Shown: piece by piece, positions 1 to 64,000 of the stretch
Layout: each line of letters starts with the position of its first letter
Position numbering within the stretch: position 1 is the stretch's first letter
IMG/VR virus record: IMGVR_UViG_3300026488_000015
Location: 32,001 to 96,000 of that record
Direction: 5' to 3' (one strand)
Source: a virus
Length of the DNA: 64,000 nucleotides
The notes under the pieces: model-generated
The model's database searches: none
Told to the model about the DNA's origin: nothing
The model's input: the letters and a program-made list of their open reading frames with translations, nothing else
Position numbers and translations under genes: made by a program

Positions 1-359
1 CAGCTGAATAAGAACATATTATCGTATATTATTTTTGTTTCATTTATCTTGTTTACGGCACCATCAGTAAATAGAATATTGTTACAAAGCACCACGAGGG
101 GTTGCCTACTGAAAACAATTTTATCTGTTATTTGTTTAATTTCGTTATCAGTAAAATTGTATTTGCTTTTGATAGCTACTACATATTCTTCTAATGTTAT
201 TTTCTCTGCATTTAATATGCAAACATTGAAGTGGTCTTTCAGTAGCCAAAAGTACTCGATGACTTCAAAAGTGTGACCACATATACCTTGGTCGTTGTTT
301 TTGTGCCAAGAATATGTCAATACTAAATCGTATTGTTTCAGATTTATTATCTTGCTCAT
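1..359 (-). CDS. GT-B-like protein, paralog 3 (partial, runs off window edge; not in ORF track)
   Basis: Manual translation MSKIINLKQYDLVLTYSWHKNNDQGICGHTFEVIEYFWLLKD...IKSKYN..., open to base 1; GHTFEVIEYF and KSKYN match GTLFYAMEYF/SAKYN and GILFYCIEHF/KEKYD of the next two ORFs. Confidence 0.6.
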   Translation of the reverse strand, partial: MSKIINLKQYDLVLTYSWHKNNDQGICGHTFEVIEYFWLLKDHFNVCILNAEKITLEEYVVAIKSKYNFTDNEIKQITDKIVFSRQPLVVLCNNILFTDGAVNKINETKIIYDNMFLFS

Positions 360-367
360 CTAGTTCC

Positions 368-1147
368 TTAATACGCTATAAAATCTTTTGTCACCTTGTA
401 CTCAGCATCTATTTGGAAGATACTAGCACCCATTTCCATACAAGCTGTATACCGTTCATTGACTGAATCGTTTGTGTCTTCAGCATTGAGGACAACGAGG
501 CTATTACCAAAATAGAATGCTTCAGGAATTATTCTGTTATTTCGTTCAAGATGCCTAGTGTGGTAGTAGATTATTTCTTTAAAATTGAAAATATCCAAAT
601 CTTTATTGAAATCTTTGTACACGACATCATATTTTGCTACTTCTTCTATTGTGCTTTTATCGATAGAACCAATACCAAGAGCTAGATGAGAACAAAAGGT
701 CTTATCTAGGTGTGGTGTCTTAGGTTTCATAAATTGAAAACCTATTTTAAATCGTTCTTTAATATTAAACTTTTGATAATCGTAAAAACCATATACAGAA
801 TCTTGCTCTCTAGCATTATGGTCACCATCATTAGAATACAGAAAAATTTTATCTATCTTCTGTGTAAAGTTTTGTATTTTATTATAAGTAAAGGTATCGA
901 GTACTAATGCCTTTTTTGTTACACTCTTAAGCAAATCGATAGGCTTTATCTTTACTACATTATCAAGATTTATTATATCATACTTTTCCTTAATAATACC
1001 TTTAATGACATCTATATCACCATCAAAAATGACGCATAACTGTACATCTTCGTACTTGGAAATATATAAGAAATGTTCTATACAGTAAAATAATATACCA
1101 GTCATAATGAGGTTTGGGTTTACATAGATTATAATTTTTGAATTCAT
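368..1147 (-). CDS. Putative glycosyltransferase-like (GT-B) protein, paralog 2
   Basis: C-terminal ERNNRIIPEAFYFG is an EX7E-type motif; clear paralog of 1149-1868. Confidence 0.5.
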   Translation of the reverse strand: MNSKIIIYVNPNLIMTGILFYCIEHFLYISKYEDVQLCVIFDGDIDVIKGIIKEKYDIINLDNVVKIKPIDLLKSVTKKALVLDTFTYNKIQNFTQKIDKIFLYSNDGDHNAREQDSVYGFYDYQKFNIKERFKIGFQFMKPKTPHLDKTFCSHLALGIGSIDKSTIEEVAKYDVVYKDFNKDLDIFNFKEIIYYHTRHLERNNRIIPEAFYFGNSLVVLNAEDTNDSVNERYTACMEMGASIFQIDAEYKVTKDFIAY

Positions 1148-1148
1148 A

Positions 1149-1868
1149 CTAATCCTTAAGGAAATCTTGTATCATTGAATCGCTAGCATCTAAGATGAAT
1201 TCTTCTATCGGGGATTGTAACCTATCTTGAATGCTATCATCAAAATCTAGTTTATTGTCTATTATTAGTTCTTTGTTGAAATATCTTGCTTCAATAACAA
1301 ATCTATTATTAGTATCAAAACCATTATGTACATACTTCCAAGTTTTGTATTCCATCAAATTCATAAAGGTATTAGGTTTTTTTGCGTCCTCTCCATTTAT
1401 TTTATGCATATCTAAAGATGAACGAAAAACCTCATATTTTTCTTCATATTTCTTATGGTATTTTAGCCCTAATTTTAGTCGCTCTCTTCTGTTGAATTTT
1501 TGATAATTATAATACCCGTAAGTGTTTGTAGATACCTCATTATTACCGTTTTCAGAATACAAGAAAATACTATATCTGATTAATGGTTTACATTTAATAT
1601 AGGTATTGGTATCTAATATCAAAACTTTGTCGTTTATTATTTTAAGTAGGTTTGTGTAATTTGAAAATATTATGAATTCGTTTAGTTTTTTATCGTAGTT
1701 ATACTTGGCACTAAACACTTCCATAATTTTACTGAAAGTGGCTTCATCAGTTCTCAATATAAGTTGAGTAGGTTCTATCTCGTTAAGAACCAAAAAGTAC
1801 TCCATAGCATAGAAAAGTGTACCGTTAATGATTTTTTTAGGCATTACATAATATAGTACACTTTTCAC
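1149..1868 (-). CDS. Putative glycosyltransferase-like (GT-B) protein, paralog 1
   Basis: DTNNRFVIEARYFNKELII (D/EX7E-like); shares LDT, YGYY.YQKFN..ER.K.G blocks with 368-1147. Confidence 0.5.
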   Translation of the reverse strand: MKSVLYYVMPKKIINGTLFYAMEYFLVLNEIEPTQLILRTDEATFSKIMEVFSAKYNYDKKLNEFIIFSNYTNLLKIINDKVLILDTNTYIKCKPLIRYSIFLYSENGNNEVSTNTYGYYNYQKFNRRERLKLGLKYHKKYEEKYEVFRSSLDMHKINGEDAKKPNTFMNLMEYKTWKYVHNGFDTNNRFVIEARYFNKELIIDNKLDFDDSIQDRLQSPIEEFILDASDSMIQDFLKD

Positions 1869-1876
1869 AAAAACTC

Positions 1877-2485
1877 TTATCTATTCATTTTATCGTAAGC
1901 AATATAAAAATCACCGAGAATTTTATCAACCTCTTCTGTATCTTTTGCATTAATGATTTTCTTCACAAAATCAGCACACATATTCCCAAAGTCAATAGAT
2001 GTAGTTACTTTATCTAAGAGTATTAAGTAGCTTTCTAGTTTTTCTATGATTGCTTCATCATCTTTTTCAATAATTTCAATATATTTTTCTTCACGATTAC
2101 TATTAGTGATTACAAACCCTTCGGCAGTAAGTTCATTGTTTAAAACAGTAAAAGAAACAATATCTAAAGATGTCATATTTGCCATATTATATGACATCTT
2201 CTTATTTACTCTCATCATATTAATTTTCTTATATACTTCAAATTCATCTACTGCTTCATCAGAAATATTAATATCCCCTGGAAGTGCTTCATCAGTTATC
2301 ATTTCTTTATTAATAGTGATGGTCTTCCCTTCTGAAAGACCATCACTAATCAACTGATAACTATTATAAGAAAGCTTAATAACTTTATCCTCTCTATTTG
2401 CTAAACCGTCAAACGAACTTTTAGTAGTACCAGTCACTAAATAATGAGTACCTCTATCTTCTACTATTGCTAATTCAAATATCAT
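1877..2485 (-). CDS. Hypothetical protein, possibly a fibre chaperone
   Basis: 202-aa ORF with SD; C-terminal IINAKDTEEVDKI resembles ISTAVDVEEVLSY of the DUF4376-like ORF at 21331. Confidence 0.4.
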   Translation of the reverse strand: MIFELAIVEDRGTHYLVTGTTKSSFDGLANREDKVIKLSYNSYQLISDGLSEGKTITINKEMITDEALPGDINISDEAVDEFEVYKKINMMRVNKKMSYNMANMTSLDIVSFTVLNNELTAEGFVITNSNREEKYIEIIEKDDEAIIEKLESYLILLDKVTTSIDFGNMCADFVKKIINAKDTEEVDKILGDFYIAYDKMNR

Positions 2486-2509
2486 TTTAAATCTCCTTTA
2501 ATTTTATTT

Positions 2510-3010
2510 TTATGCATAGTTACAACCACAATTACCGTGACAAGTACACACGCTGTGGCCGCCGCAGTCACTATTACATATACAATCAGTTCTAAGCGAA
2601 TTGTATAATGCTAACATATCTGATGCTAATTTACTTGCATAAACAATGCTACCAGCAGAGACGGCACCAGTCGAACCGTGCCCTGTGCCGTTTAAATCAA
2701 CAATCAATTTATTAAAATCGTTTGCATAAACAGTATCACCTACAGCGATTCCCGCTGTAGCAGTTGTACTAAAATTATAGTTACCATTCTGATTCCATCT
2801 AGCAATTTCATTAATTGTGTTTGCTCTTAATAATTCTAAATCTGATGCGTTAATTATATTCCCAGCAGTTGCATTTGATAATGCAACTACTCTATTAGAA
2901 GCACAAGATGCTCTATTATACGAGCAACTATCAGTAGTACAATTACTAGTACAATGCGAAGGAGTACACCACCCCGTAGATGTTGCCGCCGTCCCTGAAC
3001 CTACTGCCAT
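2510..3010 (-). CDS. Cys-rich protein, candidate radical SAM substrate or small fibre protein
   Basis: 12 Cys in two terminal clusters around three G..I/V.A.D/K..L repeats; directly downstream of a rSAM gene. Confidence 0.65.
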   Translation of the reverse strand: MAVGSGTAATSTGWCTPSHCTSNCTTDSCSYNRASCASNRVVALSNATAGNIINASDLELLRANTINEIARWNQNGNYNFSTTATAGIAVGDTVYANDFNKLIVDLNGTGHGSTGAVSAGSIVYASKLASDMLALYNSLRTDCICNSDCGGHSVCTCHGNCGCNYA

Positions 3011-3011
3011 A

Positions 3012-4130
3012 TTATTTTCCTCCTAAAAGTTGCGAGAGAGCTCTATCTACTTTTCCAAACGCTTGATAGTAACCACATAAACCGTGAACTTGGTTATCTA
3101 ACCATTTATCTTCGTAAGAATCCTTTTGTGAAGCAGCATAAGATGAAGTAGGACAAACAAAACAAGTAGTTGCTACACAACTTTTGCATTGCTCGTTTGT
3201 CTTAGCTATCATCTTACTAAACTTCTCTCTATCTAACTTATTTATATCACCGTCAAGCGATAAAAGTTTGTGGTTCTCTTTATCATCAAGATATAAAGCA
3301 CCGTGGCACGGGTAGAAATTACCATCTGTGTCAAGTATAGTCATATTCTTACCAGAAGAACAAGTAAATCTAGTATCATCTCCTCTGTACCAACTGAATA
3401 GCATATGACCAAATTCTGAATAAAAGTCTAATTCTAGTGCACTTATTTCTCTAATTGCTTGTTCAAAATAAGGCAAATAAGTATTAGGGTCTTGAAGTTT
3501 TGTATGGTAATCAAGAGTAGGTGAATATCTAACATAGGTCGTTTCGCTATCATATTTTCTTTTTAAATCTCTAAATTCTTTCCATACAGTAACCATATTA
3601 TGCACCTCAGATAAAGGGAGTGTGCTTTTTAGGCTTAATGATTTTAGTCCTGCTTTACTCAACCAATCGAAAGTTTTAAGTACTTTATCGGCTGTTGATT
3701 CGCCTTTATGGTCTATACGGAATTTATCGTTAATTATTCTACCATCATACGATACTTGTACTCGTAGCTTAGAAGCATCAACACTATTAATGAATTTTTC
3801 CATAGTGCTTTGGTTAAAAGCATTAGTATATAAGTGATAATCAATATTATCATAATCGTGGAAATAGTTCATAAGCTCAGTCATAACATAGTTATTAAGA
3901 GTAGGTTCTCCACCCCAAAAATCTACACCAAGAGTATCATATTCTGCTTTAAACCAATCAGACGCTAAGGTTTCTTTAATTTTTTCTATATATTGAGGTA
4001 TATTTTGGTTTACTTGTTTATTATCAACAGCTTTTTCACCTTCAAAACAATATGTACAAGCCATATCGCAAGTCGTTACTGTGGTAATTTCAAAATTGAA
4101 CCCTCCTTTTGTCTGTATTCTATCACTCAT
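3012..4130 (-). CDS. Radical SAM/SPASM-domain protein
   Basis: CDMACTYC, WGGEPTL, YTN, VSYDG, SPASM CSSG...DGNFYPCH...CKSC...C..C...C. Confidence 0.93.
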   Translation of the reverse strand: MSDRIQTKGGFNFEITTVTTCDMACTYCFEGEKAVDNKQVNQNIPQYIEKIKETLASDWFKAEYDTLGVDFWGGEPTLNNYVMTELMNYFHDYDNIDYHLYTNAFNQSTMEKFINSVDASKLRVQVSYDGRIINDKFRIDHKGESTADKVLKTFDWLSKAGLKSLSLKSTLPLSEVHNMVTVWKEFRDLKRKYDSETTYVRYSPTLDYHTKLQDPNTYLPYFEQAIREISALELDFYSEFGHMLFSWYRGDDTRFTCSSGKNMTILDTDGNFYPCHGALYLDDKENHKLLSLDGDINKLDREKFSKMIAKTNEQCKSCVATTCFVCPTSSYAASQKDSYEDKWLDNQVHGLCGYYQAFGKVDRALSQLLGGK

Positions 4131-4402
4131 TACATTTTCCCTTTCATTGATAGAATATCATCTATTATGGTTTGTAATTCAGCTTCTTCCATTTTATCTG
4201 CTTCAAGTTTTATCTCTTCTAGCATTTTATTACCCATATCCGCCAATATTGCACTCATTTCAGTAGATACTGGTAGCAACTCTACTGATGCCTCCATCAG
4301 TTTTGTAGAAGCCGCAAATAGATGAGCGTTTCTATCATTCTTAGATAAGATAATTTTCTCTACTCTATTAGCAGAATTCTCGTTTAGTGTTTTATTAATC
4401 AT
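4130..4402 (-). CDS. Hypothetical helical protein between the two rSAM genes
   Basis: 90-aa ORF, stop overlaps start of 3012-4130, SD AAGGA. Confidence 0.6.
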   Translation of the reverse strand: MINKTLNENSANRVEKIILSKNDRNAHLFAASTKLMEASVELLPVSTEMSAILADMGNKMLEEIKLEADKMEEAELQTIIDDILSMKGKM

Positions 4403-4411
4403 TATGTTCCT

Positions 4412-5368
4412 TTAAACCCAGCTAACTAAATCAGCAATGAGGTCTTTATTTAATTTATTTATATTGCCTACAAGTATACCGTAGATAAACACATACATTT
4501 CGCATAGATATTCTATCGGTTTTTGGTTTTCTAGCTGTTGTATCAGACAACCTTTCTCGCAATATTGGTTTACGCTACAACTCTTACAGAAATCTTGTAT
4601 TGTTTCTGAATTTACTTGCGAATTAAAAATATCTTCTTTATCAAAATATCTGTAACAACTAAAAAATTTATTATCGTGAAATGCTAGAACAGTATCCCCA
4701 GCACCACAATCTTTTGGTGAGTATCCTTTTTTATGGTATCTAAGTATATGAGTTAAAAAATGAATGAAAAATGCTGGTATAGTATTTGTTGATGTAGCAT
4801 AATCCATTAATCCAGAAATATCTTCTTTGGCTTGCTCTATATTATCTTTATGCCATATACCGATATCCCTGACAATAGTAATCCCAGGATTAACTCCAAA
4901 CATATTGTACAATAATTTATGATTATCTTTCAACCCAAACATTGTACCATTCCACATAGCGTGTATTTTCAAATCATCGATAGTTCTAATAAGCTCTATT
5001 AAAGCCGGATGGAAGTCTTTTCCTCGCTCTGATTGCCAAATACCATCGTGAGATACAGAAACAGTCACTTTATTGTCGTTGAATATTTTGATTATGCCCG
5101 GTGCTAGTAGCAACCCATTAGTCATAATATTAGTTTTGAACCCATTACTATTACTGTACTCTATGAATTGTATGACTAAAGGCATTTGCATTAAAGGTTC
5201 TCCGCCCATAATATCAAAAATGTAATTTTCGTTTTCCTCGTATATATCTTCAAATTCTTTCTTAAATGTATCGAATGATATTTTTTCCGTTGATTTTTTG
5301 TCTATTATATAACAGTAAGAGCAGTCTAAATTGCACCCTTCTGATAATATCAGCGATATATGCTTCAT
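4412..5368 (-). CDS. Radical SAM/SPASM-domain protein
   Basis: CNLDCSYC, MGGEPL, TNG, VSHDG, CGAG...SCYRY...CKSC...C..GC. Confidence 0.93.
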   Translation of the reverse strand: MKHISLILSEGCNLDCSYCYIIDKKSTEKISFDTFKKEFEDIYEENENYIFDIMGGEPLMQMPLVIQFIEYSNSNGFKTNIMTNGLLLAPGIIKIFNDNKVTVSVSHDGIWQSERGKDFHPALIELIRTIDDLKIHAMWNGTMFGLKDNHKLLYNMFGVNPGITIVRDIGIWHKDNIEQAKEDISGLMDYATSTNTIPAFFIHFLTHILRYHKKGYSPKDCGAGDTVLAFHDNKFFSCYRYFDKEDIFNSQVNSETIQDFCKSCSVNQYCEKGCLIQQLENQKPIEYLCEMYVFIYGILVGNINKLNKDLIADLVSWV

Positions 5369-5427
5369 AAAATTCCTTTCCTCTTCATCAGAGCCGTTGA
5401 GTGGTTTATCTATCCTTTATTTACAGT

Positions 5428-5449
5428 ATTATAACATAAGAGCACTTAA
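5428..5449 (-). promoter_or_regulatory. Early/host sigma70-type promoter TTAAG-N6-TATGTTATAAT for the rSAM operon
   Basis: Same motif recurs at 38700, 55824, 56742, 59085, 59502, 60303, 62454, 62706; extended -10 TGnTATAAT. Confidence 0.75.
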
Positions 5450-5464
5450 AATACTCTTAAATTT

Positions 5465-8400
5465 CTAAACTTTTACTGTTACTGTTCCATCGATTGAATC
5501 TTCTAAACAAATTCCGATTAATCTTTTTGATTCGTTGAAGTCGTAATCATCAACACCATAACCTTTACCATCTTTTCCAGCTAGCAAATATTGACCTTTC
5601 TTGGCTTCTGTTACAAAACAAGGAATCTTTCCTTTAAGTGCTATTGCTAAGTAAAGTTCATTTTCTGCTATCTCATCAGTATTATTCATTAGTAACGCAG
5701 GGTCAGTAGAAACAACTCCTGCTAGTTTCATACCTTCTTCGTACATAGTGATTTCATTATCCCCGCCGATACCCATTACAGTACCTGGAACCTGAACTTC
5801 ATCACTAAAGTAGTTTTCTGCTACATCGGCATATCTAGCAGATGTAGCAGTTAAGTAAGCTTTACCGTTTGAACCGTTTAAGAATATTCTTGCATCACCA
5901 TCAGAAGCAACATACATACCCCAACCCGCACCAGTTTGAGAACCGATGAACGAAGCAGATGCATCAGTAAAACCTATACCGTACATATTACCTAATGATG
6001 CATCTGAAGGGTTATAACTAGAACCGATAGTATAAATTGGGTTAGATTTAAGACTATTACCACCAACATTATTATAAGAACCTTCTAAGTGACCAGTGTG
6101 GTGATTATGTCTAGCATAAGTAACAGCTTTTACTCTATTTGAGAATGTAGCATACTCATCAACTTGTAAAGTACCTTCGATTTTGGTATTTTTACCATTG
6201 TCGCTTAATGTTACAACACCTCTAATTCTTGTAGTATCAGTCGTAGCGTTACCAAGAGTTGTATTACCTGAAACAGAAAGATTCGATTGTACATATAATG
6301 AACCACTATTAAGTGACATTCTAGTTATATCTGCTGAACTACCTGATTTAGTTACCCAAGCAAAGTTTTCGTTCCCGTTATCTCCAGTTCTAAATTCTAG
6401 TCTATTATTCGATGCAGAATCAGTAGTCGTAATGAACTTGATACTAGCTGTATCAGTTACAGAACTCCAATAAATACCTTCACCTGATGAGTTGAATTGG
6501 ACTGTACCTTCTACTGTTACACCAGAACTATTAGTAGCTAGTTTTTCTACGCCATTATTGTATAAATGAACACCAGCATTTTGGTCACACCAAATAGCGT
6601 TTTCTGAAGAACTATTTCTAAGTATTAAATCTCCACCAGTACTTTGGATATATAAGTTACCAGTACCTTGTTCTTCAATATAAGAGTGGCTACCTGAGTG
6701 GTAAATATCTAAATCAGAACTGTTACCTAAGTATAAGTGCTTATTATCATCGAATCTCATATCAGCTTGTACAGTTGTAGTGGCTTTAATTGTTAAAGCA
6801 TCACCCGTTGAGTCACCTAGTGTAGTATCGTTATATACTAATAAAGAAGTTAAATTAATATGATTCATTCTTGAAGTACCAGCAAAGTTACCGTAGTAAC
6901 CCGTAATATCTGAATCATAATAAATTGGTGCATAAACTGAAGTACCAACATATAATTTCTTAGCTATAGCAACACCACCTCTGAATCTTGCTCCTGCAAC
7001 AGTAGTACTACTTGCATCTAAAATACTTAAAAAGTCTGTATTATTATTTGTGTAAAATATTCTCATTGCTTCATAAGCAGGTATTCCAGTCGTTGTACTA
7101 AGTGAACCCATACCGATGTGACCGTAACCATCGCCAGTATAAGTCATACTTATAGAAGCACCAGCACTTTCACCTAATGTGATACCTGCTGATTGCTCGA
7201 TTGTACCTTCACTTGAAGAATCTAATGTAATCCAAGGTCTATTTTTTGTAATATTAATATCACCTTTAGTATCAAGTGCACCATCTCCATATACTCTGAA
7301 TCTAGTATTAGCTGATGTAGTTAGAGAAGCTGATGTATTAGCTCTTAAATCCATAAGAACATCTGAACCAGATACCCCCTTACCTTCTCCATCCATTTCT
7401 AGTACGATTCCGTAAGAATCGCTAACATCTACTTTATGTGAGATATAAAGTGAAGGACTTGCAGATGCACTAACATCGCTAATTGTCATTTTACCATTAA
7501 CAGTAGCACCAGTACTAGTAGTTTCAAATCTTTGAGAACCGTTGTAGTATAAATGAACACCTTCGTTTTGGTCACACCAGATTGCATTCTCTGTCGTTGA
7601 TGTTCTAAGATATAAATCACCTGAAGTACTTCTAATGTACATACTTCCAGTACCTTGGTCTTCAATGAAAGAATTTGAACCATCGTGGTAGATGTCTAAA
7701 TCTTTACCTGAACCGAAGTATAAGTGGTCGTTATCAGTAAATCTCATATCAGCTGTAACAGTTGTAGTAGCATTAATCGTTAATGTATCACTTGTACTAT
7801 TTCCAAGAATATTATTACCATTAAATGTTCCATTACCCGTTACTGTAAGATTACTACCAAATGATACTGATTGAGCAACATCTAATGAACCATTAATAAC
7901 AGTAGCTCTACCAGTGTCACTTAAAGTAACAGTACCTCTGATTCTTGTAATGTCTGCTGAACTATCACCTAGTGTAGTTGTTCCTAGAACATATAAAGAA
8001 CTTTTTAACTTAGTTGCTTCATCTACATCTAATGTACCTTCAACTCTCGTTAATTTACCATTATCAGATAATGTAACAGTACCTCTAATTCTTGTAGTAT
8101 CAGTCACAGCATTACCAAGAGTCGTGTTACCTAGAACATATAGTGTGTTGTTGAGCGTTGTCGCGCCTGTCACTGCTAGAGTACTTAAAAGTCTTGTCGC
8201 GCCCGTTACATCTAATGTCTTAGCGAAATCTACATCACCACCAACATTTAGTCTTCTAGCGATTCCTACTCCACCCTTAATAGCTAATGAACCACTATTA
8301 TAATTTGAACTATCCAAAGTACTTCTGAATTCTAAAGTTCCTTCAGTTGAACCATCTTGGACATCGATATAGCTAGTATTATTACCATCGATACCTTGTT

Positions 8401-11400
8401 TGAAGTAAACTAACCCACCATCTTGCGACATTTCGATAGCAACATTATCGCTCTCATCTACATTATCTGTGTCGCTTTGTAATCTGATAACCAAATCACC
8501 TTTTGCTTTCACATCATATAAGAAATTATCTGTAATGATTGTTTCTGTGTAATTACCACTTGAAGTGATTGTACTTACAATATCATTAACTGTTGTAGTG
8601 CTAACAATATCACCTGATACTGCAGTAGCTCTAGTAATATTTGTAGCATTAATAGTTTCACTAATATTAACAGCATCTAATAGGTATCGGAAATCATCGT
8701 GTGCATCGTATGTTACTTCGATGTCATCATCAGGTGATGTCATACTCCAAATAAAGTTACCGTGACTATCTTCAGCAACTAATTCATTGCTTTTGTTATC
8801 TCTAAGAGTTTTCGTCCAAACTCTCCATACACCAGCAATCTTTTGTCTTACCCAAATATTGTTAGAAGCATCATTCATTGCATAAGCAACTTGTGTACCA
8901 TAAGTATCACTATTTGTGTGCATCATCGTTACAACGAATGCCCAAGCACCTAAATCATCTGGTTCATTTGTAACTGAACCTTTATCGATATTGTAAACAC
9001 TATTTCTAACGATAGCATCTAAATTACCAGTATATGTTTCGTGTCTTTTGTTCTCTTTGTAACCATCTAAATTCCACTTACTAAGAAGCTCTTCTTGTGT
9101 ACCAGAAATTGTTCTAATAGGTGTTTCATCGTTAAATTCTTTAAGACCAGAGATTAATTCGTGCTCATCAGTCGTAACCATATGAGAATCAATCTCAATA
9201 AGACCATCAACTAAATTCTGTGCTACAAATCTTTCACTAAAATCATCACCTGAATCTGTTGTTTCTTGTAATTTTGAGATTCTACCAATTTCTGCATCGT
9301 GAATATTATGTGCTCTAACTAAATCTTCAGCAGGCGTATTATCATCGTAATATGTCGTAGTCATTGTAGCTAAATCACCGATTTCAAAATCGTGTTCATT
9401 AATACTAGAAACAACATCGATACCCGTTGTTGTTAGTTCATAAATGTTACCAATCTCTAAATCGTGTACATTTAGTGCAGTGATAATATCTTTAGCAATC
9501 TCACCCTGATTAGGGTCAATATCTTCTGTATGCTGTACTGTTAATTCTCTGTAATCACCCTTTTCAACTTCATTGATATTAATTGATTTAACTAAAGAAT
9601 CACCATTAACACCTTCTTGGAAGGCTGGAGAATACATAATAATATCTTCTTTGTCGCCAACATCGATTTCAAGATTGTGTAATCTTAATGAGTTTTCAGC
9701 AGAAACATCTACATATCCGTAATACTCACGGAATTCAATAATCCAACCTTCTTCCATTGTATCAACAAAACGAACACGACGCTCATCTACTTCAATATAA
9801 TCATCATTTTCTCTAAGAATAAGACCGTTTAAGTAAACATCTAATGATTTTCTATCATTTGTATATTTTCTTTGATTGGGTACAGTAATAATCTCACCTT
9901 TCTCTACATCTTCAGGAACCTCGTAATACTCTCTCATACGACCAGTGCTCATTCCAGAGATACCATCTTCATCATATAAGATGCCGTAAGAATAAAGGTA
10001 TGCTGCATCGTGCTCAGGTCTTAATGCTGTATCATTTCTAACAAATCTGAACCACATATTATCTTGTGCAGGGTCTGTTATGATATGCTGTTGATGCTTA
10101 CCATCGTACCAAATACCGTCTGTTCCATCGCTAGAATCGAATGAGTATTGAACATCATAATAAGCACCGTTATTGTTATCATTGATATAAGGGTAAACCA
10201 TATCGTAAAGGTCTGTGTTATCAGGACCAAAGATACTTTCGTTAGTACCAATAATATCACCTTCATTTTGAGCTAAGTATGCAGTTTCTCTTGCAACATA
10301 AACAACTGAACCAGTCGTAAGTGCTGTATAAGGTCTTTCAAAAGTTTCTACATAACATTTACTGAAAGGTGATTGCTGTAAGAAAAACTCATATTCAAGA
10401 GCTTCAGGAATAACACCATCACTTGCTGGATTATCAATATCTATTGCGAATAAAGTATCTGTAACTGCGATACCTGCTTTAACTGCTCCTGGGAATTTAT
10501 CTAATGTGATTCCACCTTTAACAGTAGCATCGATGTAGTAAATGCTACCTACTTCAAATCTTTCACCGACACCAAACATTGAATCAAGTCTAGCAGGAGT
10601 GAATTCTAGTGCTCCAGCAAAAATAATGTAATGCTGTAGTCCCATATTCATATAGAATCCTACTGCGTTTCCAGTTTCTGAACCATCACTAAGTGCTTTT
10701 TCATATAAACCAGTATCTAATTCTTTGTAAACAATATCAAAGTTCACAATATCACCGATTTCAGAACTAACAACTGGAAGACTGAAGAATGTAGCAGAAG
10801 CTTTATTTCTATCTACTGAAACGATTAAGTGTTGAGCATCAACAGCAATACCAACAGAAACAGAAACTTCTGTGTATTCTAGTTGTACTTTACCTTTGTC
10901 TAATTCATCTGTGCTTAAATAGTATTGTTTACCTGGAACTAAAGTCGTATTTGTAACACGAACATAACCATCATAAACGATATAATGTCTTGAATCGTAA
11001 ATCTTGTACATACCAGCAATAACTTCTTCATTAACACCAGAGTTAAAACCTTTCTCGTATTTTCCAGTATCTACATCAAAGAAAACGAAATCAGAATCAG
11101 AAATTGTTCCCACTTTACTTGAAGCGAACTCATAAACACCATTTTCGTGATATTCGTGTCTTTGAATGTCTAAAAGAAGTACACCTGCATCGATACCTCT
11201 ACCAATTTTCATACTTTGTGGTGGAGTTAAATCATCGTATGTTTTATATACGCCTTCTACTGTATCAGAAAGATAATAATCTTGTCCTGCTACGATACCT
11301 GATAATTCGACTAAACCAGCATAAACAATGTAATGTTTACCTTCATATAATTTGTATATACCAACAACTTCAGAAGCATCATCTGTATCAGATATAGCTT

Positions 11401-12355
11401 TTGAATAGATAGCTCCGTTTTTGTAAACGATGTCACCATCAGCTAATGTTGCTACTTCTGTACTATGTACTTGAAATAATGATTTTTCAGGAATAACTCT
11501 TTCGCTAATATTAACAACGATGTAATCTGTGCTTACTGCTCTACCAATTTTGATAGCGTTAGGTGCTTCATAACCATTGTAGTCGAATTTCTTGTAATCA
11601 CCTGAAACTGAATCAGATAAAAAGTAATCTTTTCCTACTTCTAAATCGTTATTAACAACTTTAACAAGACCATCATAAACGATGTAATGCTTAGTACCGT
11701 AAGATTTATAGAAACCTACAAGTCTATTTTCATCATCTTCAGAATTCTTTGCTTTCTCGTACTTTGTACCAGTGAAGTAAACTAAATCAGAATCATCGAT
11801 GTCGCCTTTTTGATTATCAGGGAATTCATAAGAACCTTGTTCAATAACTCTGTCTTCATCAACTTCTACTAAAATATGTGTAGGTGTTAGTGCTTTACCT
11901 ATTCTGATAGCACCTGGAAAAGGTTTATCATCAGAAAAACTCATAACTCCACCTAAAGTAGTGTCGCTTAAGTATTGGAATTGACCAACATTAAAGTTTG
12001 AACCTTCAATTTCTACTGCACCAGCAAAGATTAAGTACCAAGAACCTTCGTAGTTCTTAACTACACCAAAAGGTTTGTCTTTTCTGTAAGTATTGTTTGT
12101 TTCTGTATTGAAGATTGCTTTACCGTAGATGTATTCTCCGGCAACAAGTGGATTTTCGTAACGATATACTACATCTCCATCTTCTACTGAATTAATACCA
12201 CCTTCAAGGTCGATGTCAGCTAATGGAATTGTACTATTTGTGTACTCATAGTTATCAAGTTTAGTTACTAGTTGTTTAAGTGGACGATTAGCTACTTCAG
12301 GAGTTCCTCTTTCGCTTTCGTGTATCCAGTCTATTTCATTATATAAAGTTCCCAT
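5465..12355 (-). CDS. Giant mosaic tail fibre / receptor-binding protein (2296 aa)
   Basis: Five N-terminal ~115-aa G.V...G..YYLS repeats, a pyocin-knob-like segment (GTQVAY...IWVRQ..GVW..W), duplicated beta-rich blocks, C-terminal ARYADVAENY...GVVSTDPA.LMN...ALKGKIPC chaperone-type domain. Confidence 0.85.
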   Translation of the reverse strand: MGTLYNEIDWIHESERGTPEVANRPLKQLVTKLDNYEYTNSTIPLADIDLEGGINSVEDGDVVYRYENPLVAGEYIYGKAIFNTETNNTYRKDKPFGVVKNYEGSWYLIFAGAVEIEGSNFNVGQFQYLSDTTLGGVMSFSDDKPFPGAIRIGKALTPTHILVEVDEDRVIEQGSYEFPDNQKGDIDDSDLVYFTGTKYEKAKNSEDDENRLVGFYKSYGTKHYIVYDGLVKVVNNDLEVGKDYFLSDSVSGDYKKFDYNGYEAPNAIKIGRAVSTDYIVVNISERVIPEKSLFQVHSTEVATLADGDIVYKNGAIYSKAISDTDDASEVVGIYKLYEGKHYIVYAGLVELSGIVAGQDYYLSDTVEGVYKTYDDLTPPQSMKIGRGIDAGVLLLDIQRHEYHENGVYEFASSKVGTISDSDFVFFDVDTGKYEKGFNSGVNEEVIAGMYKIYDSRHYIVYDGYVRVTNTTLVPGKQYYLSTDELDKGKVQLEYTEVSVSVGIAVDAQHLIVSVDRNKASATFFSLPVVSSEIGDIVNFDIVYKELDTGLYEKALSDGSETGNAVGFYMNMGLQHYIIFAGALEFTPARLDSMFGVGERFEVGSIYYIDATVKGGITLDKFPGAVKAGIAVTDTLFAIDIDNPASDGVIPEALEYEFFLQQSPFSKCYVETFERPYTALTTGSVVYVARETAYLAQNEGDIIGTNESIFGPDNTDLYDMVYPYINDNNNGAYYDVQYSFDSSDGTDGIWYDGKHQQHIITDPAQDNMWFRFVRNDTALRPEHDAAYLYSYGILYDEDGISGMSTGRMREYYEVPEDVEKGEIITVPNQRKYTNDRKSLDVYLNGLILRENDDYIEVDERRVRFVDTMEEGWIIEFREYYGYVDVSAENSLRLHNLEIDVGDKEDIIMYSPAFQEGVNGDSLVKSININEVEKGDYRELTVQHTEDIDPNQGEIAKDIITALNVHDLEIGNIYELTTTGIDVVSSINEHDFEIGDLATMTTTYYDDNTPAEDLVRAHNIHDAEIGRISKLQETTDSGDDFSERFVAQNLVDGLIEIDSHMVTTDEHELISGLKEFNDETPIRTISGTQEELLSKWNLDGYKENKRHETYTGNLDAIVRNSVYNIDKGSVTNEPDDLGAWAFVVTMMHTNSDTYGTQVAYAMNDASNNIWVRQKIAGVWRVWTKTLRDNKSNELVAEDSHGNFIWSMTSPDDDIEVTYDAHDDFRYLLDAVNISETINATNITRATAVSGDIVSTTTVNDIVSTITSSGNYTETIITDNFLYDVKAKGDLVIRLQSDTDNVDESDNVAIEMSQDGGLVYFKQGIDGNNTSYIDVQDGSTEGTLEFRSTLDSSNYNSGSLAIKGGVGIARRLNVGGDVDFAKTLDVTGATRLLSTLAVTGATTLNNTLYVLGNTTLGNAVTDTTRIRGTVTLSDNGKLTRVEGTLDVDEATKLKSSLYVLGTTTLGDSSADITRIRGTVTLSDTGRATVINGSLDVAQSVSFGSNLTVTGNGTFNGNNILGNSTSDTLTINATTTVTADMRFTDNDHLYFGSGKDLDIYHDGSNSFIEDQGTGSMYIRSTSGDLYLRTSTTENAIWCDQNEGVHLYYNGSQRFETTSTGATVNGKMTISDVSASASPSLYISHKVDVSDSYGIVLEMDGEGKGVSGSDVLMDLRANTSASLTTSANTRFRVYGDGALDTKGDINITKNRPWITLDSSSEGTIEQSAGITLGESAGASISMTYTGDGYGHIGMGSLSTTTGIPAYEAMRIFYTNNNTDFLSILDASSTTVAGARFRGGVAIAKKLYVGTSVYAPIYYDSDITGYYGNFAGTSRMNHINLTSLLVYNDTTLGDSTGDALTIKATTTVQADMRFDDNKHLYLGNSSDLDIYHSGSHSYIEEQGTGNLYIQSTGGDLILRNSSSENAIWCDQNAGVHLYNNGVEKLATNSSGVTVEGTVQFNSSGEGIYWSSVTDTASIKFITTTDSASNNRLEFRTGDNGNENFAWVTKSGSSADITRMSLNSGSLYVQSNLSVSGNTTLGNATTDTTRIRGVVTLSDNGKNTKIEGTLQVDEYATFSNRVKAVTYARHNHHTGHLEGSYNNVGGNSLKSNPIYTIGSSYNPSDASLGNMYGIGFTDASASFIGSQTGAGWGMYVASDGDARIFLNGSNGKAYLTATSARYADVAENYFSDEVQVPGTVMGIGGDNEITMYEEGMKLAGVVSTDPALLMNNTDEIAENELYLAIALKGKIPCFVTEAKKGQYLLAGKDGKGYGVDDYDFNESKRLIGICLEDSIDGTVTVKV

Positions 12356-12382
12356 ATTAGTCCTACATTGTGAATTTATATG

Positions 12383-12390
12383 TATTTATA
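12383..12390 (-). promoter_or_regulatory. T4-type late promoter TATAAATA
   Basis: Exact consensus ~30 nt upstream of the fibre gene; exact copies also at 16132, 21315, 24058, 24869, 26857, 38247, 40818, 42569, 49898, 50257, 54691. Confidence 0.75.
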
Positions 12391-12412
12391 TAATGAATAC
12401 CTCTCTGTAATA

Positions 12413-15400
12413 TTATACAGTAAAGTGTCTTAAATCTAACTGAATGGCTCCAGTTCTTTTTAAGAAAGATTGCCCTATTTGAACGATGTTATCAAATTTA
12501 TCAGTCTCCCTAACAAAAACGATTTCATCTGTGAAAGCAACATCATTGTGGTAAGTATATAAATCTGTATCAATTTTATTAGGTTGGTAGTAAATACATT
12601 TAGTTTCTCCACCAGTAACAGTAAAACTGTTTGGAAGTACTGGTTCAGCACCATAATATCCGATTGTGATAACATCATCTTCATTTATATAAACTGAATT
12701 TACGCTAATCATTTCTGCAGGTACTATATCTGTATTTCTTGTGTACAAATCAAAAACTCTGAACTCATTTTTTCTGAATTGCTTAATGTGTAAATCTCTA
12801 CCATTAGCATAGATGAAATATTCACCTGATTCTGAAATAGTAATAGCTGTATAATCTACAATTCTATCAGTCGAAAGCACATCGTTAGATAACTTCCCTA
12901 GAGAATCAATAGTTGTATCAGTTATATTGTCTAAATCACTCACATCGTAAGCTTTGACCTCTGCGTTGATACTTCCTACATATAAAGTACCATTATAAGC
13001 TAATGTAGTACCAAAATCTTTACTAACTTCTACACCATCAATATATCTTAATGTATTCAAACCTGAAGTGCTCTCATTCCATTGTTCATTTTCTCTTTGA
13101 AAAATTACAACTCTACCTATATTATTAAGAATAGTTCCATTATCATCACCGTTATATCCTGGGATACCAACTGCTACTTTGTCGTTTCCAAGAATTTTAA
13201 CACTCATACCAATACCATCCCAAGGTAGAATACTTTCATCAGCATTACCAAATAGGTATTTGTCTGTAAGTTGAGATTTAACTTCCTTATCTAGTATTTC
13301 TGCCCATAAAACAAATTCAGTACCATCGAACTCGAATGTACTGATGCTGTTATAGTTTGGTGTATAAGTACCACCTTGTCCTACTACAATTAGTTGCCCA
13401 TTGTCTGAAATTGTAACACTTGTACCAAATTTCTCATAAGCAGAATCCGATTTAGGTGAAACTAGTGTATCAATAAGAGTCCAAGTTTTCTTTGTCTCAT
13501 CAAAATCAAATACGAAAGCAACACCACGACCTATACCGAATGATGTATCTGCTCCGTTTGGTGCTGTGATAACGATTCTCTTAATATCTTTTGCTCTAGC
13601 AATACTATACCCGAACCAGTTACCTTGTGCTCCCGGGTTTTGAATCTCTTTGTCTAATATATAGAATGGTGCTTCTTCAAAATCAATACTTGCAAGTACT
13701 TTGTCTTCTGGATTAGCATATACAGAACCTACAGTTTTTACGATAGGCGAACGATAATCGAAATCATTTGAATCAACAGCAAAATGTTTTAAGTAATTTA
13801 CCGAATTGTGGTCACGCTTGATTTTAAGATTCAAGTGCTCAGTATCTTCATCTTGTACTTGTGGAAATTTAGCTAATGAACTCATAAACATATTACTATA
13901 TTTCTTAGCATTTGTAGCAGTAACATCTGAATAGCTAAACATTTTTCTGTCTTGTACTAGTGTACTACCTTGTTTATAATCTAAGATTCCATTATACATA
14001 ATATCATAAATGTAACCTTTTTCTGTGTCTAAAATGAAACCGTTTCTATTTTCTTGTACTGTAAGACCAGTAACTTCAGTCCAAGTAAAACCATAATCAT
14101 TACTCTTAATAACCTTAAGGCCTGCTGAATAAATGTAGTTAAAAACAATAAATTGTTTATGTCCTTCTACGGTATGAGAAGCATTTTCTTTTCTGTTGAT
14201 ATTGTTTACTTCGATTGTAACACTATCTTTGTACCAATTATGTACTGGTTTCTTTGTTTCATTTGTAGAATTAACAAAAACCCAAAAACCACCACCAGGT
14301 ACGATTACTGTGTTATCTGTATCTCTATAAGTACCATCATATAAATTTGTACTGTTGTCAAGTGTATCAGCACCTAAGAAAGTTCTATGAATACCCATAA
14401 ATTCTAGCACACTTAATTCTGTATTACTTAAAAGCACATCGTAATTTGAATTGTTAGTAATTATATATTTTTGATTATCACTTGATAATTCTACTGTGCA
14501 TTCTTTAGATAAGTTAGTACCCGTTGGGAATAATGTAACATCTCCAAATACTTCATTAACGAATAGTGTTCCGTTAGCAGGTCTGATACTATTAGTTATT
14601 ACTAAGAAATTATAAACTCTAGGAGGTAAAGAAAAACTAGGGACATCATTAGTGCTTGTTGGTACTGTATAGATTTTATTGAAAGTACCAGTATCAACGA
14701 TGCTATAAATTTCAAAATTTACTCCATTATCATCTGTTAAATAAGCTTTCTGGTTACCTTGTAATTTTCCAGGTAAATCTAGTAAAGATAATCTACCACT
14801 AATATTGAATGAGAATGATGGTGCACCAAGATAAAATTCGTGACCTTCTGCAATTGGGTCGAATCTCGATACTGTAACATCATAAATCGTACAATCTTTA
14901 TTTGCACTATATCCTCTAAGGTCATTGTCTTCGATTTTCTTAGCTAAGTATTCTGTTGGATTGCTTAATTTTGGAGAATACATTCTAAAATCTGTAATAT
15001 CTCTATCATCGATAGTCCTAGATTTCTGAACTAAATCAGAATAATCGTGATATCCTAATGGTTGATTTTTTTTATCTGCTTCGTTATTGAAAGCAGTAAC
15101 TGTACCACCCCATAATCCCCAAGCGTCTAAAGGTGTTTCTGAACCACTTCTTTGGTACCATTCACCTGAAACTGATTTTTTAGAACCTTTGTTATTGAAA
15201 TTAACATCATAAAGTGCATTATTTCTTCTTTGTACTTCAAAAAGAGTTATGTAATTTTCATTTGCTTTTTGTACGAGTCCTTTATCTGTAGCGTGTGGAG
15301 TGTATCCAAACTCAGCTACAAAATCTGAACCTGAAGCGAATCTTGTTTCAACGATAAATTTGTATTGCGTTTGAATCACTTCATCTTGCTCAACACGGAT

Positions 15401-16102
15401 ATTATTTGTACCAGTATAGAATGCAACTCTATCTTCATCGCTCATATCAGCATATACGATAGCAGGAGTATTCATATCCCCATTCATATATACATTACCA
15501 TCACCTTTAGTAATATTAACATCATTTACCTTAATAAGAACTAAATCTTGAAAAGTAGCTTCAGGTAATTCAATAATATCTCCAGCGGCAACGATATTTT
15601 CTAATAAATCACCAATCTGTACATCACGCATAATAGTATAGATTTTACCCGATTCAGGTGCTGTGTCATTTGTTTTTAGGACTAAATAGTTACCTGCAGT
15701 GTGAGGACCATCAAGGTTATCAAGTCTTGATACTATATCGATTTCAATATCGCTAACCATTTCTAAAGGACGACTCAATTCGATTTTATCTCCAGCGGCA
15801 CAAAAACATTGTACACCATTGTAGTTGAAACTGAAATCTTTTTTGATTCCAATAGTGTCTTTTACTGTAAAATCTAGTAAATCTGCGATAAGAATTTCAT
15901 CGATAAAACCAGTATGAGTCATTTTCTCTTTGAAAAGCTCTCTACGAAAATTGAACTCGTTAGAATCTATGAAAGAATGTTTTAGGTTGATGTCGTATAA
16001 AGGTCTATTTGTAATATACTCTTCTGAATTTTCGCCATTTGCTATCCATCGTGGTTCTGCATTGTTTGTATTAATATCTGTTGCGTTTTCTTTAGTGAAC
16101 AT
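12413..16102 (-). CDS. Tail/baseplate-associated protein with C-terminal FG-GAP beta-propeller repeats
   Basis: WFGYSIA..IVITAP...GVAFVF, KFGTSVTISDNGQLIVVG, GIGMSV..VAVGIP; N-terminal TNRPLYDI resembles ANRPLKQL of the giant fibre. Confidence 0.65.
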   Translation of the reverse strand: MFTKENATDINTNNAEPRWIANGENSEEYITNRPLYDINLKHSFIDSNEFNFRRELFKEKMTHTGFIDEILIADLLDFTVKDTIGIKKDFSFNYNGVQCFCAAGDKIELSRPLEMVSDIEIDIVSRLDNLDGPHTAGNYLVLKTNDTAPESGKIYTIMRDVQIGDLLENIVAAGDIIELPEATFQDLVLIKVNDVNITKGDGNVYMNGDMNTPAIVYADMSDEDRVAFYTGTNNIRVEQDEVIQTQYKFIVETRFASGSDFVAEFGYTPHATDKGLVQKANENYITLFEVQRRNNALYDVNFNNKGSKKSVSGEWYQRSGSETPLDAWGLWGGTVTAFNNEADKKNQPLGYHDYSDLVQKSRTIDDRDITDFRMYSPKLSNPTEYLAKKIEDNDLRGYSANKDCTIYDVTVSRFDPIAEGHEFYLGAPSFSFNISGRLSLLDLPGKLQGNQKAYLTDDNGVNFEIYSIVDTGTFNKIYTVPTSTNDVPSFSLPPRVYNFLVITNSIRPANGTLFVNEVFGDVTLFPTGTNLSKECTVELSSDNQKYIITNNSNYDVLLSNTELSVLEFMGIHRTFLGADTLDNSTNLYDGTYRDTDNTVIVPGGGFWVFVNSTNETKKPVHNWYKDSVTIEVNNINRKENASHTVEGHKQFIVFNYIYSAGLKVIKSNDYGFTWTEVTGLTVQENRNGFILDTEKGYIYDIMYNGILDYKQGSTLVQDRKMFSYSDVTATNAKKYSNMFMSSLAKFPQVQDEDTEHLNLKIKRDHNSVNYLKHFAVDSNDFDYRSPIVKTVGSVYANPEDKVLASIDFEEAPFYILDKEIQNPGAQGNWFGYSIARAKDIKRIVITAPNGADTSFGIGRGVAFVFDFDETKKTWTLIDTLVSPKSDSAYEKFGTSVTISDNGQLIVVGQGGTYTPNYNSISTFEFDGTEFVLWAEILDKEVKSQLTDKYLFGNADESILPWDGIGMSVKILGNDKVAVGIPGYNGDDNGTILNNIGRVVIFQRENEQWNESTSGLNTLRYIDGVEVSKDFGTTLAYNGTLYVGSINAEVKAYDVSDLDNITDTTIDSLGKLSNDVLSTDRIVDYTAITISESGEYFIYANGRDLHIKQFRKNEFRVFDLYTRNTDIVPAEMISVNSVYINEDDVITIGYYGAEPVLPNSFTVTGGETKCIYYQPNKIDTDLYTYHNDVAFTDEIVFVRETDKFDNIVQIGQSFLKRTGAIQLDLRHFTV

Positions 16103-16147
16103 TTATGATATCCTCTTTATGAATTTACTATTATTTATAAAGAGAAT

Positions 16148-16181
16148 GAGGTTAGAAAGGAGTTAGAAAGGAGTTAGAAAG
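16148..16181. repeat. Short tandem repeat, GTTAGAAAG x3 at 11-bp period
   Basis: gaggttagaaag gagttagaaag gagttagaaag; last copy contains the stop codon of 16174-17274. Confidence 0.7.
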
Positions 16182-17274
16182 TTATTACCCAAGTGATAAC
16201 ATATTCAAGTGAGTTATCTTTTGTTCTAGCGGGAAAAGTTTTCATACTAAATATTTGGTCATCACAATAAAGTGCTGCTTCTGTGTATGCAACAACACCA
16301 CCACCTTCATCGTTACCTTGAGTCTGTGGTATAGTAACTTTATAAGTCACTTTATTATTTTCAGCAATAACATTGATATTTACACCTGAAGATATAGGTG
16401 CTACCGGTAAACCGATAAATGATTGGATACCTTCAATTTTATGCGATTTAGTCGTACCGTCTGCTGCTAGTATAATCGTTTCGTGTATTGTAGGGTGTGT
16501 CATAAGCGTATTATCAGTACTATCAAAATCTACTACGAAAGTATGCCCCAATGTAACATCTGTATAAGGCTCTAAAGTATTATACTGAATATCGTATAAT
16601 CCACCATCTTTAGGTATAATTGTATTACCTAATTTAGTAAACTCTTTTATATCACCTGAAGCCAAAGTAACGACATATACCACATTATTTTCTAATGTTA
16701 CTGGATAATTGTTGGCATTTGTTAAAATACTCACGCCATCAAATAAGAAACCTAAATCTCTGATAACATCGACAAACTTTTTACTTTGTTCTATTGTTTC
16801 GTACCCATTTGAGTTGATAACATAAGTCCCACCTGCTACTATCTCAGCACTTTCAATTTTCTTGAATTCCTTAACCTTACCATCTAGCATAATGAGACTA
16901 TAAGAAATAGTATGCTTAAGAACTACTGAAGCAGCAGTAGGATTTGTTAGGGTATCAGTACCATCAAAAGTAAGACCTAAATCTGTTACATTTTTAATAT
17001 CTTGGTGCGATTCAGAAAAAAGATTTGTTCTTGTATTTTCAAAATCTTTAGGGTCAAGGATAGAGCTCTTCCAACCCATATCACCTAAGATGAATCTGTT
17101 AATAGGTGAAGTAGTATTCACTTTACCTGACATATTTCTAGCCATTGCTGTTCTAGCACTAACCATAATCTTATTTTTCTCTTCATAGGTATCTATGATG
17201 ACACCATCTTTAAGAGTATCTACCTTAAATAGACCTTCTATCACTTTTCCATATTCTTCAATTGCTGTTTTCAT
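16174..17274 (-). CDS. Baseplate/fibre-attachment protein (tail-collar-like) with two inserted modules
   Basis: C-terminal YTEAALY...IFSMKTFPARTKD...ITWVITF typical of fibre-collar proteins; next to gp7/gp6. Confidence 0.55.
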   Translation of the reverse strand: MKTAIEEYGKVIEGLFKVDTLKDGVIIDTYEEKNKIMVSARTAMARNMSGKVNTTSPINRFILGDMGWKSSILDPKDFENTRTNLFSESHQDIKNVTDLGLTFDGTDTLTNPTAASVVLKHTISYSLIMLDGKVKEFKKIESAEIVAGGTYVINSNGYETIEQSKKFVDVIRDLGFLFDGVSILTNANNYPVTLENNVVYVVTLASGDIKEFTKLGNTIIPKDGGLYDIQYNTLEPYTDVTLGHTFVVDFDSTDNTLMTHPTIHETIILAADGTTKSHKIEGIQSFIGLPVAPISSGVNINVIAENNKVTYKVTIPQTQGNDEGGGVVAYTEAALYCDDQIFSMKTFPARTKDNSLEYVITWVITF

Positions 17275-17308
17275 TGATTAATCCCTTATAGTATTTCTTA
17301 TTATTTAT

Positions 17309-19228
17309 CTAATCTTGCCAATTAACGACAAAATCTTTTAGCGTAACCATATCTAGGCTAAGTAGATTGGTTCCTTTCATTTCTATCACATAGTTACCAT
17401 CTACCAAACCAGGTACTGTATGCGTGTATTGCCCGTTCGTGACACTCGAAGCAGTGGTGCTGAATATAAGGTCTTGTTCATTCTCGAATGAGTGTTCTAT
17501 ACTCGTTACCTTGATGCTAAGAGGTGTACCGTCTGCGAAGTGAAAAAGTGTACCACTAAAAGTAGTATTACCATTAGCTACATCGACTGAAATATCAATA
17601 TCAAAAATTAAATCTGAATCAATATCTGAATCTGTTTCCATATGATATTCTCTCTCAAGGTATGATGTACCTACACTAGAAGCTCCACCACCATCGATTA
17701 CTACACCATCATCATCTGAATCTAATGCGTGCCCACCATTAGCAAATCTTCTTTTTGTTATAAGCGTACTGTTAATTCCACCATAAACCCAAGAACCATC
17801 GAAATTAAATAAATCGTGTTTATTATCGCCCGTAAATGTAACCAAACCTACTAGACCATCATTAAGATTTTCTTCAATATCTTTAACGACTATTACTCTA
17901 GCAATATGATTACCATATTGTGCACTAACATAATCTTCAGGTGAGATACTTACATCTTTATATTTCTCTAATAAAACAAGCTTAGAAGTATCTTCTATAC
18001 CACTCAAATGATAATAATCAGCATTATCTTCGTATTTGTACACGAAAAAATTATAGTTGTACGAATCTTCTTCACCAAATTTGAATGTATTGAAAAGTCT
18101 CCAATCAGTTTCAAGATTATTATAGTGGATATGTTTATCCCAAAAATCAATGTTGAAATGGTCTTGGTAGTCTGTTACTTCATCAGCTAGTAGAAATTCA
18201 TAATCGTACTCGATTTTTGAATACATTAAACAAGATGAACCACTGAAAGTAGTTACTGGAATTTCGTGGTCATCACCAACATATATGTTAATGTCGCCCG
18301 AATCTACTAATTCTATATAACTAGCTAGTACAATACCATCGATAGTTTGAATTGGAGCATCATCTAACCAAGCTCTGATTGTCGTTACTGTCGTGGCATT
18401 ATAAATTCTAACATCTTCTTCATAACGATAGTTTCCTTCTGCATCTTTAGCTATATCTGTGATAATCTGTTCAGGATTACCTCTACAAGCAATAACAAGT
18501 TCCATATAACGAACTGTTGCTTTTTCAGAATAATTATCTTCAAAGAATGAAGAAATAATAGCCTTATAGATTACTTCAAAACCAACCGGGTGAAGAATTT
18601 TTCTTAGTACTCTATCGAAAATAATACTTGATACACTCGATTCGATACTATATACAAAAGGCTCTTTATCGTATTCTTTAGTATGTTCATTGAATTTACC
18701 TTCGTGCGTTCTAAGGAAGTATTCATTGAATGAAGATAGAATCTTAACAATATTAAGCTCTTTCATAATCCTAAAAGTATAATCATAAGACTTAAATGAA
18801 CCTTTTGTTTGAGAAAGTTCTTTACCAGTCATTACAGTTTCTTCGGTAATGGCTACATCTGTATTGATAAGAGAATCATTTGTTTGGAATTCATCGATTC
18901 CATACATCGCCAATATGTTTGATATTTTTGATGTGATTGTATAATCGTTTATTGATTCCTTAATACCGTCAAAAATATGTCTTAGATATATGCTAGTAAA
19001 ATCGTTTCTTAGAGCTTCAGCATCAACTCCTGCATCTTTTGCTGTTTCTGATTCATTCATTGTCAAGAAATCTAAAATATCATTTGGTCTTGATACTAAT
19101 TCTCGTTTTGAATCCATCGAATCCAAGAACATATTGAACGATTCATATAAGATTGGCGTATCGTGTTTTATGTTATCTGGTATAATCTTATCAAAATACT
19201 CTTTCATCGAATTATGTTTATTTGCCAT
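17309..19228 (-). CDS. Baseplate wedge subunit, gp7-like
   Basis: FVYSIES...LRKILHPVGF motif; follows gp6. Confidence 0.6.
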   Translation of the reverse strand: MANKHNSMKEYFDKIIPDNIKHDTPILYESFNMFLDSMDSKRELVSRPNDILDFLTMNESETAKDAGVDAEALRNDFTSIYLRHIFDGIKESINDYTITSKISNILAMYGIDEFQTNDSLINTDVAITEETVMTGKELSQTKGSFKSYDYTFRIMKELNIVKILSSFNEYFLRTHEGKFNEHTKEYDKEPFVYSIESSVSSIIFDRVLRKILHPVGFEVIYKAIISSFFEDNYSEKATVRYMELVIACRGNPEQIITDIAKDAEGNYRYEEDVRIYNATTVTTIRAWLDDAPIQTIDGIVLASYIELVDSGDINIYVGDDHEIPVTTFSGSSCLMYSKIEYDYEFLLADEVTDYQDHFNIDFWDKHIHYNNLETDWRLFNTFKFGEEDSYNYNFFVYKYEDNADYYHLSGIEDTSKLVLLEKYKDVSISPEDYVSAQYGNHIARVIVVKDIEENLNDGLVGLVTFTGDNKHDLFNFDGSWVYGGINSTLITKRRFANGGHALDSDDDGVVIDGGGASSVGTSYLEREYHMETDSDIDSDLIFDIDISVDVANGNTTFSGTLFHFADGTPLSIKVTSIEHSFENEQDLIFSTTASSVTNGQYTHTVPGLVDGNYVIEMKGTNLLSLDMVTLKDFVVNWQD

Positions 19229-19238
19229 CTAATTCTCC

Positions 19239-21293
19239 TTATATGAATTTAACACCAGCAAGTCTAGGTACTGTGTTTTTAACGAAACCGAAATTTTTAG
19301 ATTTAAAATCTACATCAGCAGTTTTAGGTATATTAAAGTCACTCTCTCTTAGAGTAACACCATCAATATCAATATCGATTCTGACTGATTTATCTCTAAT
19401 GGTATTTACAAAATTGTATATTCCTACTGGTATTAAACCCAAATAAATCTTGAAAGATATTAATTGGTTTGTTTTGTCAAGGTTACTTAAAGGTGTATCG
19501 AAATCTACATATAAATCCTTATACTCATCTGATTCTATATCAAAGTTAAAATCTTTACCAAAAATACTAGGAAGAACATCTACATTAATATCAGAAACAC
19601 CATAAATCTTTTGTTCGTTTACAGCTAAGTTCATAACAATCTTCTTACTTATTGAACCATCAACAGCTAACTCATCTTTAATTTGTGCTCTGAAGAAATT
19701 TATTTTTGTCTTAAATGTGTAGTCAAAACCAGAACTATCTCCTGCTGAAACATCCATCTTTTTAATAAGAGTTGAATTATAGTAATCAACATCATACTGC
19801 TCTAGCTCTTCAAAGAAATACTTTTTCATAATATCAAATAGAGTATTATGCACATAAGCTTTATTGATACTACTATATTTTGCCATTTCAATTTCATAGA
19901 AGAAATCGATAAAAACCGGGTGTCTATCGTTTAGTTCTATGGTAATAACTTTAAGATTAGATACTTCTTTCTTGATATTATTAATGTCAGCATCTAGTAG
20001 ATACATTTTCTCTGCATCAAGTAAATCGTTTCTTTTGAACTCGAATGAAACATCGTTTACATTTGTAAATGTTCTAGGAATATTTGCCGATAGAAGAGAG
20101 AACCAAACATTACCTAGTTGTTTAACGAGCTCATCTTCTCCACCCCAAATAAAGGCATTCTTAACTAAAGAATTACTTTCAATAAAAGTCTTGTAATCTA
20201 AAGTTGTTACAAGTCTGTTTCCTGAGTTGAAGAACATCGGAGCATTTGTCTTAATATCCTCATCTACTTCCTCATCTGTACCAGTAATAAAAGGAATGTC
20301 TGATTGCAATTCTGTAATAATTTCGTAGTTTGTCTCGACAAGAGCATCTTTCAGCGTAATCTTTTCAGAAGCAATACCTTCTGTACCAGAACTAACAATA
20401 ATATCTACATCTATTTTCGTATCTACAAGCAATGGGTTACCCATACCAGCAAATGTGAAATAAACTCTTACAGTTTCTTTTTCTATATTTCTAAGCTGTA
20501 AGTATTCGTTTGAGTATTTGAAGTCTTCATTTTGCTCTACAATAAGACTATCTCTCTTTTTCCACTCTTGCGATAACTCATTACCTTGGTCATTCACTGG
20601 AGTAACATAAACAAACACACCGTCATTTTCGATATTTTTATAAGGGATATCAATAAAGTTTTCTTCTACAATCGTACCTGCGTTATTTGTTGTTACACCG
20701 ATAGTGTATGAAAGTATAGCATTGTCTTGGTAACGAATTAATGTACCTTCTTTAACAATTAGTTCAAACTTCTTAATAATCTGCACACCGTGTTCATCAG
20801 TGCCATCGATTGGAGACCAAACTCCTGGTGCTAGTTCTTCTTTGGGTATGTATTCACCATTTTCAAAATCCCTAGGATGCGGTTCAATACTAATATCTTC
20901 ACCCAAATAGTAATAAGATTTTTCTCCTGCCGAGAAATTACTATATCTAAGTATATCCATAGGTGGATATAGTCCAGTAAAAGGCGAAACGGGTACAGTC
21001 GGTTCTTTTACTCTAAGATAAACTTTATATTGAAATGATTTCTTTAATGTGGCTTCGTAACCTATCTGTCTAGCAAGTGCCAAGATATTTTTTCGTTGTT
21101 CTGAGCTATTAAGCGTAATATCAGAAAGACCAAAACTCATATTCGTATTAACTATATTGATGGCATATGCCATTAAGTCTGTGAGAATAGCTGTATTAGA
21201 TGCATTTGAATCTACATCGTAACCTTTATTTCTCCATTGCTTCTTTAGGTCTTCGGCAATGTCTTCATATTCATAAGGTATAATTTTTGTCAT
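19239..21293 (-). CDS. gp6: Baseplate wedge subunit gp6
   Basis: LTDLMAY, NILALARQIGY, IKTNAP.FF..GNRLVTTLDY, IWGGED. Confidence 0.9.
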   Translation of the reverse strand: MTKIIPYEYEDIAEDLKKQWRNKGYDVDSNASNTAILTDLMAYAINIVNTNMSFGLSDITLNSSEQRKNILALARQIGYEATLKKSFQYKVYLRVKEPTVPVSPFTGLYPPMDILRYSNFSAGEKSYYYLGEDISIEPHPRDFENGEYIPKEELAPGVWSPIDGTDEHGVQIIKKFELIVKEGTLIRYQDNAILSYTIGVTTNNAGTIVEENFIDIPYKNIENDGVFVYVTPVNDQGNELSQEWKKRDSLIVEQNEDFKYSNEYLQLRNIEKETVRVYFTFAGMGNPLLVDTKIDVDIIVSSGTEGIASEKITLKDALVETNYEIITELQSDIPFITGTDEEVDEDIKTNAPMFFNSGNRLVTTLDYKTFIESNSLVKNAFIWGGEDELVKQLGNVWFSLLSANIPRTFTNVNDVSFEFKRNDLLDAEKMYLLDADINNIKKEVSNLKVITIELNDRHPVFIDFFYEIEMAKYSSINKAYVHNTLFDIMKKYFFEELEQYDVDYYNSTLIKKMDVSAGDSSGFDYTFKTKINFFRAQIKDELAVDGSISKKIVMNLAVNEQKIYGVSDINVDVLPSIFGKDFNFDIESDEYKDLYVDFDTPLSNLDKTNQLISFKIYLGLIPVGIYNFVNTIRDKSVRIDIDIDGVTLRESDFNIPKTADVDFKSKNFGFVKNTVPRLAGVKFI

Positions 21294-21330
21294 AAGTTGT
21301 ATCCCGTTTCTTATTATTTATAAGAAACGA

Positions 21331-21867
21331 TTACCAATTGTAACTAAGTACCTCTTCTACATCTACTGCTGTCGAAATAGCATTAAAAAGTGTTTGTTTC
21401 TTAGCGAAATCTGTCTGATATTTTACACCTATCGTTAAAATAACTGTCTCTGCTTCTGTCAATGTCAATGTATGAGGTACATTATCTACATCGAAAAATG
21501 TTACTGTTGTAGCACCACCCATTTCTGATAGTCTTTTAGCACCATCCAATTTTGTTACTGAAATATCTCCGCCGAACCAAGAAATATCATCTACAACGAC
21601 TTGCGTAAGTACCTCTGCGTCAAAACCTACACGGATAATTGATTTTTGTTCTTCTTTAATTCTCTCTAAATCAGATAAAATAGTTTCTTCAGACTTTCCA
21701 ACCCAAGTAATCTTCTTATCTTCAGTGCTTACTGTGTACTCATTTAGTGGTTTATCTACAACAACAGCTAAAATGTCGATTGTTGGTGCAGTAAATTCTG
21801 TACCCGCTTTGTTAAAAGTTGTTATACCAGTGACTCTTAGTGTAGTTTCATCATAATGTACAAACAT
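21331..21867 (-). CDS. Tail fibre assembly-like protein (DUF4376-like)
   Basis: FFDVDNVPHTLT...FAKKQTL..AI..A..VEEV...NW; follows a fibre gene. Confidence 0.6.
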   Translation of the reverse strand: MFVHYDETTLRVTGITTFNKAGTEFTAPTIDILAVVVDKPLNEYTVSTEDKKITWVGKSEETILSDLERIKEEQKSIIRVGFDAEVLTQVVVDDISWFGGDISVTKLDGAKRLSEMGGATTVTFFDVDNVPHTLTLTEAETVILTIGVKYQTDFAKKQTLFNAISTAVDVEEVLSYNW

Positions 21868-21868
21868 A

Positions 21869-23209
21869 TTATTCTCCTTTCCATATTTCGCTGAAATCTA
21901 ATGCTGTTGGCACTGTCCCATTTTTAAGTAAATATCCTTTGATTCTCCAACCTTCAGATATTACATATATTCTATCTCCATTTTCAGGTAAGATAGATTC
22001 TGTTCCCTCTGGATTACTCATTGGGTTATAATCACTTGCAAACTGACTAACAGCTAAGTGACCTTGTGTATGAATTTCTAATAAAACAGAAATCTTATGT
22101 ATAGGTTGTGGTGAACCTGGAACACCGTAAAAAATATCGGGACTATGGTCGAATGTTTCAAAAATTACTTTGTATAATCCTGGAACTAATGTGAGTTCTA
22201 AATCAGAACTTACTCCACCCCATTGTTGTTGCCACCAGATACCAGGCACAAGATTACCTGCATCCCACACATCGTTCCCATTTACTGTTGGTCTTGTAGT
22301 AAAATCTTTAAGTGCTGAAATCGTTTGTACTGTATTAGTCGTAACAGCATTTGAAGCATTTTGTTTCAGGTTAAGTGCTGCTTGTGTAGCATTACTAATA
22401 GGTTTATCAAGGTCAAAAACATTATCCACATTTGTTAATCTTGAATTAATATCATCAAGCTTACCTTGAGTAATAGTATTTGTAGGTTTCTCTAAATCGT
22501 TTGTATTATCTACACGCTCTAATTCAAGGTTTGTTTTTGATACAGTAATATCATCGAATGTATTATCACATCTTCTACTATCAGCTAATCTAGGGTCGTT
22601 ACCTACTGTCACTTCTGAAGCAGTTACACCAAAATTCTTATTGAAAGCTGTGTTTTTAGTGAAAGCATCTTCTTTAGTGTCAATTTCAGTCTGTGTAGCT
22701 GTACTAATAGGTTTTTCTAAATCGTTTGTGTTATCTACACGCTCTAATTCAAGGTTTGTTTTTGAAATAACTATATCATCGAATTCATTATTACATTTAC
22801 GAGAATCCGAAAGCCTAGCATCATCACCTCTTGTTACAGTACTCGAAGTTGCTCCAAAGTTTCTATTGAAAGCTGAGTTCTTAGAGAAAGCATCTTCTTT
22901 AGTGTCGCTCTCAGTTTGTTGTGCTGTACTAACTGGTTTATCCATATCAGAAGTGTTATCCACATTATCCAGGCTTAAGTTTACTTTAGAAATATCAGCA
23001 TCATCGAATGTATTATTACATCTTCTCGAATCGACCAATCTAGGGTCTGAATCGTGAACACCTTCAAGTCTAGTAATTTCATCATAGAAAAAATCAATCG
23101 CTGCTTGTGTAGCTGTACTGATTGGTTTCTCTAAATCATTCGTGTTTTCTACTCTATCAAATTTCTTCTCTATCGCCTTTATTTTAGTATAATCAAAAAT
23201 ATCCATCAT
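21869..23209 (-). CDS. Short tail fibre with VDNTxDxxKPxS repeats
   Basis: Five VDNT.DL.KP.S.A.Q repeats, GDDARLSDSR/GNDPRLADSR, QTISALKDF...VWDAGNL; ~225-nt DNA periodicity. Confidence 0.75.
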   Translation of the reverse strand: MMDIFDYTKIKAIEKKFDRVENTNDLEKPISTATQAAIDFFYDEITRLEGVHDSDPRLVDSRRCNNTFDDADISKVNLSLDNVDNTSDMDKPVSTAQQTESDTKEDAFSKNSAFNRNFGATSSTVTRGDDARLSDSRKCNNEFDDIVISKTNLELERVDNTNDLEKPISTATQTEIDTKEDAFTKNTAFNKNFGVTASEVTVGNDPRLADSRRCDNTFDDITVSKTNLELERVDNTNDLEKPTNTITQGKLDDINSRLTNVDNVFDLDKPISNATQAALNLKQNASNAVTTNTVQTISALKDFTTRPTVNGNDVWDAGNLVPGIWWQQQWGGVSSDLELTLVPGLYKVIFETFDHSPDIFYGVPGSPQPIHKISVLLEIHTQGHLAVSQFASDYNPMSNPEGTESILPENGDRIYVISEGWRIKGYLLKNGTVPTALDFSEIWKGE

Positions 23210-24033
23210 TAAACCCCGTTCTTGAATTGTGAAGTTATCATTCTATTTTTTGAATCATAACCCATATAGTGAGTTGCTCTTCTCTCACCTTGTGTTTTCT
23301 TAACTTTACTAATAGTAATATCAATACTAGCACCTGATGGTATAACAACACCATCTTCAGGTACTATATAAGCATAGTTTTCTTCGTATGGTCTAGGTGC
23401 AATAGTTGTACTTCTGGCAATAACAAAGTCAGCTGGAATTACAACTGTACCACTGTGCCCAATATTATATGTACCTGCTTTGATTGTAATATCATCATCT
23501 AAGCTAATATTTCTGAATTTGAATTTTAAATAACTAGAAATTACAATATCAATATCATCAGGTAGAATACCAAATACAGTTAAATCAGACAAATCTAAGT
23601 CGATATAAGTATCACCAGTTAGTGTAACTGAAACTGCACTACTATTAGTTATTTCATTATCTAATGGTTCATAAGTTACACCATTAGGTAAACGGCGAAG
23701 AACTAAATCTGACTCGTGGTATCTGATTTCATTAACAATTCTTAATGTATCATTCCAATACATAGTTTTTCTTATGTAACGCTTTAAATAATATTCTGTG
23801 ATTTCATCTTCAGGGACTTCATACCAAATATCTAAGCTATCATTAAGGTCATTGTATTCAATCCATACAATATCATAATCTTCTAATTTATTGTCGTATC
23901 TATATATAATTCTTGCTTTACTCGTAAGTGCAGCGATGTCATTTGAAACAGATAGTAGCGAACTCCTACTAATATCCATTTCAGGTGAATAGATTTTATA
24001 AATCTGATTACCTTCTTTTTTGATGAGAGCCAT
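23209..24033 (-). CDS. Hypothetical structural protein
   Basis: 274-aa ORF behind a late promoter, coupled to the fibre gene. Confidence 0.55.
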   Translation of the reverse strand: MALIKKEGNQIYKIYSPEMDISRSSLLSVSNDIAALTSKARIIYRYDNKLEDYDIVWIEYNDLNDSLDIWYEVPEDEITEYYLKRYIRKTMYWNDTLRIVNEIRYHESDLVLRRLPNGVTYEPLDNEITNSSAVSVTLTGDTYIDLDLSDLTVFGILPDDIDIVISSYLKFKFRNISLDDDITIKAGTYNIGHSGTVVIPADFVIARSTTIAPRPYEENYAYIVPEDGVVIPSGASIDITISKVKKTQGERRATHYMGYDSKNRMITSQFKNGV

Positions 24034-24060
24034 TTAATCACCTTCCATATTTCTAAGTAT

Positions 24061-24405
24061 TTATATTACTATACTAATTGAAGTAAAATCTGTTTCTTCT
24101 TCAGTTCGTATTCTGTATTGTACATTTATCGTTAAACGATTATATTCGGGAGCGAATGTCACTTTTGTATTAACTTTATCGACCCTAGGTTCATTTGCCG
24201 TAACTAGAGTATTTACATAAGATTCTAAGTCAATAATATCAAGTTCATCTAAATCACTAAAAATATAATCCATTATCTTCGAACCCTTTGTTGGTTGAGC
24301 AGGGATAGTACCTTTTGGTGTACTAATGATATTCTTTATGCTTCTACGGATGACATCACGATTTTCTATATCATCGCCTTCTATATCTTTATATTTTAAA
24401 GCCAT
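24061..24405 (-). CDS. gp25: Baseplate wedge subunit gp25
   Basis: IRRSIKNIISTPKG..P..P..GS.I...IF, NEPRV; start moved to MALKYK (AGGAG SD). Confidence 0.88.
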   Translation of the reverse strand: MALKYKDIEGDDIENRDVIRRSIKNIISTPKGTIPAQPTKGSKIMDYIFSDLDELDIIDLESYVNTLVTANEPRVDKVNTKVTFAPEYNRLTINVQYRIRTEEETDFTSISIVI

Positions 24406-24406
24406 T

Positions 24407-24838
24407 CTACTCTCCTTGTTCTTCTTTAAGTTTATCTTCAGCAATCTGTGCTTTCGTTCTTCGTTTCTTCTTAGTGGGTTTCACTTCTACAATTTTTTCA
24501 ACGATTACTTCTACAATTTTTTCTATTTCTACAATTTTCTCAACTTCAACGATTTTAATCTTATCAGGATTCTCATCTAAGTGTTTTCCTATGTAGTCTT
24601 CAAGGACTTTAGGTTGTCGTTTGAAATAATCTTCAATTGCTTCATCATCGAAAAGGTCTTCATTTTCTTTTTTATAAATAGTAGTAGATTTATCGTAACT
24701 GTTCCCGAATGGTTCAAAATTAAGAAGATTTGCTTGTACAATAGGCGTGTAAGGGACTATTTGACCCATTCTGTAATTGTAAAACTGTCCTTCGTGTCGG
24801 TAGTGAACTAAATCTCTGGTACATCTGTAATATTTCAA
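24407..24838 (-). CDS. Hypothetical protein with IVEVEK repeats
   Basis: TTG start with AAGGAG SD; late promoter at 24869. Confidence 0.55.
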   Translation of the reverse strand: MKYYRCTRDLVHYRHEGQFYNYRMGQIVPYTPIVQANLLNFEPFGNSYDKSTTIYKKENEDLFDDEAIEDYFKRQPKVLEDYIGKHLDENPDKIKIVEVEKIVEIEKIVEVIVEKIVEVKPTKKKRRTKAQIAEDKLKEEQGE

Positions 24839-24863
24839 GAATACTCCTTATTTTAATATACTT

Positions 24864-24885
24864 TTAAGTATTTATATGTTATAAT
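24864..24885 (+). promoter_or_regulatory. Orphan plus-strand early-type promoter overlapping a minus-strand late promoter
   Basis: TTAAG TATTTA TATGTTATAAT matches the early consensus exactly; the spacer contributes to TATAAATA on the other strand. Confidence 0.55.
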
Positions 24886-24969
24886 CTCTTGGATAGAAAA
24901 TTTATTGTCTTTGTGTAGAAGCAAAAACAAAAAAAGTTTTTTTTACTTTATCGTGTGATAACCCTGCCT

Positions 24970-26838
24970 TTAAGGTAAGTAAGTATAATAAGTCCTCTTA
25001 TCTATAATAGATTGAGTAAGATAACCTAGAGATTCTTTAGCTCTCAATACTTCAAAAAAGAACCCATAAGTTTTATTGATACATAAATTAACTGCACCAT
25101 AAACATCTTTAACATATCCTGAATCTATATCCCCAATATAACTTTCCAACTCGATAGTTCTATCGCTAATATTCATATCGATAATTCTAGTCACAAATAA
25201 CTCCCAAATGCTTGTACTATCTGAAGGTTGCACATATGCTGTTGTATCTGTTAGCGTAAAAATATCAATAACTTGATTCATACTCTCTTGCACTAATAAC
25301 ACTTTAGAGAAGAATTCGTTATCGCTATTATTCTGGTCGTTATTGATAGAATTAGTACGATTACCCAAATTAATGATTCTATCAATAATGTTTTTTATCT
25401 TAGCAATCTTATCTGAATCAAATAAAGCCCTAATATTATTATATCCACAATTAACCAAAACATCTGTACTTGCCCACTTATCTGATTCATTAATTCCAGT
25501 CTTCACTTCTTCTGTAATAATGTATTCATCATCAACTAGTAGTGAGAGGCTCCCAATCTTTGAAAATATTGTTTGTCCATCAAGCTCGTATGTAGTTCCC
25601 CCAACTAATGTTATTGTAGAAAATCCAGTATTAGTAATTGTATTATTATCATAAGTAAGACCACTAGGTAATGCCTCAGAAGAATAAGACCAAGTGCTAT
25701 TATAAATCTTATTATCGATTACTTGTGAACTATAAATGTCACCAGGTACATTTGCTGGACCAAAAGAAGCTGGAAAAAATATTGGTTCTATTATAAGAGA
25801 TATAAATTCTAAAAAATATTCAATATCTATTTCTTGTATTTCTGCACTAGGATAATTTAATAAGTCCGGGCTTCTCATTTTGTAATTCCATTTTTGTTTT
25901 GGGTTTACTGACCACAGTTTTTCTCCTAGTATTTCCATCGTCCAATTCATATAAGACGGATAAGTTGCATCTAATATTTCAAAAACTTCAAGACTCATTG
26001 CTGGAAACATAGGGCTTAAATTTATCTTATCGTATGGTGCACTAGCATTAGATATAGATGATAAGGCTTTCATTAAATCATCACTTACTACATTAGTAAA
26101 AAAATCACCCAATAAATCTTCAAAAATCTCATCAGGGACTTCACTAATGCTAGAGATAAATTCACCATCAGTAAGATTATTGATGCTTGTAAAATTCTTA
26201 TGTTGTAATGAGCCTTCTACAATCACTGCAAGAAAACCAACTACTCTTTTTGAGGTAGGGTGTACAAGTATTAATTTTTCTGAAATACTCGGCTCAATAT
26301 CCACTTCAGAAAAATTAATGCTATCCAATTCAAAAGAACCTCCGTATGATGTAGTGCTTATTACGAAATCTGTACTTTTTTCTCCTAACCCATCAAAAAG
26401 AAGGCCCATTACATCACCTAAATCTTTATCTGTAGCTATCTTAGTACCATCAGGCGTATCAAGAGTAACTATTTTATAATCTCCAGGTAGGATTAAATCT
26501 GTAGGTTCGAATTTATCATTAAGTGTAGTAAAACCTGCTGATGTTTTAGTGGGGAAAGTAAACTTACTATCAAATAAGTTTTTATAATAAGAAGAATTAT
26601 TTATGTCAAAATGTAATACATCTGATGCATTACGCCCTTTAAGTATAGCTCTCTGTTTTGCATAGTATAAGGCTTGTTGATGGTATTCTCCCGTGTGTAC
26701 GAGAGCAGGTAATAATGCCAGCATTTCTTTCGTAAAAGTAAGTTTTTCAACAATTTTTATGCGTTTCTTTGATTTACCTGAAGCGCCACTTTCAATTCCA
26801 TCGATAGTTTCTTGTTTAACTCGGTCAATAGCTGTCAT
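24970..26838 (-). CDS. Hypothetical baseplate-region protein (622 aa)
   Basis: Long ORF behind a late promoter; carries one copy of the shared inserted module. Confidence 0.6.
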   Translation of the reverse strand: MTAIDRVKQETIDGIESGASGKSKKRIKIVEKLTFTKEMLALLPALVHTGEYHQQALYYAKQRAILKGRNASDVLHFDINNSSYYKNLFDSKFTFPTKTSAGFTTLNDKFEPTDLILPGDYKIVTLDTPDGTKIATDKDLGDVMGLLFDGLGEKSTDFVISTTSYGGSFELDSINFSEVDIEPSISEKLILVHPTSKRVVGFLAVIVEGSLQHKNFTSINNLTDGEFISSISEVPDEIFEDLLGDFFTNVVSDDLMKALSSISNASAPYDKINLSPMFPAMSLEVFEILDATYPSYMNWTMEILGEKLWSVNPKQKWNYKMRSPDLLNYPSAEIQEIDIEYFLEFISLIIEPIFFPASFGPANVPGDIYSSQVIDNKIYNSTWSYSSEALPSGLTYDNNTITNTGFSTITLVGGTTYELDGQTIFSKIGSLSLLVDDEYIITEEVKTGINESDKWASTDVLVNCGYNNIRALFDSDKIAKIKNIIDRIINLGNRTNSINNDQNNSDNEFFSKVLLVQESMNQVIDIFTLTDTTAYVQPSDSTSIWELFVTRIIDMNISDRTIELESYIGDIDSGYVKDVYGAVNLCINKTYGFFFEVLRAKESLGYLTQSIIDKRTYYTYLP

Positions 26839-26858
26839 AAATATACCTTTTCAAGTAT

Positions 26859-27344
26859 TTATAAAATAGGGCCTGATACTGGAACTGGTGGTACACTAGG
26901 GATAATTCCAGTGACTAAACTGTTAATTGTATAATTCATAATAGCCATAGCTTCTTTCATCGCCGCTACTGGTGCTGTATTTTCGCCGCTATAAATACCC
27001 TTTAGTTCTTGTTCGAGTGAAGATTTACCAAAACCAGATAAAGATAATTGAATTGCTGGGCCTGCAGTCATTAATGTTAAAAAAGCAGAATCGATAGTCG
27101 CTGCTACTTTTTTAGCCTGAGAAGCAGCATCTTCAGTCTTATCCATATACATACTCTCTATATCTGGTTTAATTATACTCACTACACCTGCAGCATTGAC
27201 TACTGCATTACCAAAAGGGCACATTCCAGTCGCCCAAAATGATGAAATAGCTGTAGCATATTGTAATGCTGCTGCACCCTCATCGTTTTCAGCTGAGTAC
27301 ATCGCCGTTAAAGAACCTGATAGACCTGAGAGTGCTAAAGGCAT
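26859..27344 (-). CDS. Hypothetical spike-associated protein
   Basis: Coupled to gp5; internal duplication (MYSAEN / IYSGEN). Confidence 0.5.
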   Translation of the reverse strand: MPLALSGLSGSLTAMYSAENDEGAAALQYATAISSFWATGMCPFGNAVVNAAGVVSIIKPDIESMYMDKTEDAASQAKKVAATIDSAFLTLMTAGPAIQLSLSGFGKSSLEQELKGIYSGENTAPVAAMKEAMAIMNYTINSLVTGIIPSVPPVPVSGPIL

Positions 27345-28471
27345 TATTCAACCTTCGATTTAGCACTCAAATCTGATACTGCTAAAGGAGGATTAGCTGG
27401 TCCAGATGGTCCGACACCGGTTGGATGAATATGAGTATTACACCAAGTGAGTAGTTTATTACCTAGAGGTATTGGTTCAGAAGAAGCACCAATACCGATT
27501 TTTATATCAGAACCCTCGAATGTTGCTGTAGCGCCAGACTTAATCACTATCTCTCCACTAGCATCCATTTCAAACATAGCATCTATTTTTTGTAGTACAT
27601 TACCAGTTATATTTTCTGTCAATGTACCTTTAAGCGTTCTTAATACATCACCAGCGATTTTCTCTGTAAGTTTTGCTTCGAGCGTACTAAGAACATCTCC
27701 AGTGATTTTCTCTGTGTGCGTACCGACAATTTTTAAATCGTTATTTCCTGTTACATTCTCATTCTTATTCATTTCAACAACTTCATTGCTGTTACCTTGA
27801 ACAATCTGATAATTATCTTTAACAGTCTTTACAGTAATAGAACCTTCTTTGTCAATCTCAATATAAGTGCCGAGTTTGTGCATTATATGAATTCTCTCAT
27901 TTCCTTCGGTATCATCAATTTCAATCGTATGACCACCGTGAGTTTCGATAACATTATTATTAGGATATACAGCTTTAGAACTACCTTCTTCTAATTCAGA
28001 CCACTTTTCTCCAGCAGCATTTTCAACATCTTTTGTAATACCATCTACTTTGATTTTGTGGTTATGGCAAGTCTTATCAATTAAACCAGTCGAATCGCTT
28101 CTATTGAAAGGATGTAAATCCGATTCAGTCAATCTTTCTGCTATGTAAACACCTTCTTTGGTACCAACAAACCCATCTGCTGGTGCTTCAGCCATTTGAC
28201 CAATCATCGTACCGAATATAATAGGTTTAGTCCAATCATCATTTTCAAAGAACAGCCATACCCAAGTACCTTGTACTAAAATACTTGATACACCTACTCC
28301 TGATGTCATTCCACCAAAAGATGTTCCTTGTACTACTTCTGCCCAAGGTAGAGAATCAGTAGGTGCATCAGTTTTTGAATCCGAGTGCACTCCCATTATT
28401 CTTACTTGAACTCTTCCAAGAAATTTTAAATCTTCGTTGTTTTCTACAACACCTCTATAAAAACTAGTCAT
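27344..28471 (-). CDS. gp5: Baseplate central spike gp5 without a lysozyme domain
   Basis: FYRGVVE..ED...LGRVQVRIMGVH, LPWA, YP.N.V.ET.GGH.IEIDDT.G.ERI...H..GTY.EI, beta-helix repeats, C-terminal HIH. Confidence 0.9.
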   Translation of the reverse strand: MTSFYRGVVENNEDLKFLGRVQVRIMGVHSDSKTDAPTDSLPWAEVVQGTSFGGMTSGVGVSSILVQGTWVWLFFENDDWTKPIIFGTMIGQMAEAPADGFVGTKEGVYIAERLTESDLHPFNRSDSTGLIDKTCHNHKIKVDGITKDVENAAGEKWSELEEGSSKAVYPNNNVIETHGGHTIEIDDTEGNERIHIMHKLGTYIEIDKEGSITVKTVKDNYQIVQGNSNEVVEMNKNENVTGNNDLKIVGTHTEKITGDVLSTLEAKLTEKIAGDVLRTLKGTLTENITGNVLQKIDAMFEMDASGEIVIKSGATATFEGSDIKIGIGASSEPIPLGNKLLTWCNTHIHPTGVGPSGPANPPLAVSDLSAKSKVE

Positions 28472-28473
28472 AG

Positions 28474-29598
28474 TTACTCCTTCTCATCTGCTCTAATCAA
28501 AGTTAGAGTTTGTGTAAAATGTCCCATTGTAATCTTATCGATACAAGTATGGATTAAATATTTTCCTGCTAGAGGCTTGAATTCATCATTTGGTTTGTCG
28601 GGGTCTGTATTTATTGATTCAATCGAACACATTTTCCCCGCATCTGCTTCCCAAGTACCATTTACTGTGATTAACATTTCTACATTATCAAGTAAATCGT
28701 TACCATAAGATGCCTTTAAGCCTCTTTCGTCCCTATGAACATTGTAAAAGAATTTCTCTTGGTCTGATTTCTCATTCACAATCATATTAAGCTTACTTTC
28801 AATTTTGTAATCAGCGTGTATATCTTCTTTCTTAATGTCTTCGGGGATAGTTGTTTTTGTTTCTATTTCGTATTTGAATGATTTTCCTTCAGGCAAGTTT
28901 ACTAGGTTATTTATTAGGCTGTTATTCTTTGAGTTTTTCTTAATAATTCTTTGAAAATCTCTCATTAAGGTTGTATCTTTGTACTCTAGCATAGCATCTA
29001 CTGGTTCAGCAGTCAATTCTGTAATGTCTTTAAGTGCGTATTTAAGTTTGCTTCTGAATACCAATAAACCTCTATCTCTAGCTAGTTTTTTAACTGTGTC
29101 GATGACATTTATTGCCTTTGAAGTAGTGATGGTATCCCAAGTATAATCATCTTTTGAACCCAAATCCAATTCATATAAACCTATATCAATATCTCCCATC
29201 AATGCTTTAACTACATCATAGATACCTTTCTCTTTGAAACCTTTTGAAATATAAGCTTGTGATGCATTGTAATATAATTTATCGACAAAATATAGATTCA
29301 CGGCTGTACCGTTTTCGTATTCTGTTTTATTCTGTGTTATCTCGATAATTTTGTATTCGGAATTATTAAAATTTATTTTGTTATGGTCTGTTAGATATAA
29401 TGAAATTCCAGTATCAAGATTAATAGGTAGAGTACTATAAAGACCTAGTGGGTCTAAGAATGTTATAGTACCATACGAAATACTTGAATCGATACTTCTT
29501 TCTAAAGTTAAATCTAAAACTTGTGCTGCAGGCACTGTTGTGTCCCCTATTTGTACTAGGAATTCAATTAAGGTATTTGAACTATTTAATGTTGTCAT
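28474..29598 (-). CDS. Baseplate hub protein, gp27-like
   Basis: Upstream of gp5; C-terminal LAGKYLI....DKI....FTQTLTLIR. Confidence 0.6.
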   Translation of the reverse strand: MTTLNSSNTLIEFLVQIGDTTVPAAQVLDLTLERSIDSSISYGTITFLDPLGLYSTLPINLDTGISLYLTDHNKINFNNSEYKIIEITQNKTEYENGTAVNLYFVDKLYYNASQAYISKGFKEKGIYDVVKALMGDIDIGLYELDLGSKDDYTWDTITTSKAINVIDTVKKLARDRGLLVFRSKLKYALKDITELTAEPVDAMLEYKDTTLMRDFQRIIKKNSKNNSLINNLVNLPEGKSFKYEIETKTTIPEDIKKEDIHADYKIESKLNMIVNEKSDQEKFFYNVHRDERGLKASYGNDLLDNVEMLITVNGTWEADAGKMCSIESINTDPDKPNDEFKPLAGKYLIHTCIDKITMGHFTQTLTLIRADEKE

Positions 29599-30526
29599 TT
29601 TCTATCCTCAATGCAACTACATAATCATCAAGAAGCTTAAGAAATTCTGTAATCTTCTCACCTTTAACTATCCTAAAAGTTCTGTATTTTTCATTTTCGT
29701 TTTCTAGTTCTAATTGTAGTTCTGCTTTCTTTGCTATAATATAATCATCAACTGCAGATTCAGGTTGAACTCTCGTGTTTATTTTGTATTCTGTACCAGG
29801 TAAAATATCTGTATTTACTGTAATCTTAGTTTTGTATTTATTATTATCTGAATCAGTAAATGAATAGTACCAACCACCTATTAATGATATTATATCTTGT
29901 GTTTCATTAATAAGAGAGACATTTGTTTTGCTTATGAAATTTATTGTGAGCCCTATTTTTGTAACTGGCACTCTTTTCTCTACTAGCTCTAATGGTTCTG
30001 TTAAATCATAATAAGTCCCATCTAAAATTTTGTGTGATTGATTCTTAGTAAATTTTGATATTTTGTCTTCATCTGTGTTGTGCACTGTATAAATCTGTGC
30101 ATTCTCTAATATTACATCATCGCCATTAGCGTTTAATGGATTTCTAATCTTTAAATAGAGAGGGTCTGAATAATCATATTCTAGTCCTAATGAACCAACT
30201 GAAGGGTATTCTGCTATACTAAAATATCTTAGATGTTCTTCAAGGTCGGCATCAACCTTTTGTAATACTGTATCCATATCTTTAGGTAGTTTATTAATAT
30301 CAATCATATTGTTTAACATCATTAAAATATCCCAATAGTCAAGTGTATTGTAGTACTGGAGAGAAATATATTCTAATTTTACATTATCTTCTAGTTCTAT
30401 TGTTACAAAAAGGTCTTCCATAGAAGATATACTTTCGGGTATGGTTCTTCCTTTAGTAAAATTCTTAAATGTTTGCCCACTTTCGGAATTTATTATATCA
30501 TCAAAAGTGTAAAATCTTTTCTTCAT
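29582..30526 (-). CDS. gp53: Baseplate wedge gp53-like with two inserted modules
   Basis: LEYISLQYY....YWDILMMLNNMID...LP and C-terminal ENENEKYRTFRI. Confidence 0.75.
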   Translation of the reverse strand: MKKRFYTFDDIINSESGQTFKNFTKGRTIPESISSMEDLFVTIELEDNVKLEYISLQYYNTLDYWDILMMLNNMIDINKLPKDMDTVLQKVDADLEEHLRYFSIAEYPSVGSLGLEYDYSDPLYLKIRNPLNANGDDVILENAQIYTVHNTDEDKISKFTKNQSHKILDGTYYDLTEPLELVEKRVPVTKIGLTINFISKTNVSLINETQDIISLIGGWYYSFTDSDNNKYKTKITVNTDILPGTEYKINTRVQPESAVDDYIIAKKAELQLELENENEKYRTFRIVKGEKITEFLKLLDDYVVALRIENDNIK

Positions 30527-30535
30527 TAGTATCTC

Positions 30536-31297
30536 CTATTTTTCAAATACCCAATCTTCTTTCTCTTTAGGTTCAAACTCTAAGAAAGTCATATTAACTG
30601 CTATAGATTTTGGTTTTGCACCATCACTTAAACCCATCGTACCATCAGCACCGTAGTTTATATCCATAGATGCCAAGGCACATAAATCAAACTGTATAAC
30701 TCTATTTATATGCGATTTTTCTCTACCAAATCGTAAACTAAATAATCTAGGTGGGGCTTGAAAAACTTCATTTGCTGCAGTAGAAGCAGTACCTTGTGTT
30801 GCATTAGCTGATTCTGATTTCCCTCCCTCTGAAGAACCAATAGGTCCTCCTGGTAGCATATCAGCTTTAAGGTTTCTCAAAGCTGATTCTATATTATCAA
30901 AAATTGTTTCTGTTTCAGCATTCAATAAAAAAGAAACAGAAACGCTTCTAGGCACTTGTCCTTTGTATGTCTGAGCATAAAATGGTTTGATACCAAAACC
31001 CGTGATACCTTGTAACCCTCTTGCTGCTTCTGATAAACCACTCATTACTGAAGAGGTTAGTGAATTCTTGCTCCAATTTTGGCTGTAATCATCATCGATT
31101 GTTAGAGGCATAGGAAAATTATATGTTTTAACGCTATCTCCTGCAGCATCTTTGAGAGCTGTTATAACGCTCGATGATTTATCAGTTGTAAAAAAGTTCT
31201 CGATTAATGTGGATAAGTTTATGTTATAGCTACTAATCGTAAGGACTCTATCTGGTACTAAATCTTTACCTACTTTGAATATTGCTTTTCCTGCCAT
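30536..31297 (-). CDS. Baseplate tail-tube cap, gp48-like (copy 2)
   Basis: FPMPLTI.D.YSQ.W, YKG..PRS.S.SF.L, CAL.SM.INYG.DG. Confidence 0.7.
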   Translation of the reverse strand: MAGKAIFKVGKDLVPDRVLTISSYNINLSTLIENFFTTDKSSSVITALKDAAGDSVKTYNFPMPLTIDDDYSQNWSKNSLTSSVMSGLSEAARGLQGITGFGIKPFYAQTYKGQVPRSVSVSFLLNAETETIFDNIESALRNLKADMLPGGPIGSSEGGKSESANATQGTASTAANEVFQAPPRLFSLRFGREKSHINRVIQFDLCALASMDINYGADGTMGLSDGAKPKSIAVNMTFLEFEPKEKEDWVFEK

Positions 31298-32085
31298 TAT
31301 TTATCTCCCCAATCAGATTTATCTTTTGGTGCATATTCAGAAAAAGTTAAGGAAAGCGTACTCATTTTAGGAGTTAATCCATCTTCTGTTATGAACATAG
31401 CCATACTCCCATCTACACCGTATGATACTTTTGCAGATGTTAGTACACAAGCACTAAAGTTTATATTGTTATTTAGAAAAGAACTATCTTCACCAAAAGT
31501 TAAACTAAAAATATCAGGAGAAGATAAAAATATTCTACCAAATCCAGGTGACATAGCATTTTTGATGGCTATGATTCCTTCTGTAATAATGTTTGCTTCT
31601 TCCTCATTCTTAGGCATAAATGAAAACATCAAAGAAATACTTCTTGGTTCGTTCTCTCTAAATGTTAAATATGAGTTCGGGTTCACTGCTTCACCTTGTA
31701 CTGAAGCAATCTTAGTTGCAACACCAGACATTCCTTTGACTAAGGCTGCTATTTTTCCAGTTGCTTTGGCTACACCAGTCGAATTTCCATTTTTATCTGT
31801 CATACCAGCACCTGCTGCTCCAGCTTTATCGGCCATCCCTTGTGCTGCTCCAGTCAAACCAAAACCTTCCCAACCTACTGAAGAATTATCATTGATTACA
31901 TTAGGTAAAGGTAAATGCCAAGTCTGTGTGGCAGTACCTAATTCCCCTTTAATACCGTCTTTCTTCGATGGGGTACCTTTAAGTAGCTCCTTGTATAAAC
32001 TCATACTCCATTTAAAACTCTTCAATACCACAGTTCTATTTGTGATGATTCCATCTCCGTTTTTGTCAAACATTTTGAATGCCAT
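31297..32085 (-). CDS. Baseplate tail-tube cap, gp48-like (copy 1)
   Basis: LPLPN.I.D...V.W, NP...LTF....PRS....FSF.PKN.EEA, CVLT...VSY, L.LTF.E. Confidence 0.75.
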   Translation of the reverse strand: MAFKMFDKNGDGIITNRTVVLKSFKWSMSLYKELLKGTPSKKDGIKGELGTATQTWHLPLPNVINDNSSVGWEGFGLTGAAQGMADKAGAAGAGMTDKNGNSTGVAKATGKIAALVKGMSGVATKIASVQGEAVNPNSYLTFRENEPRSISLMFSFMPKNEEEANIITEGIIAIKNAMSPGFGRIFLSSPDIFSLTFGEDSSFLNNNINFSACVLTSAKVSYGVDGSMAMFITEDGLTPKMSTLSLTFSEYAPKDKSDWGDK

Positions 32086-32088
32086 TTG

Positions 32089-35000
32089 TTATGCTCCCTT
32101 TTCTAGTTTAGCATCTTTGATACTAGTATTATGTGTAGCACCTGCACTCGTTGTAGATGTAGTGTTTTGTATTTGAGGTGTTTTATTCTGTTTTACTTCT
32201 GCTCTCGTTTGTTTGTGTGACTCAACGAGTGCTACGACAGCTGGGTCAGGCTTCTTCTCATATTTTGTGAATGCTGTTGCTTTAAGACCAGAATTCTTAA
32301 ACATTTCTTGATAAGCTTCATTAGCGGCAGCACCAGTTTCATAAGATACTGGTTGTTTCGTAGTACCTTCTGTGAATGTCTTGCTATCCTTCTTAGTAAT
32401 CGTTTGGCCTTCTGAATCGATACTAACACCACCTGATACTGGTGCCGGTGCTGTTCCATCTTTTCTGTATTGTTTCATACCATTATCTCTAATACTTTTT
32501 CTGTCAATACCCAAAGGCTCAACATGCCAGGTTTCAGAAGCAACGATAGGTCTCCAAAAACCATATTTTCTGAATAGGTTCGCTTTGATTGCATCATTGG
32601 CATCTACCGTCTGAATATCGAATGCTAGACCATAGTTGTGCATTGATTTCCCTGGTGATGCAGCCTTCTTTCCTTTTCGTTTCTTCATATCAGCTTGTTC
32701 TTCAAAGCTTCTGAATGCTGAATTAACTTGCATCTTACGACCAGTGATTTCTTTAAATTCCATTGCCATACCTTTAAGGTTATGGAGAACATTTTCATCA
32801 AGACCTTCGATGTCGTTGTTTCCGTTGTTAATGAATAATTCTTTGAGTGACATATCATCTGTCGTTCTAACTTGACCGGCATCTGTATAGGTAACTTTCT
32901 TAGGTGTGTACTCGACACGACCTGAATAGTTACTCATTACATTAGCACCACCTTCGTTATCAAAAGTAGTGAAGCCTGATATATTATCCCTTTCTGTTTC
33001 TCTGCTTTTAAGAAACATAGCAATCTGGTGAGAAAGACTATCTCTCTTCCCTTCTATTTTAGTTTTCCTTTCTACATAAGTAGCTAAGCTTGACCACTGT
33101 GATAGAGGTATGCTTCTCATTTCTATCAAATCTTTTATTACTAATGGTTTGGCTCCCCAAATACCGGCATTATTAACTATAACAATACCCTCTTTCACTA
33201 AACCGGCAAGAAATTCTTCCATATTTTTATTCTTTAATTTTGATAGTTTATCTAGTTTCGATTTCGATGTTGCCATTACTTTTGTGTATATAGCTAATGA
33301 ACCATCTTCTAGTGCTACTTGTTTTGAATATGTAGCTTTATCTTCAAAATCTGTTCCTGAATCTCTTACTATTGCATCATCAGCACCATTTTTAAGGAAT
33401 TGTTTCTGGATAAATTTCTTTCTGTCTTTTTCTGTTAGGTCTTTACTAAGGGCCTTATATTCTTTAGTCCCAACAGCTCTTCCAGACATTTGTTTCATTA
33501 TACTATGGCTTTTCTTAATTTTTGCATCTTCTTCAGCTAAATTGTTTTGATTGTCTGTAACACCATTAATGATAGCTATCATTTTATCGCCTTCATTAGC
33601 AAATAAACTCTCATCTTTTACTCTATATTTAATATCGTTAATTAACTCAGCTCTTTGGTTCTCATCTAGGTATGTTGTGATATACTCTCTGAATCTTGAT
33701 TTCTTATATACAATACCATCATTTGTATTGTTAGGGTTCACAATATCTGCATCAATCATTGCTTCATAAATATCATCACCACTAGCATCTTTACGAACAG
33801 CATCTAATGTAGCTTTCTTACTCTTATCTTCAAATCTCATAGTAGTTTTTTTAGATGTTATTATACCAGTCTTAGCATTTTTTACTAATTTTGTACCGCT
33901 CGTACCGAATATAGCCATAGCTTCTTCACCATATTGTAATACCGCTGGGTCAGATGCTCCAAATTTTTCTCTTCTCACCATAATAATTTTTAAGAAATCA
34001 TCATTATTACCTTCGATGTAGCTCATAGCTTTGTCGAATTCTTCTAACGAAAGCTCTTCACTCGTTATAATATATTTAACGAAATCTTCCTCTGGTGATG
34101 AACCCCATAACCAAGAAGCCTGTGATGTCCCTAGTGCCGCTATACTTTTAGCTATTACAGCAACTCGTTTCTCGTAATTCGGGCCGAAAATATTTTTCGT
34201 TGCATTTCTGATTTCCACTGCATCTACAGCTAGTAGAGCACCAGTGATTAAACCAGCTGTTAAGACACCACCAATCTTGAATACTGATTTACCTAGACCC
34301 TTTACTCCTTTAAAAGCAGTTTTAAAGAATCCACTCTTAGCCATTTTAGGTTTGAAATGATTTGCTTTGGGTTTAGGTGTACTCCCTTTTTTTATAGTAG
34401 ATTTAGTATCACCAGACATCTTAGTTTTTCTTTTTTGTTCTGTTTCCATTCGTTTTTTGTTGGCTTCTGATTTCTTCTGCTGTTTGTCTTTACTATTTTG
34501 TTGCTGTTGTTTTTTCTTGTCGTTACCTTTTTTATTCTTCTTATCTTTTTTATCAGGCATACAACCACAACCAGACATAACCCCACGACCTTTCCCTTTA
34601 CCTCTTCTTCTACTAGAATTATTTCTTCGTTGGCTTCTATTTCTTTTTCTGTCTCTTTTGGATTGTTTTTTATCATTCTGGCTATTCTTTTTGTCTTTAC
34701 CTGGGCCTTCAGGCATATCCATACTTTTTGAAGAATTCAATAAATTTTTACCAAATACAGCTTTCCAAACCTTGTTAATCATTCTCTTAGCAAATCTTAG
34801 AGCTTTCTTAACCATTATCTTAAATTTTCTGAACATTTTCTTGAATGGAGCCAACAGCTTACCGAACATTTTCTTAACCATCGGACCTATCTTTTTCCAC
34901 AGCTTCGTAGCCAATAGACCTAATCCAGCCATTATCATATCCCATATCGATGTGTCTTCATCATCTTTTATGGCTTTACCATTTTTATCAAATTTTTGTT

Positions 35001-36237
35001 TTTTGTCTTTCTTGCCTTTTCTATCGATTGAAGTATCTTGCTCATCAACCATCTGGTCAGCAATCTTTTCTAGGTTCTCATTAATGCTTTCAGAAAGCTT
35101 AATCATTTTCTTAGAATCATCAGCTGTATAATCATTATCATTTAGAGAATTTTTGATACCCAATGAAGCTCCTAATGAACCTAGCATACCGTATTGCTCT
35201 TCCTTCTTTTCTTGTGTTTCTTTCTGTTTTTTCTCTTTAAGCTTATCAGCTGGAGTCGGGTTCTTTTCTGAATCTTCTTCTGTTTTTTGTCGTTCTTTAT
35301 CGTTAGCTCTAGCTTGTTCTACATCATCGCTTACACCGAAGGCATCAGTAATGTATTGGTTACCTAAGCTAGAAATAAAATCATCCTTAGAAATACTAGA
35401 ATAACCATATTTCTTTCTAATGTCATTGTGCATCTTCATCAAAGCTAATGTTTCATTTTGTACCATATTTCTAGCATCATTTTGTTCATTAATATTATCT
35501 ACTGTGTATGCATTACTAACCAGTGTAACATATTTGTACATATTAACGCTTTTATCGAGAACCATTTTCTGGCCTCTCGTTTCTTGGTCTAATGAATCAG
35601 TAACCTTATCTAATGTATCACCAGAGAATTTTAAAGCAGAAGATTTTACTGTATCTTGTGCTCTCTCCATTAGAGAACCTTTTTCTGATTTCTCTGCTAG
35701 TGAATCTTCTTTCTCTTTGATTTTAGATTGTAGTTTTAGTGTTTTCTTCTCATCGCCAGTAATTTTAGCTACTTCTAGTTCTTCTTCGAGGTCTGATAGT
35801 CTATTCTGGCTTCTCTCTCGTGATTCTCTTGTATTGAATAAAGCACCGATTGATTCTGATGCAAGATTTTTGATAGCATCAAGTGGGCTATCTATCATAT
35901 CAGAAAGTTTTTTGTGTTTCTTCTCTTTTAGATTATCTACTTTTTCTCTATCTGATATAGCCTTATCTAAATCAGAAAGTTTTTCTGGTGTTCCTGATGT
36001 TTCTATGCCGTCTGTTTTTTTCTGTTGTATTGCTACTTTTTTATCGTGTTGTGCTCTAGCAATGAATAAAGTGGTTAATAATTGTTTTGTTTGTGTGAGT
36101 TCAAGCTCAATAGTATCTGAAGGTTGACCTTGTTCTTTTTTCGAGGCTATAGATTTTTCTATTTTAGCCATACTCTTATAAGAATCTTCAAGCCTAGTGT
36201 TAATATCTATTATATTTTGTTGGTCTTGTGCGTTCAT
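32089..36237 (-). CDS. Tape-measure-like protein with C-terminal M15 (VanY-type) peptidase
   Basis: Long helical protein between gp26-like and gp48-like genes; NSAFRS.EEQ, AASPGKSMHNYGLAFDI, ETWHVE. Confidence 0.75.
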   Translation of the reverse strand: MNAQDQQNIIDINTRLEDSYKSMAKIEKSIASKKEQGQPSDTIELELTQTKQLLTTLFIARAQHDKKVAIQQKKTDGIETSGTPEKLSDLDKAISDREKVDNLKEKKHKKLSDMIDSPLDAIKNLASESIGALFNTRESRERSQNRLSDLEEELEVAKITGDEKKTLKLQSKIKEKEDSLAEKSEKGSLMERAQDTVKSSALKFSGDTLDKVTDSLDQETRGQKMVLDKSVNMYKYVTLVSNAYTVDNINEQNDARNMVQNETLALMKMHNDIRKKYGYSSISKDDFISSLGNQYITDAFGVSDDVEQARANDKERQKTEEDSEKNPTPADKLKEKKQKETQEKKEEQYGMLGSLGASLGIKNSLNDNDYTADDSKKMIKLSESINENLEKIADQMVDEQDTSIDRKGKKDKKQKFDKNGKAIKDDEDTSIWDMIMAGLGLLATKLWKKIGPMVKKMFGKLLAPFKKMFRKFKIMVKKALRFAKRMINKVWKAVFGKNLLNSSKSMDMPEGPGKDKKNSQNDKKQSKRDRKRNRSQRRNNSSRRRGKGKGRGVMSGCGCMPDKKDKKNKKGNDKKKQQQQNSKDKQQKKSEANKKRMETEQKRKTKMSGDTKSTIKKGSTPKPKANHFKPKMAKSGFFKTAFKGVKGLGKSVFKIGGVLTAGLITGALLAVDAVEIRNATKNIFGPNYEKRVAVIAKSIAALGTSQASWLWGSSPEEDFVKYIITSEELSLEEFDKAMSYIEGNNDDFLKIIMVRREKFGASDPAVLQYGEEAMAIFGTSGTKLVKNAKTGIITSKKTTMRFEDKSKKATLDAVRKDASGDDIYEAMIDADIVNPNNTNDGIVYKKSRFREYITTYLDENQRAELINDIKYRVKDESLFANEGDKMIAIINGVTDNQNNLAEEDAKIKKSHSIMKQMSGRAVGTKEYKALSKDLTEKDRKKFIQKQFLKNGADDAIVRDSGTDFEDKATYSKQVALEDGSLAIYTKVMATSKSKLDKLSKLKNKNMEEFLAGLVKEGIVIVNNAGIWGAKPLVIKDLIEMRSIPLSQWSSLATYVERKTKIEGKRDSLSHQIAMFLKSRETERDNISGFTTFDNEGGANVMSNYSGRVEYTPKKVTYTDAGQVRTTDDMSLKELFINNGNNDIEGLDENVLHNLKGMAMEFKEITGRKMQVNSAFRSFEEQADMKKRKGKKAASPGKSMHNYGLAFDIQTVDANDAIKANLFRKYGFWRPIVASETWHVEPLGIDRKSIRDNGMKQYRKDGTAPAPVSGGVSIDSEGQTITKKDSKTFTEGTTKQPVSYETGAAANEAYQEMFKNSGLKATAFTKYEKKPDPAVVALVESHKQTRAEVKQNKTPQIQNTTSTTSAGATHNTSIKDAKLEKGA

Positions 36238-36274
36238 CAGATAACCCTCTTTTAGTATTATTTATCTGAATCGT

Positions 36275-36970
36275 TTATTGTGCGTTTTCTTCTTCTCTAG
36301 CTTTCTCTATTAGACTAAAATAAATTTCTCTCTCGAATGGTAGCATATTATATACATCTTGTAAAGCGAATTTTCCATAATAAGTGAATTCCTGAGCTTG
36401 TTGATATACATTACCTATACTGCTTTTCGATAAATCTGCCTTATAAAAATTATAACAATCCTTGATGTCGATATGCTGGCATTTTATACAAGGCATTTCA
36501 CAAAGAATCGACAACCCATCAGCACACAGCTTATCCATTTCTTGAGCACTCAAAAAATCCATTTCCTCGATATAGTACCTAGCTTCGTCGCTATCCAATT
36601 GCACATCATTATGATACACGGTGTTGTCGCCTACATTAATTTTGTATTCTCCGTCCTGGTAGAACACTTCCTCAGTATTGTATTTAATAAACGGGTCTAT
36701 ATTAATGGTATTTTCGTTAGGTTGTGAGCATTCCGAGCATTTATACTGAACCGTGAAATCTCCACCTACACTATTCACATAGGTTTTGTATAGGATGAAT
36801 AGCATATCTTCATCAGTAAGCTTTAAGGGTGTAGGTGTGATTTTTACGAGAAGCTTATAAATGTCTCTGATACTAGCACCATCTCCGTATAGGAGGTATG
36901 CCATTTCGTCCCTCGTTGTCCAAGGTTCTATATTGTATTCAGTACCCTTTAGCTCTAAACTAAAAAACAT
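36275..36970 (-). CDS. Baseplate hub assembly protein, gp26/gp51-like
   Basis: PWTTRDE, CxxC twice, C-terminal NMLPFEREIY (gp51-like). Confidence 0.7.
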   Translation of the reverse strand: MFFSLELKGTEYNIEPWTTRDEMAYLLYGDGASIRDIYKLLVKITPTPLKLTDEDMLFILYKTYVNSVGGDFTVQYKCSECSQPNENTINIDPFIKYNTEEVFYQDGEYKINVGDNTVYHNDVQLDSDEARYYIEEMDFLSAQEMDKLCADGLSILCEMPCIKCQHIDIKDCYNFYKADLSKSSIGNVYQQAQEFTYYGKFALQDVYNMLPFEREIYFSLIEKAREEENAQ

Positions 36971-37677
36971 TATAAAGTACCGAAAAAGTTTGGAAGAACA
37001 TCAAATTCTAAATTGTGTTCCTTATTACAGCCCTCTGTTTGGCATTGATAAGTACCAGTAATATCAAAATAACTCATTTGTTTAACATATTCTTCTAGTA
37101 ACTGCTCATAATCGCTCATATCTAAGTCGCTGATGTACTCGAACATTTCTTCAAAAGTGTACTCGTTTTTGATTCCATCAGCATCTTCAAAAGAATTTAC
37201 CCTAAGAACCATTTCAATAATAGTAGCATCATCTTCAAGATATTTTCCCTCTTGTGCTGAAAGAACCTCAGCTTTAATATCTTTTTGGAGATTAAAAGTA
37301 ATATCGCCTATTACTATTTTTGCGAAAGTATCTGGTTCAAAATTACTACATTTAGCTAAATCCACATCGATTTTTGTATTCTCTTCACATTTAGGGCATA
37401 AATAATCGAATTTAATATTGTTACCTAGTGTGTTTTTTCTAATCTGTGTAAGCATATATAAGAGGTCGTAGTTTGAAAGGTATTCTCCCTCGTAATCTTT
37501 AACACAAGGTAGAACCAATGTACGGAGTTGTTCTTCGGTTAGCATTTCAATATCGAACGAATTTTCTAAGACTTCATTGAATGACTTAACATCACGACCT
37601 TTCCATTTTCTTAGAAACATAGGTTTATCGTGCATTTCTATTTCAATATCGAATTTATCTTCTTTCTTAATACTCAT
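36970..37677 (-). CDS. Baseplate hub assembly protein, gp26-like
   Basis: DLLYMLTQIR....G..I.F.Y.CPKC, C-terminal C..C...NFF. Confidence 0.7.
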   Translation of the reverse strand: MSIKKEDKFDIEIEMHDKPMFLRKWKGRDVKSFNEVLENSFDIEMLTEEQLRTLVLPCVKDYEGEYLSNYDLLYMLTQIRKNTLGNNIKFDYLCPKCEENTKIDVDLAKCSNFEPDTFAKIVIGDITFNLQKDIKAEVLSAQEGKYLEDDATIIEMVLRVNSFEDADGIKNEYTFEEMFEYISDLDMSDYEQLLEEYVKQMSYFDITGTYQCQTEGCNKEHNLEFDVLPNFFGTL

Positions 37678-37702
37678 TAAGTATCCTTTATTTTAATATT
37701 AT

Positions 37703-38227
37703 TTATCTAGTTTTGAATGATATACTAAATTCTGCTATTTGTGATTCGTTTGTTCTATCTAAAGAAATATTTGAAACACTATCAAGTATAGCTACTTCAG
37801 TTTCAAAAATGACTACATCTGAATCGTAAGGAGTAATTTTAAGACCCCAATACTGGTCTTCAGGAAACATATCTTTAGTCCCATCGAGAATATAAGTCAT
37901 TAATCTATATAGGTAAAAATCATCAAAATCATTAAATGTTACATCTATTCTCTTTAGTTCTTTGATACCGGTAGTATAACTCCACTGCCCACCTACAAAA
38001 GTTTCTATGGGTTGAGTTACTAAATCTGGTATAGTAAAGGTTTTTATAGCTAAATTAAGTTTATCTACTTCATCAGCTGAATCTTCATCAAAATCTACTT
38101 CTTTAAGCTTAGTATAAGTTTCATCTATATAGAAATACCCTGCAGGGAAACTTACAGTAAGTTTGAAGTCATTAACATAATCCCACTTTGTTTCATATAT
38201 TTTTGTGATAACATCTTTTAATGCCAT
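37703..38227 (-). CDS. Tube-fold protein, gp54/gp19-like
   Basis: N.F.L, IP, VTF.D, VS.ISLD.T...QIAEFSISF resemble the gp19 paralogs. Confidence 0.55.
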   Translation of the reverse strand: MALKDVITKIYETKWDYVNDFKLTVSFPAGYFYIDETYTKLKEVDFDEDSADEVDKLNLAIKTFTIPDLVTQPIETFVGGQWSYTTGIKELKRIDVTFNDFDDFYLYRLMTYILDGTKDMFPEDQYWGLKITPYDSDVVIFETEVAILDSVSNISLDRTNESQIAEFSISFKTR

Positions 38228-38249
38228 AATATACCTCTTTTAGAAGTAT

Positions 38250-38678
38250 TTATACTTTAAACGATAATGTTTCTTTGGATATTTCTAATAATGAAGTTTT
38301 CCTTTCTAGTACGAGTTTTTGTAAATGAACTAATGAAGCTAATTCTAATGTGAGTTTAGTTTTATAAGCGGATTCTTTCTCTTTAGGGGTACTGAAGTAA
38401 ATTACATATAATCCTTGTTCAGGACGAGGCTCACCATAAGCATCTACTTCAAAAATTAAAATGTATTCATCTTGTTTAAAATAAGGAGAACTCTTCATCC
38501 TAGATTTAAGATTTTCTAAAGTTTTCTTAAATATGTTAGTGCTTGTTCTTTCATCGAATTTGATATATGATACTGAACCTTCATCTTTATTTTGTTTGGA
38601 TTCGTATGCAACTGCATTTCTGTAAGAGTAGTTTGGTAAGTATTTGTTGATTTCTTTAGTGAGAGTGAATGAAGTCAT
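38250..38678 (-). CDS. Hypothetical early protein inserted in the tail operon
   Basis: Has its own early promoter at 38700-38721. Confidence 0.6.
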   Translation of the reverse strand: MTSFTLTKEINKYLPNYSYRNAVAYESKQNKDEGSVSYIKFDERTSTNIFKKTLENLKSRMKSSPYFKQDEYILIFEVDAYGEPRPEQGLYVIYFSTPKEKESAYKTKLTLELASLVHLQKLVLERKTSLLEISKETLSFKV

Positions 38679-38699
38679 AATATATCCTTTATAAGATAT

Positions 38700-38721
38700 A
38701 TTATAACATAAGTAGACTTAA
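38700..38721 (-). promoter_or_regulatory. Early-type promoter
   Basis: TTAAG TCTACT TATGTTATAAT. Confidence 0.75.
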
Positions 38722-38734
38722 AGCCTACTTAAAA

Positions 38735-40666
38735 TTAACCGATGATTGTATCAATATCAGTCGAAGCATTAACAGCAGTGAATCTAAGAGTAATAAATTC
38801 AGCGATGTAGTTAGGTTTAACAATGATGTCTGCAATGAACTCGTTTTTCTCAACGATAGCAGGCGTGTTGTTAGACGCATCACAAATTGCTCTGTACTCA
38901 TTAATACCACGGTTACTTTGAACTGTGTTAAGGAATGGAACGATAGCACTTAAAAATCTGTTTCTTGTGAAAGAATCATTGATTTCGAATGTGAAAGATT
39001 TTGAAGTCTTATAGATTACTCTTTCAAGGTAGTTGAATAAAGCTCTTGTAGTAACTCTATCAAATGCACTTGGTACAGAAGTATAAGTCTTGTTACCCCA
39101 AATAACATTTCCAGAACCTGGGAATGAAGTTACGATATTTGTCTTGTTTTGGTACATAGCGTCTCTTTGAGTCTTGTTTGGAATGAAAGCGAATTTCTTA
39201 ACATTCTTAACGCCACCTCTTTGAATACCTGCTGCTGCAGTCCACGGATTTTGTAACTCATTAGTCTGAGCTCTAATTCCAGCCATATCTCCTGCAAGAT
39301 TTAACCATACATTTTTACCAGTGAATTTATCGAATTGGAACTTGTAGTTACCATAAAATGCTGCATAAACAGTATTTACATTCATATCTCCAGCTTTAGT
39401 GTAATCAACGATTGCTTGAGTAGCATTGATTGAAGTTTTACCAACAGTATCTTCAAATCTAGCACCAACATAAGCGATACAATCTCTTCTCATATTTGCT
39501 AAGTTAATAGCTGAAACTGGTGAAAGTTCATTAGCGATAATTAAATCAACATCGATTTCATCAATATTTTCATATAATTTGTAACCATCAATGATTTCTG
39601 CTTGAGTAGCCATACCGTTATTACCACCAGCGAATTCAACTGTATCAGCTGTAATTACACCATCTTGTGAATACATCTTAGAAGCAACACCATCAACGGC
39701 ACCGTTATCTTTAACATAAACAAGATTAGATTTTTCATTTATAACATTTTCGATGTAAGTTGATTTATTTGCATAATCAACAGCACTTTCATCTAAAGAA
39801 ACGATATAAGTTTCAACAACGATATTGTCCTTAGTGATAAGAACGGCAACTTCTCCTGCTGCAGCAGCATATTCGAATTGGTCATCGATAGTAACACCTG
39901 AGAATGCTTCTGAAGGAGTAGCTGTACTGAAATCTGATGCGTTAGCAATAGATACTTCTAAATTATCTCCCCAAACACCTGGGTTTCTAGCAAAGAATTT
40001 AAGTTTTGAACCTGCGTCATCTGTAAGTGCACTAATAGTTTCAGTTACAACATCTAATTGATATGGAACACCTGGTACATAAGCACCACCACCATCAGTA
40101 TAACCAGCAACGATTGCACCAAATCCAACTTTTGTAAACTTACCTGCACCTTCGATAGTGTAAATTACGCCGTCTTCTAAAGAAACAGTCGTAGCGTCAT
40201 CTGCTAGTGATAATTGAGTACCATTAAGTGAAACACCTAAATCAGTTAAAGAAACAAGAACATCTCCTGACTCATCTACACCGAATTGAACTCCACCTAA
40301 TGAGAACACATCCCAATCAGATTTATTCTTAACAAGTTGTGGTGTAGCTGTGATATGTGCGTCATTTGCTACAGAACCGATTTCTGCTACTGAATTAAGT
40401 GCGTCTGCACCAACTACACGAGTTACATAAGAAAAACCTGCACCGTAGTTAAGGAAGTTATAACCTTGATACCATTGATTCATAATACTTGAATTTGGTT
40501 TACCGAAAACTGTTACATAATCATTTGTTGTTCCGATTGCTGTTAATTCATCAACTGGACCTTTTACGAAATCACCAACAAATACTGCTGCTGAATTACC
40601 TACACGATTTGTTACAACCGATGCATCTATTTCTACTACTTCTGAACCTGGGCTTAATAATGCCAT
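38735..40666 (-). CDS. gp18: Tail sheath protein
   Basis: MALLSPG..V.EID, G.F.KGPV, FLNYG, PG.WG, AAG..RG, WGNKT..S.PSAFDR, FEIND.FTR, CD.SNNTP. Confidence 0.96.
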   Translation of the reverse strand: MALLSPGSEVVEIDASVVTNRVGNSAAVFVGDFVKGPVDELTAIGTTNDYVTVFGKPNSSIMNQWYQGYNFLNYGAGFSYVTRVVGADALNSVAEIGSVANDAHITATPQLVKNKSDWDVFSLGGVQFGVDESGDVLVSLTDLGVSLNGTQLSLADDATTVSLEDGVIYTIEGAGKFTKVGFGAIVAGYTDGGGAYVPGVPYQLDVVTETISALTDDAGSKLKFFARNPGVWGDNLEVSIANASDFSTATPSEAFSGVTIDDQFEYAAAAGEVAVLITKDNIVVETYIVSLDESAVDYANKSTYIENVINEKSNLVYVKDNGAVDGVASKMYSQDGVITADTVEFAGGNNGMATQAEIIDGYKLYENIDEIDVDLIIANELSPVSAINLANMRRDCIAYVGARFEDTVGKTSINATQAIVDYTKAGDMNVNTVYAAFYGNYKFQFDKFTGKNVWLNLAGDMAGIRAQTNELQNPWTAAAGIQRGGVKNVKKFAFIPNKTQRDAMYQNKTNIVTSFPGSGNVIWGNKTYTSVPSAFDRVTTRALFNYLERVIYKTSKSFTFEINDSFTRNRFLSAIVPFLNTVQSNRGINEYRAICDASNNTPAIVEKNEFIADIIVKPNYIAEFITLRFTAVNASTDIDTIIG

Positions 40667-40672
40667 TATATT

Positions 40673-40812
40673 TCTCCTAGTTACCTATTAGGTAACGATT
40701 GTTTTTGAGTGTCAATCTTACTCGTTATAGTATCTCTTTATGCAAAAGATGTATTTCGTATATACTCTATACAGTTCTTCGCCATATAGAACTTAAACAA
40801 GATTTAGCTCTT
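40673..40812 (-). promoter_or_regulatory. Long multi-hairpin 5' leader of the sheath gene
   Basis: ~145 nt between TATAAATA (40818) and the ATG, with several inverted repeats including GTTACCT-AAT-AGGTAAC next to the SD. Confidence 0.5.
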
Positions 40813-40851
40813 AAATGTATTTATAATTGATTTTAAAAAAGTTTTGTGAGA

Positions 40852-40872
40852 ATAGTCCAAGAAAAGGACTAT
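40852..40872 (-). terminator. Possible terminator/hairpin after the tube cluster
   Basis: ATAGTCC-N7-GGACTAT inverted repeat; weak U tract. Confidence 0.35.
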
Positions 40873-40885
40873 ATAGTGTGTTTTG

Positions 40886-41404
40886 TTATAATGCTACTGG
40901 AACTGCACTGTCGAAAGCAAATGTTACAGTAAAAGTACCTACTGTGTTTACTTCCGAAGCATCCATTGACATTTCACCAACTGCTTGAGGCCACATATTT
41001 AATAATGTGTAAGCTCCACCAAAGTGATTTGTACTACCGTCATTTTGTAATTGTTTAATAGTAGCTGTACTTACATAAGTGTAGTTATGCATATCAAGCA
41101 CATCATCATCCATTAACCGCATCCATAAAAGAAAAATAGTTCTTACTCTATGGTCTGAAGTTTCATAGAATGTTACTTCAAAAGTGTTACCGTAATCAGT
41201 CATACCTTGTAGTAAAGTTTTACGACCCCTAAGAAATGCTTCAACCATTGGTATATTTTTTCCAGGGAATGCAGTACTCTTAGCTAGAAGGCTACCTATC
41301 TCTTTAAAAATATCTACACCAGGTATAGCTTGGAATTGTACTTCGAATTTATTTGTTCTAGCTCCACTTCCAAGTGCTCTCTTAAGGTCGCTTATTTTAC
41401 TCAT
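40886..41404 (-). CDS. gp19: Tail tube protein paralog
   Basis: GSGARTNKFEV, FPG, RGRK...G, VTFY, NMWP..VG, FTVTFA. Confidence 0.85.
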   Translation of the reverse strand: MSKISDLKRALGSGARTNKFEVQFQAIPGVDIFKEIGSLLAKSTAFPGKNIPMVEAFLRGRKTLLQGMTDYGNTFEVTFYETSDHRVRTIFLLWMRLMDDDVLDMHNYTYVSTATIKQLQNDGSTNHFGGAYTLLNMWPQAVGEMSMDASEVNTVGTFTVTFAFDSAVPVAL

Positions 41405-41408
41405 CTAT

Positions 41409-42011
41409 CTATCCGTTAGTTGTAGTTGTAGTTGTAACGGTATCTTTTTTCAGTTTCCAGTAATCGAATGATAAAGTTACTGTGAACTCACCAATAGCAT
41501 TAACTGAATCATTTGCCATATCTAAAGTACTGATAACCTGAGGCCATATATTATGGAATGTATATGTCATTGTAGGGTTACCTTGACCATCTAGTTGTGA
41601 AATAGTGGCTGTACCACCAACACTACGGTCATTTTTGTTGTACCCTTCTACATCATCGATACTATCTTGCCAAGCGATAAACGCTTCACGAAGCTTGTGG
41701 TCTTCTGTTTCATAGAAAACTAAGTCCCAAGTGTGGTCGAATTCTGTATCACCTACTAGCATACCCTTTTTACCGCCTACCCAAACTTCCGTTTGACCTA
41801 CAGTTTTTTGTGGGAATGATGTACCTTTACATAGCAAATCAAGTTGTGTAGCATCAGTAGTTGCTGTTTGTGTGATTTTGCCATCCACTTGTACTTCTGC
41901 CGTATCGTTAAACGATGTAATAGCAGTATTTGTAGGTATAATCTGTACTAAATATTTTGTTGTTCTTAAACCAGCACCTAATGCTGATTTTAAGTTTGAA
42001 ATTGCGCTCAT
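41409..42011 (-). CDS. gp19: Tail tube protein paralog
   Basis: LCK...FP, GDTEF..TW, LRE.F..W, QLD..G, IWP, EFTVT..FDYW. Confidence 0.88.
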   Translation of the reverse strand: MSAISNLKSALGAGLRTTKYLVQIIPTNTAITSFNDTAEVQVDGKITQTATTDATQLDLLCKGTSFPQKTVGQTEVWVGGKKGMLVGDTEFDHTWDLVFYETEDHKLREAFIAWQDSIDDVEGYNKNDRSVGGTATISQLDGQGNPTMTYTFHNIWPQVISTLDMANDSVNAIGEFTVTLSFDYWKLKKDTVTTTTTTNG

Positions 42012-42034
42012 AGAAGCCTCCTTATGATTTTATG

Positions 42035-42532
42035 TTAGTTCTTTTCCCAAAAATCAAAAGAGAATGTTACTGTGAACTCACCAATAGCATTAACTGAATC
42101 ATCAGCCATATCTAATGAACTAACAACTTGCGGCCATAAGTTTGTGAACTCATACTCAGCAGTTTCTTTACCTGCACCGTCTAGTTGAAATACTTTAGCA
42201 GTTTTCATTTCTGTTTCATCGATGTGTGTATTTGTTTTAGTATCATCGATAGCCTTCATCCAAGCAATAAATTCTTCTCTTAGTGAATGGTCTTCTGTTT
42301 CGTAGAATGTAACATCCCAAGTATAATCGAATTCTGTTTCGCCTTGTAACATTGCCTTACGACCTTGTGACCATACTTCAACTTGACCTATTGTAATCTG
42401 TGGAAAGTTTGTTGCTTTACATAATGTATCAATAGTTGCTAATGCACTTGGTGTATTTATGTTTACTTTGTATTTTGTTGTTCTAACTCCACTACCTAAT
42501 GTAGTTTTTAAATCTGAAATTGCGTTTGCCAT
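42035..42532 (-). CDS. gp19: Tail tube protein (most canonical copy, own late promoter)
   Basis: LCKATNFP, GRK...GE.EF..TW.VTFY, QLD..G, LWP, EFTVTFSFDFW; TATAAATA at 42569. Confidence 0.9.
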   Translation of the reverse strand: MANAISDLKTTLGSGVRTTKYKVNINTPSALATIDTLCKATNFPQITIGQVEVWSQGRKAMLQGETEFDYTWDVTFYETEDHSLREEFIAWMKAIDDTKTNTHIDETEMKTAKVFQLDGAGKETAEYEFTNLWPQVVSSLDMADDSVNAIGEFTVTFSFDFWEKN

Positions 42533-42591
42533 ATTTCTTCTCCTGTTTTGTGTGTTTATTTACAACTGTATTTATATCTTCTATATACTAC

Positions 42592-43191
42592 CTAAAATAA
42601 ACTCATAAGTCCACCAGCAGCATCTTCTGTTTCAAAAAAACTGTATGCTAGTGTGATAGTACTTGTAGTTAATTCGGATGTATTTGTGCCATCTAAAGTT
42701 AAATCAGAAATAGCAGTAGGATAAACCCCCATATATGTATGGACTAGGCTCGTTGAACCTATTAAATCTACTAATGCTTTCTTTGTCTTTGGTGTTATTT
42801 TAATTGTAGCATCGTAAGGATTAAGATAATCAGAACCCTTAACGGCATTCAACCAATTCATAAAGAATCTTCTAGTTGTAAGCTCTCTATCATTATAATA
42901 TTCTAACTCTATTGTACCCGAATAATCATCCTCTCCAGCAACAACATATTTTCTACCCCTATGATGATATTCAGTAGTAGTAAGATTCTTACCTGGCAAT
43001 GTTACTTGTTTACAAAGAACATTAATTTTAGGCGAAATATCACTACCTATACTAGCAAGCGAATCCAACATTCCACCTGATGGGTATTCTACCTCATCTG
43101 CAAGACTACCTAAGAATATTTCGACATCGTAATCATTTCCTTGAAAACCACCTGATAAATTAAATTGTAGTGTGTATGTGTTTAAAAACAT
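42592..43191 (-). CDS. Tail tube-like paralog
   Basis: LCKQVTLPG, RGRK..VAG...Y, R.FF..W, GVYPT.IS...LD. Confidence 0.8.
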   Translation of the reverse strand: MFLNTYTLQFNLSGGFQGNDYDVEIFLGSLADEVEYPSGGMLDSLASIGSDISPKINVLCKQVTLPGKNLTTTEYHHRGRKYVVAGEDDYSGTIELEYYNDRELTTRRFFMNWLNAVKGSDYLNPYDATIKITPKTKKALVDLIGSTSLVHTYMGVYPTAISDLTLDGTNTSELTTSTITLAYSFFETEDAAGGLMSLF

Positions 43192-43727
43192 TATTTTTTC
43201 TCCTCTTCAATATCTGATTTAGTGAATAAACTAAAAGCAAATGTTACTGTGAACTCTAATAGTTCATTATTTTCTGAACTTAATGATACAGCACTTATTT
43301 CTGTTGGAAAAGAATTTAAAAATGTGTATTCTATATACTCTTTATTGTCATCTATCATACCACTTGAGCGTTTATGGACAACTTTTATGTCTTGGTATAC
43401 TTTTTTCTCGTTCGTATCTGATTTATCGGTATCGTATTCTTCAGAATAGAATTGCATCCACTTCATAAAGTTTTCTCTAAGACCATCTTCTGTCATATAA
43501 AATGTTATTTCTGTTGTGTTCTTATATGATACTTCTCTAGCAATCGGATATTTTACACCGTTCCAGACTTTCTCTATTTGTTTTCTTTCTATACTAGGTA
43601 GCTCAACACTTTTTGCTGAATATACTACAATAGCGGGATTCAATATACCTTCATCCATTCCAGGAAATATCACTTCAAACCTATTAGCACTGGCAAATTT
43701 GTTTATTATCGTATTAATATTAATCAT
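43191..43727 (-). CDS. Tail tube-like paralog
   Basis: ANRFEV, KSVELP, ITFY, LRE.F..W, NSFPT.IS.V.LS, EFTVTFA. Confidence 0.8.
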   Translation of the reverse strand: MININTIINKFASANRFEVIFPGMDEGILNPAIVVYSAKSVELPSIERKQIEKVWNGVKYPIAREVSYKNTTEITFYMTEDGLRENFMKWMQFYSEEYDTDKSDTNEKKVYQDIKVVHKRSSGMIDDNKEYIEYTFLNSFPTEISAVSLSSENNELLEFTVTFAFSLFTKSDIEEEKK

Positions 43728-43737
43728 ATATCATCTC

Positions 43738-44292
43738 CTAAAATAGTAAATCTAATAGACTGCCACCAGATGAGGCTTCTTTTGATTCTGCAGTTGAACT
43801 TGTGCTCGTTTCTTTAACCCAATTATATCCGAATGATACAGTAAATTCAGGTATTTCTATCGAGCTTGATGATAATGCAATCTCGCTCACACTCTTAACA
43901 AACCCATCAGAAAATGTATTAACTGTAAAACTATCAGGCACATCAATATCGTTATTGGTCATTTCTGAATTTGTCTGTTGAGTTACAATAATGTTTAAAT
44001 CTTTTACATCAGTGCTCATCATTGTTAGGAATGCTTCTCGGATATTTTCGCTCTCATCTTGTATAAAAGTCATTGACACTTCATTTGTAAAAGCAATCTC
44101 TCTAGGTATTACATATTTTATGCCGTTCAACCAATACTCTGCTTCATTTCTCGTTTGTTCAACTAATCTTAAATCTTTACATAATGTGTCTATAGCTAAA
44201 TCTACATCAGTTCCTGTTATTTGTAGTGAATATCTATTTGATGAAGCAAGATTCGGTAAAACTACTGTCAATACATCTGTTATTAATGCCAT
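43738..44292 (-). CDS. Tail tube-like paralog
   Basis: SNRY, IDTLCK, NG.KY.I.RE, IRE.F, VSEI.LS, EFTVSF.Y.W. Confidence 0.75.
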   Translation of the reverse strand: MALITDVLTVVLPNLASSNRYSLQITGTDVDLAIDTLCKDLRLVEQTRNEAEYWLNGIKYVIPREIAFTNEVSMTFIQDESENIREAFLTMMSTDVKDLNIIVTQQTNSEMTNNDIDVPDSFTVNTFSDGFVKSVSEIALSSSSIEIPEFTVSFGYNWVKETSTSSTAESKEASSGGSLLDLLF

Positions 44293-44293
44293 C

Positions 44294-45367
44294 TTAAACT
44301 CCTATTTCTATGCTGAAATCATAAGGTTTACTCTGTAATCCTTTATTGTCTATCACTATAACTCTTATATGTGCTGAAGAATCTTCCGTAAGATTTCCTG
44401 GTGTTACATATTTAACCTTATCTTTATTCGTTTCTATGGTACCTATATCGTTATATACACTCCATACATAAGTAAAAATATCACTATCTCTATCTTTGAA
44501 GTGGACTTTTAATACAGCACTCTTACCATCATTAAGACTTACATTTCCTGATATATGAGATATAATGGGTTCTGTATTACCATCTTCATCTTCGCTTGAA
44601 ATGTTATCTATTATAGGATTATTCTGACCCATTGTTTCGAAAAATTCTTCTTTCTTATGTGAAGTTTTATTTAGTAATTCATCTACATCAAACTCGTACT
44701 TAGCACTTCTTAGTTCTTCATCGTTGGGTTTCATACCCATATAGATTTTAACTTTTTCTACTTTCTCTGCATCTTTAATCGGTGGATACATATTACCTTT
44801 TACTAAGATACTTAATGAACCTTCGATTAGTCTGATTTCATCTTCGCCGTATTCTTCAGGTAAAACAATATCTGCACTTTCTAACATAATAGGAATACTA
44901 GTTGGTTCATCTTGAATCTCTAATTCATTAACGAAAAGAGAATAACTAGGATTAAAGAAAGGTATAATTTGTTCTTGAATCATACTCATATCCATCATAG
45001 TTCTCGTAGCAATACTAATAGTGAATGAGAAATCTACTGCAACAGCATTATACTGAAACGATATTCTTTCTCCATCAATTACTTTGTTAATTTTTGTGTA
45101 TTTGTTTGTTTGTCTTTGTTTATTTGGAGTCATACTCTCAAAAGTTAATGCCATTCTAGGTAGAATATTAACATTTCCTCTAAGCATAGCTTCAGAATCT
45201 TGTTCGCTAAGAATAAAGGCTTTATCTCTCGCACCAAAAGTGATAGGTACAGTATGATGTGTAGTGGACAGACCATCGCTAGAAACTCTTTCAATTTCTA
45301 TATCATTGAAAGTGTCTAGTAAAGCCATAGTTATTTTAGAAATTGTTTTATGGTGATAAAAGGTCAT
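44294..45367 (-). CDS. gp15: Tail sheath stabiliser/terminator gp15 with C-terminal Ig/PKD-like extension
   Basis: FYH...K....L.D.F..I.I.R, VPITFG.RDK, LPRM, EQI.PFF.P, YPPI; start taken at MTFYHHK. Confidence 0.85.
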   Translation of the reverse strand: MTFYHHKTISKITMALLDTFNDIEIERVSSDGLSTTHHTVPITFGARDKAFILSEQDSEAMLRGNVNILPRMALTFESMTPNKQRQTNKYTKINKVIDGERISFQYNAVAVDFSFTISIATRTMMDMSMIQEQIIPFFNPSYSLFVNELEIQDEPTSIPIMLESADIVLPEEYGEDEIRLIEGSLSILVKGNMYPPIKDAEKVEKVKIYMGMKPNDEELRSAKYEFDVDELLNKTSHKKEEFFETMGQNNPIIDNISSEDEDGNTEPIISHISGNVSLNDGKSAVLKVHFKDRDSDIFTYVWSVYNDIGTIETNKDKVKYVTPGNLTEDSSAHIRVIVIDNKGLQSKPYDFSIEIGV

Positions 45368-45395
45368 TTTGATTCTCCTTTTAGAGATATTTATA

Positions 45396-46091
45396 TTACT
45401 TATCAGGTAAGAAGCCATTAATCAAATCATTTGTTGAAAGGATATAATTATTTTGTATATTAGTAGTACCATTTTCAGAACCGTTTATGTCATCGTTCAT
45501 TTGTTCTTGACGCATATACTGCTTCAGCTTGACCTGAGTTTCTGCTACATCCTTATAGATTTTTGAAAGGAGCTGTACCTGATTAGCTACAGCTTTCATT
45601 AAGGAAGAGAATCCCTCTAATATTGTGGGAGAAATATCATCGATTGATACCATTAACATTTCATCTGTGAATTTTTTCTGAACAGCTCTACCATCAGCTA
45701 GAGAATCCAAAAGAATAGCTCTCATTTTAGCAAAATCGTTACTCAATAAATCAATATTGAATGCTGATGCTTTAATGTCCTCTGTTATTTCGTAACCAGC
45801 TTGTTTGTACTCAACAGCATCTTTCCTTACAGTATCTATACCTTCTTGTATATTGCTTGTCATAGCATCAGAGCTAACACCGAATGCGTCTGATAGCGTA
45901 TCAAATTTTGCTGCTACACCTGCTATATTTTCTTGTGAGGGGTTGTGTTCAAACTGCTCTATGATGTCGATAAATTCCTGAGTGGTTTCATCAACATCTT
46001 CTATGAGTTCTACGGTATTTACTTCTTCTAGTGTTTCTTCTAAATCACCTAGTATATCTGCTAGACCTAAATCATCTAAATTTGTATCCAT
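45396..46091 (-). CDS. Putative terminase small subunit
   Basis: Helical protein near gp17; C-terminal TTNIQNNYILSTNDLI typical of T4-like small terminases. Confidence 0.55.
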   Translation of the reverse strand: MDTNLDDLGLADILGDLEETLEEVNTVELIEDVDETTQEFIDIIEQFEHNPSQENIAGVAAKFDTLSDAFGVSSDAMTSNIQEGIDTVRKDAVEYKQAGYEITEDIKASAFNIDLLSNDFAKMRAILLDSLADGRAVQKKFTDEMLMVSIDDISPTILEGFSSLMKAVANQVQLLSKIYKDVAETQVKLKQYMRQEQMNDDINGSENGTTNIQNNYILSTNDLINGFLPDK

Positions 46092-46125
46092 ATCTATTCC
46101 TTATAAAGACTCGCTTTATAAGTAT

Positions 46126-46674
46126 TTATGAATCTAGTAAATCAGCGTATTTACCTATTTTCTTAACGGCTTTAGCGTGTTTTTCTTGTGCCTTCCAAGC
46201 CTTTTCTATAATAACTTTAATTTTAGAATTCATAGGTAGTTCACGAATTTCTTCTGTGATTTTAGCACCATTCTTTATAAGCATTCTTACTGTACCAGCT
46301 TCTGTATCATAACCTTTGAGGTGGTTACCTAATGGTGTATCTCCCCATTTATTTTCCTTAGCCCAATCCATTTTCTCATTTTTGATGACCTTAAAGAATT
46401 CTGGTTTGTCTTGTTGGAATAATGTGTGTAATACTGTTGATTGGTTGTCTTCATCTTCAGCATTTAGATTACAATCTCCACTCTTTACAAGATATTTGAA
46501 AATCTTAAACGAACCTTTATTTACTGTCGTTCTATCTAAAATATTCTGATAACCTAGATAAGCATCAAGATTTCCACCGGCTTTATGCCATTTCTTAAAT
46601 TTTGTTAAATCATCTTGTTTAATGATTTCTGATACGGTTTCTAATTCTTCGCCTTCTAATATTTCTTTTTTCAT
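46126..46674 (-). CDS. Ankyrin-repeat protein
   Basis: KYLVKSGD.NLNAED...STVLH, ENKWGDTPL, VRMLIKNGAKI. Confidence 0.75.
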   Translation of the reverse strand: MKKEILEGEELETVSEIIKQDDLTKFKKWHKAGGNLDAYLGYQNILDRTTVNKGSFKIFKYLVKSGDCNLNAEDEDNQSTVLHTLFQQDKPEFFKVIKNEKMDWAKENKWGDTPLGNHLKGYDTEAGTVRMLIKNGAKITEEIRELPMNSKIKVIIEKAWKAQEKHAKAVKKIGKYADLLDS

Positions 46675-46704
46675 TGTTATCTCCGTTTATTGGTATTTAT
46701 CGTT

Positions 46705-48645
46705 CTAAAAATTGCTAGGTCCTTCAAACCCTTGACCTCCGCCACCTGCATCGTGGATATCGAATCCGTTAAAATTCGTTGGACTCTGTGGTTTGTCTTC
46801 AAGCTCATCATTAAACCCAAGGTCGAAAAAGGCACTCATTGATTCCTGATTCACATCCTCTGCCTTCTTTTGTGCTTCAATAAGAGAAATCATACCTTGG
46901 AAGTCATCAAAGTTTTTTATCTCCAAGAATACAGCAAATGTAAGAGCTAGAGCCATTGCCATATCATCCTTGTAACCTTCTTCTGCACTGAATGAACCAT
47001 TACTCTTTTCGATGAAAGAAAATAATTGATTCACGGTTAATTCGTCCTGAATGATAAGCTTACCCTCTTCAATGAATTTTTTCATAAACGATAGAATCTG
47101 CTTCTTTGTTCTCGTAGTGGTCCTAAAACCTTGTATTTTTTTATGCGATTCTTTGTATATATTTTCGTACTCGTAGTGATAGAATAGAGCATCCACGATA
47201 GTCTGGTCAAGATTATTCTCAACGACTACCAAAGCCTCATTGTAATACATACCAAGGTCGAATACTTTTGATGGAGCCGTTAGATACGATTCCTGAAGAT
47301 TCGCACAGGCTACTTGTTTAAAAGGAAGACCAGTCACATCGATTACCTGAATACCAGCATCATCGATACCATCTTTCTTAGGGTCCACTGTTAGGATATA
47401 ATGCTTACCCGGTTCGGGTTCATTAAAGATTCGTAGACCTTGAAAAATGTTATTAAATGTTATTTCGTCCTCTTCAACCCACGATAACGATTTTAGTACT
47501 GAACCAGTGATTAGTGTAGCAGAAGAACCTAAAAATTCCCCTCCAAAGTTTTGTTCGAAATACATTTGAGAAAATTTAGCTACTGTCTCGCTTCTGAAAT
47601 CATCATTTGTTTTAGGTGAACCATCTTTATTGAAACGGGGAACGCTTGTCCACGATGCTTCTGATAAAAGATACCCATTAATACCAGTATTGAAATTTAC
47701 TGTATATACATTGTCATTCAATGCAACAGAATCAATCTGCTTAGGCATACTGTCAAGGTTGTATAGCTCTTGTACTGTCATATTCTTAGCACCGATTTTG
47801 ATATTTTCATTCTCTTTGAAATCTTTAACGGCTTTCTTACGAGCACCTTTAACGAGAGCATAGAAATGATTCATACCACCAGCAGTACTCGATAGAATAG
47901 CTTGTGAATTTTGTAGAGCGGCCTGAGCAGGGAAAACTGAATCTGAAAATTCTTCCCATAACCCATTCTTAATAAAGGCAACCTCATCCACATAAAGGAT
48001 ATGAATAGAGTAACCACGAAATGAATCTGAAGATGTAGCTGATGTAAGAACTCTCGTTCCATTATCGAATTCGATTGATTGTTTATTCCATACAGTAACA
48101 CCTGATTGAAGCCAAATAGGTAATTCTAAAAAGATTTTCTTAATCTTATCTAGTACCTCAGTTGATAGTTTTTGTACATTGGCAGCGATACCAATATTGA
48201 TATTCGGGAAGAACATTGCTTTCCATAATAGATATATAGCCGTTGTAACGGTCTTGCCTGACTGTCTAGGAAAGAATAATACAACATCTTCACCAGTCAA
48301 ATAAGCATCTTCAGCATCTTCTTGATATTGTCTAGGTTCTGGTCTTGTGATACCAGTTCTATTAACAACTTTACAATAATGTTTTCGGAAGTATTTGAAG
48401 TCGTTCATACAATGATAAATTTCATTTTTGTGTACTTCGGTAAGTGCGAGTTTTGTGTCTGTTTTCTTCATAGTCTTAGCACCATTGTACGAAATCTTTG
48501 AACCAAAAGCATCCACATAGAATCCTTCATCGTTCGTTTTCATATCAATTTTCACTAAGATAGCATCTTTCTCTCTATCAGTAAGCTCAGAGCCTTTTTT
48601 ATCTGCTAGAGCGTCGAATAAACCCTTTTCAGTAGGTTCTTGCAT
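46705..48645 (-). CDS. gp17: Terminase large subunit
   Basis: Walker A PRQSGKT, Walker B LYVDE, G.NHFY, F.GS..TLI, nuclease TVDP and DDMAMAL; start probably MQEP. Confidence 0.95.
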   Translation of the reverse strand: MQEPTEKGLFDALADKKGSELTDREKDAILVKIDMKTNDEGFYVDAFGSKISYNGAKTMKKTDTKLALTEVHKNEIYHCMNDFKYFRKHYCKVVNRTGITRPEPRQYQEDAEDAYLTGEDVVLFFPRQSGKTVTTAIYLLWKAMFFPNINIGIAANVQKLSTEVLDKIKKIFLELPIWLQSGVTVWNKQSIEFDNGTRVLTSATSSDSFRGYSIHILYVDEVAFIKNGLWEEFSDSVFPAQAALQNSQAILSSTAGGMNHFYALVKGARKKAVKDFKENENIKIGAKNMTVQELYNLDSMPKQIDSVALNDNVYTVNFNTGINGYLLSEASWTSVPRFNKDGSPKTNDDFRSETVAKFSQMYFEQNFGGEFLGSSATLITGSVLKSLSWVEEDEITFNNIFQGLRIFNEPEPGKHYILTVDPKKDGIDDAGIQVIDVTGLPFKQVACANLQESYLTAPSKVFDLGMYYNEALVVVENNLDQTIVDALFYHYEYENIYKESHKKIQGFRTTTRTKKQILSFMKKFIEEGKLIIQDELTVNQLFSFIEKSNGSFSAEEGYKDDMAMALALTFAVFLEIKNFDDFQGMISLIEAQKKAEDVNQESMSAFFDLGFNDELEDKPQSPTNFNGFDIHDAGGGGQGFEGPSNF

Positions 48646-48655
48646 AGTATTTCCT

Positions 48656-49348
48656 TTAGTTGTTCCAGTAGTTAGCAAAATCTTTCTTTGCTTTATCTAA
48701 TTCTTTGTCTATCTTATCAAAAACTTTCATAACTTTTTTAAGCATAGATAGTTCCTTTTTTGAATCTTTAATCTCTGTTTGGTATTCTACTATTCTTTCT
48801 TTAGTTGTTATTATATAATCTTCGAGATAACCTATATTAGCTATTCTTATTTCGGTTCGTTTCTTTAGCTTCTGCTGGAATGCTTTTACTGGATATTCAG
48901 TATCGTTCCTTAAACCCGACCTTAGTTCTTCTATTTCTTCCTTGTATTTTTTAATATTTTTTAATTCAGTTTCAATACCACTATCTGCTGAGTGTTGGTG
49001 GTGCTCAGTCTTCTCTATATCAAGTACCACACTCTCTCTGTCTTCATAAGGTTTTGATTCTTTGGGTAACTTGAATTTTTTAAGTAGCTTCTTCTTTTCT
49101 TCTTTCAAAAAATCTCTTAGCTCCAGTGAGTGTAAATCGCCAGCATATAAAGTTTTGCTTTTACTACTACTGGAATAATCGCTCTTATTTCGAAAAGCAC
49201 TAGATATTTGTGTAGAATGTGCATCTTTAACTTTCTTCTGAGCTATCTTAGAGAAATCTTGCTTTGAAGAATCAACACCGTATCTAGCCATCATATCTTC
49301 TATTTCTTTCTTTGACATTTCTGTTATTAAATCTTTAAAATTCTTCAT
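48656..49348 (-). CDS. Coiled-coil protein with capsid-targeting-like leader
   Basis: Starts MKNFKDLITE. Confidence 0.55.
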   Translation of the reverse strand: MKNFKDLITEMSKKEIEDMMARYGVDSSKQDFSKIAQKKVKDAHSTQISSAFRNKSDYSSSSKSKTLYAGDLHSLELRDFLKEEKKKLLKKFKLPKESKPYEDRESVVLDIEKTEHHQHSADSGIETELKNIKKYKEEIEELRSGLRNDTEYPVKAFQQKLKKRTEIRIANIGYLEDYIITTKERIVEYQTEIKDSKKELSMLKKVMKVFDKIDKELDKAKKDFANYWNN

Positions 49349-49593
49349 AGTAATCCCATCTCCTTTATTTGAAAAAGTTGTTTTCCTTGAGCCTTGACTA
49401 CTAATTGTTTACCATCATAAGAAAACATTATTTCATCGTTGTTCCAATAGAAAGTTGTTGAGCCTTTCTTCTCAATCTTACCGTGTTCGCCGTCAATCCA
49501 TCTAGTAAATGATTTAGCGAAATCATTTTTGTTTACTTTATAAGATAGACCTTCATTAATAATATTTTCAGCTATTTGTTTGAATGTTACCAT
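49345..49593 (-). CDS. Small protein with capsid-targeting-like leader
   Basis: MVTFKQIAENIINEGL. Confidence 0.55.
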   Translation of the reverse strand: MVTFKQIAENIINEGLSYKVNKNDFAKSFTRWIDGEHGKIEKKGSTTFYWNNDEIMFSYDGKQLVVKAQGKQLFQIKEMGLL

Positions 49594-49874
49594 TTGCCAT
49601 CGTTCTCTTCAGCTTCTTCAGCGTTAAAACCATAGTTCTTGATTTCTTCTCTGATAATGTCATCTATATTTCCGATTGTGGTGTTCACTTCATTAAGAGG
49701 TGAAGCAACTTCATTCTTTAGACCTAACATTTTCATAATCTCTCTAAGGTCTTCCAAATCTTCTTGTATATCAACCATTAAATCTTCGTAGTACTCAGCC
49801 ATTTCAAATTCTTCAACATCTTTGATGTCTTCATCACGAATATCTGCTTCAGCTATATTTTTAAAACTTCTCAT
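49587..49874 (-). CDS. Acidic protein with capsid-targeting-like leader
   Basis: MRSFKNIAE; late promoter at 49898. Confidence 0.55.
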   Translation of the reverse strand: MRSFKNIAEADIRDEDIKDVEEFEMAEYYEDLMVDIQEDLEDLREIMKMLGLKNEVASPLNEVNTTIGNIDDIIREEIKNYGFNAEEAEENDGKW

Positions 49875-49896
49875 ATTCTTCTCCGAATGTTTATTG

Positions 49897-50238
49897 TTAT
49901 TTATAGACTTCTGCTAGTCCAAGACTAAGAAGTTCTTCATTTATATCTGTCTCTTCAACGAACACAACACCTAAATATCTACCATATTTACCTTGTTTGT
50001 CTTTTGTTGTCTTAATGAATATTTCTTTGTTCATTTCATAAGCAAGATACAATCTCTCTCTTAAATAGTCACGAGAAATAATCCCTGATTCGTACTCATC
50101 ACCTCGAAGTTCTGGTGTATCAATACCTAATAATCTAATTGTTTCGTGTTTATAGATTCCGAAACCCAAATCTAAAATAACTTGAATTGTGTCACCATCA
50201 TATATTTTGACAATTTCTTTTACTCGGTATGTGTACAT
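49897..50238 (-). CDS. Staphylococcal-nuclease-like (thermonuclease) protein
   Basis: YDGDTI, IRLLGIDTPE, KYGRYLG, INEELL..GLA. Confidence 0.88.
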   Translation of the reverse strand: MYTYRVKEIVKIYDGDTIQVILDLGFGIYKHETIRLLGIDTPELRGDEYESGIISRDYLRERLYLAYEMNKEIFIKTTKDKQGKYGRYLGVVFVEETDINEELLSLGLAEVYK

Positions 50239-50248
50239 TGCTGACTCC

Positions 50249-50266
50249 TTTATAAATATTTATAAA
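50249..50266. promoter_or_regulatory. Palindromic pair of late promoters
   Basis: TTTATAAATATTTATAAA is a perfect palindrome with TATAAATA on each strand, between divergent genes. Confidence 0.7.
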
Positions 50267-50280
50267 CTACGGAGAACACA

Positions 50281-50862
50281 ATGAAATTCACAGAATTTAT
50301 AGCTGAACAAGATTTAACAGAAGAAACAGAAGATAAAATATCGATAATGATGTATATGATAGAAAATGATTCTATTCTTACGGAGAGTGATTTAGAAAAT
50401 CTTACAGAAGCACAAGAACTATTAATCATTGAAGGTGTACACGATTGGTTAAAGAAAACGGGGTTAAAACTTCATAAGGGTAACGGTATTATCGACTATG
50501 TGATTCAGTTTAGTAAAGGTGCAGGAAAACTTATAATGGCAGCATTTAAGAATGATAAAGAAGAAGTGAAGAGAATTGCAGGTACATTAAAGAAAGAACA
50601 AGTGATTGACTTTTTGTTAAAATTAGATATGGCAACGATACATATTGTTACTGGAACTATACACCGTATAGATGCTTGGACAGGATGGGATTTATCAGCG
50701 AATCTAAATGCTCTTGCTAAGAAAGCAGAAAGTTCATTACATACATTTTATAAAGCTATGAAATCTGTAAAAGATTCGTTATTATCTGTGCTAGACGGCG
50801 ATAAACAAAAAAGAATGATGAAATTAGCAGATAAAATAGAAAATAATCTTCCAGATTTATAG
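50281..50862 (+). CDS. Protein with capsid-targeting-like leader (only credible plus-strand gene)
   Basis: MKFTEFIAE, GGAG SD, late promoter; fills a gap in the minus-strand gene map. Confidence 0.75.
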   Translation: MKFTEFIAEQDLTEETEDKISIMMYMIENDSILTESDLENLTEAQELLIIEGVHDWLKKTGLKLHKGNGIIDYVIQFSKGAGKLIMAAFKNDKEEVKRIAGTLKKEQVIDFLLKLDMATIHIVTGTIHRIDAWTGWDLSANLNALAKKAESSLHTFYKAMKSVKDSLLSVLDGDKQKRMMKLADKIENNLPDL

Positions 50863-50880
50863 GAAGATTATTTTACTGAG

Positions 50881-51330
50881 CTAAGGCTTAACGAGTTCGA
50901 AATGCGGTAAATCATCAAAACTCTGGTCTCTAAATGTATCATCTCCATCCCAATCTAACCCAAAACGAACCTTGTGATTAATGGCACCTTGAGCATATAA
51001 ATCTTCTGATATTGCTTTAACCATACCCATCATCATATAAAATCTAGCATTGTCTTTAGTGTTATTACTAAAAGCATTTGAACCTTTCTTGTACGGCATA
51101 ATATCTACTGCGTAAGAAAAACCATCACCTTTATCTTGATGTTTAGATTTCTTTTTGATACCATCAAGCTTTGAACGGCCTTCGTTAAATAACATTTGTT
51201 GTCGTTCTTCAGTTCTAAGACCTTCGAGGACACTAAAATCGTAAAACTTAATGAGGACATTAAGAATTGCTTGAATGTCTTCGTGGCAAGTAACTAGTTG
51301 AGCTTCTGATTTTCTTCCAAAATTATACAT
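50881..51330 (-). CDS. Endolysin, peptidase M15 (L-Ala-D-Glu type)
   Basis: EGLRT.ERQ..L...G.S, SKH, AVDI, G.DW, DLPHFEL. Confidence 0.9.
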   Translation of the reverse strand: MYNFGRKSEAQLVTCHEDIQAILNVLIKFYDFSVLEGLRTEERQQMLFNEGRSKLDGIKKKSKHQDKGDGFSYAVDIMPYKKGSNAFSNNTKDNARFYMMMGMVKAISEDLYAQGAINHKVRFGLDWDGDDTFRDQSFDDLPHFELVKP

Positions 51331-51338
51331 ATTATCCT

Positions 51339-51929
51339 CTATTTTTTAAGTTTCTTTAAAAACTTTAATGATGGTAAGAATACCATTTCGATTGTCTTAC
51401 CTCTTTTAGAAGCAGATACAGTAAATTCTTCTGTTTCAAATTCTAATTCGTTATAATCTTTATCAAGAATTTTCTCTTTCATACCACCTTTCTCTAAAGC
51501 AGCAGCAAGTTTCATTAACCAACCTCTTGGTGGTTTAGATACATCGATGAAAATTTCTTTAGCATCATCTGTGTCCATCCAAATCGGGTCATCTTTTCTT
51601 ACTAATTTGTTTGTCTTACCAAAATTCTTATTGATTGAATCAACAACTTTCGCTACAGATTCAGCAGGTAAAGAACCTACATCAGCACCTTCTGTTAGTG
51701 AAACTGACCAAGACTTTGTGTATTTTTTAAATTTAGTAGGAATTTCAATTATACTATCATCAGCATAACTCCAATCTTTGTCTTTTAAACCATATTGCTT
51801 AAGACTATCTATGAAATAGAAAAAGTCATCATTTTCTTGTTCTTGTCCATCTGAATAAGTGCCAATTAAGTCACTCACATTTACTTTTAATGTTTTCTCT
51901 TCATTTACGAATTTACTAAATTTTATCAT
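51339..51929 (-). CDS. Putative internal head protein
   Basis: MIKFSKFVNE leader; internal LTE|G site. Confidence 0.55.
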   Translation of the reverse strand: MIKFSKFVNEEKTLKVNVSDLIGTYSDGQEQENDDFFYFIDSLKQYGLKDKDWSYADDSIIEIPTKFKKYTKSWSVSLTEGADVGSLPAESVAKVVDSINKNFGKTNKLVRKDDPIWMDTDDAKEIFIDVSKPPRGWLMKLAAALEKGGMKEKILDKDYNELEFETEEFTVSASKRGKTIEMVFLPSLKFLKKLKK

Positions 51930-52327
51930 TATGATTCTCCATTTTCGTGTTTAAATATTCTAATGTATGCTTTACCATCATTTTTCTTAGCGAACTCATT
52001 ACTAGCACTAAAAGAAAATTCAGTACCATCAGCAGTGAAAGTACCTTCTACATCTTCTGCTTTAGAAGCACTGTTTTGTTTGAATTTATATTTCTTTAAG
52101 AAATTTGTAAGTTCAACTTTTTGTTCATACGAAAATTCACCTTCAACAAACTGCCATAAATTGATACTTACACCATCCATACTACGAACTTTATCTTGTA
52201 GTTTACCTTTAGGTTTCATTCCAATCTTTTTTAATGCTAGAACTATAACTGACTCAACAAAATCCCAATCATCATCTTTCTTTGGGCTAAAAAGACCTTC
52301 ATTTACGAATTTACTAAATTTTATCAT
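51929..52327 (-). CDS. Putative internal head protein
   Basis: MIKFSKFVNEGLF. Confidence 0.55.
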   Translation of the reverse strand: MIKFSKFVNEGLFSPKKDDDWDFVESVIVLALKKIGMKPKGKLQDKVRSMDGVSINLWQFVEGEFSYEQKVELTNFLKKYKFKQNSASKAEDVEGTFTADGTEFSFSASNEFAKKNDGKAYIRIFKHENGES

Positions 52328-52337
52328 TTTGTTTCTC

Positions 52338-52880
52338 CTATACCTTTATATTCCAAAAAGCAAAAACTAATTCTTTGCCGTTTGCATCTTTTGCCATTAT
52401 TTCTGTATCAGCGTGTTTCTTATCGAGTTTTTGTTTTTGAACTGTAACAACTGTATCTTTAATAAGTTTTACATTTGTTTCGTATTCAAAATCAATCTTT
52501 TCGCCTTTCGCTAAAGTTACTTTTGTTTCGCCTTTAGTAATACTCTTCATAATATCTCTTGTATCAAAGAAAATTCCATTAGGGTTACCAACCCAATCTC
52601 TATTATGTTTGGCTTCTAACTTTCTCCACTCACTCCAAGGCATATTGATTGTTTTACCTGATTTATAATCAAGTAGTTCAATAGTTTCTTTTCCTAGTTT
52701 CGTCTTCTTATATAGTACATCGGGTATTACTTTAGCACTTTCTGATTTACCAATAGTTACAGACTCGCCTACATCGTGTTCATCATAAATTGACATACTT
52801 CTATCTAATTTATTTTTGAACCAAGACCAAAGACCTTCGTTTATATTGCTTTCTGATACGAACTCGCTAAATTTTATCAT
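52338..52880 (-). CDS. Putative internal head protein
   Basis: MIKFSEFVSESNINEGLW. Confidence 0.55.
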   Translation of the reverse strand: MIKFSEFVSESNINEGLWSWFKNKLDRSMSIYDEHDVGESVTIGKSESAKVIPDVLYKKTKLGKETIELLDYKSGKTINMPWSEWRKLEAKHNRDWVGNPNGIFFDTRDIMKSITKGETKVTLAKGEKIDFEYETNVKLIKDTVVTVQKQKLDKKHADTEIMAKDANGKELVFAFWNIKV

Positions 52881-52898
52881 TTTGTTTCTCCTATTTAA

Positions 52899-53201
52899 TT
52901 ACTTTAATCTTACCCATATCATTTTAATATCTTCAACTTCTATATTAACGAACTTTTGGTCGTTCCCGTCCACAGCTTTAATGGGTTTCAAAGACCTGAT
53001 ATTTTTTTCGTCTCTTTCCGTAAATACTCTTGAGCTTTGGATGCTACCATCTTCATCTTTGTATTCTACTTCACCAAACCAGCCTGTCCCATCAGTAGTC
53101 ATTACTTCTTTAAAACCATAGTTGTCCTTAGTCACTAAGTACATTTCTGATGCTTCATTTATTGCCTCATTGTCGTGAGTATATTCGCTAAATTTTTTCA
53201 T
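52899..53201 (-). CDS. Putative internal head protein
   Basis: Likely start MKKFSEY...INEA, overlapping the acb1 stop (TAATG) with AGGAG SD. Confidence 0.55.
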   Translation of the reverse strand: MKKFSEYTHDNEAINEASEMYLVTKDNYGFKEVMTTDGTGWFGEVEYKDEDGSIQSSRVFTERDEKNIRSLKPIKAVDGNDQKFVNIEVEDIKMIWVRLK

Positions 53202-53686
53202 TAGTCTTCTCCTTTTGTGTTTTTCCAATCTAAATTTAATTCTTCTGTGTATTCTTCTTGAACAAAGAAATCTATATCATCTAAATCTTCAATATCTAAA
53301 GTATTTATATCATAATCTTCTAAATCGTAGCTTAATGTGATATGAGGAATGTAATCAGGGAAATCATAAGTACCATCGTATTCTTTCATAAGATATTCGT
53401 GTCTTGCTTTTAAATCAGGAGAATCTAACTGCAGTACAAGTACTTTTGTGTCACCCTCAAAGATTTTAAATGAGTGTAGTGGTGTATCGTATTGAACTTT
53501 TCCAGCTGACTCATAGCCCTCAAGCTTTGAACGGCTAAACATAATAGTTGTATGGTAATCTGTATTGATATTAGGAATATCGTTATCTTTACAGAATTCC
53601 TCTAAACCCTTTTCAACATCTTTCGAGAAGCGACCACCAACATAGGTACCTTTCTTCTCTTCATTACAAAATTCTGAAAATCTCAT
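53201..53686 (-). CDS. acb1: Anti-CBASS 2H phosphodiesterase Acb1 (T4 gp57B-like)
   Basis: G.YV...FS, HTTIMFSR, LVL.LDS..L..RH, T.DF.DY.PHITLSY, EY.E.L.LDW are colinear with T4 57B; two HxT motifs. Confidence 0.88.
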   Translation of the reverse strand: MRFSEFCNEEKKGTYVGGRFSKDVEKGLEEFCKDNDIPNINTDYHTTIMFSRSKLEGYESAGKVQYDTPLHSFKIFEGDTKVLVLQLDSPDLKARHEYLMKEYDGTYDFPDYIPHITLSYDLEDYDINTLDIEDLDDIDFFVQEEYTEELNLDWKNTKGED

Positions 53687-54006
53687 CTATAACCCTTTTT
53701 ATTGATATATTCTATTGTAGTATCAGTTAATTTTGTTTTAATAGTATAGTACCAATTATCGTAAACTTTCGATTCAGAAGTCTTCTCTATTTCCCAATCA
53801 ATGTCGGGGAATTGTTTGCTTAATCTTCTCATATCTTTAATTACTACTTCAGACATATCGGTTCCATCACCTACAAGGTATTTCCCTTTTATGCTCCAAG
53901 AACCTACAATATCCGTAACTAGTCTTAAAATACTAGCAGTTTTATCATCTAATTTTGCTTTCTTACTAAATAATCCTTCCTTTATTAATTCGCTAAATGA
54001 TTTCAT
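53683..54006 (-). CDS. Putative internal head protein
   Basis: MKSFSELIKEGLF. Confidence 0.55.
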   Translation of the reverse strand: MKSFSELIKEGLFSKKAKLDDKTASILRLVTDIVGSWSIKGKYLVGDGTDMSEVVIKDMRRLSKQFPDIDWEIEKTSESKVYDNWYYTIKTKLTDTTIEYINKKGYR

Positions 54007-54668
54007 TAGTGTTTCTTTCCATTAATCGTTTTGATTTGCCAATCAGTAATAACTGGTTCTCTACCTTTAGTAAATCTTTGAGCAAGATAAGGGTCAATTT
54101 TAGCATCATAATCGATTTTAAACATTTTAGAACCGTTATCAAGTGTAATGTCAATGATAGTACCACCTAGCTCCATACTTCTGTATGTGAACATAACATA
54201 GTCGCCTACTTTAGGTTTTGTTGATTCAGTTACTTCAACTTTTTCTTCTTCCTTTTCAGGTTTCTCTTCATCTTTTACTTCCTTCTTCTCAGGTTTCTCT
54301 TCTTTTTTCTTAGGCTTTTCTTTCTTCTCAGGTTTCTCTTCAGGAACTTCTTCCTCTTCTGGCTCAGGCTCTAATTCAGCATCTTCACCTTCTTCAGTCT
54401 CTACATCAGCAATATTATCAGCTATGAACTGTCCCATTTCTGCACTTAAATCGTGTAGTTTTGCTTCCATATCTAAGATGTTAGCTCTAAGAGGATTATC
54501 CTCTCTCATAACTCCTAATACACCTAAAAGTGATACATTAGCTATACTCGCTTGAATTTCTTTCATCGCTGCTAGAGCCTCGTAACGAACTGCGTTTTCT
54601 GTTACTTCTGTTTCTGGAATGATTTCTACTTTTGATTTAACACCAAGATGGTCTTTGAATGATTTCAT
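54006..54668 (-). CDS. Putative core/internal protein with E/K/P-rich linker
   Basis: MKSFKDHL, VTE sites, EEKPEKKE repeats; first gene after late promoter 54691. Confidence 0.5.
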   Translation of the reverse strand: MKSFKDHLGVKSKVEIIPETEVTENAVRYEALAAMKEIQASIANVSLLGVLGVMREDNPLRANILDMEAKLHDLSAEMGQFIADNIADVETEEGEDAELEPEPEEEEVPEEKPEKKEKPKKKEEKPEKKEVKDEEKPEKEEEKVEVTESTKPKVGDYVMFTYRSMELGGTIIDITLDNGSKMFKIDYDAKIDPYLAQRFTKGREPVITDWQIKTINGKKH

Positions 54669-54693
54669 ATGGTTCTCCTAACTTTATTGATAT

Positions 54694-54975
54694 TTATAGG
54701 AGATAATGAGGGTGGAATTCTATGAGTATTTTTTTGAATGAGGGGAATTTTATTAGGTTATGCAATGATGTGTATATGTATTCTCCAGTGAATACGCCTT
54801 CGTTTGAGTATTCTTTAGTGTGGAATGAACCCCAAGAGTCTTCGTTTAAGTAGTTTTTAAGGATATTTTCGTATGAGTGGTATTTTATTTCATTCTGCCA
54901 TTTTATAGAGAAAATATGATGGACTCTTCCTTCCAAATCAATCACGAAAGGAAAACCAAAAGAGTCTTTATTCAT
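54694..54975 (-). CDS. Hypothetical protein
   Basis: ORF overlapping its neighbour; ends HPHYLL. Confidence 0.5.
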   Translation of the reverse strand: MNKDSFGFPFVIDLEGRVHHIFSIKWQNEIKYHSYENILKNYLNEDSWGSFHTKEYSNEGVFTGEYIYTSLHNLIKFPSFKKILIEFHPHYLL

Positions 54976-55216
54976 AACGAGATTCGCCGTTCCGTTCTAC
55001 TAGGATAGGTACTGGTGCTATGTCAAAATTGAATGCACAAGTGTCACCACATTTGTTGCAAGTGTATCTTACTAAATCTGTATCAGTACAATCTGCTTGG
55101 TCGTTGAGTGGGTCGCCACATCCGGGGCATTTACATACGCAACCACACTGCTCTAGTATTTTTTCTTCTCTACTCTTCTCTAGGCGGAACAGCTTTCTTA
55201 TGATTCCTAATAACAT
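54968..55216 (-). CDS. Zn-ribbon-like protein
   Basis: CPGC...CNKC. Confidence 0.55.
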   Translation of the reverse strand: MLLGIIRKLFRLEKSREEKILEQCGCVCKCPGCGDPLNDQADCTDTDLVRYTCNKCGDTCAFNFDIAPVPILVERNGESRYE

Positions 55217-55457
55217 ATTTGCCTCCTTCTTTGACTAAATATTTATTTAATATTGTTGTTTCTTGTACTGAAATATTTCTCCAATGGCCACCTTGACTAT
55301 CGTATAAAAATTCTTGGATTGTAGAACATTTCTCGCATATTCTATGTGATGGATAAAAACTATCGTATGTTTCATCAAGATATGTCCTTGAGATTACTTG
55401 ATTTACTTCCACCCATTTATGGAATTGATACCATTTACATTTCATTATTCTAGCCAA
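55170..55457 (-). CDS. Hypothetical protein
   Basis: C...H.W...R.C..C pattern; true start may be the second Met. Confidence 0.5.
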   Translation of the reverse strand: MARIMKCKWYQFHKWVEVNQVISRTYLDETYDSFYPSHRICEKCSTIQEFLYDSQGGHWRNISVQETTILNKYLVKEGGKYVIRNHKKAVPPREE

Positions 55458-55798
55458 TCAGATATTAAATCAGTTGTTTTATCTGTATTTTCTGCTTTGA
55501 AATAACAGATTGCCTCTACCGTTGTATTCTCAAATTCTACCTCGATAACGCCTCTAGTATATAAATCAGGCACATCTTCAAATCTATCCAATTCAATAAG
55601 CTGTTCTTCGGTTACTTCGTACAGTTCGCCTTGAATAATATTGCCTTCTTGAGGTCTATCCTCTAAGAAAGGGAAATACCAACGGCTCTTATACATAGGG
55701 TAAGGTACTGTCGTTTCGCAAGGAAACAAGAACTTGCTATGGTTGTAGTGGTTATTTCTGCAACCTTGTTTGAGTGTTCCATATACAAATAATTTCAT
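55445..55798 (-). CDS. Gamma-glutamylcyclotransferase (AIG2-like)
   Basis: LFVYGTLK.G..N, I.GELYEV, LDRFE...LY.R. Confidence 0.88.
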   Translation of the reverse strand: MKLFVYGTLKQGCRNNHYNHSKFLFPCETTVPYPMYKSRWYFPFLEDRPQEGNIIQGELYEVTEEQLIELDRFEDVPDLYTRGVIEVEFENTTVEAICYFKAENTDKTTDLISDWLE

Positions 55799-55823
55799 TT
55801 TATTCCTTAATTTTTAATATAAT

Positions 55824-55845
55824 ATTATAACATAAAGTAGCTTAA
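55824..55845 (-). promoter_or_regulatory. Early-type promoter
   Basis: TTAAG CTACTT TATGTTATAAT. Confidence 0.75.
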
Positions 55846-55848
55846 TGG

Positions 55849-56406
55849 CTACTTTATTTCCGAAAGAATGACTTCATTTACTTTTTTATTGTACTCTGAA
55901 TCAGTCTTGTAGTGTTTTGCTACTATAAATCCATTATAACGGTGTTCTGTCGTGATAGTAAATTTTGAAACATCAGTCATCTTAGCTAATCGTTGTGCTT
56001 CTCCTTTAGGGAAGAAAAAGGTAACAGTTTTATTGCCATCGATTACTGCATCCATATGATACTGTGAACCCATCTGATACACTTTTACTTTTGTTGGTGT
56101 ATGTACTTCTGTGTAATGCTCAAAAATAAAGATTCTAGGAAATAGATAGAATGCTATAGTAAGCACAACAAATGCTATAGATTGCATCATCAATGCTAAA
56201 GCCATATTCGCCTGTTCATCTGTTATATCAAGCATTTGAGCAAAGATAAAGAAAAATGTAGCAAATACCCAAAACACTAAATTAAATCCAATTACACTTA
56301 ACCAGATACTATACGAATCACCTAAATAAATGTATATACCAAGACCTACGAACCATATCAACGGGTACAGACCAAATCTGTATAAATTTTCTATATTTGT
56401 TTTCAT
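55849..56406 (-). CDS. Membrane protein
   Basis: Three N-terminal hydrophobic segments. Confidence 0.65.
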   Translation of the reverse strand: MKTNIENLYRFGLYPLIWFVGLGIYIYLGDSYSIWLSVIGFNLVFWVFATFFFIFAQMLDITDEQANMALALMMQSIAFVVLTIAFYLFPRIFIFEHYTEVHTPTKVKVYQMGSQYHMDAVIDGNKTVTFFFPKGEAQRLAKMTDVSKFTITTEHRYNGFIVAKHYKTDSEYNKKVNEVILSEIK

Positions 56407-56516
56407 CTTCTTCCTTTCTTCCTTTTTGTATTAGCCAATCCACAGAAGCTATTTGCTTCAATAACTATTAAGAGTATCATTAATCCAGTAAATATCGAAC
56501 CTTCTAATAATGACAT
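56403..56516 (-). CDS. 37-aa membrane micro-protein (not in ORF track)
   Basis: MSLLEGSIFTGLMILLIVIEANSFCGLANTKRKKGRR; fills the gap exactly with an ATGA overlap. Confidence 0.5.
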   Translation of the reverse strand: MSLLEGSIFTGLMILLIVIEANSFCGLANTKRKKGRR

Positions 56517-56714
56517 TTAGTGCTCTCTTATTTCGAAACCAGGGTTAATGACTCTCATTGCATCTTGTAAGTTATCCAGGATTGCTGCTTTTTTATTAAC
56601 TTCTGTTACTAAGGCCAAATCTCTTGGTGAACTGAAACCGTCTTCAGGTACCATATTTTTAATCTCGTGATATAGTTCATTAATCAATCTATAAAGTCGT
56701 TGTTCTGTATCCAT
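56517..56714 (-). CDS. Hypothetical protein
   Basis: SD AAGGA; early promoter at 56742. Confidence 0.6.
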   Translation of the reverse strand: MDTEQRLYRLINELYHEIKNMVPEDGFSSPRDLALVTEVNKKAAILDNLQDAMRVINPGFEIREH

Positions 56715-56770
56715 CTTTCTATCCTTTGTTTGATATGTAGTATTATAACATAAAATACCTTATAGATACC

Positions 56771-57097
56771 TTAAAGTACTAAATGTGGATTTTCTTTATA
56801 ATAATCTCTTATGTCAAAAGAGAACTCATTCTTAAAGAAATCCTGAAATTCTGGTAGATATTCAGAATATTCATCAAAATATCTATCCGTAAATATTTCT
56901 TGGAATGCCTTCGACATTTCGGTAATAGGACCAGTACCACCAATATCCATTAATTCTATTCTCGAATACCATAGCGAATAGAACCTATTCAATGAAGGAG
57001 ATACAATCAGTTCAAAATCAGGAACATCTGAAACATCATTAGCAAAACATTCTTGTATTAATTTATCGGTCTCTTTTGTTTTGCCTTTAAGAATCAT
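56771..57097 (-). CDS. Hypothetical protein
   Basis: ORF in operon; ends NPHLVL. Confidence 0.55.
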   Translation of the reverse strand: MILKGKTKETDKLIQECFANDVSDVPDFELIVSPSLNRFYSLWYSRIELMDIGGTGPITEMSKAFQEIFTDRYFDEYSEYLPEFQDFFKNEFSFDIRDYYKENPHLVL

Positions 57098-57103
57098 TAC
57101 ATT

Positions 57104-57355
57104 CTACGCTACAAATGGATTAGATAGGCTTATAGCATTCTCTGTTTGAAAATAGTATGAAATATCTCCGACTACAATACCCGCTAAAAATATCATTATG
57201 ATTGCTTGGACGATGACACCACCAACACCAGTCCCATCTTGTTTAAATATCATAAATACAGCAATAACGAATAAAGCTAACTGTGCTGCTAATACAAACT
57301 GTGTTCCCACTATAATTCCCGCCACAAAAACCCCTATCGTAAGTATGAATTCCAT
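57104..57355 (-). CDS. Small membrane protein
   Basis: 2-3 hydrophobic helices. Confidence 0.6.
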   Translation of the reverse strand: MEFILTIGVFVAGIIVGTQFVLAAQLALFVIAVFMIFKQDGTGVGGVIVQAIIMIFLAGIVVGDISYYFQTENAISLSNPFVA

Positions 57356-58515
57356 TATAGACCCTCTACGAATTCTTTTGCTTTACCTAAAGAGTTGGTT
57401 TGTTTTTCGATGTGCTCTTTAACCATTTTACCCGCAGTTTGTTCTACATCACGAAATGATGTGTTAAGTGACTTCATAACACCACCAAATAATGGTTCGT
57501 TTCTATATTTTAAAGCGAATTCTTTTCTGTTTTCATCAAAATCTTGGAAATACTTTCTTCTTAGTTCTTTAAAAGCAACCACTTGATGATTATAATAATG
57601 AGAAACTTTTTCTTCCATTTCAATAATCATATCTTTTTTAGGACCTTGTACTAATTGAGCTATAACATCATCGATATTACCATCTAAGATAGTCTTCACT
57701 AAAAGATTCTCTCTAAATGCATCAGGACCAACTAAACCGTGTAATTGGATATAGTGGTCTGTTTTGATTTTTGCCATTTGACCATCTTCAAAAGTAACTA
57801 CCCAACCTTCGATGTTTGCTTGTGAAGTTTCTTTGAGTCTTAATAAACCATCGAGTGCTAGATTTTCATTTGGGAAGATTTTAAAGTCTTCAGTCACATT
57901 AATATTGAAAATATCAGCTAAAGATTTCATTTCTAATTTCTCTAAATAACTTCCATCATTTCTTCTAACTTGTAGTAGTGTCAAAGCATTAGCTACTTCA
58001 TAATTTAGTACAATTTGATTTTCAAATCCAACTAATTCAAAGATTGGAGTAAAATCTCTAATATTACATTCAGTAATAAAATGTTGGAATTCTCTGCTAG
58101 TATCATAGATATTTTGTGCCATTACAGCTTGTTCTGAAATAAATGACATTTTAGATTTAGCTCTAACTTTGCTATTCGGGAACTCAACAAAAGAGATAAC
58201 TGAACCGTCTTCTTTATTTTGTACACGAGCAACTTTCTTACCTTGTAAATCTTCTGGCATCCACCCTAAAGTTTGACCATAATTGAAGAATTTTTGCATT
58301 AAAAGATTTCTTTTCCAAGTGCCATCTGGTTGTTCAATGAATGTTAAACCTCTAAGTTCAAATGCTTCATCATTTGCGAAATCAGAAATTGATGCAAGGC
58401 GATAATCATACATTACTACATTAACACCTTCAACTTCTCGTTCTGCTTTAATAAATGCTTCATTACGAGCAACAATTTCATCACATTCTTGTTTTGTTTT
58501 TAAATAAAATTTCAT
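57355..58515 (-). CDS. rnlA: RNA ligase 1 (T4 gp63-like)
   Basis: ELRGL.F, KFFN, KEDGS.I, FELV...NQIV..Y, EGWVV, KIKT..Y..LH. Confidence 0.9.
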   Translation of the reverse strand: MKFYLKTKQECDEIVARNEAFIKAEREVEGVNVVMYDYRLASISDFANDEAFELRGLTFIEQPDGTWKRNLLMQKFFNYGQTLGWMPEDLQGKKVARVQNKEDGSVISFVEFPNSKVRAKSKMSFISEQAVMAQNIYDTSREFQHFITECNIRDFTPIFELVGFENQIVLNYEVANALTLLQVRRNDGSYLEKLEMKSLADIFNINVTEDFKIFPNENLALDGLLRLKETSQANIEGWVVTFEDGQMAKIKTDHYIQLHGLVGPDAFRENLLVKTILDGNIDDVIAQLVQGPKKDMIIEMEEKVSHYYNHQVVAFKELRRKYFQDFDENRKEFALKYRNEPLFGGVMKSLNTSFRDVEQTAGKMVKEHIEKQTNSLGKAKEFVEGL

Positions 58516-58518
58516 TTC

Positions 58519-58833
58519 TTATCCTTCTTTTGTTCGTATGATATAATCATCTTGAATTATTTTAGTAAATTCTTTAATAGCTTTAATTTCTTTCTTGTAT
58601 GGTATAGTGTTATTCAAATCTATCATAACATCTTTAAGCGAAATTAGCAGATTTGTTTTGGTTGTTATTTGTTTATTACAAATTCTATCCATATTACTAT
58701 AAATTTTGAAGCATTCTATTATAAAGGCCTCAATATTATCAGCACTTCTAAAAGACTTATCAGTTAAATTAAGTTTATTCTTTATAGTGTTAAACAATAA
58801 TTGGCTTTCGCAGAATGAAGAGAAATTATTCAT
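58519..58833 (-). CDS. Hypothetical protein
   Basis: ORF in operon; MNNFSSFCE start resembles the leaders at 48-54 kb. Confidence 0.5.
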   Translation of the reverse strand: MNNFSSFCESQLLFNTIKNKLNLTDKSFRSADNIEAFIIECFKIYSNMDRICNKQITTKTNLLISLKDVMIDLNNTIPYKKEIKAIKEFTKIIQDDYIIRTKEG

Positions 58834-59056
58834 CTAGTATCCCTTCTTTGACTAATGCATCTAATTCTTTTCTTAAATTAGGCATCAATCTTTTCATCTT
58901 TCTAATATTTTCTGCGTGTCTTACCGTAGAAAATAATGTACATTCTTTGTCTGAATATTTCTCGTTCAGGCTTTCTTTAAGTTCATTAATTTCTATTAGT
59001 ACATCAGAAAATTCTGAATCTGTTAATGACAATAAATCTTCTTTCGTATAATTCAT
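58826..59056 (-). CDS. Hypothetical protein
   Basis: First gene after early promoter 59085. Confidence 0.55.
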   Translation of the reverse strand: MNYTKEDLLSLTDSEFSDVLIEINELKESLNEKYSDKECTLFSTVRHAENIRKMKRLMPNLRKELDALVKEGILDE

Positions 59057-59113
59057 TTCTTATCCTTCTCTCTTTATATGTAATATTATAACATAAGTAA
59101 CCTTAAGACCTTC

Positions 59114-59197
59114 TTAATTTCCAGTCCGACCACTCTCAGGTTCTACACCTCTTCTACGAGGCATTTGTTTTGCTATTTGTAATGCTGTTAATTTCAT
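59114..59197 (-). CDS. 27-aa micro-ORF (not in ORF track)
   Basis: MKLTALQIAKQMPRRRGVEPESGRTGN with AAGGA SD; fills the gap before the next promoter. Confidence 0.4.
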   Translation of the reverse strand: MKLTALQIAKQMPRRRGVEPESGRTGN

Positions 59198-59201
59198 TTT
59201 C

Positions 59202-59471
59202 TTATCCTTTATTAGTATAATTGTTCATTTCATTAATGGATTTTTCTACTAAGATTCTTAAATATTTTGTCTTTTGTTCGTAAGCCTCTTTAGGGGAAGT
59301 ACCAAACATATTCCAACGGTCATCGCACTTTAATTGATTGCTTGATGCTTTTATCGTATCTCCGAATTGGTCGATTAGTAAAAAATAACCTCTTAAACCA
59401 CCATCAAAACTTTTAATAACTTCTAATGCTTCTTTTGGATTATCTCTGTGGTAAAATATCTTTTTTAACAT
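59202..59471 (-). CDS. Hypothetical protein
   Basis: Behind early promoter 59502. Confidence 0.55.
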   Translation of the reverse strand: MLKKIFYHRDNPKEALEVIKSFDGGLRGYFLLIDQFGDTIKASSNQLKCDDRWNMFGTSPKEAYEQKTKYLRILVEKSINEMNNYTNKG

Positions 59472-59545
59472 TTTTAGTCCTTATCTCTCTTTATATGTAA
59501 TATTATAACATAAGTAACCTTAAAAGTAGATTAAGATTATATCAT

Positions 59546-60271
59546 TTATGCATACATTTTGATGTGATTGATTACATCTTGATTATTGTATTGACCCATT
59601 TTAAATCTACCTAATGCTGAATTTATTATCTCGACATTCGTTAAAGACTTAAACTCTTCTTTTGTAAGAATTGCTTTAAGCATTCTGAAAACTTTCATAT
59701 CTTTTTTAACAAGACCAAAATGAACCTTCTCACCAAAGATGGCATTCATACACTCATATCTATCTGAATACATATTTTTGATAAGATTCAATCTTTTTTC
59801 AAGTGAGTATTCTTTAATTCTATTAGTCATCTTTTTACTAATATCAGCATTAACCTCGACAATAACTGGTGAAGTTTTATAAGAAGTGTTCATAGGTTTT
59901 AAATTAAGAGGTGTAGCAACAAGTGTATGTGCTAATTTAGATAATCTGTCAGCATCTTCATTGAACTCTCTAGGAATCCAATTCAATGTGATGTTAAGAC
60001 CTTTTGCTAATGTAGATGAAACACCTTTAGCAGCAACACCTCTATTATCTGTGAATAAATGAGCAGATTCAATATTTCTATCTCTCATATATGTAAGAGT
60101 CTTTACTAATGCCATCGTTTCCATAAGTTCTGAATTATTTTGTGCTTTCGTTTTGTAAGGTAATTCATATCTGATATAGATTTCTTCTTTCGTGTCAAAG
60201 TTATAGATACCTATACCACAAAAACCTTCGTGGTAACTAGCATCGAAACAGATTTTAGTTTGAGTACTCAT
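59546..60271 (-). CDS. RNase HI-like domain protein
   Basis: FDAS....GIGI, NNSELME..AL, FTDN, WIPREFNEDADRLS. Confidence 0.75.
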   Translation of the reverse strand: MSTQTKICFDASYHEGFCGIGIYNFDTKEEIYIRYELPYKTKAQNNSELMETMALVKTLTYMRDRNIESAHLFTDNRGVAAKGVSSTLAKGLNITLNWIPREFNEDADRLSKLAHTLVATPLNLKPMNTSYKTSPVIVEVNADISKKMTNRIKEYSLEKRLNLIKNMYSDRYECMNAIFGEKVHFGLVKKDMKVFRMLKAILTKEEFKSLTNVEIINSALGRFKMGQYNNQDVINHIKMYA

Positions 60272-60331
60272 TTTAAATTCCTTTTGTCTCTTTATATGTA
60301 ATATTATAACATAAAGAACCTTAGAGCTTTA

Positions 60332-60844
60332 TTAAGAGATTACGGTAACATTTTTCTGTGATTTATATTTTAGTAGTGCTTCGATTATTAGAGGGCTTTT
60401 CTTTGGGTTGATGGATACATTAGTTCTATCTAAAATTAGCACATTATTAACAAAATGAATAATTTCATCAAAGAATACTAGTGAATCAGAACCTAGAGTC
60501 AAATATCTACCTTCTTGGTCAATCTTGAGGTATTCGTATCCTAATGGTAACGATTCTAAAATCTCATCGAATTTTGGGTAGTTTAAGTGGTCTTTAAGAC
60601 CTAATACTAATTCTTTGATATTATCTGGTATCTCGTGTTGCACTTCAAAAGGTTCAACCCAAGAGGTGCTCTTATTATATTTCGCGTGGTCACCGTGTGG
60701 TTTGCCTGTGTATAGAAAGAACCCTTTATGACCAGAGCCGTTTTTTTCTGTTCTAAGAATCCACGAATCGTATTCTTCTAAGTACATAACGGCTACATCT
60801 TCCATTGTAAGAGGGAATGCTATGTTATTTGTGTTTACTTCCAT
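60332..60844 (-). CDS. Hypothetical protein
   Basis: ORF in early operon. Confidence 0.55.
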   Translation of the reverse strand: MEVNTNNIAFPLTMEDVAVMYLEEYDSWILRTEKNGSGHKGFFLYTGKPHGDHAKYNKSTSWVEPFEVQHEIPDNIKELVLGLKDHLNYPKFDEILESLPLGYEYLKIDQEGRYLTLGSDSLVFFDEIIHFVNNVLILDRTNVSINPKKSPLIIEALLKYKSQKNVTVIS

Positions 60845-61071
60845 TAGTACACCCCATTTTCTAATTTAATAAGAGGACCTTTGATATTGTATATTTCTAT
60901 ATGAGGCATCTTATCATATTTCCCATTTAGTAGCTCCTTATAATAAATATAAGCTTCTTCAGAATCTAAAAAACATCCTAGTTCTTGATTATTCCGACCA
61001 TCATAAACCCTATACATATTATAAGCTTCTATATCGATTGACATCTGCTCGTAAAATTCTTTGTAACCCAT
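60844..61071 (-). CDS. Hypothetical protein
   Basis: ORF with AAGGA SD. Confidence 0.55.
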   Translation of the reverse strand: MGYKEFYEQMSIDIEAYNMYRVYDGRNNQELGCFLDSEEAYIYYKELLNGKYDKMPHIEIYNIKGPLIKLENGVY

Positions 61072-61129
61072 AATTATCCTTTGTTCTCTGTGAAGCTAGT
61101 AAGCTAATATACCCAGCGTGAGGCTATGA

Positions 61130-61339
61130 CTAAGGCTCGTTTCCAGAATCTCGTTCATATCGTAATAAAATATCTGTCTCTATCTCTTTAAGCTTCTCAG
61201 CAATATCGTAATAGCATTCAGAATAGCAATCTTCACATAAATGTAAGTGAGTACCATATTTGTCGTGTTGTTCATTTAATGAAGCTGTAAGGTGGTGTTC
61301 ACCAACCCCTCCACATAAATCGCATTGTAAATCTTTCAT
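61130..61339 (-). CDS. Small Zn-finger-like protein
   Basis: CDLC...HLCEDC. Confidence 0.55.
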   Translation of the reverse strand: MKDLQCDLCGGVGEHHLTASLNEQHDKYGTHLHLCEDCYSECYYDIAEKLKEIETDILLRYERDSGNEP

Positions 61340-61596
61340 TGATTAACCTTTCTAAGCTTCTGTACTTTTTCCCATCGTTCAAAATCTTCTGAATCTAAAG
61401 CCATCGGGTCTTTTTCTTGTACTTTTATTCCAAAATGTCTAGGTTGAAATTGAGCACCTGACATAATAATGGCAACTATAATAGTCCACTCACTCCAACC
61501 TAGAATGATTATGAGGTACAGAAATATACCCCAAATCATTCCTTCATAAAGCACTGTGTACAATAAGAAGTAAAATAATCTAGTTGAGTCTTTCAT
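61336..61596 (-). CDS. Small membrane protein
   Basis: Two hydrophobic helices. Confidence 0.55.
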   Translation of the reverse strand: MKDSTRLFYFLLYTVLYEGMIWGIFLYLIIILGWSEWTIIVAIIMSGAQFQPRHFGIKVQEKDPMALDSEDFERWEKVQKLRKVNQ

Positions 61597-62105
61597 TAGA
61601 GGTCCTCCAAAATATTATCTACATTTGCAAAGAATACGGTGTTATAAGAACCATCGTATCCCTCGAATGTAACATAAGATGTACTATCTTCTATTTCAAT
61701 GTCTTCAATGGTTAAAACGCAACCTAACGAAAACTGCTCTTTCATTCTTTTTTGGTCGTTTGCGTAACCATTATTAGGGAATGCAAAGACTACCCTACTA
61801 CCCGCTTCAGAATATATATCCATCACGGGTCTAGTACCTATAATAGTGTTTGGTATTTTGTCTTCTATTGTGACTTCATCAACGGGGTCAAACGAAATAT
61901 TCAGCTGTACCCGAGTACCAACCATATCCACTTCATAAATATCTAACTCATTTAATCTTGATTCTGCTTGGGCAATAATAATTTCTTTTCTCGTATGTAG
62001 TCTAGCTCTACTAATGTTAGCACCGAACTCGGTGCTGCTGTTAATATACGATACCAAATAAGGGTAATTATTCTCGCCCTTTTTCTTTAAATAGTAGTTT
62101 TTCAT
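61596..62105 (-). CDS. Hypothetical protein
   Basis: ORF with SD; C-terminal YNTVFF. Confidence 0.55.
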   Translation of the reverse strand: MKNYYLKKKGENNYPYLVSYINSSTEFGANISRARLHTRKEIIIAQAESRLNELDIYEVDMVGTRVQLNISFDPVDEVTIEDKIPNTIIGTRPVMDIYSEAGSRVVFAFPNNGYANDQKRMKEQFSLGCVLTIEDIEIEDSTSYVTFEGYDGSYNTVFFANVDNILEDL

Positions 62106-62113
62106 AGTTTTCC

Positions 62114-62425
62114 TTATACAAAAAATGCCATCTGAAGAGCCAGAAGCTCATCACTGGTTAATGGTTTAATATTGCTCTTTGTACCTTTACTGAATACATA
62201 AACAGAATTCCTAGTACTGATAGAAATCTCGTAATAGTGGCGTGAAACTTCGTTGTACTCTATTTTTTCTATTGTAGATGTACTATATCTACCGTGTCGC
62301 AAATCAAAATTGCAATCAGTAGCATCGAATGTAAAACTAGCAGTCATATCGATATGTAATTTACATTCTTTACCTACGATTTCATCAGCATTAGAATTTG
62401 TTGTGCTTAGTAATGTTGTGGTCAT
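62114..62425 (-). CDS. Hypothetical protein
   Basis: TS.I..I...ISTRNSVY.F motif common in small phage proteins; early promoter 62454. Confidence 0.55.
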   Translation of the reverse strand: MTTTLLSTTNSNADEIVGKECKLHIDMTASFTFDATDCNFDLRHGRYSTSTIEKIEYNEVSRHYYEISISTRNSVYVFSKGTKSNIKPLTSDELLALQMAFFV

Positions 62426-62484
62426 TATTTTTCCTTTTCTCTTTATATGTAATATTATAACACAAAGTAGCTTAAACCTTCTTT

Positions 62485-62676
62485 TTAAGTATCATTTGGT
62501 TCTCTCCAAGTGCCAAAATTATATGTCTCACCATTAAATGGCTTCCATAAATCAAAATATAGTATTTTTGTTTGTGTTTTATTCCAACATCTGATTTGTG
62601 TATCGGTGTGCTCGATAAACTCTCTTATCTGATAATGAGTTTTATGCCATTCATTTTTTCTAACAAATATTAACAT
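62485..62676 (-). CDS. Hypothetical protein
   Basis: Behind promoter block 62691-62716. Confidence 0.5.
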   Translation of the reverse strand: MLIFVRKNEWHKTHYQIREFIEHTDTQIRCWNKTQTKILYFDLWKPFNGETYNFGTWREPNDT

Positions 62677-62735
62677 TATAATTCCTTTTCTCTCTTTATA
62701 TGTAATATTATAACATACTAAAGATAAGAGCCACC

Positions 62736-63551
62736 TTAAAGCAACATTGCTGGTGCTTTCTTACAAACTCGGTCAAAATCAAGATTGATAACATCTTTAA
62801 TCTTATCTATATAATTCAAGCCCATTTTCTCAAAAGATACTAATAGATTGCTTAGATATTTTTGTCTGAATGCTAGTGCTGATATTCTATCTGTAAAAAT
62901 ATAAACAGGCTGTCTATAATTTATTTTTGAAGAAGGTGTGGATAACGATATTGTTTCTTTACCTGATTCAGTAAATACTTTTAATGCCGTTACTGAATCG
63001 GATTGACCTTGAATAAACGAACCAGTAGCCTTATATACATCAAAACGCCATTCTGAAGGAACGGAGAGTGAGTTCCATTTATATATAGCACCAGGCATAA
63101 CATAATATGTTTCGCCTCTTTTAACATCATCGAAGATATTTTCTACCATATTTTCTGCATCTTTAAATAATGAATAATCATAACCAATATTCAGCGTCTT
63201 AAAAAGATGTCTAGGTATATCAAAGACCGTAGTTATTTCTGTGTTTTCTTTCATCTTATCTTTCATATACATTTCATCTTCTGTGGTGCTAATTTTATAT
63301 TGTTTCTTTAATTGTATAATACGATTCATTTGACCTACACTAGAAGTGTGGTTAATATGAATGAATAGTTCAATGAACTTCTTCCATTCAGATGTCTTAG
63401 CAGTGAGCTTTGGTGTCCTAGGTTTCGAACCTAAAGGGTACATTCTAAAACCACAACATTCAGCCCCACCTTTATTTGATTTGAGACAATACAAACATAT
63501 AGATTTACTATGTGATGCTTTAGGTTTTCTCAATTCTTCTCTATATTTCAT
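62736..63551 (-). CDS. Hypothetical protein with N-terminal Zn-binding motif
   Basis: CLYC...ECCG..M..LG..PR.PK. Confidence 0.6.
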   Translation of the reverse strand: MKYREELRKPKASHSKSICLYCLKSNKGGAECCGFRMYPLGSKPRTPKLTAKTSEWKKFIELFIHINHTSSVGQMNRIIQLKKQYKISTTEDEMYMKDKMKENTEITTVFDIPRHLFKTLNIGYDYSLFKDAENMVENIFDDVKRGETYYVMPGAIYKWNSLSVPSEWRFDVYKATGSFIQGQSDSVTALKVFTESGKETISLSTPSSKINYRQPVYIFTDRISALAFRQKYLSNLLVSFEKMGLNYIDKIKDVINLDFDRVCKKAPAMLL

Positions 63552-63566
63552 TTCTTAATCCTTATT

Positions 63567-63776
63567 TTAACAGCTTCCCCACCTAAAAGATTGTAATGCT
63601 GTCTCTCCACAGTCTTCACCAACAAAGAAACCAAATTCTTCTAACAAATCTATATCTTCTTCAGATACTTCCTCTGGTTCTACACCACAAATACATAAAA
63701 TATCGTGTGCACAAAATGTTCTAAAATCGTGATTATATTTCTCTATAATCATAAGTGCTTTTATTAAATCGTTCAT
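63567..63776 (-). CDS. Hypothetical protein
   Basis: CAHD.L, L..FGF pattern; SD AAGGA. Confidence 0.55.
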   Translation of the reverse strand: MNDLIKALMIIEKYNHDFRTFCAHDILCICGVEPEEVSEEDIDLLEEFGFFVGEDCGETALQSFRWGSC

Positions 63777-63786
63777 TTATATCCTT

Positions 63787-63999
63787 TTAACAGCGCATTA
63801 AACCATTGGCATTAAGATAGTCCACTATACATTTATAATGGAAACCTACATATTTTCCATTGTAAGTGACGGCACTACCAGAAACACCTTGAGTGTACAT
63901 AAAAGTTTTTTGTGTGTCTTCTTTCTCTTCGTAAGAGATTCCTTCTTCATCGAGAATAGCTTTGATTACTGTATTTCTATTCTCGTAGCCTTTGGCGTA
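63787..63999 (-). CDS. Glutaredoxin-fold-like protein (partial, start beyond window)
   Basis: Manual translation ...IKAILDEEGISYEEK...VTYNGKYVGFH...LMRC*; no CxxC visible. Confidence 0.35.
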   Translation of the reverse strand, partial: YAKGYENRNTVIKAILDEEGISYEEKEDTQKTFMYTQGVSGSAVTYNGKYVGFHYKCIVDYLNANGLMRC

Positions 64000-64000
64000 A

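Follow-up and report, generated by a model that had tools for sequence, protein, structure and literature searches.

Why would a phage carry two radical SAM/SPASM genes beside its tail fibre genes? Established targets of radical SAM/SPASM cross-linking are small peptides (sacti- and ranthipeptides) and a single enzyme subunit, QhpC. The locus considered here opens a window of 64,000 nucleotides, the whole stretch of DNA analyzed (positions 32,001 to 96,000 of IMG/VR record IMGVR_UViG_3300026488_000015). It belongs to a large uncultured T4-like phage, in which the cassette adjoins a giant tail fibre gene. A preliminary description of the window interpreted it as a RiPP-like system that cross-links and possibly glycosylates a virion fibre component. 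On the evidence set out below, chemistry of the kind known from peptide antibiotics probably serves to harden or decorate a viral host-recognition fibre, a use not previously described.

Organization of the Locus

The features of the locus, in window coordinates, are as follows.

1-359, minus strand: par298, first 119 codons in the window (298 aa in the genome)
368-1147, minus strand: par259, predicted GT-B-like family member
1149-1868, minus strand: par239, predicted GT-B-like family member with a D-x7-E motif
1877-2485, minus strand: p202, 202 aa (AF2 model, synteny)
2510-3010, minus strand: Cys166, fibre-tip protein of 166 aa with 12 Cys
2516-2587, minus strand: C-terminal Cys block of Cys166, residues 142-165
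2894-2968, minus strand: N-terminal Cys motif of Cys166, residues 15-39, five Cys
3012-4130, minus strand: rSAM_B, 372 aa, Pfam Radical_SAM
4130-4402, minus strand: p90, small Cys-free helical protein of 90 aa
4412-5368, minus strand: rSAM_A, 318 aa, Pfam Radical_SAM
5428-5436, minus strand: extended -10 promoter-like site TG-n-TATAAT, consensus match only
5465-12355, minus strand: giant tail fibre, 2296 aa, PHROG tail-fibre matches (neighbour, outside the cassette proper)

Every gene of the operon in the preliminary description was recovered, closely spaced on the minus strand and in the order rSAM_A, p90, rSAM_B, Cys166, p202, par239, par259, and par298. The two radical SAM/SPASM genes flank p90, whose stop codon is overlapped by 1 nt by the ATG of rSAM_B, and Cys166 lies directly 3' of rSAM_B. 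Tight gene packing is normal in phages. The gene order originally described holds, but the operon extends well beyond the three paralogs at its end, running on for ~12 kb past window base 1 and forming the first part of a ~17-kb island that holds nine radical SAM genes and an Arn-like sugar pathway.

The operon had also been credited with its own early-type promoter. From the fibre stop (5465) to the rSAM_A start (5368) there are 96 nt, which do contain TG-n-TATAAT when read from the sequence, followed 3' by a Shine-Dalgarno sequence, GAGGAAAGGA, ahead of rSAM_A; the site is a consensus match only, and the promoter scan listed nothing in this gap. The giant fibre gene was correctly placed upstream of the operon, its 2296-aa product matching PHROG tail-fibre families, and a T4-type late promoter, TATAAATA, lies by this gene at 12383-12390. 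The last ~150 residues of the fibre (5468-5917) resemble a Peptidase_G2 autochaperone, a family matched by five of six aligned C-termini (best E 1e-5; E 0.074 for the fibre of this phage).

Radical SAM/SPASM Enzymes

Both rSAM_A and rSAM_B are members of the radical SAM superfamily as judged from their matches to Pfam Radical_SAM (PF04055; 49.0 and 36.3 bits, respectively, cut-off 29.5) and from the CxxxCxxC cluster motif (C12/C16/C19 in rSAM_A and C21/C25/C28 in rSAM_B). Each has exactly seven further cysteines in a SPASM-like order, and all ten are invariant in 18 of 18 rSAM_B orthologs and in 15-16 of 16 rSAM_A orthologs, in agreement with the original assignment of two SPASM enzymes. The SPASM criterion is a seven-Cys pattern, CX9-15GX4C ... 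CX2CX5CX3C ... C, with two auxiliary 4Fe-4S clusters, and in the number and order of their C-terminal cysteines both enzymes fit it: rSAM_A has CX2CX5CX3C at residues 261-274 and a first part without the Gly, and the second part in rSAM_B reads CX2CX4CX2C. The SPASM model TIGR04085 scored 26.4 bits with rSAM_B (cut-off 27) and was not among the best 25 matches listed for rSAM_A.

The families nearest to both enzymes are Cys-thioether maturases, namely PapB, QhpD, SCIFF/CteB, and the CXXX-repeat family. Among NCBIfam models, PapB scores best with each and QhpD second or third; the nearest NCBIfam families of rSAM_A (PapB, QhpD, and HxsB) all score far under their cut-offs. The alignment of rSAM_B with the PapB model spans its full length (84.9 bits, E 6e-24). 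Neither enzyme qualifies as an equivalog of PapB (NF047865, at least 340 bits; 84.9 for rSAM_B and 62 for rSAM_A) or of QhpD (TIGR03906, at least 453 bits; 59.2 and 55.6 for the two enzymes). In the PDB, the best match of both is CteB (5wgg; E 4.6e-9 over residues 20-327 of rSAM_B and E 3.1e-8 for rSAM_A), with which they share the seven auxiliary cysteines; in CteB these leave one cluster site open. CteB has an N-terminal RRE domain, whereas the phage enzymes have none and begin directly at the radical SAM core. Since neither an RRE nor a leader peptide was found in the cassette, the term RiPP-like is an analogy.

A Family of Cys-Rich Fibre Tips

The G..I.A.D..L repeats noticed earlier in Cys166 are real, and correspond in the AF2 model to three loop-plus-helix units that make up a core (residues 40-143, pLDDT about 90). 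In the same monomer model the two Cys-rich tails, residues 1-33 and 145-166, are predicted to be disordered (pLDDT <50). The conserved core of the N-terminal motif is C-x2-(H/N)-R-x2-C-x-(S/T)-N-R, with R33, C36, and N39 invariant and C29 nearly so in the family alignments. The C-terminal block, DCICNS DCGGHS VCTCHG NCGCNY, is the best-conserved part of the protein (majority-residue fraction 0.84, no gaps), and its framework across the family is C-x-C-x3-C...C-x-C-x3-C-x-C-x-Y. Around the block cysteines, even positions are Cys in 38-53% and odd positions are N, D, H, or G, with N or D at +3 from 65% of 1311 block cysteines. Repeat number and period vary, as in (DCxCNx)4, (CTCxCNY)7-10, and (CHSN)n, while the C-x-x-N/D register is kept; distant members often have Tyr in place of the Asn that follows CxC, with the Cys framework preserved. 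No N-x-S/T sequon or Ser/Thr site is conserved in the Cys166 alignment.

The Cys166 family comprises 362 clusters at E<=1e-3. In many homologs a Peptidase_S74 intramolecular chaperone (40.9, 29.9, and 24.3 bits, cut-off 22) begins right after ...CGCNY; the domain is present in homologs at 9 of the first 13 loci and in about 25 of 159 representatives. In close relatives a remnant of 12 aa is left, and the Cys166 of the window, which stops at ...CGCNYA, has no S74 domain with SDxxxK. In other homologs the Cys module terminates fibres of 616-789 aa. Members of this family are trimeric fibre-tip modules that had not been annotated previously, and homology identifies the Cys-rich protein as a structural part of a fibre rather than a secreted peptide, as the preliminary description had anticipated in suggesting a structural target.

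Conserved Gene Neighbourhood

Wherever DNA upstream of the Cys-module gene was available (18 contexts), the gene immediately before it is an rSAM_B ortholog. Three genetic codes are represented, including those of TAG=Q and TGA=W phages, and the contexts extend to Halobacteriovorax chromosomes, so the proposed association of the Cys-rich gene with the radical SAM genes holds in bacteria as well as in phages. Starting instead from rSAM_B, 43 of 51 viral loci have a Cys-dense repeat ORF within 3.5 kb, which in 36 is immediately downstream, against a background of one such ORF in the 146-kb genome. A p202-like gene directly follows the Cys-module gene in every context but one (L025), and a 64-100-aa counterpart of p90 precedes rSAM_B in nearly every locus according to the alignments. 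The unit of rSAM_B, Cys-module, and p202 genes is fixed, whereas the sugar genes vary in position and content. Phages that differ widely share the synteny of the cassette with fibre genes, and the Halobacteriovorax chromosomes that carry it do so without phage replication genes. An assignment of one radical SAM enzyme to each Cys-rich tail fails, both enzymes being kept in L025 and with the long fibres, where in each case the C-terminal block alone is present.

For p90, there was no Pfam, PHROG, or NCBIfam match. The AF2 model of p202 (pLDDT 86.7) has a small beta domain (residues 1-75) and a helical bundle (81-201), and 25 columns of the family alignment are invariant. Fold searches with p202 returned no specific PDB match, gave a TM of only 0.27 with PqqD clusters, and lent no support to the chaperone-like tail ascribed to it earlier; the protein may be an assembly factor or binding partner.

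Glycosyltransferase-Like Paralogs and Sugar Genes

The paralogy claimed for the last genes of the operon was confirmed: par239 and par259 are paralogous (30% identity, E 2e-25), and their family is homologous to that of par298 (hhalign 97.4%, E 1.5e-11). Their likeness to GT-B enzymes comes from predicted models on both sides of the comparison, an ESM-Atlas model of par298 (pLDDT 0.66) aligning to models of GT4 (Glycos_transf_1) clusters with a TM of 0.64-0.70 over 242-267 residues; no Pfam model, Glycos_transf_1 included, matched par239, par259, par298, or 13 relatives of par298 at E<=1. The three proteins are thus best called GT-B-like by predicted fold only. D242-x7-E250 is invariant in the family of par298, a protein with 432 unannotated relatives, and in the par259 family (D201-x7-E209) E209 is invariant and D201 nearly so. 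This D-x7-E pattern may be equivalent to the EX7E acidic motif.

Transferase genes persist in the cassette after p202, and in one locus (L036) a GT8 gene replaces the GT-B-like gene. The sugar genes of the island encode a UGDH-like protein, a UXS/ArnA-like SDR (109.6 bits to PRK11908), a DegT-like protein, GT2, a polysaccharide deacetylase, and PIG-L. Most relatives have the UGDH-like gene interposed between the fibre gene and rSAM_A.

Proposed Maturation and Alternatives

We give an even chance to the reading that the locus opens a conserved cassette for the maturation of a tail fibre, in which SPASM enzymes introduce Cys-to-Asx thioether-type cross-links into disordered tails before glycosylation. 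Cys166, a small protein, would form a trimer at the fibre tip, with a flexible Cys-dense tail on either side of its folded core. Of the two auxiliary Fe-S clusters that rSAM_B, and probably rSAM_A, would hold, one would have an unoccupied coordination site; a tail cysteine would bind there, a hydrogen would be abstracted from a nearby residue, and a thioether ring from Cys sulfur to carbon would form. The likeliest acceptor would be the Asn or Asp at a distance of three residues, by analogy with PapB, NxxcB, and QhpD, and the putative substrate of rSAM_B is the C-terminal Cys block. Such rings would fix the tip of the fibre by covalent bonds, p90 and p202 may act as accessory or assembly partners, and the GT-B-like proteins would then glycosylate the fibre, fed by sugar genes further down the island. 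In relatives, S74 would trimerize the protein and cut itself off exactly after the Cys block, acting as a self-removing follower-like domain that this phage has lost.

Several observations sit uneasily with cross-linking: the NCBIfam scores fall far short of the cut-offs (for PapB, 84.9 where 340 is required), SPASM enzymes have non-peptide substrates as well, CxC runs resemble metallothionein, and the Cys/Asx alternation would fit just as well with a beta-strand that binds metal or forms disulfides along one face. The main rival, which we consider rather unlikely, builds on the last two by analogy with the His-x-His iron needle of T4 gp37 and metallothionein CxC clusters: the Cys blocks would be metal-thiolate, Fe-S, or disulfide-zipper elements stiffening the trimeric tip, and the radical SAM enzymes would tailor a sugar or mature another protein. 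The strand-like alternation would fit it, as would the pairing of Cys with His in (CHSN)n and CxCH units, the replacement of Asn by Tyr with the Cys framework intact, the lack of structure in the AF2 tails (expected if a cofactor or trimer is needed), and an island offering a full sugar pathway and seven further radical SAM enzymes. It leaves unexplained why one specific SPASM enzyme keeps its place beside the Cys-module gene whatever the lineage or genetic code, when the sugar genes are gained and lost, and rSAM_B aligns full-length to peptide thioether maturases, not to sugar-modifying radical SAM enzymes. Radical SAM-modified repeat precursors, moreover, typically vary in the number of tandem copies of a short Cys unit.

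The sugar set, the UGDH-like gene near the fibre, and the transferases that always follow p202, even when GT8 takes over, would also suit a glycan factory, in which rSAM/SPASM enzymes, small radical SAM enzymes, Arn-like enzymes, and transferases build an unusual amino-pentose glycan on a fibre protein, possibly S-linked to Cys as in glycocins, and make no cross-links. We hold this to be less probable still, the sugar genes being variable where the rSAM_B-Cys-p202 unit is fixed, the two SPASM enzymes most resembling peptide maturases, and the alignment offering no conserved sequon or Ser/Thr site. Modification of phage DNA by the transferases and radical SAM enzymes, of the T4 glucosyl-hmC or Campylobacter phage deazaguanine type, would make the proximity to fibre genes coincidental and is very improbable. 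T4 DNA glucosyltransferases do have the GT-B fold, a thymidylate-synthase-family gene occurs in two relatives (G001 and G003), and Firehammervirus phages combine many radical SAM genes with modified DNA. The record (68% complete) nevertheless has no thymidylate-synthase-family, TGT, or T4 glucosyltransferase match, and both the synteny with fibre genes and the Halobacteriovorax cassettes argue against a role in DNA modification.

Relation to Known Systems

With cross-linking as the preferred reading, the closest parallels are the ranthipeptide systems PapB/PapA (freyrasin) and NxxcB/NxxcA, where the gene of a SPASM enzyme likewise adjoins that of a substrate in which short Cys/Asx motifs are repeated in tandem; the beta-thioethers formed by NxxcB and PapB join Cys to Asn and Asp (PMC9389541). 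The register in the phage family is C-x-x-N/D (+3) rather than CX3D or NxxC alone, the candidate substrate is a structural fibre protein of 150-790 aa with a folded core and not a leader-core peptide, the phage enzymes have no detectable RRE, and no antimicrobial role is implied. QhpD cross-links Cys to Asp/Glu in QhpC, the gamma subunit of quinohemoprotein amine dehydrogenase and thus a protein subunit of a larger assembly; the target here would be a virion or cell-surface fibre instead of an enzyme subunit, and CTQ-related genes are absent. Homologs of Cys166 end in S74 with SDxxxK, as do the fibres of endosialidase K1F, T5 pb1, and Bdellovibrio MAT, with the chaperone-protease following immediately on the tip module; BALO bacteria use S74-terminated fibres (PMC10769870). 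The Cys166 of the window differs from these in having lost the domain. In the literature searched, there is no mention of a Cys-repeat tip or of linkage to radical SAM genes for these known systems.

Campylobacter Firehammervirus phages (CP220, CPt10, and CP21) carry 11-12 radical SAM genes, which have been interpreted as a metabolic benefit to the host (PMC2853527). Among the nine radical SAM proteins of the island, rSAM_B is the one that CP220 gp136 most resembles (E 3e-39). A (CTCDCNY)x7 protein, gp140, is encoded 2.2 kb upstream of gp136; the two genes are not adjacent, unlike those of the cassette, and homology of gp140 to the Cys166 family has no statistical support (hhalign 24%; HMM not significant).

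We tentatively suggest, at somewhat below an even chance, that a widespread and undescribed maturation operates in many uncultured phages, Campylobacter Firehammervirus relatives, and the predatory Halobacteriovorax, with SPASM thioether rings in tandem Cys/Asx repeats at trimeric fibre tips, a self-cleaving S74 follower, and a glycan added by dedicated transferases. If so, a virion fibre would be a new substrate for radical SAM/SPASM chemistry, RiPP chemistry would have been recruited to build host-recognition organelles, and many unexplained radical SAM genes of Campylobacter phages and uncultured relatives would gain a purpose. It would also offer a new route to receptor-binding tips that withstand heat, reduction, or proteases, and bear on phage host range, phage engineering, and adhesin building by predatory bacteria. 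The 362 Cys-module and 432 transferase-like clusters form large, entirely unannotated families, and CP220-type phages and Halobacteriovorax isolates are available in culture.

Genome Setting and the Radical-SAM Island

The window occupies bases 32001-96000 of a 146.5-kb viral record (33% GC, rated 68% complete). Eight closely packed minus-strand ORFs fill window 1-5449, downstream of an ORF of 2296 aa (5465-12355), which bears out the operon near a fibre gene reported in the preliminary description.

ORFs called in the cassette (window coordinates)
4412-5368, minus strand, rSAM_A, radical-SAM/SPASM enzyme
4130-4402, minus strand, p90
3012-4130, minus strand, rSAM_B, radical-SAM/SPASM enzyme
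2510-3010, minus strand, Cys166, 12-Cys protein
1877-2485, minus strand, p202
1149-1868, minus strand, par239
368-1147, minus strand, par259
1-359, minus strand, par298, first 119 codons

The 2296-aa protein matches PHROG tail-fibre families, and further up the window are genes for the baseplate wedge and the tail sheath. The final 150 residues of the 2296-aa protein are similar to the Peptidase_G2 autochaperone, with a match in five of six aligned relatives (best E 1e-5; E 0.074 for the protein itself).

The cassette at the window edge forms just the first part of a larger island. Beyond the window the same strand continues with par298, rSAM197, rSAM288, GT2, rSAM277, rSAM254, and rSAM314; a 309-aa unknown protein, rSAM306, a short DegT-like protein, and rSAM336; and finally a UXS/ArnA-like dehydrogenase, a PIG-L deacetylase, a polysaccharide deacetylase, and a short UDP-glucose-dehydrogenase-like protein. 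The island as a whole spans ~17 kb, with nine radical-SAM genes and a set of Arn-like amino-pentose genes. The seven radical-SAM genes outside the window (genome 20548-32359, or 8048-19859 of locus L002) are short, encoding 197-336 aa with C-terminal motifs of 5-6 Cys. The best-conserved island gene is rSAM336, at 50-61% identity to relatives. In the sugar set, the UGDH-like and DegT-like proteins are unusually short (245 and 215 aa, respectively), and these lengths are conserved.

T4-type late promoter motifs (TATAAATA) occur inside the operon at window 4456-4463 and 3239-3246 (minus strand), respectively 54 nt ahead of the p90 start codon and 229 nt ahead of that of Cys166, and also precede the fibre genes at 12383 and 16132. 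Their count across the window (20) is not above chance (15.5 +/- 3.9).

Association of rSAM_B with Cys-Rich Genes

The pairing of radical-SAM and Cys-rich genes noted in the preliminary description holds across relatives, an rSAM_B ortholog lying directly upstream of the Cys-protein gene in each of the 18 distinct contexts where upstream DNA is available (13 IMG/VR loci and contigs L028, L030, L032, L033, and L036). The same order was found in two further loci (L043 and L045), two Halobacteriovorax genomes, and a Bdellovibrionales MAG. An ORF encoding a helical protein of 64-100 aa precedes rSAM_B, and a p202-like gene follows the Cys gene in all contexts except L025, with a transferase-like gene next; in L036 this is a GT8, a non-orthologous replacement. 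The presence of the cassette in phages reading TAG as Gln (L032) and TGA as Trp (L036) indicates spread across recoded phage lineages. Genes of L032 and of L036/L037 translate only with those recodings.

A reverse survey with the rSAM_B profile (A9) covered 51 viral loci, of which 43 have a Cys-dense ORF. An HMM-recognised Cys module lies downstream of rSAM_B in 32 of them, within 3-65 nt in 29; another Cys-dense ORF is immediately downstream in seven more and immediately upstream in one, and in three Campylobacter phage records it lies 2.2 kb upstream of the rSAM_B relative. As background, equal Cys density is reached by only 1 of 368 six-frame ORFs of the 146-kb genome.

Cys166 as a Fibre-Tip Module

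Judged by its homologs, the Cys-rich protein is a fibre-tip module. Ten relatives were recovered from 5.8 billion proteins and 13 loci from IMG/VR scans, and most run on directly after ...CGCNY into SDxRLKxNI... and a Pfam Peptidase_S74 domain (40.9, 29.9, and 24.3 bits; cut-off 22). Endosialidases and tail fibres carry Peptidase_S74 as an intramolecular chaperone-protease, which secures trimerisation and cuts at the SDxxxK Ser (PMC10769870). Cys166 of the window ends in ...CGCNYA, and close relatives retain a 12-aa stump. A family profile built without S74 found 362 clusters at E<=1e-3 among 1.84 billion representatives, including proteins of 616-789 aa that carry the module as their C-terminal end. 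The S74 domains and these long fibres speak for a structural rather than a secreted target, as had been proposed.

AF2 (18 sequences) models residues 40-143 as three loop-helix units at pLDDT about 90, corresponding to the G..I.A.D..L repeats described earlier, and places both Cys tails (residues 1-33 and 145-166) below pLDDT 50. The C block is the best-conserved part (majority fraction 0.84, no gaps), with insertions falling in the middle of the protein. The core fold has no PDB match, and BFVD gave only weak similarity (E 0.01-0.3) to rudivirus and phage proteins that are uncharacterised. Among 50,697 deposited phage genomes, near and protein searches returned no match to the region or to Cys166; only rSAM_B gave matches there, to distant Campylobacter phage genes. 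N-glycosylation sequons, of which the window's own protein has several, are absent from several family members and were dropped.

In relatives (L044:1100-1445; also L043:5460-5651) whose Cys protein ends in the 12-aa stump SDMRLKKEIQYC, the rest of S74 follows in the -1 frame directly after CTT AAA AAA G, where a -1 slip would restore an intact domain. This site is a candidate programmed frameshift, through which fibres would be made both with the chaperone and lacking it. In about 45 of 159 family representatives the stump is exactly 12 aa long.

Radical-SAM/SPASM Enzymes and Proposed Chemistry

Both rSAM_A and rSAM_B pass Pfam Radical_SAM. The curated families closest to them, all far below family cut-offs, are maturases of Cys-thioether peptides or proteins (PapB, QhpD, SCIFF/CteB, the CXXX-repeat family, and anSME), and CteB (5wgg) is the best solved-structure match of both. 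Beyond the CxxxCxxC triad, each enzyme conserves exactly seven Cys, arranged in SPASM order, and no eighth. Triad and auxiliary Cys are invariant in 18/18 rSAM_B and 15-16/16 rSAM_A orthologs. By the precedent of CteB, we take seven auxiliary Cys to leave one open auxiliary-cluster site for a substrate thiolate. Both enzymes lack an N-terminal RRE, and p90, which is all-helical and poorly conserved with no family match, is not supported as a PqqD/RRE protein. A 63%-identical relative (L045:1-3000) has two copies of the unit of radical-SAM gene and ~90-aa helical ORF ahead of rSAM_B (rSAM 311 aa, 90 aa, rSAM_A 319 aa, 99 aa, rSAM_B), so each enzyme may have its own small helical partner. Assignment of one radical-SAM enzyme to each Cys tail fails for L025 and the long fibres, where both enzymes are kept although only the C-terminal block is present.

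The Cys blocks vary in copy number and period, from (D-C-x-C-N-x)4 in the core family to (C-T-C-x-C-N-Y)7-10 in L069, L070, L074, and gp140 of phage CP220, and (C-H-S-N)n in L076. Of 1311 block cysteines from 164 proteins, 65% have Asn/Asp and 12% have His at position +3, and 54% have Asn/Asp at position -3. NxxcB joins Cys to the Asn beta-carbon in NxxC, tolerating Asp, Gln, and Ala, and PapB joins Cys to Asp (PMC9389541). Ranthipeptide precursors share the layout of variable-copy short Cys/Asx units beside a SPASM enzyme, and by this analogy our preferred mechanism is that the enzyme would cross-link the fibre Cys repeats through Cys-to-Asx thioethers. That the blocks instead bind metal or form disulfides seems improbable to us, though we retain it because the Cys/Asx alternation would set all Cys on one strand face and the Asn is often Tyr in distant family members.

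Thioether cross-linking of the fibre must also be weighed against modification of phage DNA by the radical-SAM enzymes and transferases. No hydroxymethylase-type, TGT, or T4 glucosyltransferase gene was found in the 68%-complete record, and given that incompleteness we keep DNA modification at low weight.

Accessory and Transferase-Like Genes

Genes for fibre assembly or tip-binding proteins usually sit right after the fibre-tip gene in phages, and p202 may be such a protein given its fixed place there. Its confident model (pLDDT 86.7) comprises a small beta domain and a helical bundle, for which fold searches gave no informative structural match.

Par239 and par259 are paralogs, and their family is homologous to that of par298 (hhalign 97.4%). 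The paralogy in the earlier claim of GT-B-like paralogs therefore stands, and the GT-B assignment comes from predicted models: the par298 Atlas model aligns with GT4 models at TM 0.64-0.70 (both sides predicted), and no sequence model confirms a glycosyltransferase. Neither Pfam on 13 par298 relatives nor a search of 5.8 billion proteins gave any glycosyltransferase annotation. The par298 family has an invariant D-x7-E motif, of which the par259 family keeps the Glu without exception and the Asp almost without exception.

Overall, sequence comparison supports the architecture of the earlier reading, with a structural target, dedicated radical-SAM enzymes, and putative transferases. Full-text literature searches returned no paper that connects radical SAM/SPASM enzymes with tail fibres or virion proteins.

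Copies in Halobacteriovorax and Campylobacter Phages

The cassette is also present in Halobacteriovorax, on a contig of 2.2 Mb where it is bordered by housekeeping genes, among them those for EPSP synthase/chorismate synthase. In Halobacteriovorax sp. CON-3 (NZ_JBEBNA010000001.1, about 1.70-1.75 Mb; L039, L041, and L042) the chromosome of this predatory bacterium carries the full cassette with sugar genes. A 526-aa protein of the island (L042:9987-11567, minus strand) combines a prepilin N_methyl (N-methylation) motif with a Peptidase_S74 domain. A prophage origin was rejected, as the flanks hold aromatic-amino-acid, TolC, and peptidase genes and no phage structural homologs lie within 20 kb. 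Predatory Bdellovibrio-like bacteria use phage-like S74 fibres, in an account that does not mention radical SAM (PMC10769870).

In Campylobacter phage CP220, gp140 (L001:4152-5756; 535 aa, 35 Cys) contains (CTCDCNY)x7, which a published 21-bp intragenic repeat encodes and which follows a G..I.A..F helix resembling the Cys166 repeats; the gp140 gene lies 2.2 kb upstream of the rSAM_B-like gp136. Homology of gp140 to the Cys166 family was not significant by hhalign or HMM, and the striking motif-level likeness is offered as a lead only. The CP220 paper described 11-12 radical-SAM genes and the intragenic 21-bp repeat in CPT_0180, and proposed a host metabolic benefit (PMC2853527). In L069, L070, and L074, the protein encoded immediately downstream of an rSAM_B relative ends in ten copies of the CTCDCNY unit.

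Follow-up and report, generated by a model that had tools for sequence, protein, structure and literature searches.

Whether the evenly spaced cysteines of a small phage-encoded protein mark it as a substrate of the radical-SAM (rSAM) enzymes encoded beside it, and which chemistry would then be placed on them, is the question raised by a locus of the virus record IMGVR_UViG_3300026488_000015. The window (the whole stretch of 64,000 nucleotides that was analyzed) contains a 166-aa open reading frame on the minus strand at 2510-3010, whose translation holds 12 Cys. An initial annotation, made from the sequence alone, had reported that eight of these Cys are followed by Asn or Asp at i+3 and two more by His, in two terminal clusters, and had proposed a new Cys-to-Asx(i+3) thioether pattern on a leaderless rSAM substrate.

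Gene organization and cysteine register

The minus-strand operon stands directly after a 2296-aa tail-fibre-like gene and has the order rSAM1, 90-aa acidic protein, rSAM2, Cys-rich gene, 202-aa protein, and tandem paralogues. The features discussed below are as follows:

4412..5368, minus strand: rSAM1, a radical-SAM enzyme of 318 aa with a probable SPASM domain, found in 14 of the 17 loci whose upstream sequence is long enough
4130..4402, minus strand: 90-aa acidic protein, helical by eye, located between the rSAM genes in most loci, with no family match
3012..4130, minus strand: rSAM2, a radical-SAM enzyme of 372 aa with a probable SPASM domain and without RRE, next upstream of the Cys-rich gene in every locus compared
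3019..3024, minus strand: AGGAGG ribosome-binding site of the Cys-rich gene, 8 nt 5' of its ATG and within the 3' end of rSAM2
2510..3010, minus strand: Cys-rich 166-aa protein, likely rSAM substrate, whose C-terminal end ...CGCNY-A coincides with the S74 cleavage-site point of relatives
2891..2968, minus strand: N-terminal cluster of five Cys (residues 15-40), with N/D at +3 of four
2588..2890, minus strand: Cys-free core, residues 41-141, three beta-alpha repeats, each with an I-x-A-x-D-x-x-L helix
2513..2587, minus strand: C-terminal Cys cluster made up of the hexads CICNSD / CGGHSV / CTCHGN / CGCNYA (four in residues 142-166)
1877..2485, minus strand: conserved 202-aa partner, N-terminus M-I-F-E-L-A-I-V-E-D-R-G, just downstream of the Cys-rich gene

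The Cys lie at positions 15, 20, 24, 29, 36, 143, 145, 149, 155, 157, 161, and 163, so that two terminal clusters (residues 15-36 and 143-163) hold every Cys of the protein. The residues at i+3 are, in order, S, N, D, N, and N in the first cluster and N, D, H, H, N, N, and A in the second, and this recount is identical to that of the initial annotation. The regularity lies beyond what shuffling produces: at least eight N/D at +3 arose by chance in a fraction of 6e-5 of 100,000 whole-protein shuffles, eight were reached in 0 of 100,000 within-cluster shuffles, and the shuffle probability was 2e-5 when any offset within +/-4 was permitted. At any offset from -5 to +5 other than +3, the N/D count is at most four. 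The last two motifs of the N-terminal cluster have the form C-x-x-N-R (CSYNR and CASNR), and no CxxC motif was found anywhere in the protein.

A word-indexed search returned 10 relatives of the Cys-rich protein, and a profile search of 1.84 billion representatives returned 171 at E <= 0.001, including 82 at E <= 1e-10. The gene is considered real because its ATG is preceded at 8 nt by AGGAGG and because of these 171 representative relatives; the position of AGGAGG inside the 3' end of rSAM2 suggests translational coupling. Pfam and NCBIfam searches of 109 family members gave S74 in six, plus chance matches, and no family model. A tblastn search of the 166-aa protein against 50,697 GenBank phages gave no match, and the sole DNA similarity to named phages was a 66-nt match to T4-like Campylobacter phages.

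The 2296-aa fibre-like protein (window 5465-12355, minus strand) has no Pfam match; by eye, its N-terminal third shows several repeats of ~110 aa, and its C-terminal end contains a ...YADVAENY... segment, presumably similar to the cleavage motif found in other chaperone domains of fibres. At the other end of the operon, window 3-1868 (minus strand) encodes three tandem paralogues, two of 239 aa and 259 aa and a third that the window edge truncates to 119 aa, none of which received a Pfam, PHROG-function, or NCBIfam assignment. In the 146.5-kb IMG/VR record, nine Radical_SAM matches lie within 13.5 kb (G000:C1:23849-37350), the right end of which corresponds to window 1-5368; seven of these matches are outside rSAM1 and rSAM2.

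Distribution and synteny of the cassette

The gene order was compared in 20 distinct loci: the window, seven loci obtained through exact-protein look-ups, one locus for Halobacteriovorax (two chromosomes taken together), and another 11 IMG/VR contigs, which a search with a degenerate DNA pattern for the hexad block had returned. In each of the 20, the gene directly upstream of the Cys-rich gene is an rSAM2 orthologue (29-78% identity); this count takes in an 832-aa fusion protein with hexads near its C-terminus. The idea that the Cys-rich protein is a candidate substrate beside an rSAM enzyme was therefore borne out as far as synteny goes, in that a PapB/CteB-like SPASM rSAM adjoins the gene in every locus compared. 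In loci with readable downstream sequence, the Cys-rich gene, or the separate S74 piece described below, is followed next by the ~200-aa partner, and the conserved block consists of rSAM2, the Cys-rich gene, and this partner, for which an Atlas search gave nothing usable (best TM <= 0.40).

The distribution of rSAM1 is looser, and was set against the N-terminal clusters to see whether each cluster may have an enzyme of its own, as the initial annotation had suggested. Together with the small protein it is found in the 14 of 17 loci mentioned above, and it co-occurs with N-terminal clusters of one to five Cys. In L002, the closest separate relative locus (20 kb), an N-terminal cluster of five Cys is retained, and neither the 9.5 kb upstream nor the 10 kb downstream contains an rSAM1. 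Judged from gene order and sequence, it is strongly supported that the 166-aa protein would be a dedicated partner of rSAM2, and likely that it is an rSAM substrate.

The whole island was also observed in a predatory bacterium, on the Halobacteriovorax sp. CON-3 chromosome (L010:5035-14710) and in L009; besides rSAM1, the small protein, rSAM2, the Cys-rich protein, the 202-aa partner, and the paralogues, it includes at least four more rSAM genes there. It adjoins an aroB/aroA-like fusion gene, and no obvious prophage genes were seen in 16.5 kb. A 174-aa gene upstream of this cassette was considered as a homologue of the C-terminus of the giant fibre of the window and was rejected (E = 1.2). 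CP220-type Campylobacter phages were likewise rejected as cassette carriers, since their rSAM2 homologue is 25% identical and has no Cys-rich neighbour. This homologue, a 389-aa SPASM rSAM of the CP220/CPt10 group (L011:4962-6131), is flanked by a 116-aa hypothetical gene and by a 1159-aa gene that carries the annotation 'endolysin', and the vicinity contains no Cys-rich gene. Many rSAM genes without assigned function have been known in the T4-like Campylobacter phages CP220/CPt10 since 2010 (PMC2853527).

Conservation of the +3 register

The exact C-terminal four-hexad array (C-x-C-N/H-x-D/N) was present in 129 of the 159 sequences in hand, with the following composition (n=129 for each hexad):

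H1: C-[IVL]-C-[N97 H20 D12]-x-[D108 N11]
H2: C-x-[C85]-[N105 H12]-x-[V87]
H3: C-x-C-[H66 N37 Y16 D6 F4]-x-[D68 N55]
H4: C-G-[C117]-[N96 H21]-Y123

Conservation at H1.6, H2.1, H2.4, H3.4, H3.6, and H4.4 is considered genuine because these positions had been left free by the search pattern. Among the 129 relatives, N/D/H occupies H1.6, H2.4, H3.6, and H4.4 in 91-95%, and H2.1 is Cys in all. Family-wide, N/D/H is thus found at +3 of six of the eight hexad Cys, the exceptions being C(H2.3), with Val at +3, and C(H4.3), with either the S74 Ser or the chain end. Owing to the hexad period, N/D also stands at -3 of the next Cys; +3 and -3 are therefore equivalent in the hexads, and the C-terminal cluster alone cannot separate CxxN from NxxC. 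This separation comes from the N-terminal clusters (188 Cys in 53 proteins; family consensus C-x-G-H-R ... C-x-x-N-R), in which N/D/H occurs at +3 in 64% (60 N, 51 H, and 9 D), compared with 6-22% at each other offset, 19% at -3, and a background of 17%. Since these clusters favour +3 over -3, C-x-x-(N/H/D) is regarded as the signature of both tails.

The +3 residue is not invariably Asx. Tyr or Phe occupies H3.4 in 20 of 129 relatives, Val is found at H2.6, Tyr follows at +3 in 14 further cases among the 188 N-terminal Cys, and His is the commonest +3 residue at several family positions. Part of this interchange may reflect mutational proximity, as NAY codons are common to N, H, D, and Y; besides, N, H, D, Y, and F all have a beta-methylene beside an sp2 group, which we infer would stabilise a C-beta radical. 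The alignment of homologs thus upholds the register suggested initially, i.e., the i+3 residue is conserved along with its Cys in both clusters, as a class N/H/D, whereas the strict Cys-to-Asx form has to be given up because N, H, and Y swap freely. In the same way, the CxxN reading holds for the N-terminal cluster but not as the sole reading of the C-terminal hexads, where N/D is also present at i-3. On one viral contig, two tandem Cys-rich paralogues were observed (L027:2470-2916 and the ORF just downstream), the second of which begins with M-A-G-D-Y-S-C-S-P-F-C-Y-S-Y.

An AF2 model based on a 109-sequence alignment placed about residues 35-145 at pLDDT > 90, as three beta-alpha repeats, and left both Cys tails unmodelled (pLDDT < 50). 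Foldseek of the core against PDB and BFVD gave nothing at E <= 0.001, a profile search of PDB sequences with the Cys-rich family gave nothing, and VIA-align wide gave no convincing PDB fold, its best Z of 6.6, to a helical domain, being inside the noise range of the tool.

Such tails could also be read as metal-thiolate sites (metallothionein-like, or Cys/His sites for Zn or Fe) or as disulfides, with the rSAM enzymes acting elsewhere or merely assisting, a plausible explanation that appears the less likely one on balance. CxC repeats, which also occur in metallothioneins, are present here, but CxxC is not. His is frequent at +3 (66 of 129 at H3.4; 51 His vs 60 Asn in the N-terminal clusters), yet Asn, a poor ligand, dominates this position at H1.4, H2.4, and H4.4, and Tyr/Phe is tolerated at H3.4. 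Some relatives lose the Cys and the N/H of hexad 2 together, which agrees with this reading; however, where Cys is lost it is replaced by Ala, Gly, or Ser and not by His or Asp. Unmodelled AF2 tails are usual for metal sites. Pfam and NCBIfam gave no metal-binding family signature in the Cys-rich protein family. The constant adjacency of the rSAM2 gene speaks against metal sites. In the HxH motifs of phage fibres the metal is held on the three-fold axis of the trimer, and metal sites of the present family would perhaps be arranged likewise. Disulfides are unlikely in a phage protein that is assembled in the cytoplasm.

Coupling to Peptidase_S74

Most relatives run on past ...CGCNY with SDxRLKxxIxx, which corresponds to position 1 of the Pfam Peptidase_S74 profile (PF13884), a domain that serves endosialidases and tail fibres as intramolecular chaperone and that the initial annotation does not mention; in the relative P0026 this domain scores 56.4 bits (cut-off 22), again from profile position 1. 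Among the 129 regular members, 34 continue for at least 50 more residues, 46 stop ~12 residues past the Ser, and 35 end at CGCNY (+0-1), as the copy of the window does. A short S74-like domain (67-88 aa) is fused in nine of 12 IMG/VR copies. No Peptidase_S74 was detected in the protein of the window, which ends CGCNYA, or in the whole 146.5-kb record.

Split forms were found as well. In L008:3263-4056 and L007:647-1440, the Cys-rich protein keeps the first ~12 residues of the domain (SDxRLKxxIxYC), and a 94-aa ORF of its own, with a 7-nt stop-codon overlap, encodes the S74 remainder (profile positions 18-53, 30.1 bits). In L002:7911-8192, a 93-aa S74 remainder lies two genes upstream of the Cys-rich gene. 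An A-rich run, CTTAAAAAAGAG, is located 15 nt before the stop in L008, and a programmed frameshift at this run is conceivable.

S74/ICA domains trimerise the upstream segment, normally a triple beta-helix stalk, after which a Ser-Lys dyad cuts before Ser to leave a kinetically stable trimer (PMC8326128). Because the hexad array stands directly before S74, it occupies the stalk position. Compared with these relatives, the protein of the window would correspond to an already-released mature chain; as this copy ends at the S74 cleavage point, the mature product is predicted to end with ...CGCNY. From the relatives and the gene position, this product is probably a trimeric, fibre-like virion accessory. 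A more far-reaching reading, that the family, carried by large phages and a few bacteria, forms a trimeric fibre or stalk with rSAM-stapled termini, maybe interchain links, and S74-driven assembly, is put forward as speculative.

The radical-SAM enzymes and the type of reaction

Both rSAM1 and rSAM2 contain the CX3CX2C radical-SAM motif, pass the cut-off of PF04055 (Radical_SAM; 36.3 and 49.0 bits vs 29.5), and show the SPASM-type Cys pattern C...G...C / Cx2Cx5Cx2-3C / C, with rSAM2 scoring 26.4 bits on TIGR04085 (SPASM; cut-off 27). PapB (NF047865) was the best NCBIfam match for both (rSAM2 84.9 and rSAM1 62 bits; equivalog cut-off of 340 not reached). The QhpD model, with a cut-off of 453, ranked second for rSAM1 at 59 bits and third for rSAM2 at 56 bits, and weaker matches included the SCIFF maturase, TIGR04115 (CXXX-repeat maturase; 44 and 50 bits, cut-off of 350 not reached), and, for rSAM2, TIGR04463 (CrpC-type; 29.3 bits, far under the cut-off of 525). 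TIGR03942 (anaerobic sulfatase maturase) aligned to both enzymes and over the full length of rSAM2 (48.8 bits; cut-off of 349 not reached). As every curated family cut-off is far above these scores, the reaction type rests on analogy.

Among solved structures, the closest is that of CteB (5WGG), a thioether-forming enzyme, which aligns from its residue 106 onward, past its RRE. No PqqD-like RRE was matched on the rSAM enzymes by Pfam or NCBIfam, and the radical-SAM core begins at about residue 10-20; given that CteB aligns only from residue 106, the phage enzymes are considered to be without RRE. The leaderless substrate proposed initially fits with this absence in rSAM2 and with the Cys clusters at both ends of the core.

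That the protein is an rSAM substrate undergoing a different chemistry or topology, such as sactionine formation at C-alpha, i-3 links of the NxxC type, interchain links, Cys-to-aromatic or Cys-to-His links, or formylglycine at C-x-x-x-R, is an improbable alternative as well. N/D at -3 in the hexads would suit i-3 links, but the N-terminal clusters prefer +3 over -3, and the Cys always precedes its acceptor in CrpA (PMC13692751). The S74 relationship implies three chains in register, which is compatible with interchain links, and H, Y, and F at +3 suit aromatic partners; on the other hand, ranthionine-forming enzymes are the best family and structure matches. Formylglycine formation would agree with the sulfatase maturase alignments of both enzymes and with the CSYNR and CASNR ends of the N-terminal cluster and their family consensus, but its target motif C/S-x-P/A-x-R needs Pro or Ala at position 3, where Tyr or Ser is found here.

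Modification of the Cys tails by other island enzymes (e.g., S-glycosylation by GT-like paralogues), or a merely operonic rSAM adjacency, is very unlikely: three tandem paralogues of unassigned family lie just downstream and one related locus has UDP-glucose dehydrogenase and PIG-L genes, but the paralogues are without any family assignment, the conserved block is confined to rSAM2, the Cys-rich gene, and the ~200-aa partner, and in L012 (a contig of only 3.6 kb) rSAM2 stands beside the Cys-rich gene without sugar genes. Independently of this, the tandem paralogues are kept downstream of the cassette in nearly all loci.

Proposed mechanism and implications

The explanation preferred here, with a probability of roughly 0.5, is that the Cys-rich protein is a folded, leaderless rSAM substrate with Cys-to-(i+3) thioether staples on its tails. 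Of the parts of this explanation, putative thioether chemistry on the Cys tails, by analogy with related enzymes, is given about even odds, and the residue at i+3 as the link acceptor is proposed tentatively. In a mechanism modelled on NxxcB, PapB, CteB, and CrpC, rSAM2 would bind the substrate via protein-protein contacts, perhaps helped by the small helical protein, and rSAM1 would probably do likewise. An auxiliary Fe-S cluster would hold a Cys thiolate while the residue three positions further downstream gives up H from a side-chain carbon, so that the thioether would close a 4-residue ring and repetition would give a ladder of small rings on both tails, which might stiffen them without disulfides in the reducing cytoplasm. 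In relatives, the S74 chaperone would trimerise the upstream segment and then cut itself off before the Ser of SDxRLK, and the thioether ladder together with S74-driven trimerisation may yield a rigid fibre-like product independent of disulfides.

Thioether stapling by rSAM enzymes is well known for short peptides, whereas its demonstration on whole proteins is recent (CrpA in 2026, after QhpC). The present system is conserved, mostly phage-borne, and missing from Pfam and NCBIfam, and its candidate substrate carries two Cys tails of different build that follow one simple rule, C-x-x-N/H/D. We know of no rSAM partnership for S74 proteins, and the tie between a candidate rSAM substrate and an S74 trimerising chaperone is without precedent. 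The cassette provides a clonable substrate-enzyme pair for the study of leaderless recognition and permissible link acceptors, and it offers a way into the question, dating from the CP220/CPt10 genomes, of why many rSAM genes are found in phages whose hosts are microaerophilic or anaerobic (PMC2853527). If the stapled-fibre reading is true, no earlier case of RiPP-type radical cross-linking would be known for a structural protein of a virus, and some of the unexplained rSAM sets in phages of low-oxygen habitats would gain a function.

Comparison with known systems

Classical RiPP systems consist of a leader and an RRE, and neither feature is present in the phage cassette. The CXXX-repeat target (PF27846), which was merely a weak Atlas lead (score 0.83), has a Cys at every fourth residue, whereas the spacing here alternates between 2 and 4 (hexad). 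Relatives of the Cys-rich protein resemble S74 fibres and spikes (endoNF, T5 pb1, and GA-1 gp12) in that their S74 domain starts from SDxRLK right after the repeat array and in that the gene lies beside tail-fibre genes. Such fibres normally have a triple beta-helix stalk where the relatives have hexads; unlike them, the Cys-rich family has a body of ~165 aa with Cys tails, and its S74 domain is short (~67 aa), often split, and absent in the window.

Several rSAM systems are closer in chemistry. The PapB/PapA (freyrasin) and CteB/SCIFF systems, which include the best NCBIfam (PapB) and structure (CteB 5WGG) matches of the phage enzymes, join Cys through a thioether to a carbon in the side chain of Asp or Thr; however, their substrates are short leader peptides read by an N-terminal RRE, and the PapA motif is CX3D (i+4). 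NxxcB from streptococci attaches Cys to the C-beta of Asn as a beta-thioether that spans two intervening residues, and acceptors other than Asn are tolerated (PMC9389541). NxxcA thus shares the two-residue spacing found here, with tolerance of Ala, Gln, and Asp as acceptors, but has the order N-x-x-C, with the acceptor upstream and a single ring in a short peptide. In the quinohemoprotein amine dehydrogenase gamma subunit (QhpC), the rSAM/SPASM enzyme QhpD places several Cys-Asp/Glu thioethers in an assembly subunit, with a different spacing, a leader that is removed, and an enzyme-cofactor context that is not viral.

The closest precedent is CrpA/CrpC from Methanococcus voltae (2026), in which CrpC puts Cys-to-(i+3) ranthionine links on the 29-kDa CrpA, a protein with repeated C-X-X-Q/D motifs (PMC13692751). 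These links are formed within CAGM, CAVD, CAGD, and CPLV, with the acceptor always after the Cys (PMC13692751). Both systems combine a SPASM rSAM with an adjacent Cys-rich protein instead of a short peptide, a small accessory protein, repeated C-X-X-(D/Q/...) units, and low AF confidence in the modified region (known in CrpA, candidate here). They differ in that CrpC is a TIGR04463 member with an RRE, and in that CrpA begins with a leader-like N-terminus and repeats every 17 residues, whereas the phage protein repeats as hexads, bears another Cys cluster at its N-terminus, and has a folded three-repeat core, S74 in relatives, and a phage context. The Cys-to-(i+3) pattern, which the initial annotation had taken to be new, is accordingly not new in kind, as CrpC already makes such links (PMC13692751), i.e., a SPASM rSAM cross-linking a Cys-rich protein at Cys-x-x-X is already known. 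A literature search returned no paper describing this family, its hexads, its two-tail layout, the S74 coupling, or the phage setting. What is new is the family itself, the hexad architecture, the two tails around a folded core, the coupling to S74 in fused, split, or lost form, the phage setting, and a cassette without RRE or leader.

Follow-up and report, generated by a model that had tools for sequence, protein, structure and literature searches.

Fraser and colleagues (2006; reference 72 of PMC9230969) reportedly described Ig-like domains that occur as accessory units on virion proteins of phages. Such domains (Big_2, I-set and FN3; T4 Hoc is an example) are small all-beta units carried by unrelated structural proteins of one virion. 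They are dispensable for assembly, patchy in relatives and presumed to be exposed. Domain I of the T4 tail sheath protein gp18 (residues 98-188) projects outward and takes no part in contacts between sheath subunits. Its partners are the baseplate and the long tail fibres in their retracted state, and fibre retraction is blocked in domain I mutants (PMC3004832). Additional domains of sheath proteins lie away from the tube and are commoner in larger genomes (Evseev et al. 2022, PMC9230969). Adhesion, appendage binding and stabilisation have been proposed as their roles. The sheath domain II of phage 812 touches the neighbouring subunit, and cementing of the tail has been proposed for the additional domains (PMC9230969).

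The domain described here, referred to as the module, is found in tail proteins of an uncultured, T4-like phage. It shares with the Ig-like virion domains the small all-beta build and the occurrence on unrelated structural proteins of one virion, and it is likewise dispensable for assembly, patchy in relatives and presumed to be exposed. Its best, weak structural matches are Ig-like folds (lamin tail, AlkC Ig-like domain, PapD-like; Z 3.0-3.8). In contrast to the canonical Ig domain, which has seven strands and is larger, the module is predicted to have six strands and a helical turn in ~65 residues. It lies internally, in loops, rather than as a terminal extension, has no match to a named family and ranges over a handful of metagenomic T4-like phages. 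With domain I of T4 gp18 it has in common the slot in the sheath chain. A helical turn plus six strands is predicted for the module as well, and there is no sequence similarity; domain I is absent from T4 baseplate proteins, whereas the module is common to two or three other tail proteins. As with the additional sheath domains, it is an addition to the sheath core, whose N- and C-terminal parts are conserved. That survey dealt with sheaths only (PMC9230969), whereas the module has clear paralogues in baseplate proteins of the same phage. As in the accessory-domain class, the same domain is present in unrelated structural proteins that also have homologues without it.

The window, i.e. the whole stretch of DNA analysed, comprises 64,000 nt of IMG/VR record IMGVR_UViG_3300026488_000015 (positions 32,001-96,000). 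All coordinates are window positions, and all host genes of the module, with their copies, lie on the minus strand. A preliminary description of this DNA had listed two copies of the module in a 'collar-like' protein, two in gp53, one in the sheath, one in a 622-aa protein and a weak one in a 274-aa protein. The first five were confirmed. Copies P1a (16789-16995, residues 94-162) and P1b (16564-16770, residues 169-237) stand in tandem in a 366-aa protein of the baseplate gene block (16174-17274). Copies x (29981-30202, residues 109-182) and y (29765-29968, residues 187-254; the most diverged copy) form a second tandem in a 314-aa protein at the gp53 position (29582-30526). A single copy (40052-40258, residues 137-205) is present in the 643-aa gp18-like tail sheath (38735-40666). 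A six-frame search of the whole 146.5-kb genome with the module HMM gave no copies beyond those listed.

Relatedness of the copies was assessed with profile searches scored against decoys. P1a and P1b matched each other at 3e-8 (phmmer). A profile of P1a and P1b only found the sheath at E 5e-4 (11.4 bits) and the 314-aa protein at E 7e-4 (13 bits), the top decoy of 1050 reaching 7.2 bits. Host-family profiles were each built from one host-protein family and its orthologues (leave-one-family-out), and were run with 3500 decoys. The 366-aa-family profile found the 314-aa protein at E 6.6e-7, copy x alone giving 16.7 bits, and the sheath at only E 0.039. With the sheath-family profile, the 366-aa protein was found at E 8.7e-8 and the 314-aa protein at E 8.9e-5 (copy y 13.1 bits). 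The profiles of copy x and copy y found the 366-aa protein at E 7e-6 and 2.7e-5 respectively, the latter with a P1a match of 15.5 bits; P1a was matched by the sheath-family, x and y profiles. Except for the 366-aa family against the sheath, the other families were the best foreign matches (E 1e-4 to 1e-8), and the top decoys scored 8-13 bits. When an 18-row module profile was compared by hhalign with the 146 ORFs of the window as background, the five copies were recovered at 96-99% probability (copy x 99.0%, copy y 98.8%). These results indicate that P1a, P1b, x, y and the sheath copy are homologous, one domain family in three host-protein families, and that the module is present in three, probably four, unrelated tail proteins.

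The copies in the window are 19-35% identical pairwise. Such identities, and the E of 0.039 noted above, are what would be seen if the copies had no common origin and a generic beta-strand pattern had arisen from composition or convergence; a 4-row profile also drew FN3, He_PIG, DUF11 and cadherin repeat proteins via partial stretches. This explanation is extremely unlikely, however, as the four family profiles pick one another as best foreign matches, at full length and in register, over all decoys but one (13.3 bits, sheath-family). In addition, the copies stand apart from all other ORFs in hhalign, and the cross-family alignment folds at pLDDT 89.5 with the same secondary structure in the own-family model.

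In the AlphaFold model of P1a alone, obtained with the cross-family alignment (pLDDT 89.5, pTM 0.72), ~65 residues form an N-terminal helical turn at the DLG motif and, after it, six short beta strands. The full-length model of the 366-aa protein, for which only its own family was used, has the same helix-plus-six-strand pattern in P1a and P1b, with P1a at pLDDT 72-90 and low-confidence linkers joining the two. A fold common to the copies, which the preliminary description had suggested checking, is thus confidently predicted, the models being those of the 366-aa protein and of the cross-family alignment. One Leu and two Tyr positions are invariant and a Gly is nearly so; these are core residues.

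The pattern of conservation bears on the earlier suggestion that the module is a modification tag. In this reading it would be a substrate or recognition element for enzymes encoded beside the fibre genes (radical-SAM and glycosyltransferase), and one machinery would modify several tail proteins. These genes are linked to the module by neighbourhood only. The density of N-x-S/T triplets is 1.87 per 100 aa for the modules vs 1.05 for the window proteins, and at one column of the alignment roughly half of the copies have N-x-T. However, the excess is small, is taken over non-independent orthologues and is seen in an Asn/Thr-rich proteome, and glycosylation was dropped on this basis as too weakly indicated. 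Moreover, no modifiable residue is invariant, the Leu, Tyr, Tyr and near-invariant Gly belonging to the core. A tag is very improbable.

Known families were searched for relatives of the module. A Pfam scan of 18 single module sequences at E up to 5 gave no family matched by more than one member (best LTD, 0.015). No host protein reached the gathering score of a named Ig-like Pfam family (He_PIG, Big_2, fn3 and others), and the module had no significant similarity to carbohydrate-binding or Ig-like families. Foldseek gave nothing at E 0.001 or better, either for the 366-aa model against the PDB or for the module against the PDB and BFVD, and the ESM Atlas had no usable match for the tandem pair or the sheath region. 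Nothing meaningful was found among PDB sequences with the module and 366-aa-family profiles, and nothing with the gp53-position-family profile. The best matches in VIA-align were weak: the lamin A/C Ig fold (Z 3.8, rmsd 3.4, 55 of 118 residues), the AlkC Ig-like domain (Z 3.8, rmsd 2.8, 46 residues), and translation-factor barrels and the Sf6 I-domain at about Z 3. The 50 best structural matches of the module did not include T4 gp18, and no sequence alignment to domain I was obtained. The module alignment was too little conserved along its length to seed a search for related loci. Among 1.84 billion representatives, the clear matches of the 4-row module profile were host-protein orthologues only (P0007 2e-24, P0105 2e-9). 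FN3, He_PIG, DUF11, cadherin and beta-propeller repeat proteins were dropped as relatives, since they scored through many partial stretches. Judged by sequence, the module is a new domain family outside any named family, while the phenomenon itself is already known. With regard to the earlier caution that it might be a known Ig-like decoration domain, it falls outside the named Ig-like families, but its best fold matches (weak, Z 3.8) are Ig-like and the concept is not new.

The 622-aa protein (24970-26838, minus strand) probably carries a sixth, diverged copy at 25501-25665 (residues 392-446). By hhalign it was found at 77.5% (score 37.1, E 1.9e-5, 55 columns) against a background of at most 4% and a score of at most 20, but by HMMER at only E 0.002-0.006. 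Related loci, labelled L003, L005, L011 and L012, were compared. No confirming orthologue of the 622-aa protein was found in this comparison: in L003 the protein at the corresponding position is 22% identical and module-free, and in L005 the gene is missing at this place. Residues 360-419 of the 622-aa protein match He_PIG (PF05345) weakly (E 0.021, 15.7 bits vs a cut-off of 24), and the module profile picked up a He_PIG repeat protein. The Pfam match is below the gathering threshold, however, and none of the 18 module sequences matches He_PIG at E up to 5. The copy claimed in the 274-aa protein (23581-23682, minus strand) was not supported and was dropped, with an HMM E of 0.48 and hhalign probabilities of 4-18% that cover the first half of the module alone; orthologues of this protein gave module scores of at most 1.6%. 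The 274-aa and 622-aa proteins have in common an LPxG(L/V)TY...ITN motif (phmmer 9e-4). The stretches LPSGLTYDNNTITNTG of the 622-aa protein and LPNGVTYEPLDNEITNS of the 274-aa protein resemble the core motif of He_PIG.

The insert status of the module was examined in the host families. For the 366-aa protein the sole match is phrog_5417, a family of unknown function, and the gene is located within the baseplate block; the label 'collar-like' found no support and was abandoned. The family is normally ~205 aa long. About 95 homologues of 203-268 aa are without residues ~90-240, and the members in Campylobacter and Vibrio phages have 178-196 aa. The tandem insert is kept in only three relatives (58-80% identical), and the 365-aa counterpart in L005 retains its tandem module pair. 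A search of IMG/VR with the 366-aa protein found no relatives. P1a and P1b thus interrupt the canonical sequence of this family, as had been proposed.

The order of gp48/54-like genes, the 314-aa gene and gp5 fits an assignment of the 314-aa protein as gp53. In PHROGs the protein has weak, N-terminal matches only, to phrog_12943 (7e-6, unknown function) and to phrog_7145 'baseplate wedge subunit' (E 0.0019), and Pfam gave nothing at E up to 1. The syntenic relative L005 has a 162-aa form from which exactly the x+y segment is cleanly absent, although the sheath and the 365-aa protein of L005 retain their modules. The claim that x and y interrupt the protein was in this way borne out, and comparison with insert-less homologues establishes the module as an insert in at least two hosts. 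As natural homologues without the insert exist, the scaffolds assemble without the module, which marks it as an accessory domain. T4 gp53 is located in the inner, upper baseplate, and a module in the gp53-position protein therefore need not reach outside.

In the tree, the copies group according to their position rather than the phage they come from, with P1a and P1b as one clade (support 96/97). Nucleotide comparison of the five copies gave no similarity beyond chance words of up to 14 bases, and recent duplication or gene conversion was dropped for this reason. Orthology by position without DNA similarity indicates that the insertions are old. The term 'mobile', applied to the domain earlier, is apt only historically: the module did enter unrelated proteins, but clustering by position, identities of 19-35% and lack of shared DNA do not fit current mobility. 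The modules evolve faster than their scaffolds. In distant relatives they are 26-45% identical vs 63-88% for the scaffolds, and within the clade, which is small and known from metagenomes only, sheath modules go down to 26-40% identity. Relaxed constraint on a functionless spacer could explain the fast evolution equally well.

Host gene 3 is identified as the tail sheath (gp18) by matches to Phage_sheath_1 (2.2e-12) and Phage_sheath_1C (2.1e-11) in Pfam, to phrog_23 (5.8e-89) and to PDB entries (9ev2 5.7e-70, T4 gp18 3.8e-68). T4 gp18 aligns with residues 1-98 and 226-643 only, and the module lies inside the unaligned residues 99-225, a slot that corresponds to domain I of T4 gp18. A sheath-seeded search for relatives gave one close (L011) and one distant (L012). 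The module is conserved in five clade sheaths, including that of L011 (50.9 bits, outside the training set), and is absent from the sheaths of Vibrio pv27, Campylobacter NCTC12673 and L012. Outgroup sheaths have unrelated sequence of equal length in this slot. The sheath copy is thus real, but it fills a variable outer-domain slot with no net gain in length, rather than interrupting the sheath as the preliminary description had it. A placement at the tail surface would agree with the slot, which is that of the outward-protruding T4 domain I (PMC3004832).

The best reading, to which we assign a probability of roughly 0.55, is that the module is an exposed accessory domain, probably for weak surface binding. 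On the sheath, exposure is suggested by the analogy with T4 domain I and by the position of the insert; in the two baseplate proteins we infer it, as we do the binding function. An autonomous domain of ~65 residues would have been inserted into loops of unrelated tail proteins in the ancestor of the small clade, as tandem pairs in the ~205-aa baseplate-block protein and the gp53-position protein, singly in the sheath and probably singly in the 622-aa protein. It would most likely lie on the virion exterior, from the baseplate upwards along the sheath and in many copies, and would most probably serve, like Ig-like domains, as a weak, multivalent binder of a surface polymer of the host or the surroundings.

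The module might instead be a docking pad, a surface on which the long fibres of the phage (2296 aa and 1229 aa, encoded downstream) or a decoration protein rest on folding back along the tail. T4 domain I, in the same slot, binds the baseplate and the retracted long fibres (PMC3004832), and one domain on sheath and baseplate would form a continuous track. The module is also confined to tail proteins and absent elsewhere in the genome, and its host genes share a block with those for the giant fibres. Against these points, the gp53-position copies are dispensed with in L005, and sheath modules of 26-40% identity drift fast for a conserved interface unless the partner co-evolves. Docking is a possible but rather unlikely role.

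It is improbable, in turn, that the modules brace the structure by contacting neighbouring subunits or each other as cement for a large tail and baseplate. The T4 domain that fills this slot, domain I, is free of contacts between subunits (PMC3004832), natural insert-less forms exist, and the low-confidence linkers of the 366-aa model and the fast drift fit a dangling domain better. A cementing role has nevertheless been proposed for additional sheath domains, with the domain II contact of phage 812 as a case (PMC9230969), and tandem and multi-copy display could permit lateral contacts. A further idea, which we regard as doubtful, is that the module is a shared address, by which one partner (the folded-back giant fibres, much as T4 domain I retains the retracted long fibres, or the neighbouring radical-SAM/glycosyltransferase machinery) would recognise one surface on the sheath, gp53-position and peripheral baseplate proteins. 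If so, the fibre state of the entire tail, or its modification, would be under the control of one domain family.

The module leaves current concepts unchanged. It is a new, clean case of tails gaining accessory domains, with one unnamed family shared by the sheath and two or three baseplate proteins of a single virion. For display engineering it is useful that inserts of 70-150 residues are tolerated by loops of three conserved tail proteins. The pairs with and without the insert for two hosts are a ready-made natural deletion experiment, and the module provides a testable handle on the role of the outer sheath domain.

The five stretches that the preliminary description had assigned to a common module, two in tandem in a 366-aa protein (16174-17274; P1a and P1b), one in the tail sheath (38735-40666) and two in tandem in a 314-aa protein at the gp53 position (29582-30526; x and y), were found at the places claimed and are supported by profile searches. 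P1a matched P1b at 3e-8 (phmmer). With a profile of P1a and P1b only, the highest-ranking other ORFs of the window were the sheath at E 5e-4 and the 314-aa protein at E 7e-4, with 11-13 bits; of 1050 decoys, shuffled or reversed, none scored above 7.2 bits. One profile was also built per host family with orthologues added (n=3 for the 366-aa protein, n=2 for the 314-aa protein, n=4 for the sheath). The 366-aa family profile recovered the 314-aa protein at E 6.6e-7 and the sheath at E 0.039, the weakest link of the set. The sheath family profile recovered the 366-aa protein (E 8.7e-8) and the 314-aa protein (E 8.9e-5), and profiles of x and y recovered the 366-aa protein at E 7e-6 and 2.7e-5; the top decoy among 3500 in these searches scored 8-13 bits. 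When an 18-row module alignment was compared by hhalign with all 146 window ORFs of at least 60 aa, the five copies had 96-99% probability. On these sequence comparisons, the five copies are regarded as secure.

Next in rank were residues 392-446 of a 622-aa protein (77.5%, score 37). The alignment spans the whole module with every hallmark retained, and no confirming orthologue was found among the relatives compared; the copy claimed earlier for this protein is thus a probable sixth. That proposed for the 274-aa protein (23209-24033) was unsupported (4%, score 20), and all remaining ORFs were below 2%. No further module copy turned up when the complete genome was scanned in six frames. The 622-aa and 274-aa proteins have in common an LP(N/S)G(V/L)TY..(N/D)(E/T)ITN(S/T) stretch (phmmer 9e-4). 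Its LPxG(L/V)TY...ITN motif resembles the putative Ig motif of He_PIG, a Pfam family that matched the 622-aa protein below threshold (E 0.021); the stretch may link the module to He_PIG-type domains. The gp5-gp25 slot is hypervariable between this phage and its relatives. It holds the 622-aa protein in the window (24970-26838), a 731-aa protein just 22% identical to it in the closest relative (L003:7869-10064), and only a 135-aa ORF, with no such gene, in L005 (12270 to 12717), a 123.7-kb Logan contig with the same gene order.

The window covers the tail-baseplate gene block of a T4-like myovirus (~33% G+C; every gene on the (-) strand) in a single-contig genome of 146,525 bp. Gene order was read from high to low coordinates using PHROGs and Pfam. 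The tube paralogues are followed by the sheath, two hub proteins, a lysis-domain protein of 1382 aa in the tape-measure position (32089-36237), two gp48/54-like proteins, the 314-aa protein, a 374-aa tail protein, gp5, the 622-aa protein, gp25, the 274-aa protein, a repeat-rich fibre-like protein of 446 aa (21869-23209), gp6, a 639-aa protein, the 366-aa protein and proteins of 1229 and 2296 aa, of which only the 2296-aa protein matched tail-fibre families. The domain in the tape-measure-position protein is of endolysin type (residues 1140-1248), and its L005 counterpart is annotated as Peptidase_M23. Short repeated stretches give the 446-aa protein matches to 19 PHROG families, of tail fibre, minor tail and virion structural proteins, which suggests a fibre built of repeats. 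Among named phages, the Vibrio pv27/Va1 group and the Campylobacter Eucampyvirinae come nearest, with sheath identities of just 37-41%. The protein collection places the window's proteins on a 331,651-bp contig vs 146,525 bp here; these seem to be two assemblies of differing length, or one may be a concatemer.

The 366-aa protein, modelled from its own family alignment, had a mean pLDDT of 69.9 (module a 72-90, module b 66-77). In both modules the DLG motif forms a one-turn helix, with six short strands after it, and the linkers between modules a, b and the base domain are of low confidence. An isolated module modelled from the 18-row cross-family alignment (pLDDT 89.5, pTM 0.72) had the same secondary structure. 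Foldseek gave no match at E 0.001 or better in PDB and BFVD, and no Pfam family or PDB sequence match was found. The best VIA-align Z was 3.8, for a lamin Ig fold and the AlkC Ig-like domain, followed at ~Z 3 by PapD-like domains, glycosidase C-terminal sandwiches, translation-factor barrels and the Sf6 coat I-domain. Given this topology, the absent matches and the weak Z scores, the module is a small beta domain, perhaps a reduced Ig-like sandwich, to which no family can be assigned. Among 1.84 billion representatives, the clear matches of a 4-row module profile were orthologues of the host proteins only. Six further proteins scored through many partial stretches, five of repeated-beta-domain types (FN3, He_PIG, DUF11, cadherin-like, DUF6242) and one beta-propeller. 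The modelled base domain of the 366-aa protein (residues 1-90 and 240-366) resembles proteins of tails and baseplates, with Z 8.0 to HFTV1 tail chain BD (rmsd 3.0, 121 residues), Z 6.8 to phi812 baseplate chain b and Z 6.5 to the fibre-tail adaptor of phage GP4. This ~205-aa base family has no Pfam family and no solved relative by sequence, and is widespread in metagenomes (~95 clusters).

Interruption of the host sequence, as proposed earlier, is borne out for the 366-aa and 314-aa proteins by homologues without the insert. About 95 homologues of the former (203-268 aa) match at both ends and lack residues ~90-240, the gap starting immediately behind a conserved LFSE; in phages of Campylobacter and Vibrio the homologues are ~534-590 bases long. 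The tandem pair is present in only three relatives (58-80% identical). The gp53-position protein of L005 (162 aa, 55% identical in the common parts) lacks exactly the 150 residues carrying x and y, and L005 retains modules in its sheath and 365-aa protein. At its N-terminus the 314-aa protein matches PHROG families that are likewise short (108-163 positions). Such natural pairs with and without the insert are one unusual point of this case. The module adds no net length to the sheath. The alignment of the sheath with T4 gp18 covers 1-98 and 226-643 only, and Vibrio and Campylobacter sheaths carry an unrelated stretch of equal length at this place; thus the module fills a variable slot, occupied in T4 by domain I. 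Nested in domain II, this T4 domain points outward and takes no part in contacts among subunits of the sheath; its binding partners are the baseplate and the long fibres when retracted (PMC3004832). With this precedent, docking of the phage's own fibres on the module is a concrete idea, ranked second among its possible roles.

In a maximum-likelihood tree, 18 modules clustered by position and not by phage, with P1a and P1b in one clade (96/97), which indicates tandem duplication. The window's copies are 19-35% identical and no DNA similarity was found among them. Thus, the insertions are older than the split of the known relatives, and the term mobile applies historically, not to current activity. 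The modules diverge much faster than the scaffolds in all three hosts, with identities of 26-40% vs 77-88% in the sheath, 43-73% vs 65-83% in the 366-aa protein and 45-64% vs 63-77% in the 314-aa protein.

N-x-T/S (NNT, NET, NLT, NNS) occurs at one conserved position, around the Asn at residue 18 of P1a, in about half of the copies in the module alignments, and may mark either a turn of the structure or a site of modification. N-x-S/T triplets number 1.87 per 100 aa in modules vs 1.05 in the window's proteins. Only this slight excess and the gene neighbourhood speak for the module as a tag for the radical-SAM and glycosyltransferase genes nearby, the reading ranked last.

Since it is dispensable to the scaffold, sits in an outward slot in the sheath, is flexibly linked and evolves fast, the module is most likely an accessory, exposed domain. 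The earlier observation of a shared module is confirmed, and the proposal of a mobile surface domain along the tail is supported in part. If T4-like copy numbers hold here (138 sheath subunits and 6 gp53; PMC3004832), each virion would carry well over a hundred modules. Additional sheath domains and virion Ig-like domains, which follow the same accessory, exposed pattern, have been proposed to serve in weak adhesion to surface carbohydrates, appendage binding and cementing (PMC9230969). Adhesion would rank first among the possible roles of the module and bracing third, after fibre docking. As a domain family the module is new and of narrow distribution, and the phenomenon it shows is already known; the other unusual point is that one domain family decorates both sheath and baseplate proteins.
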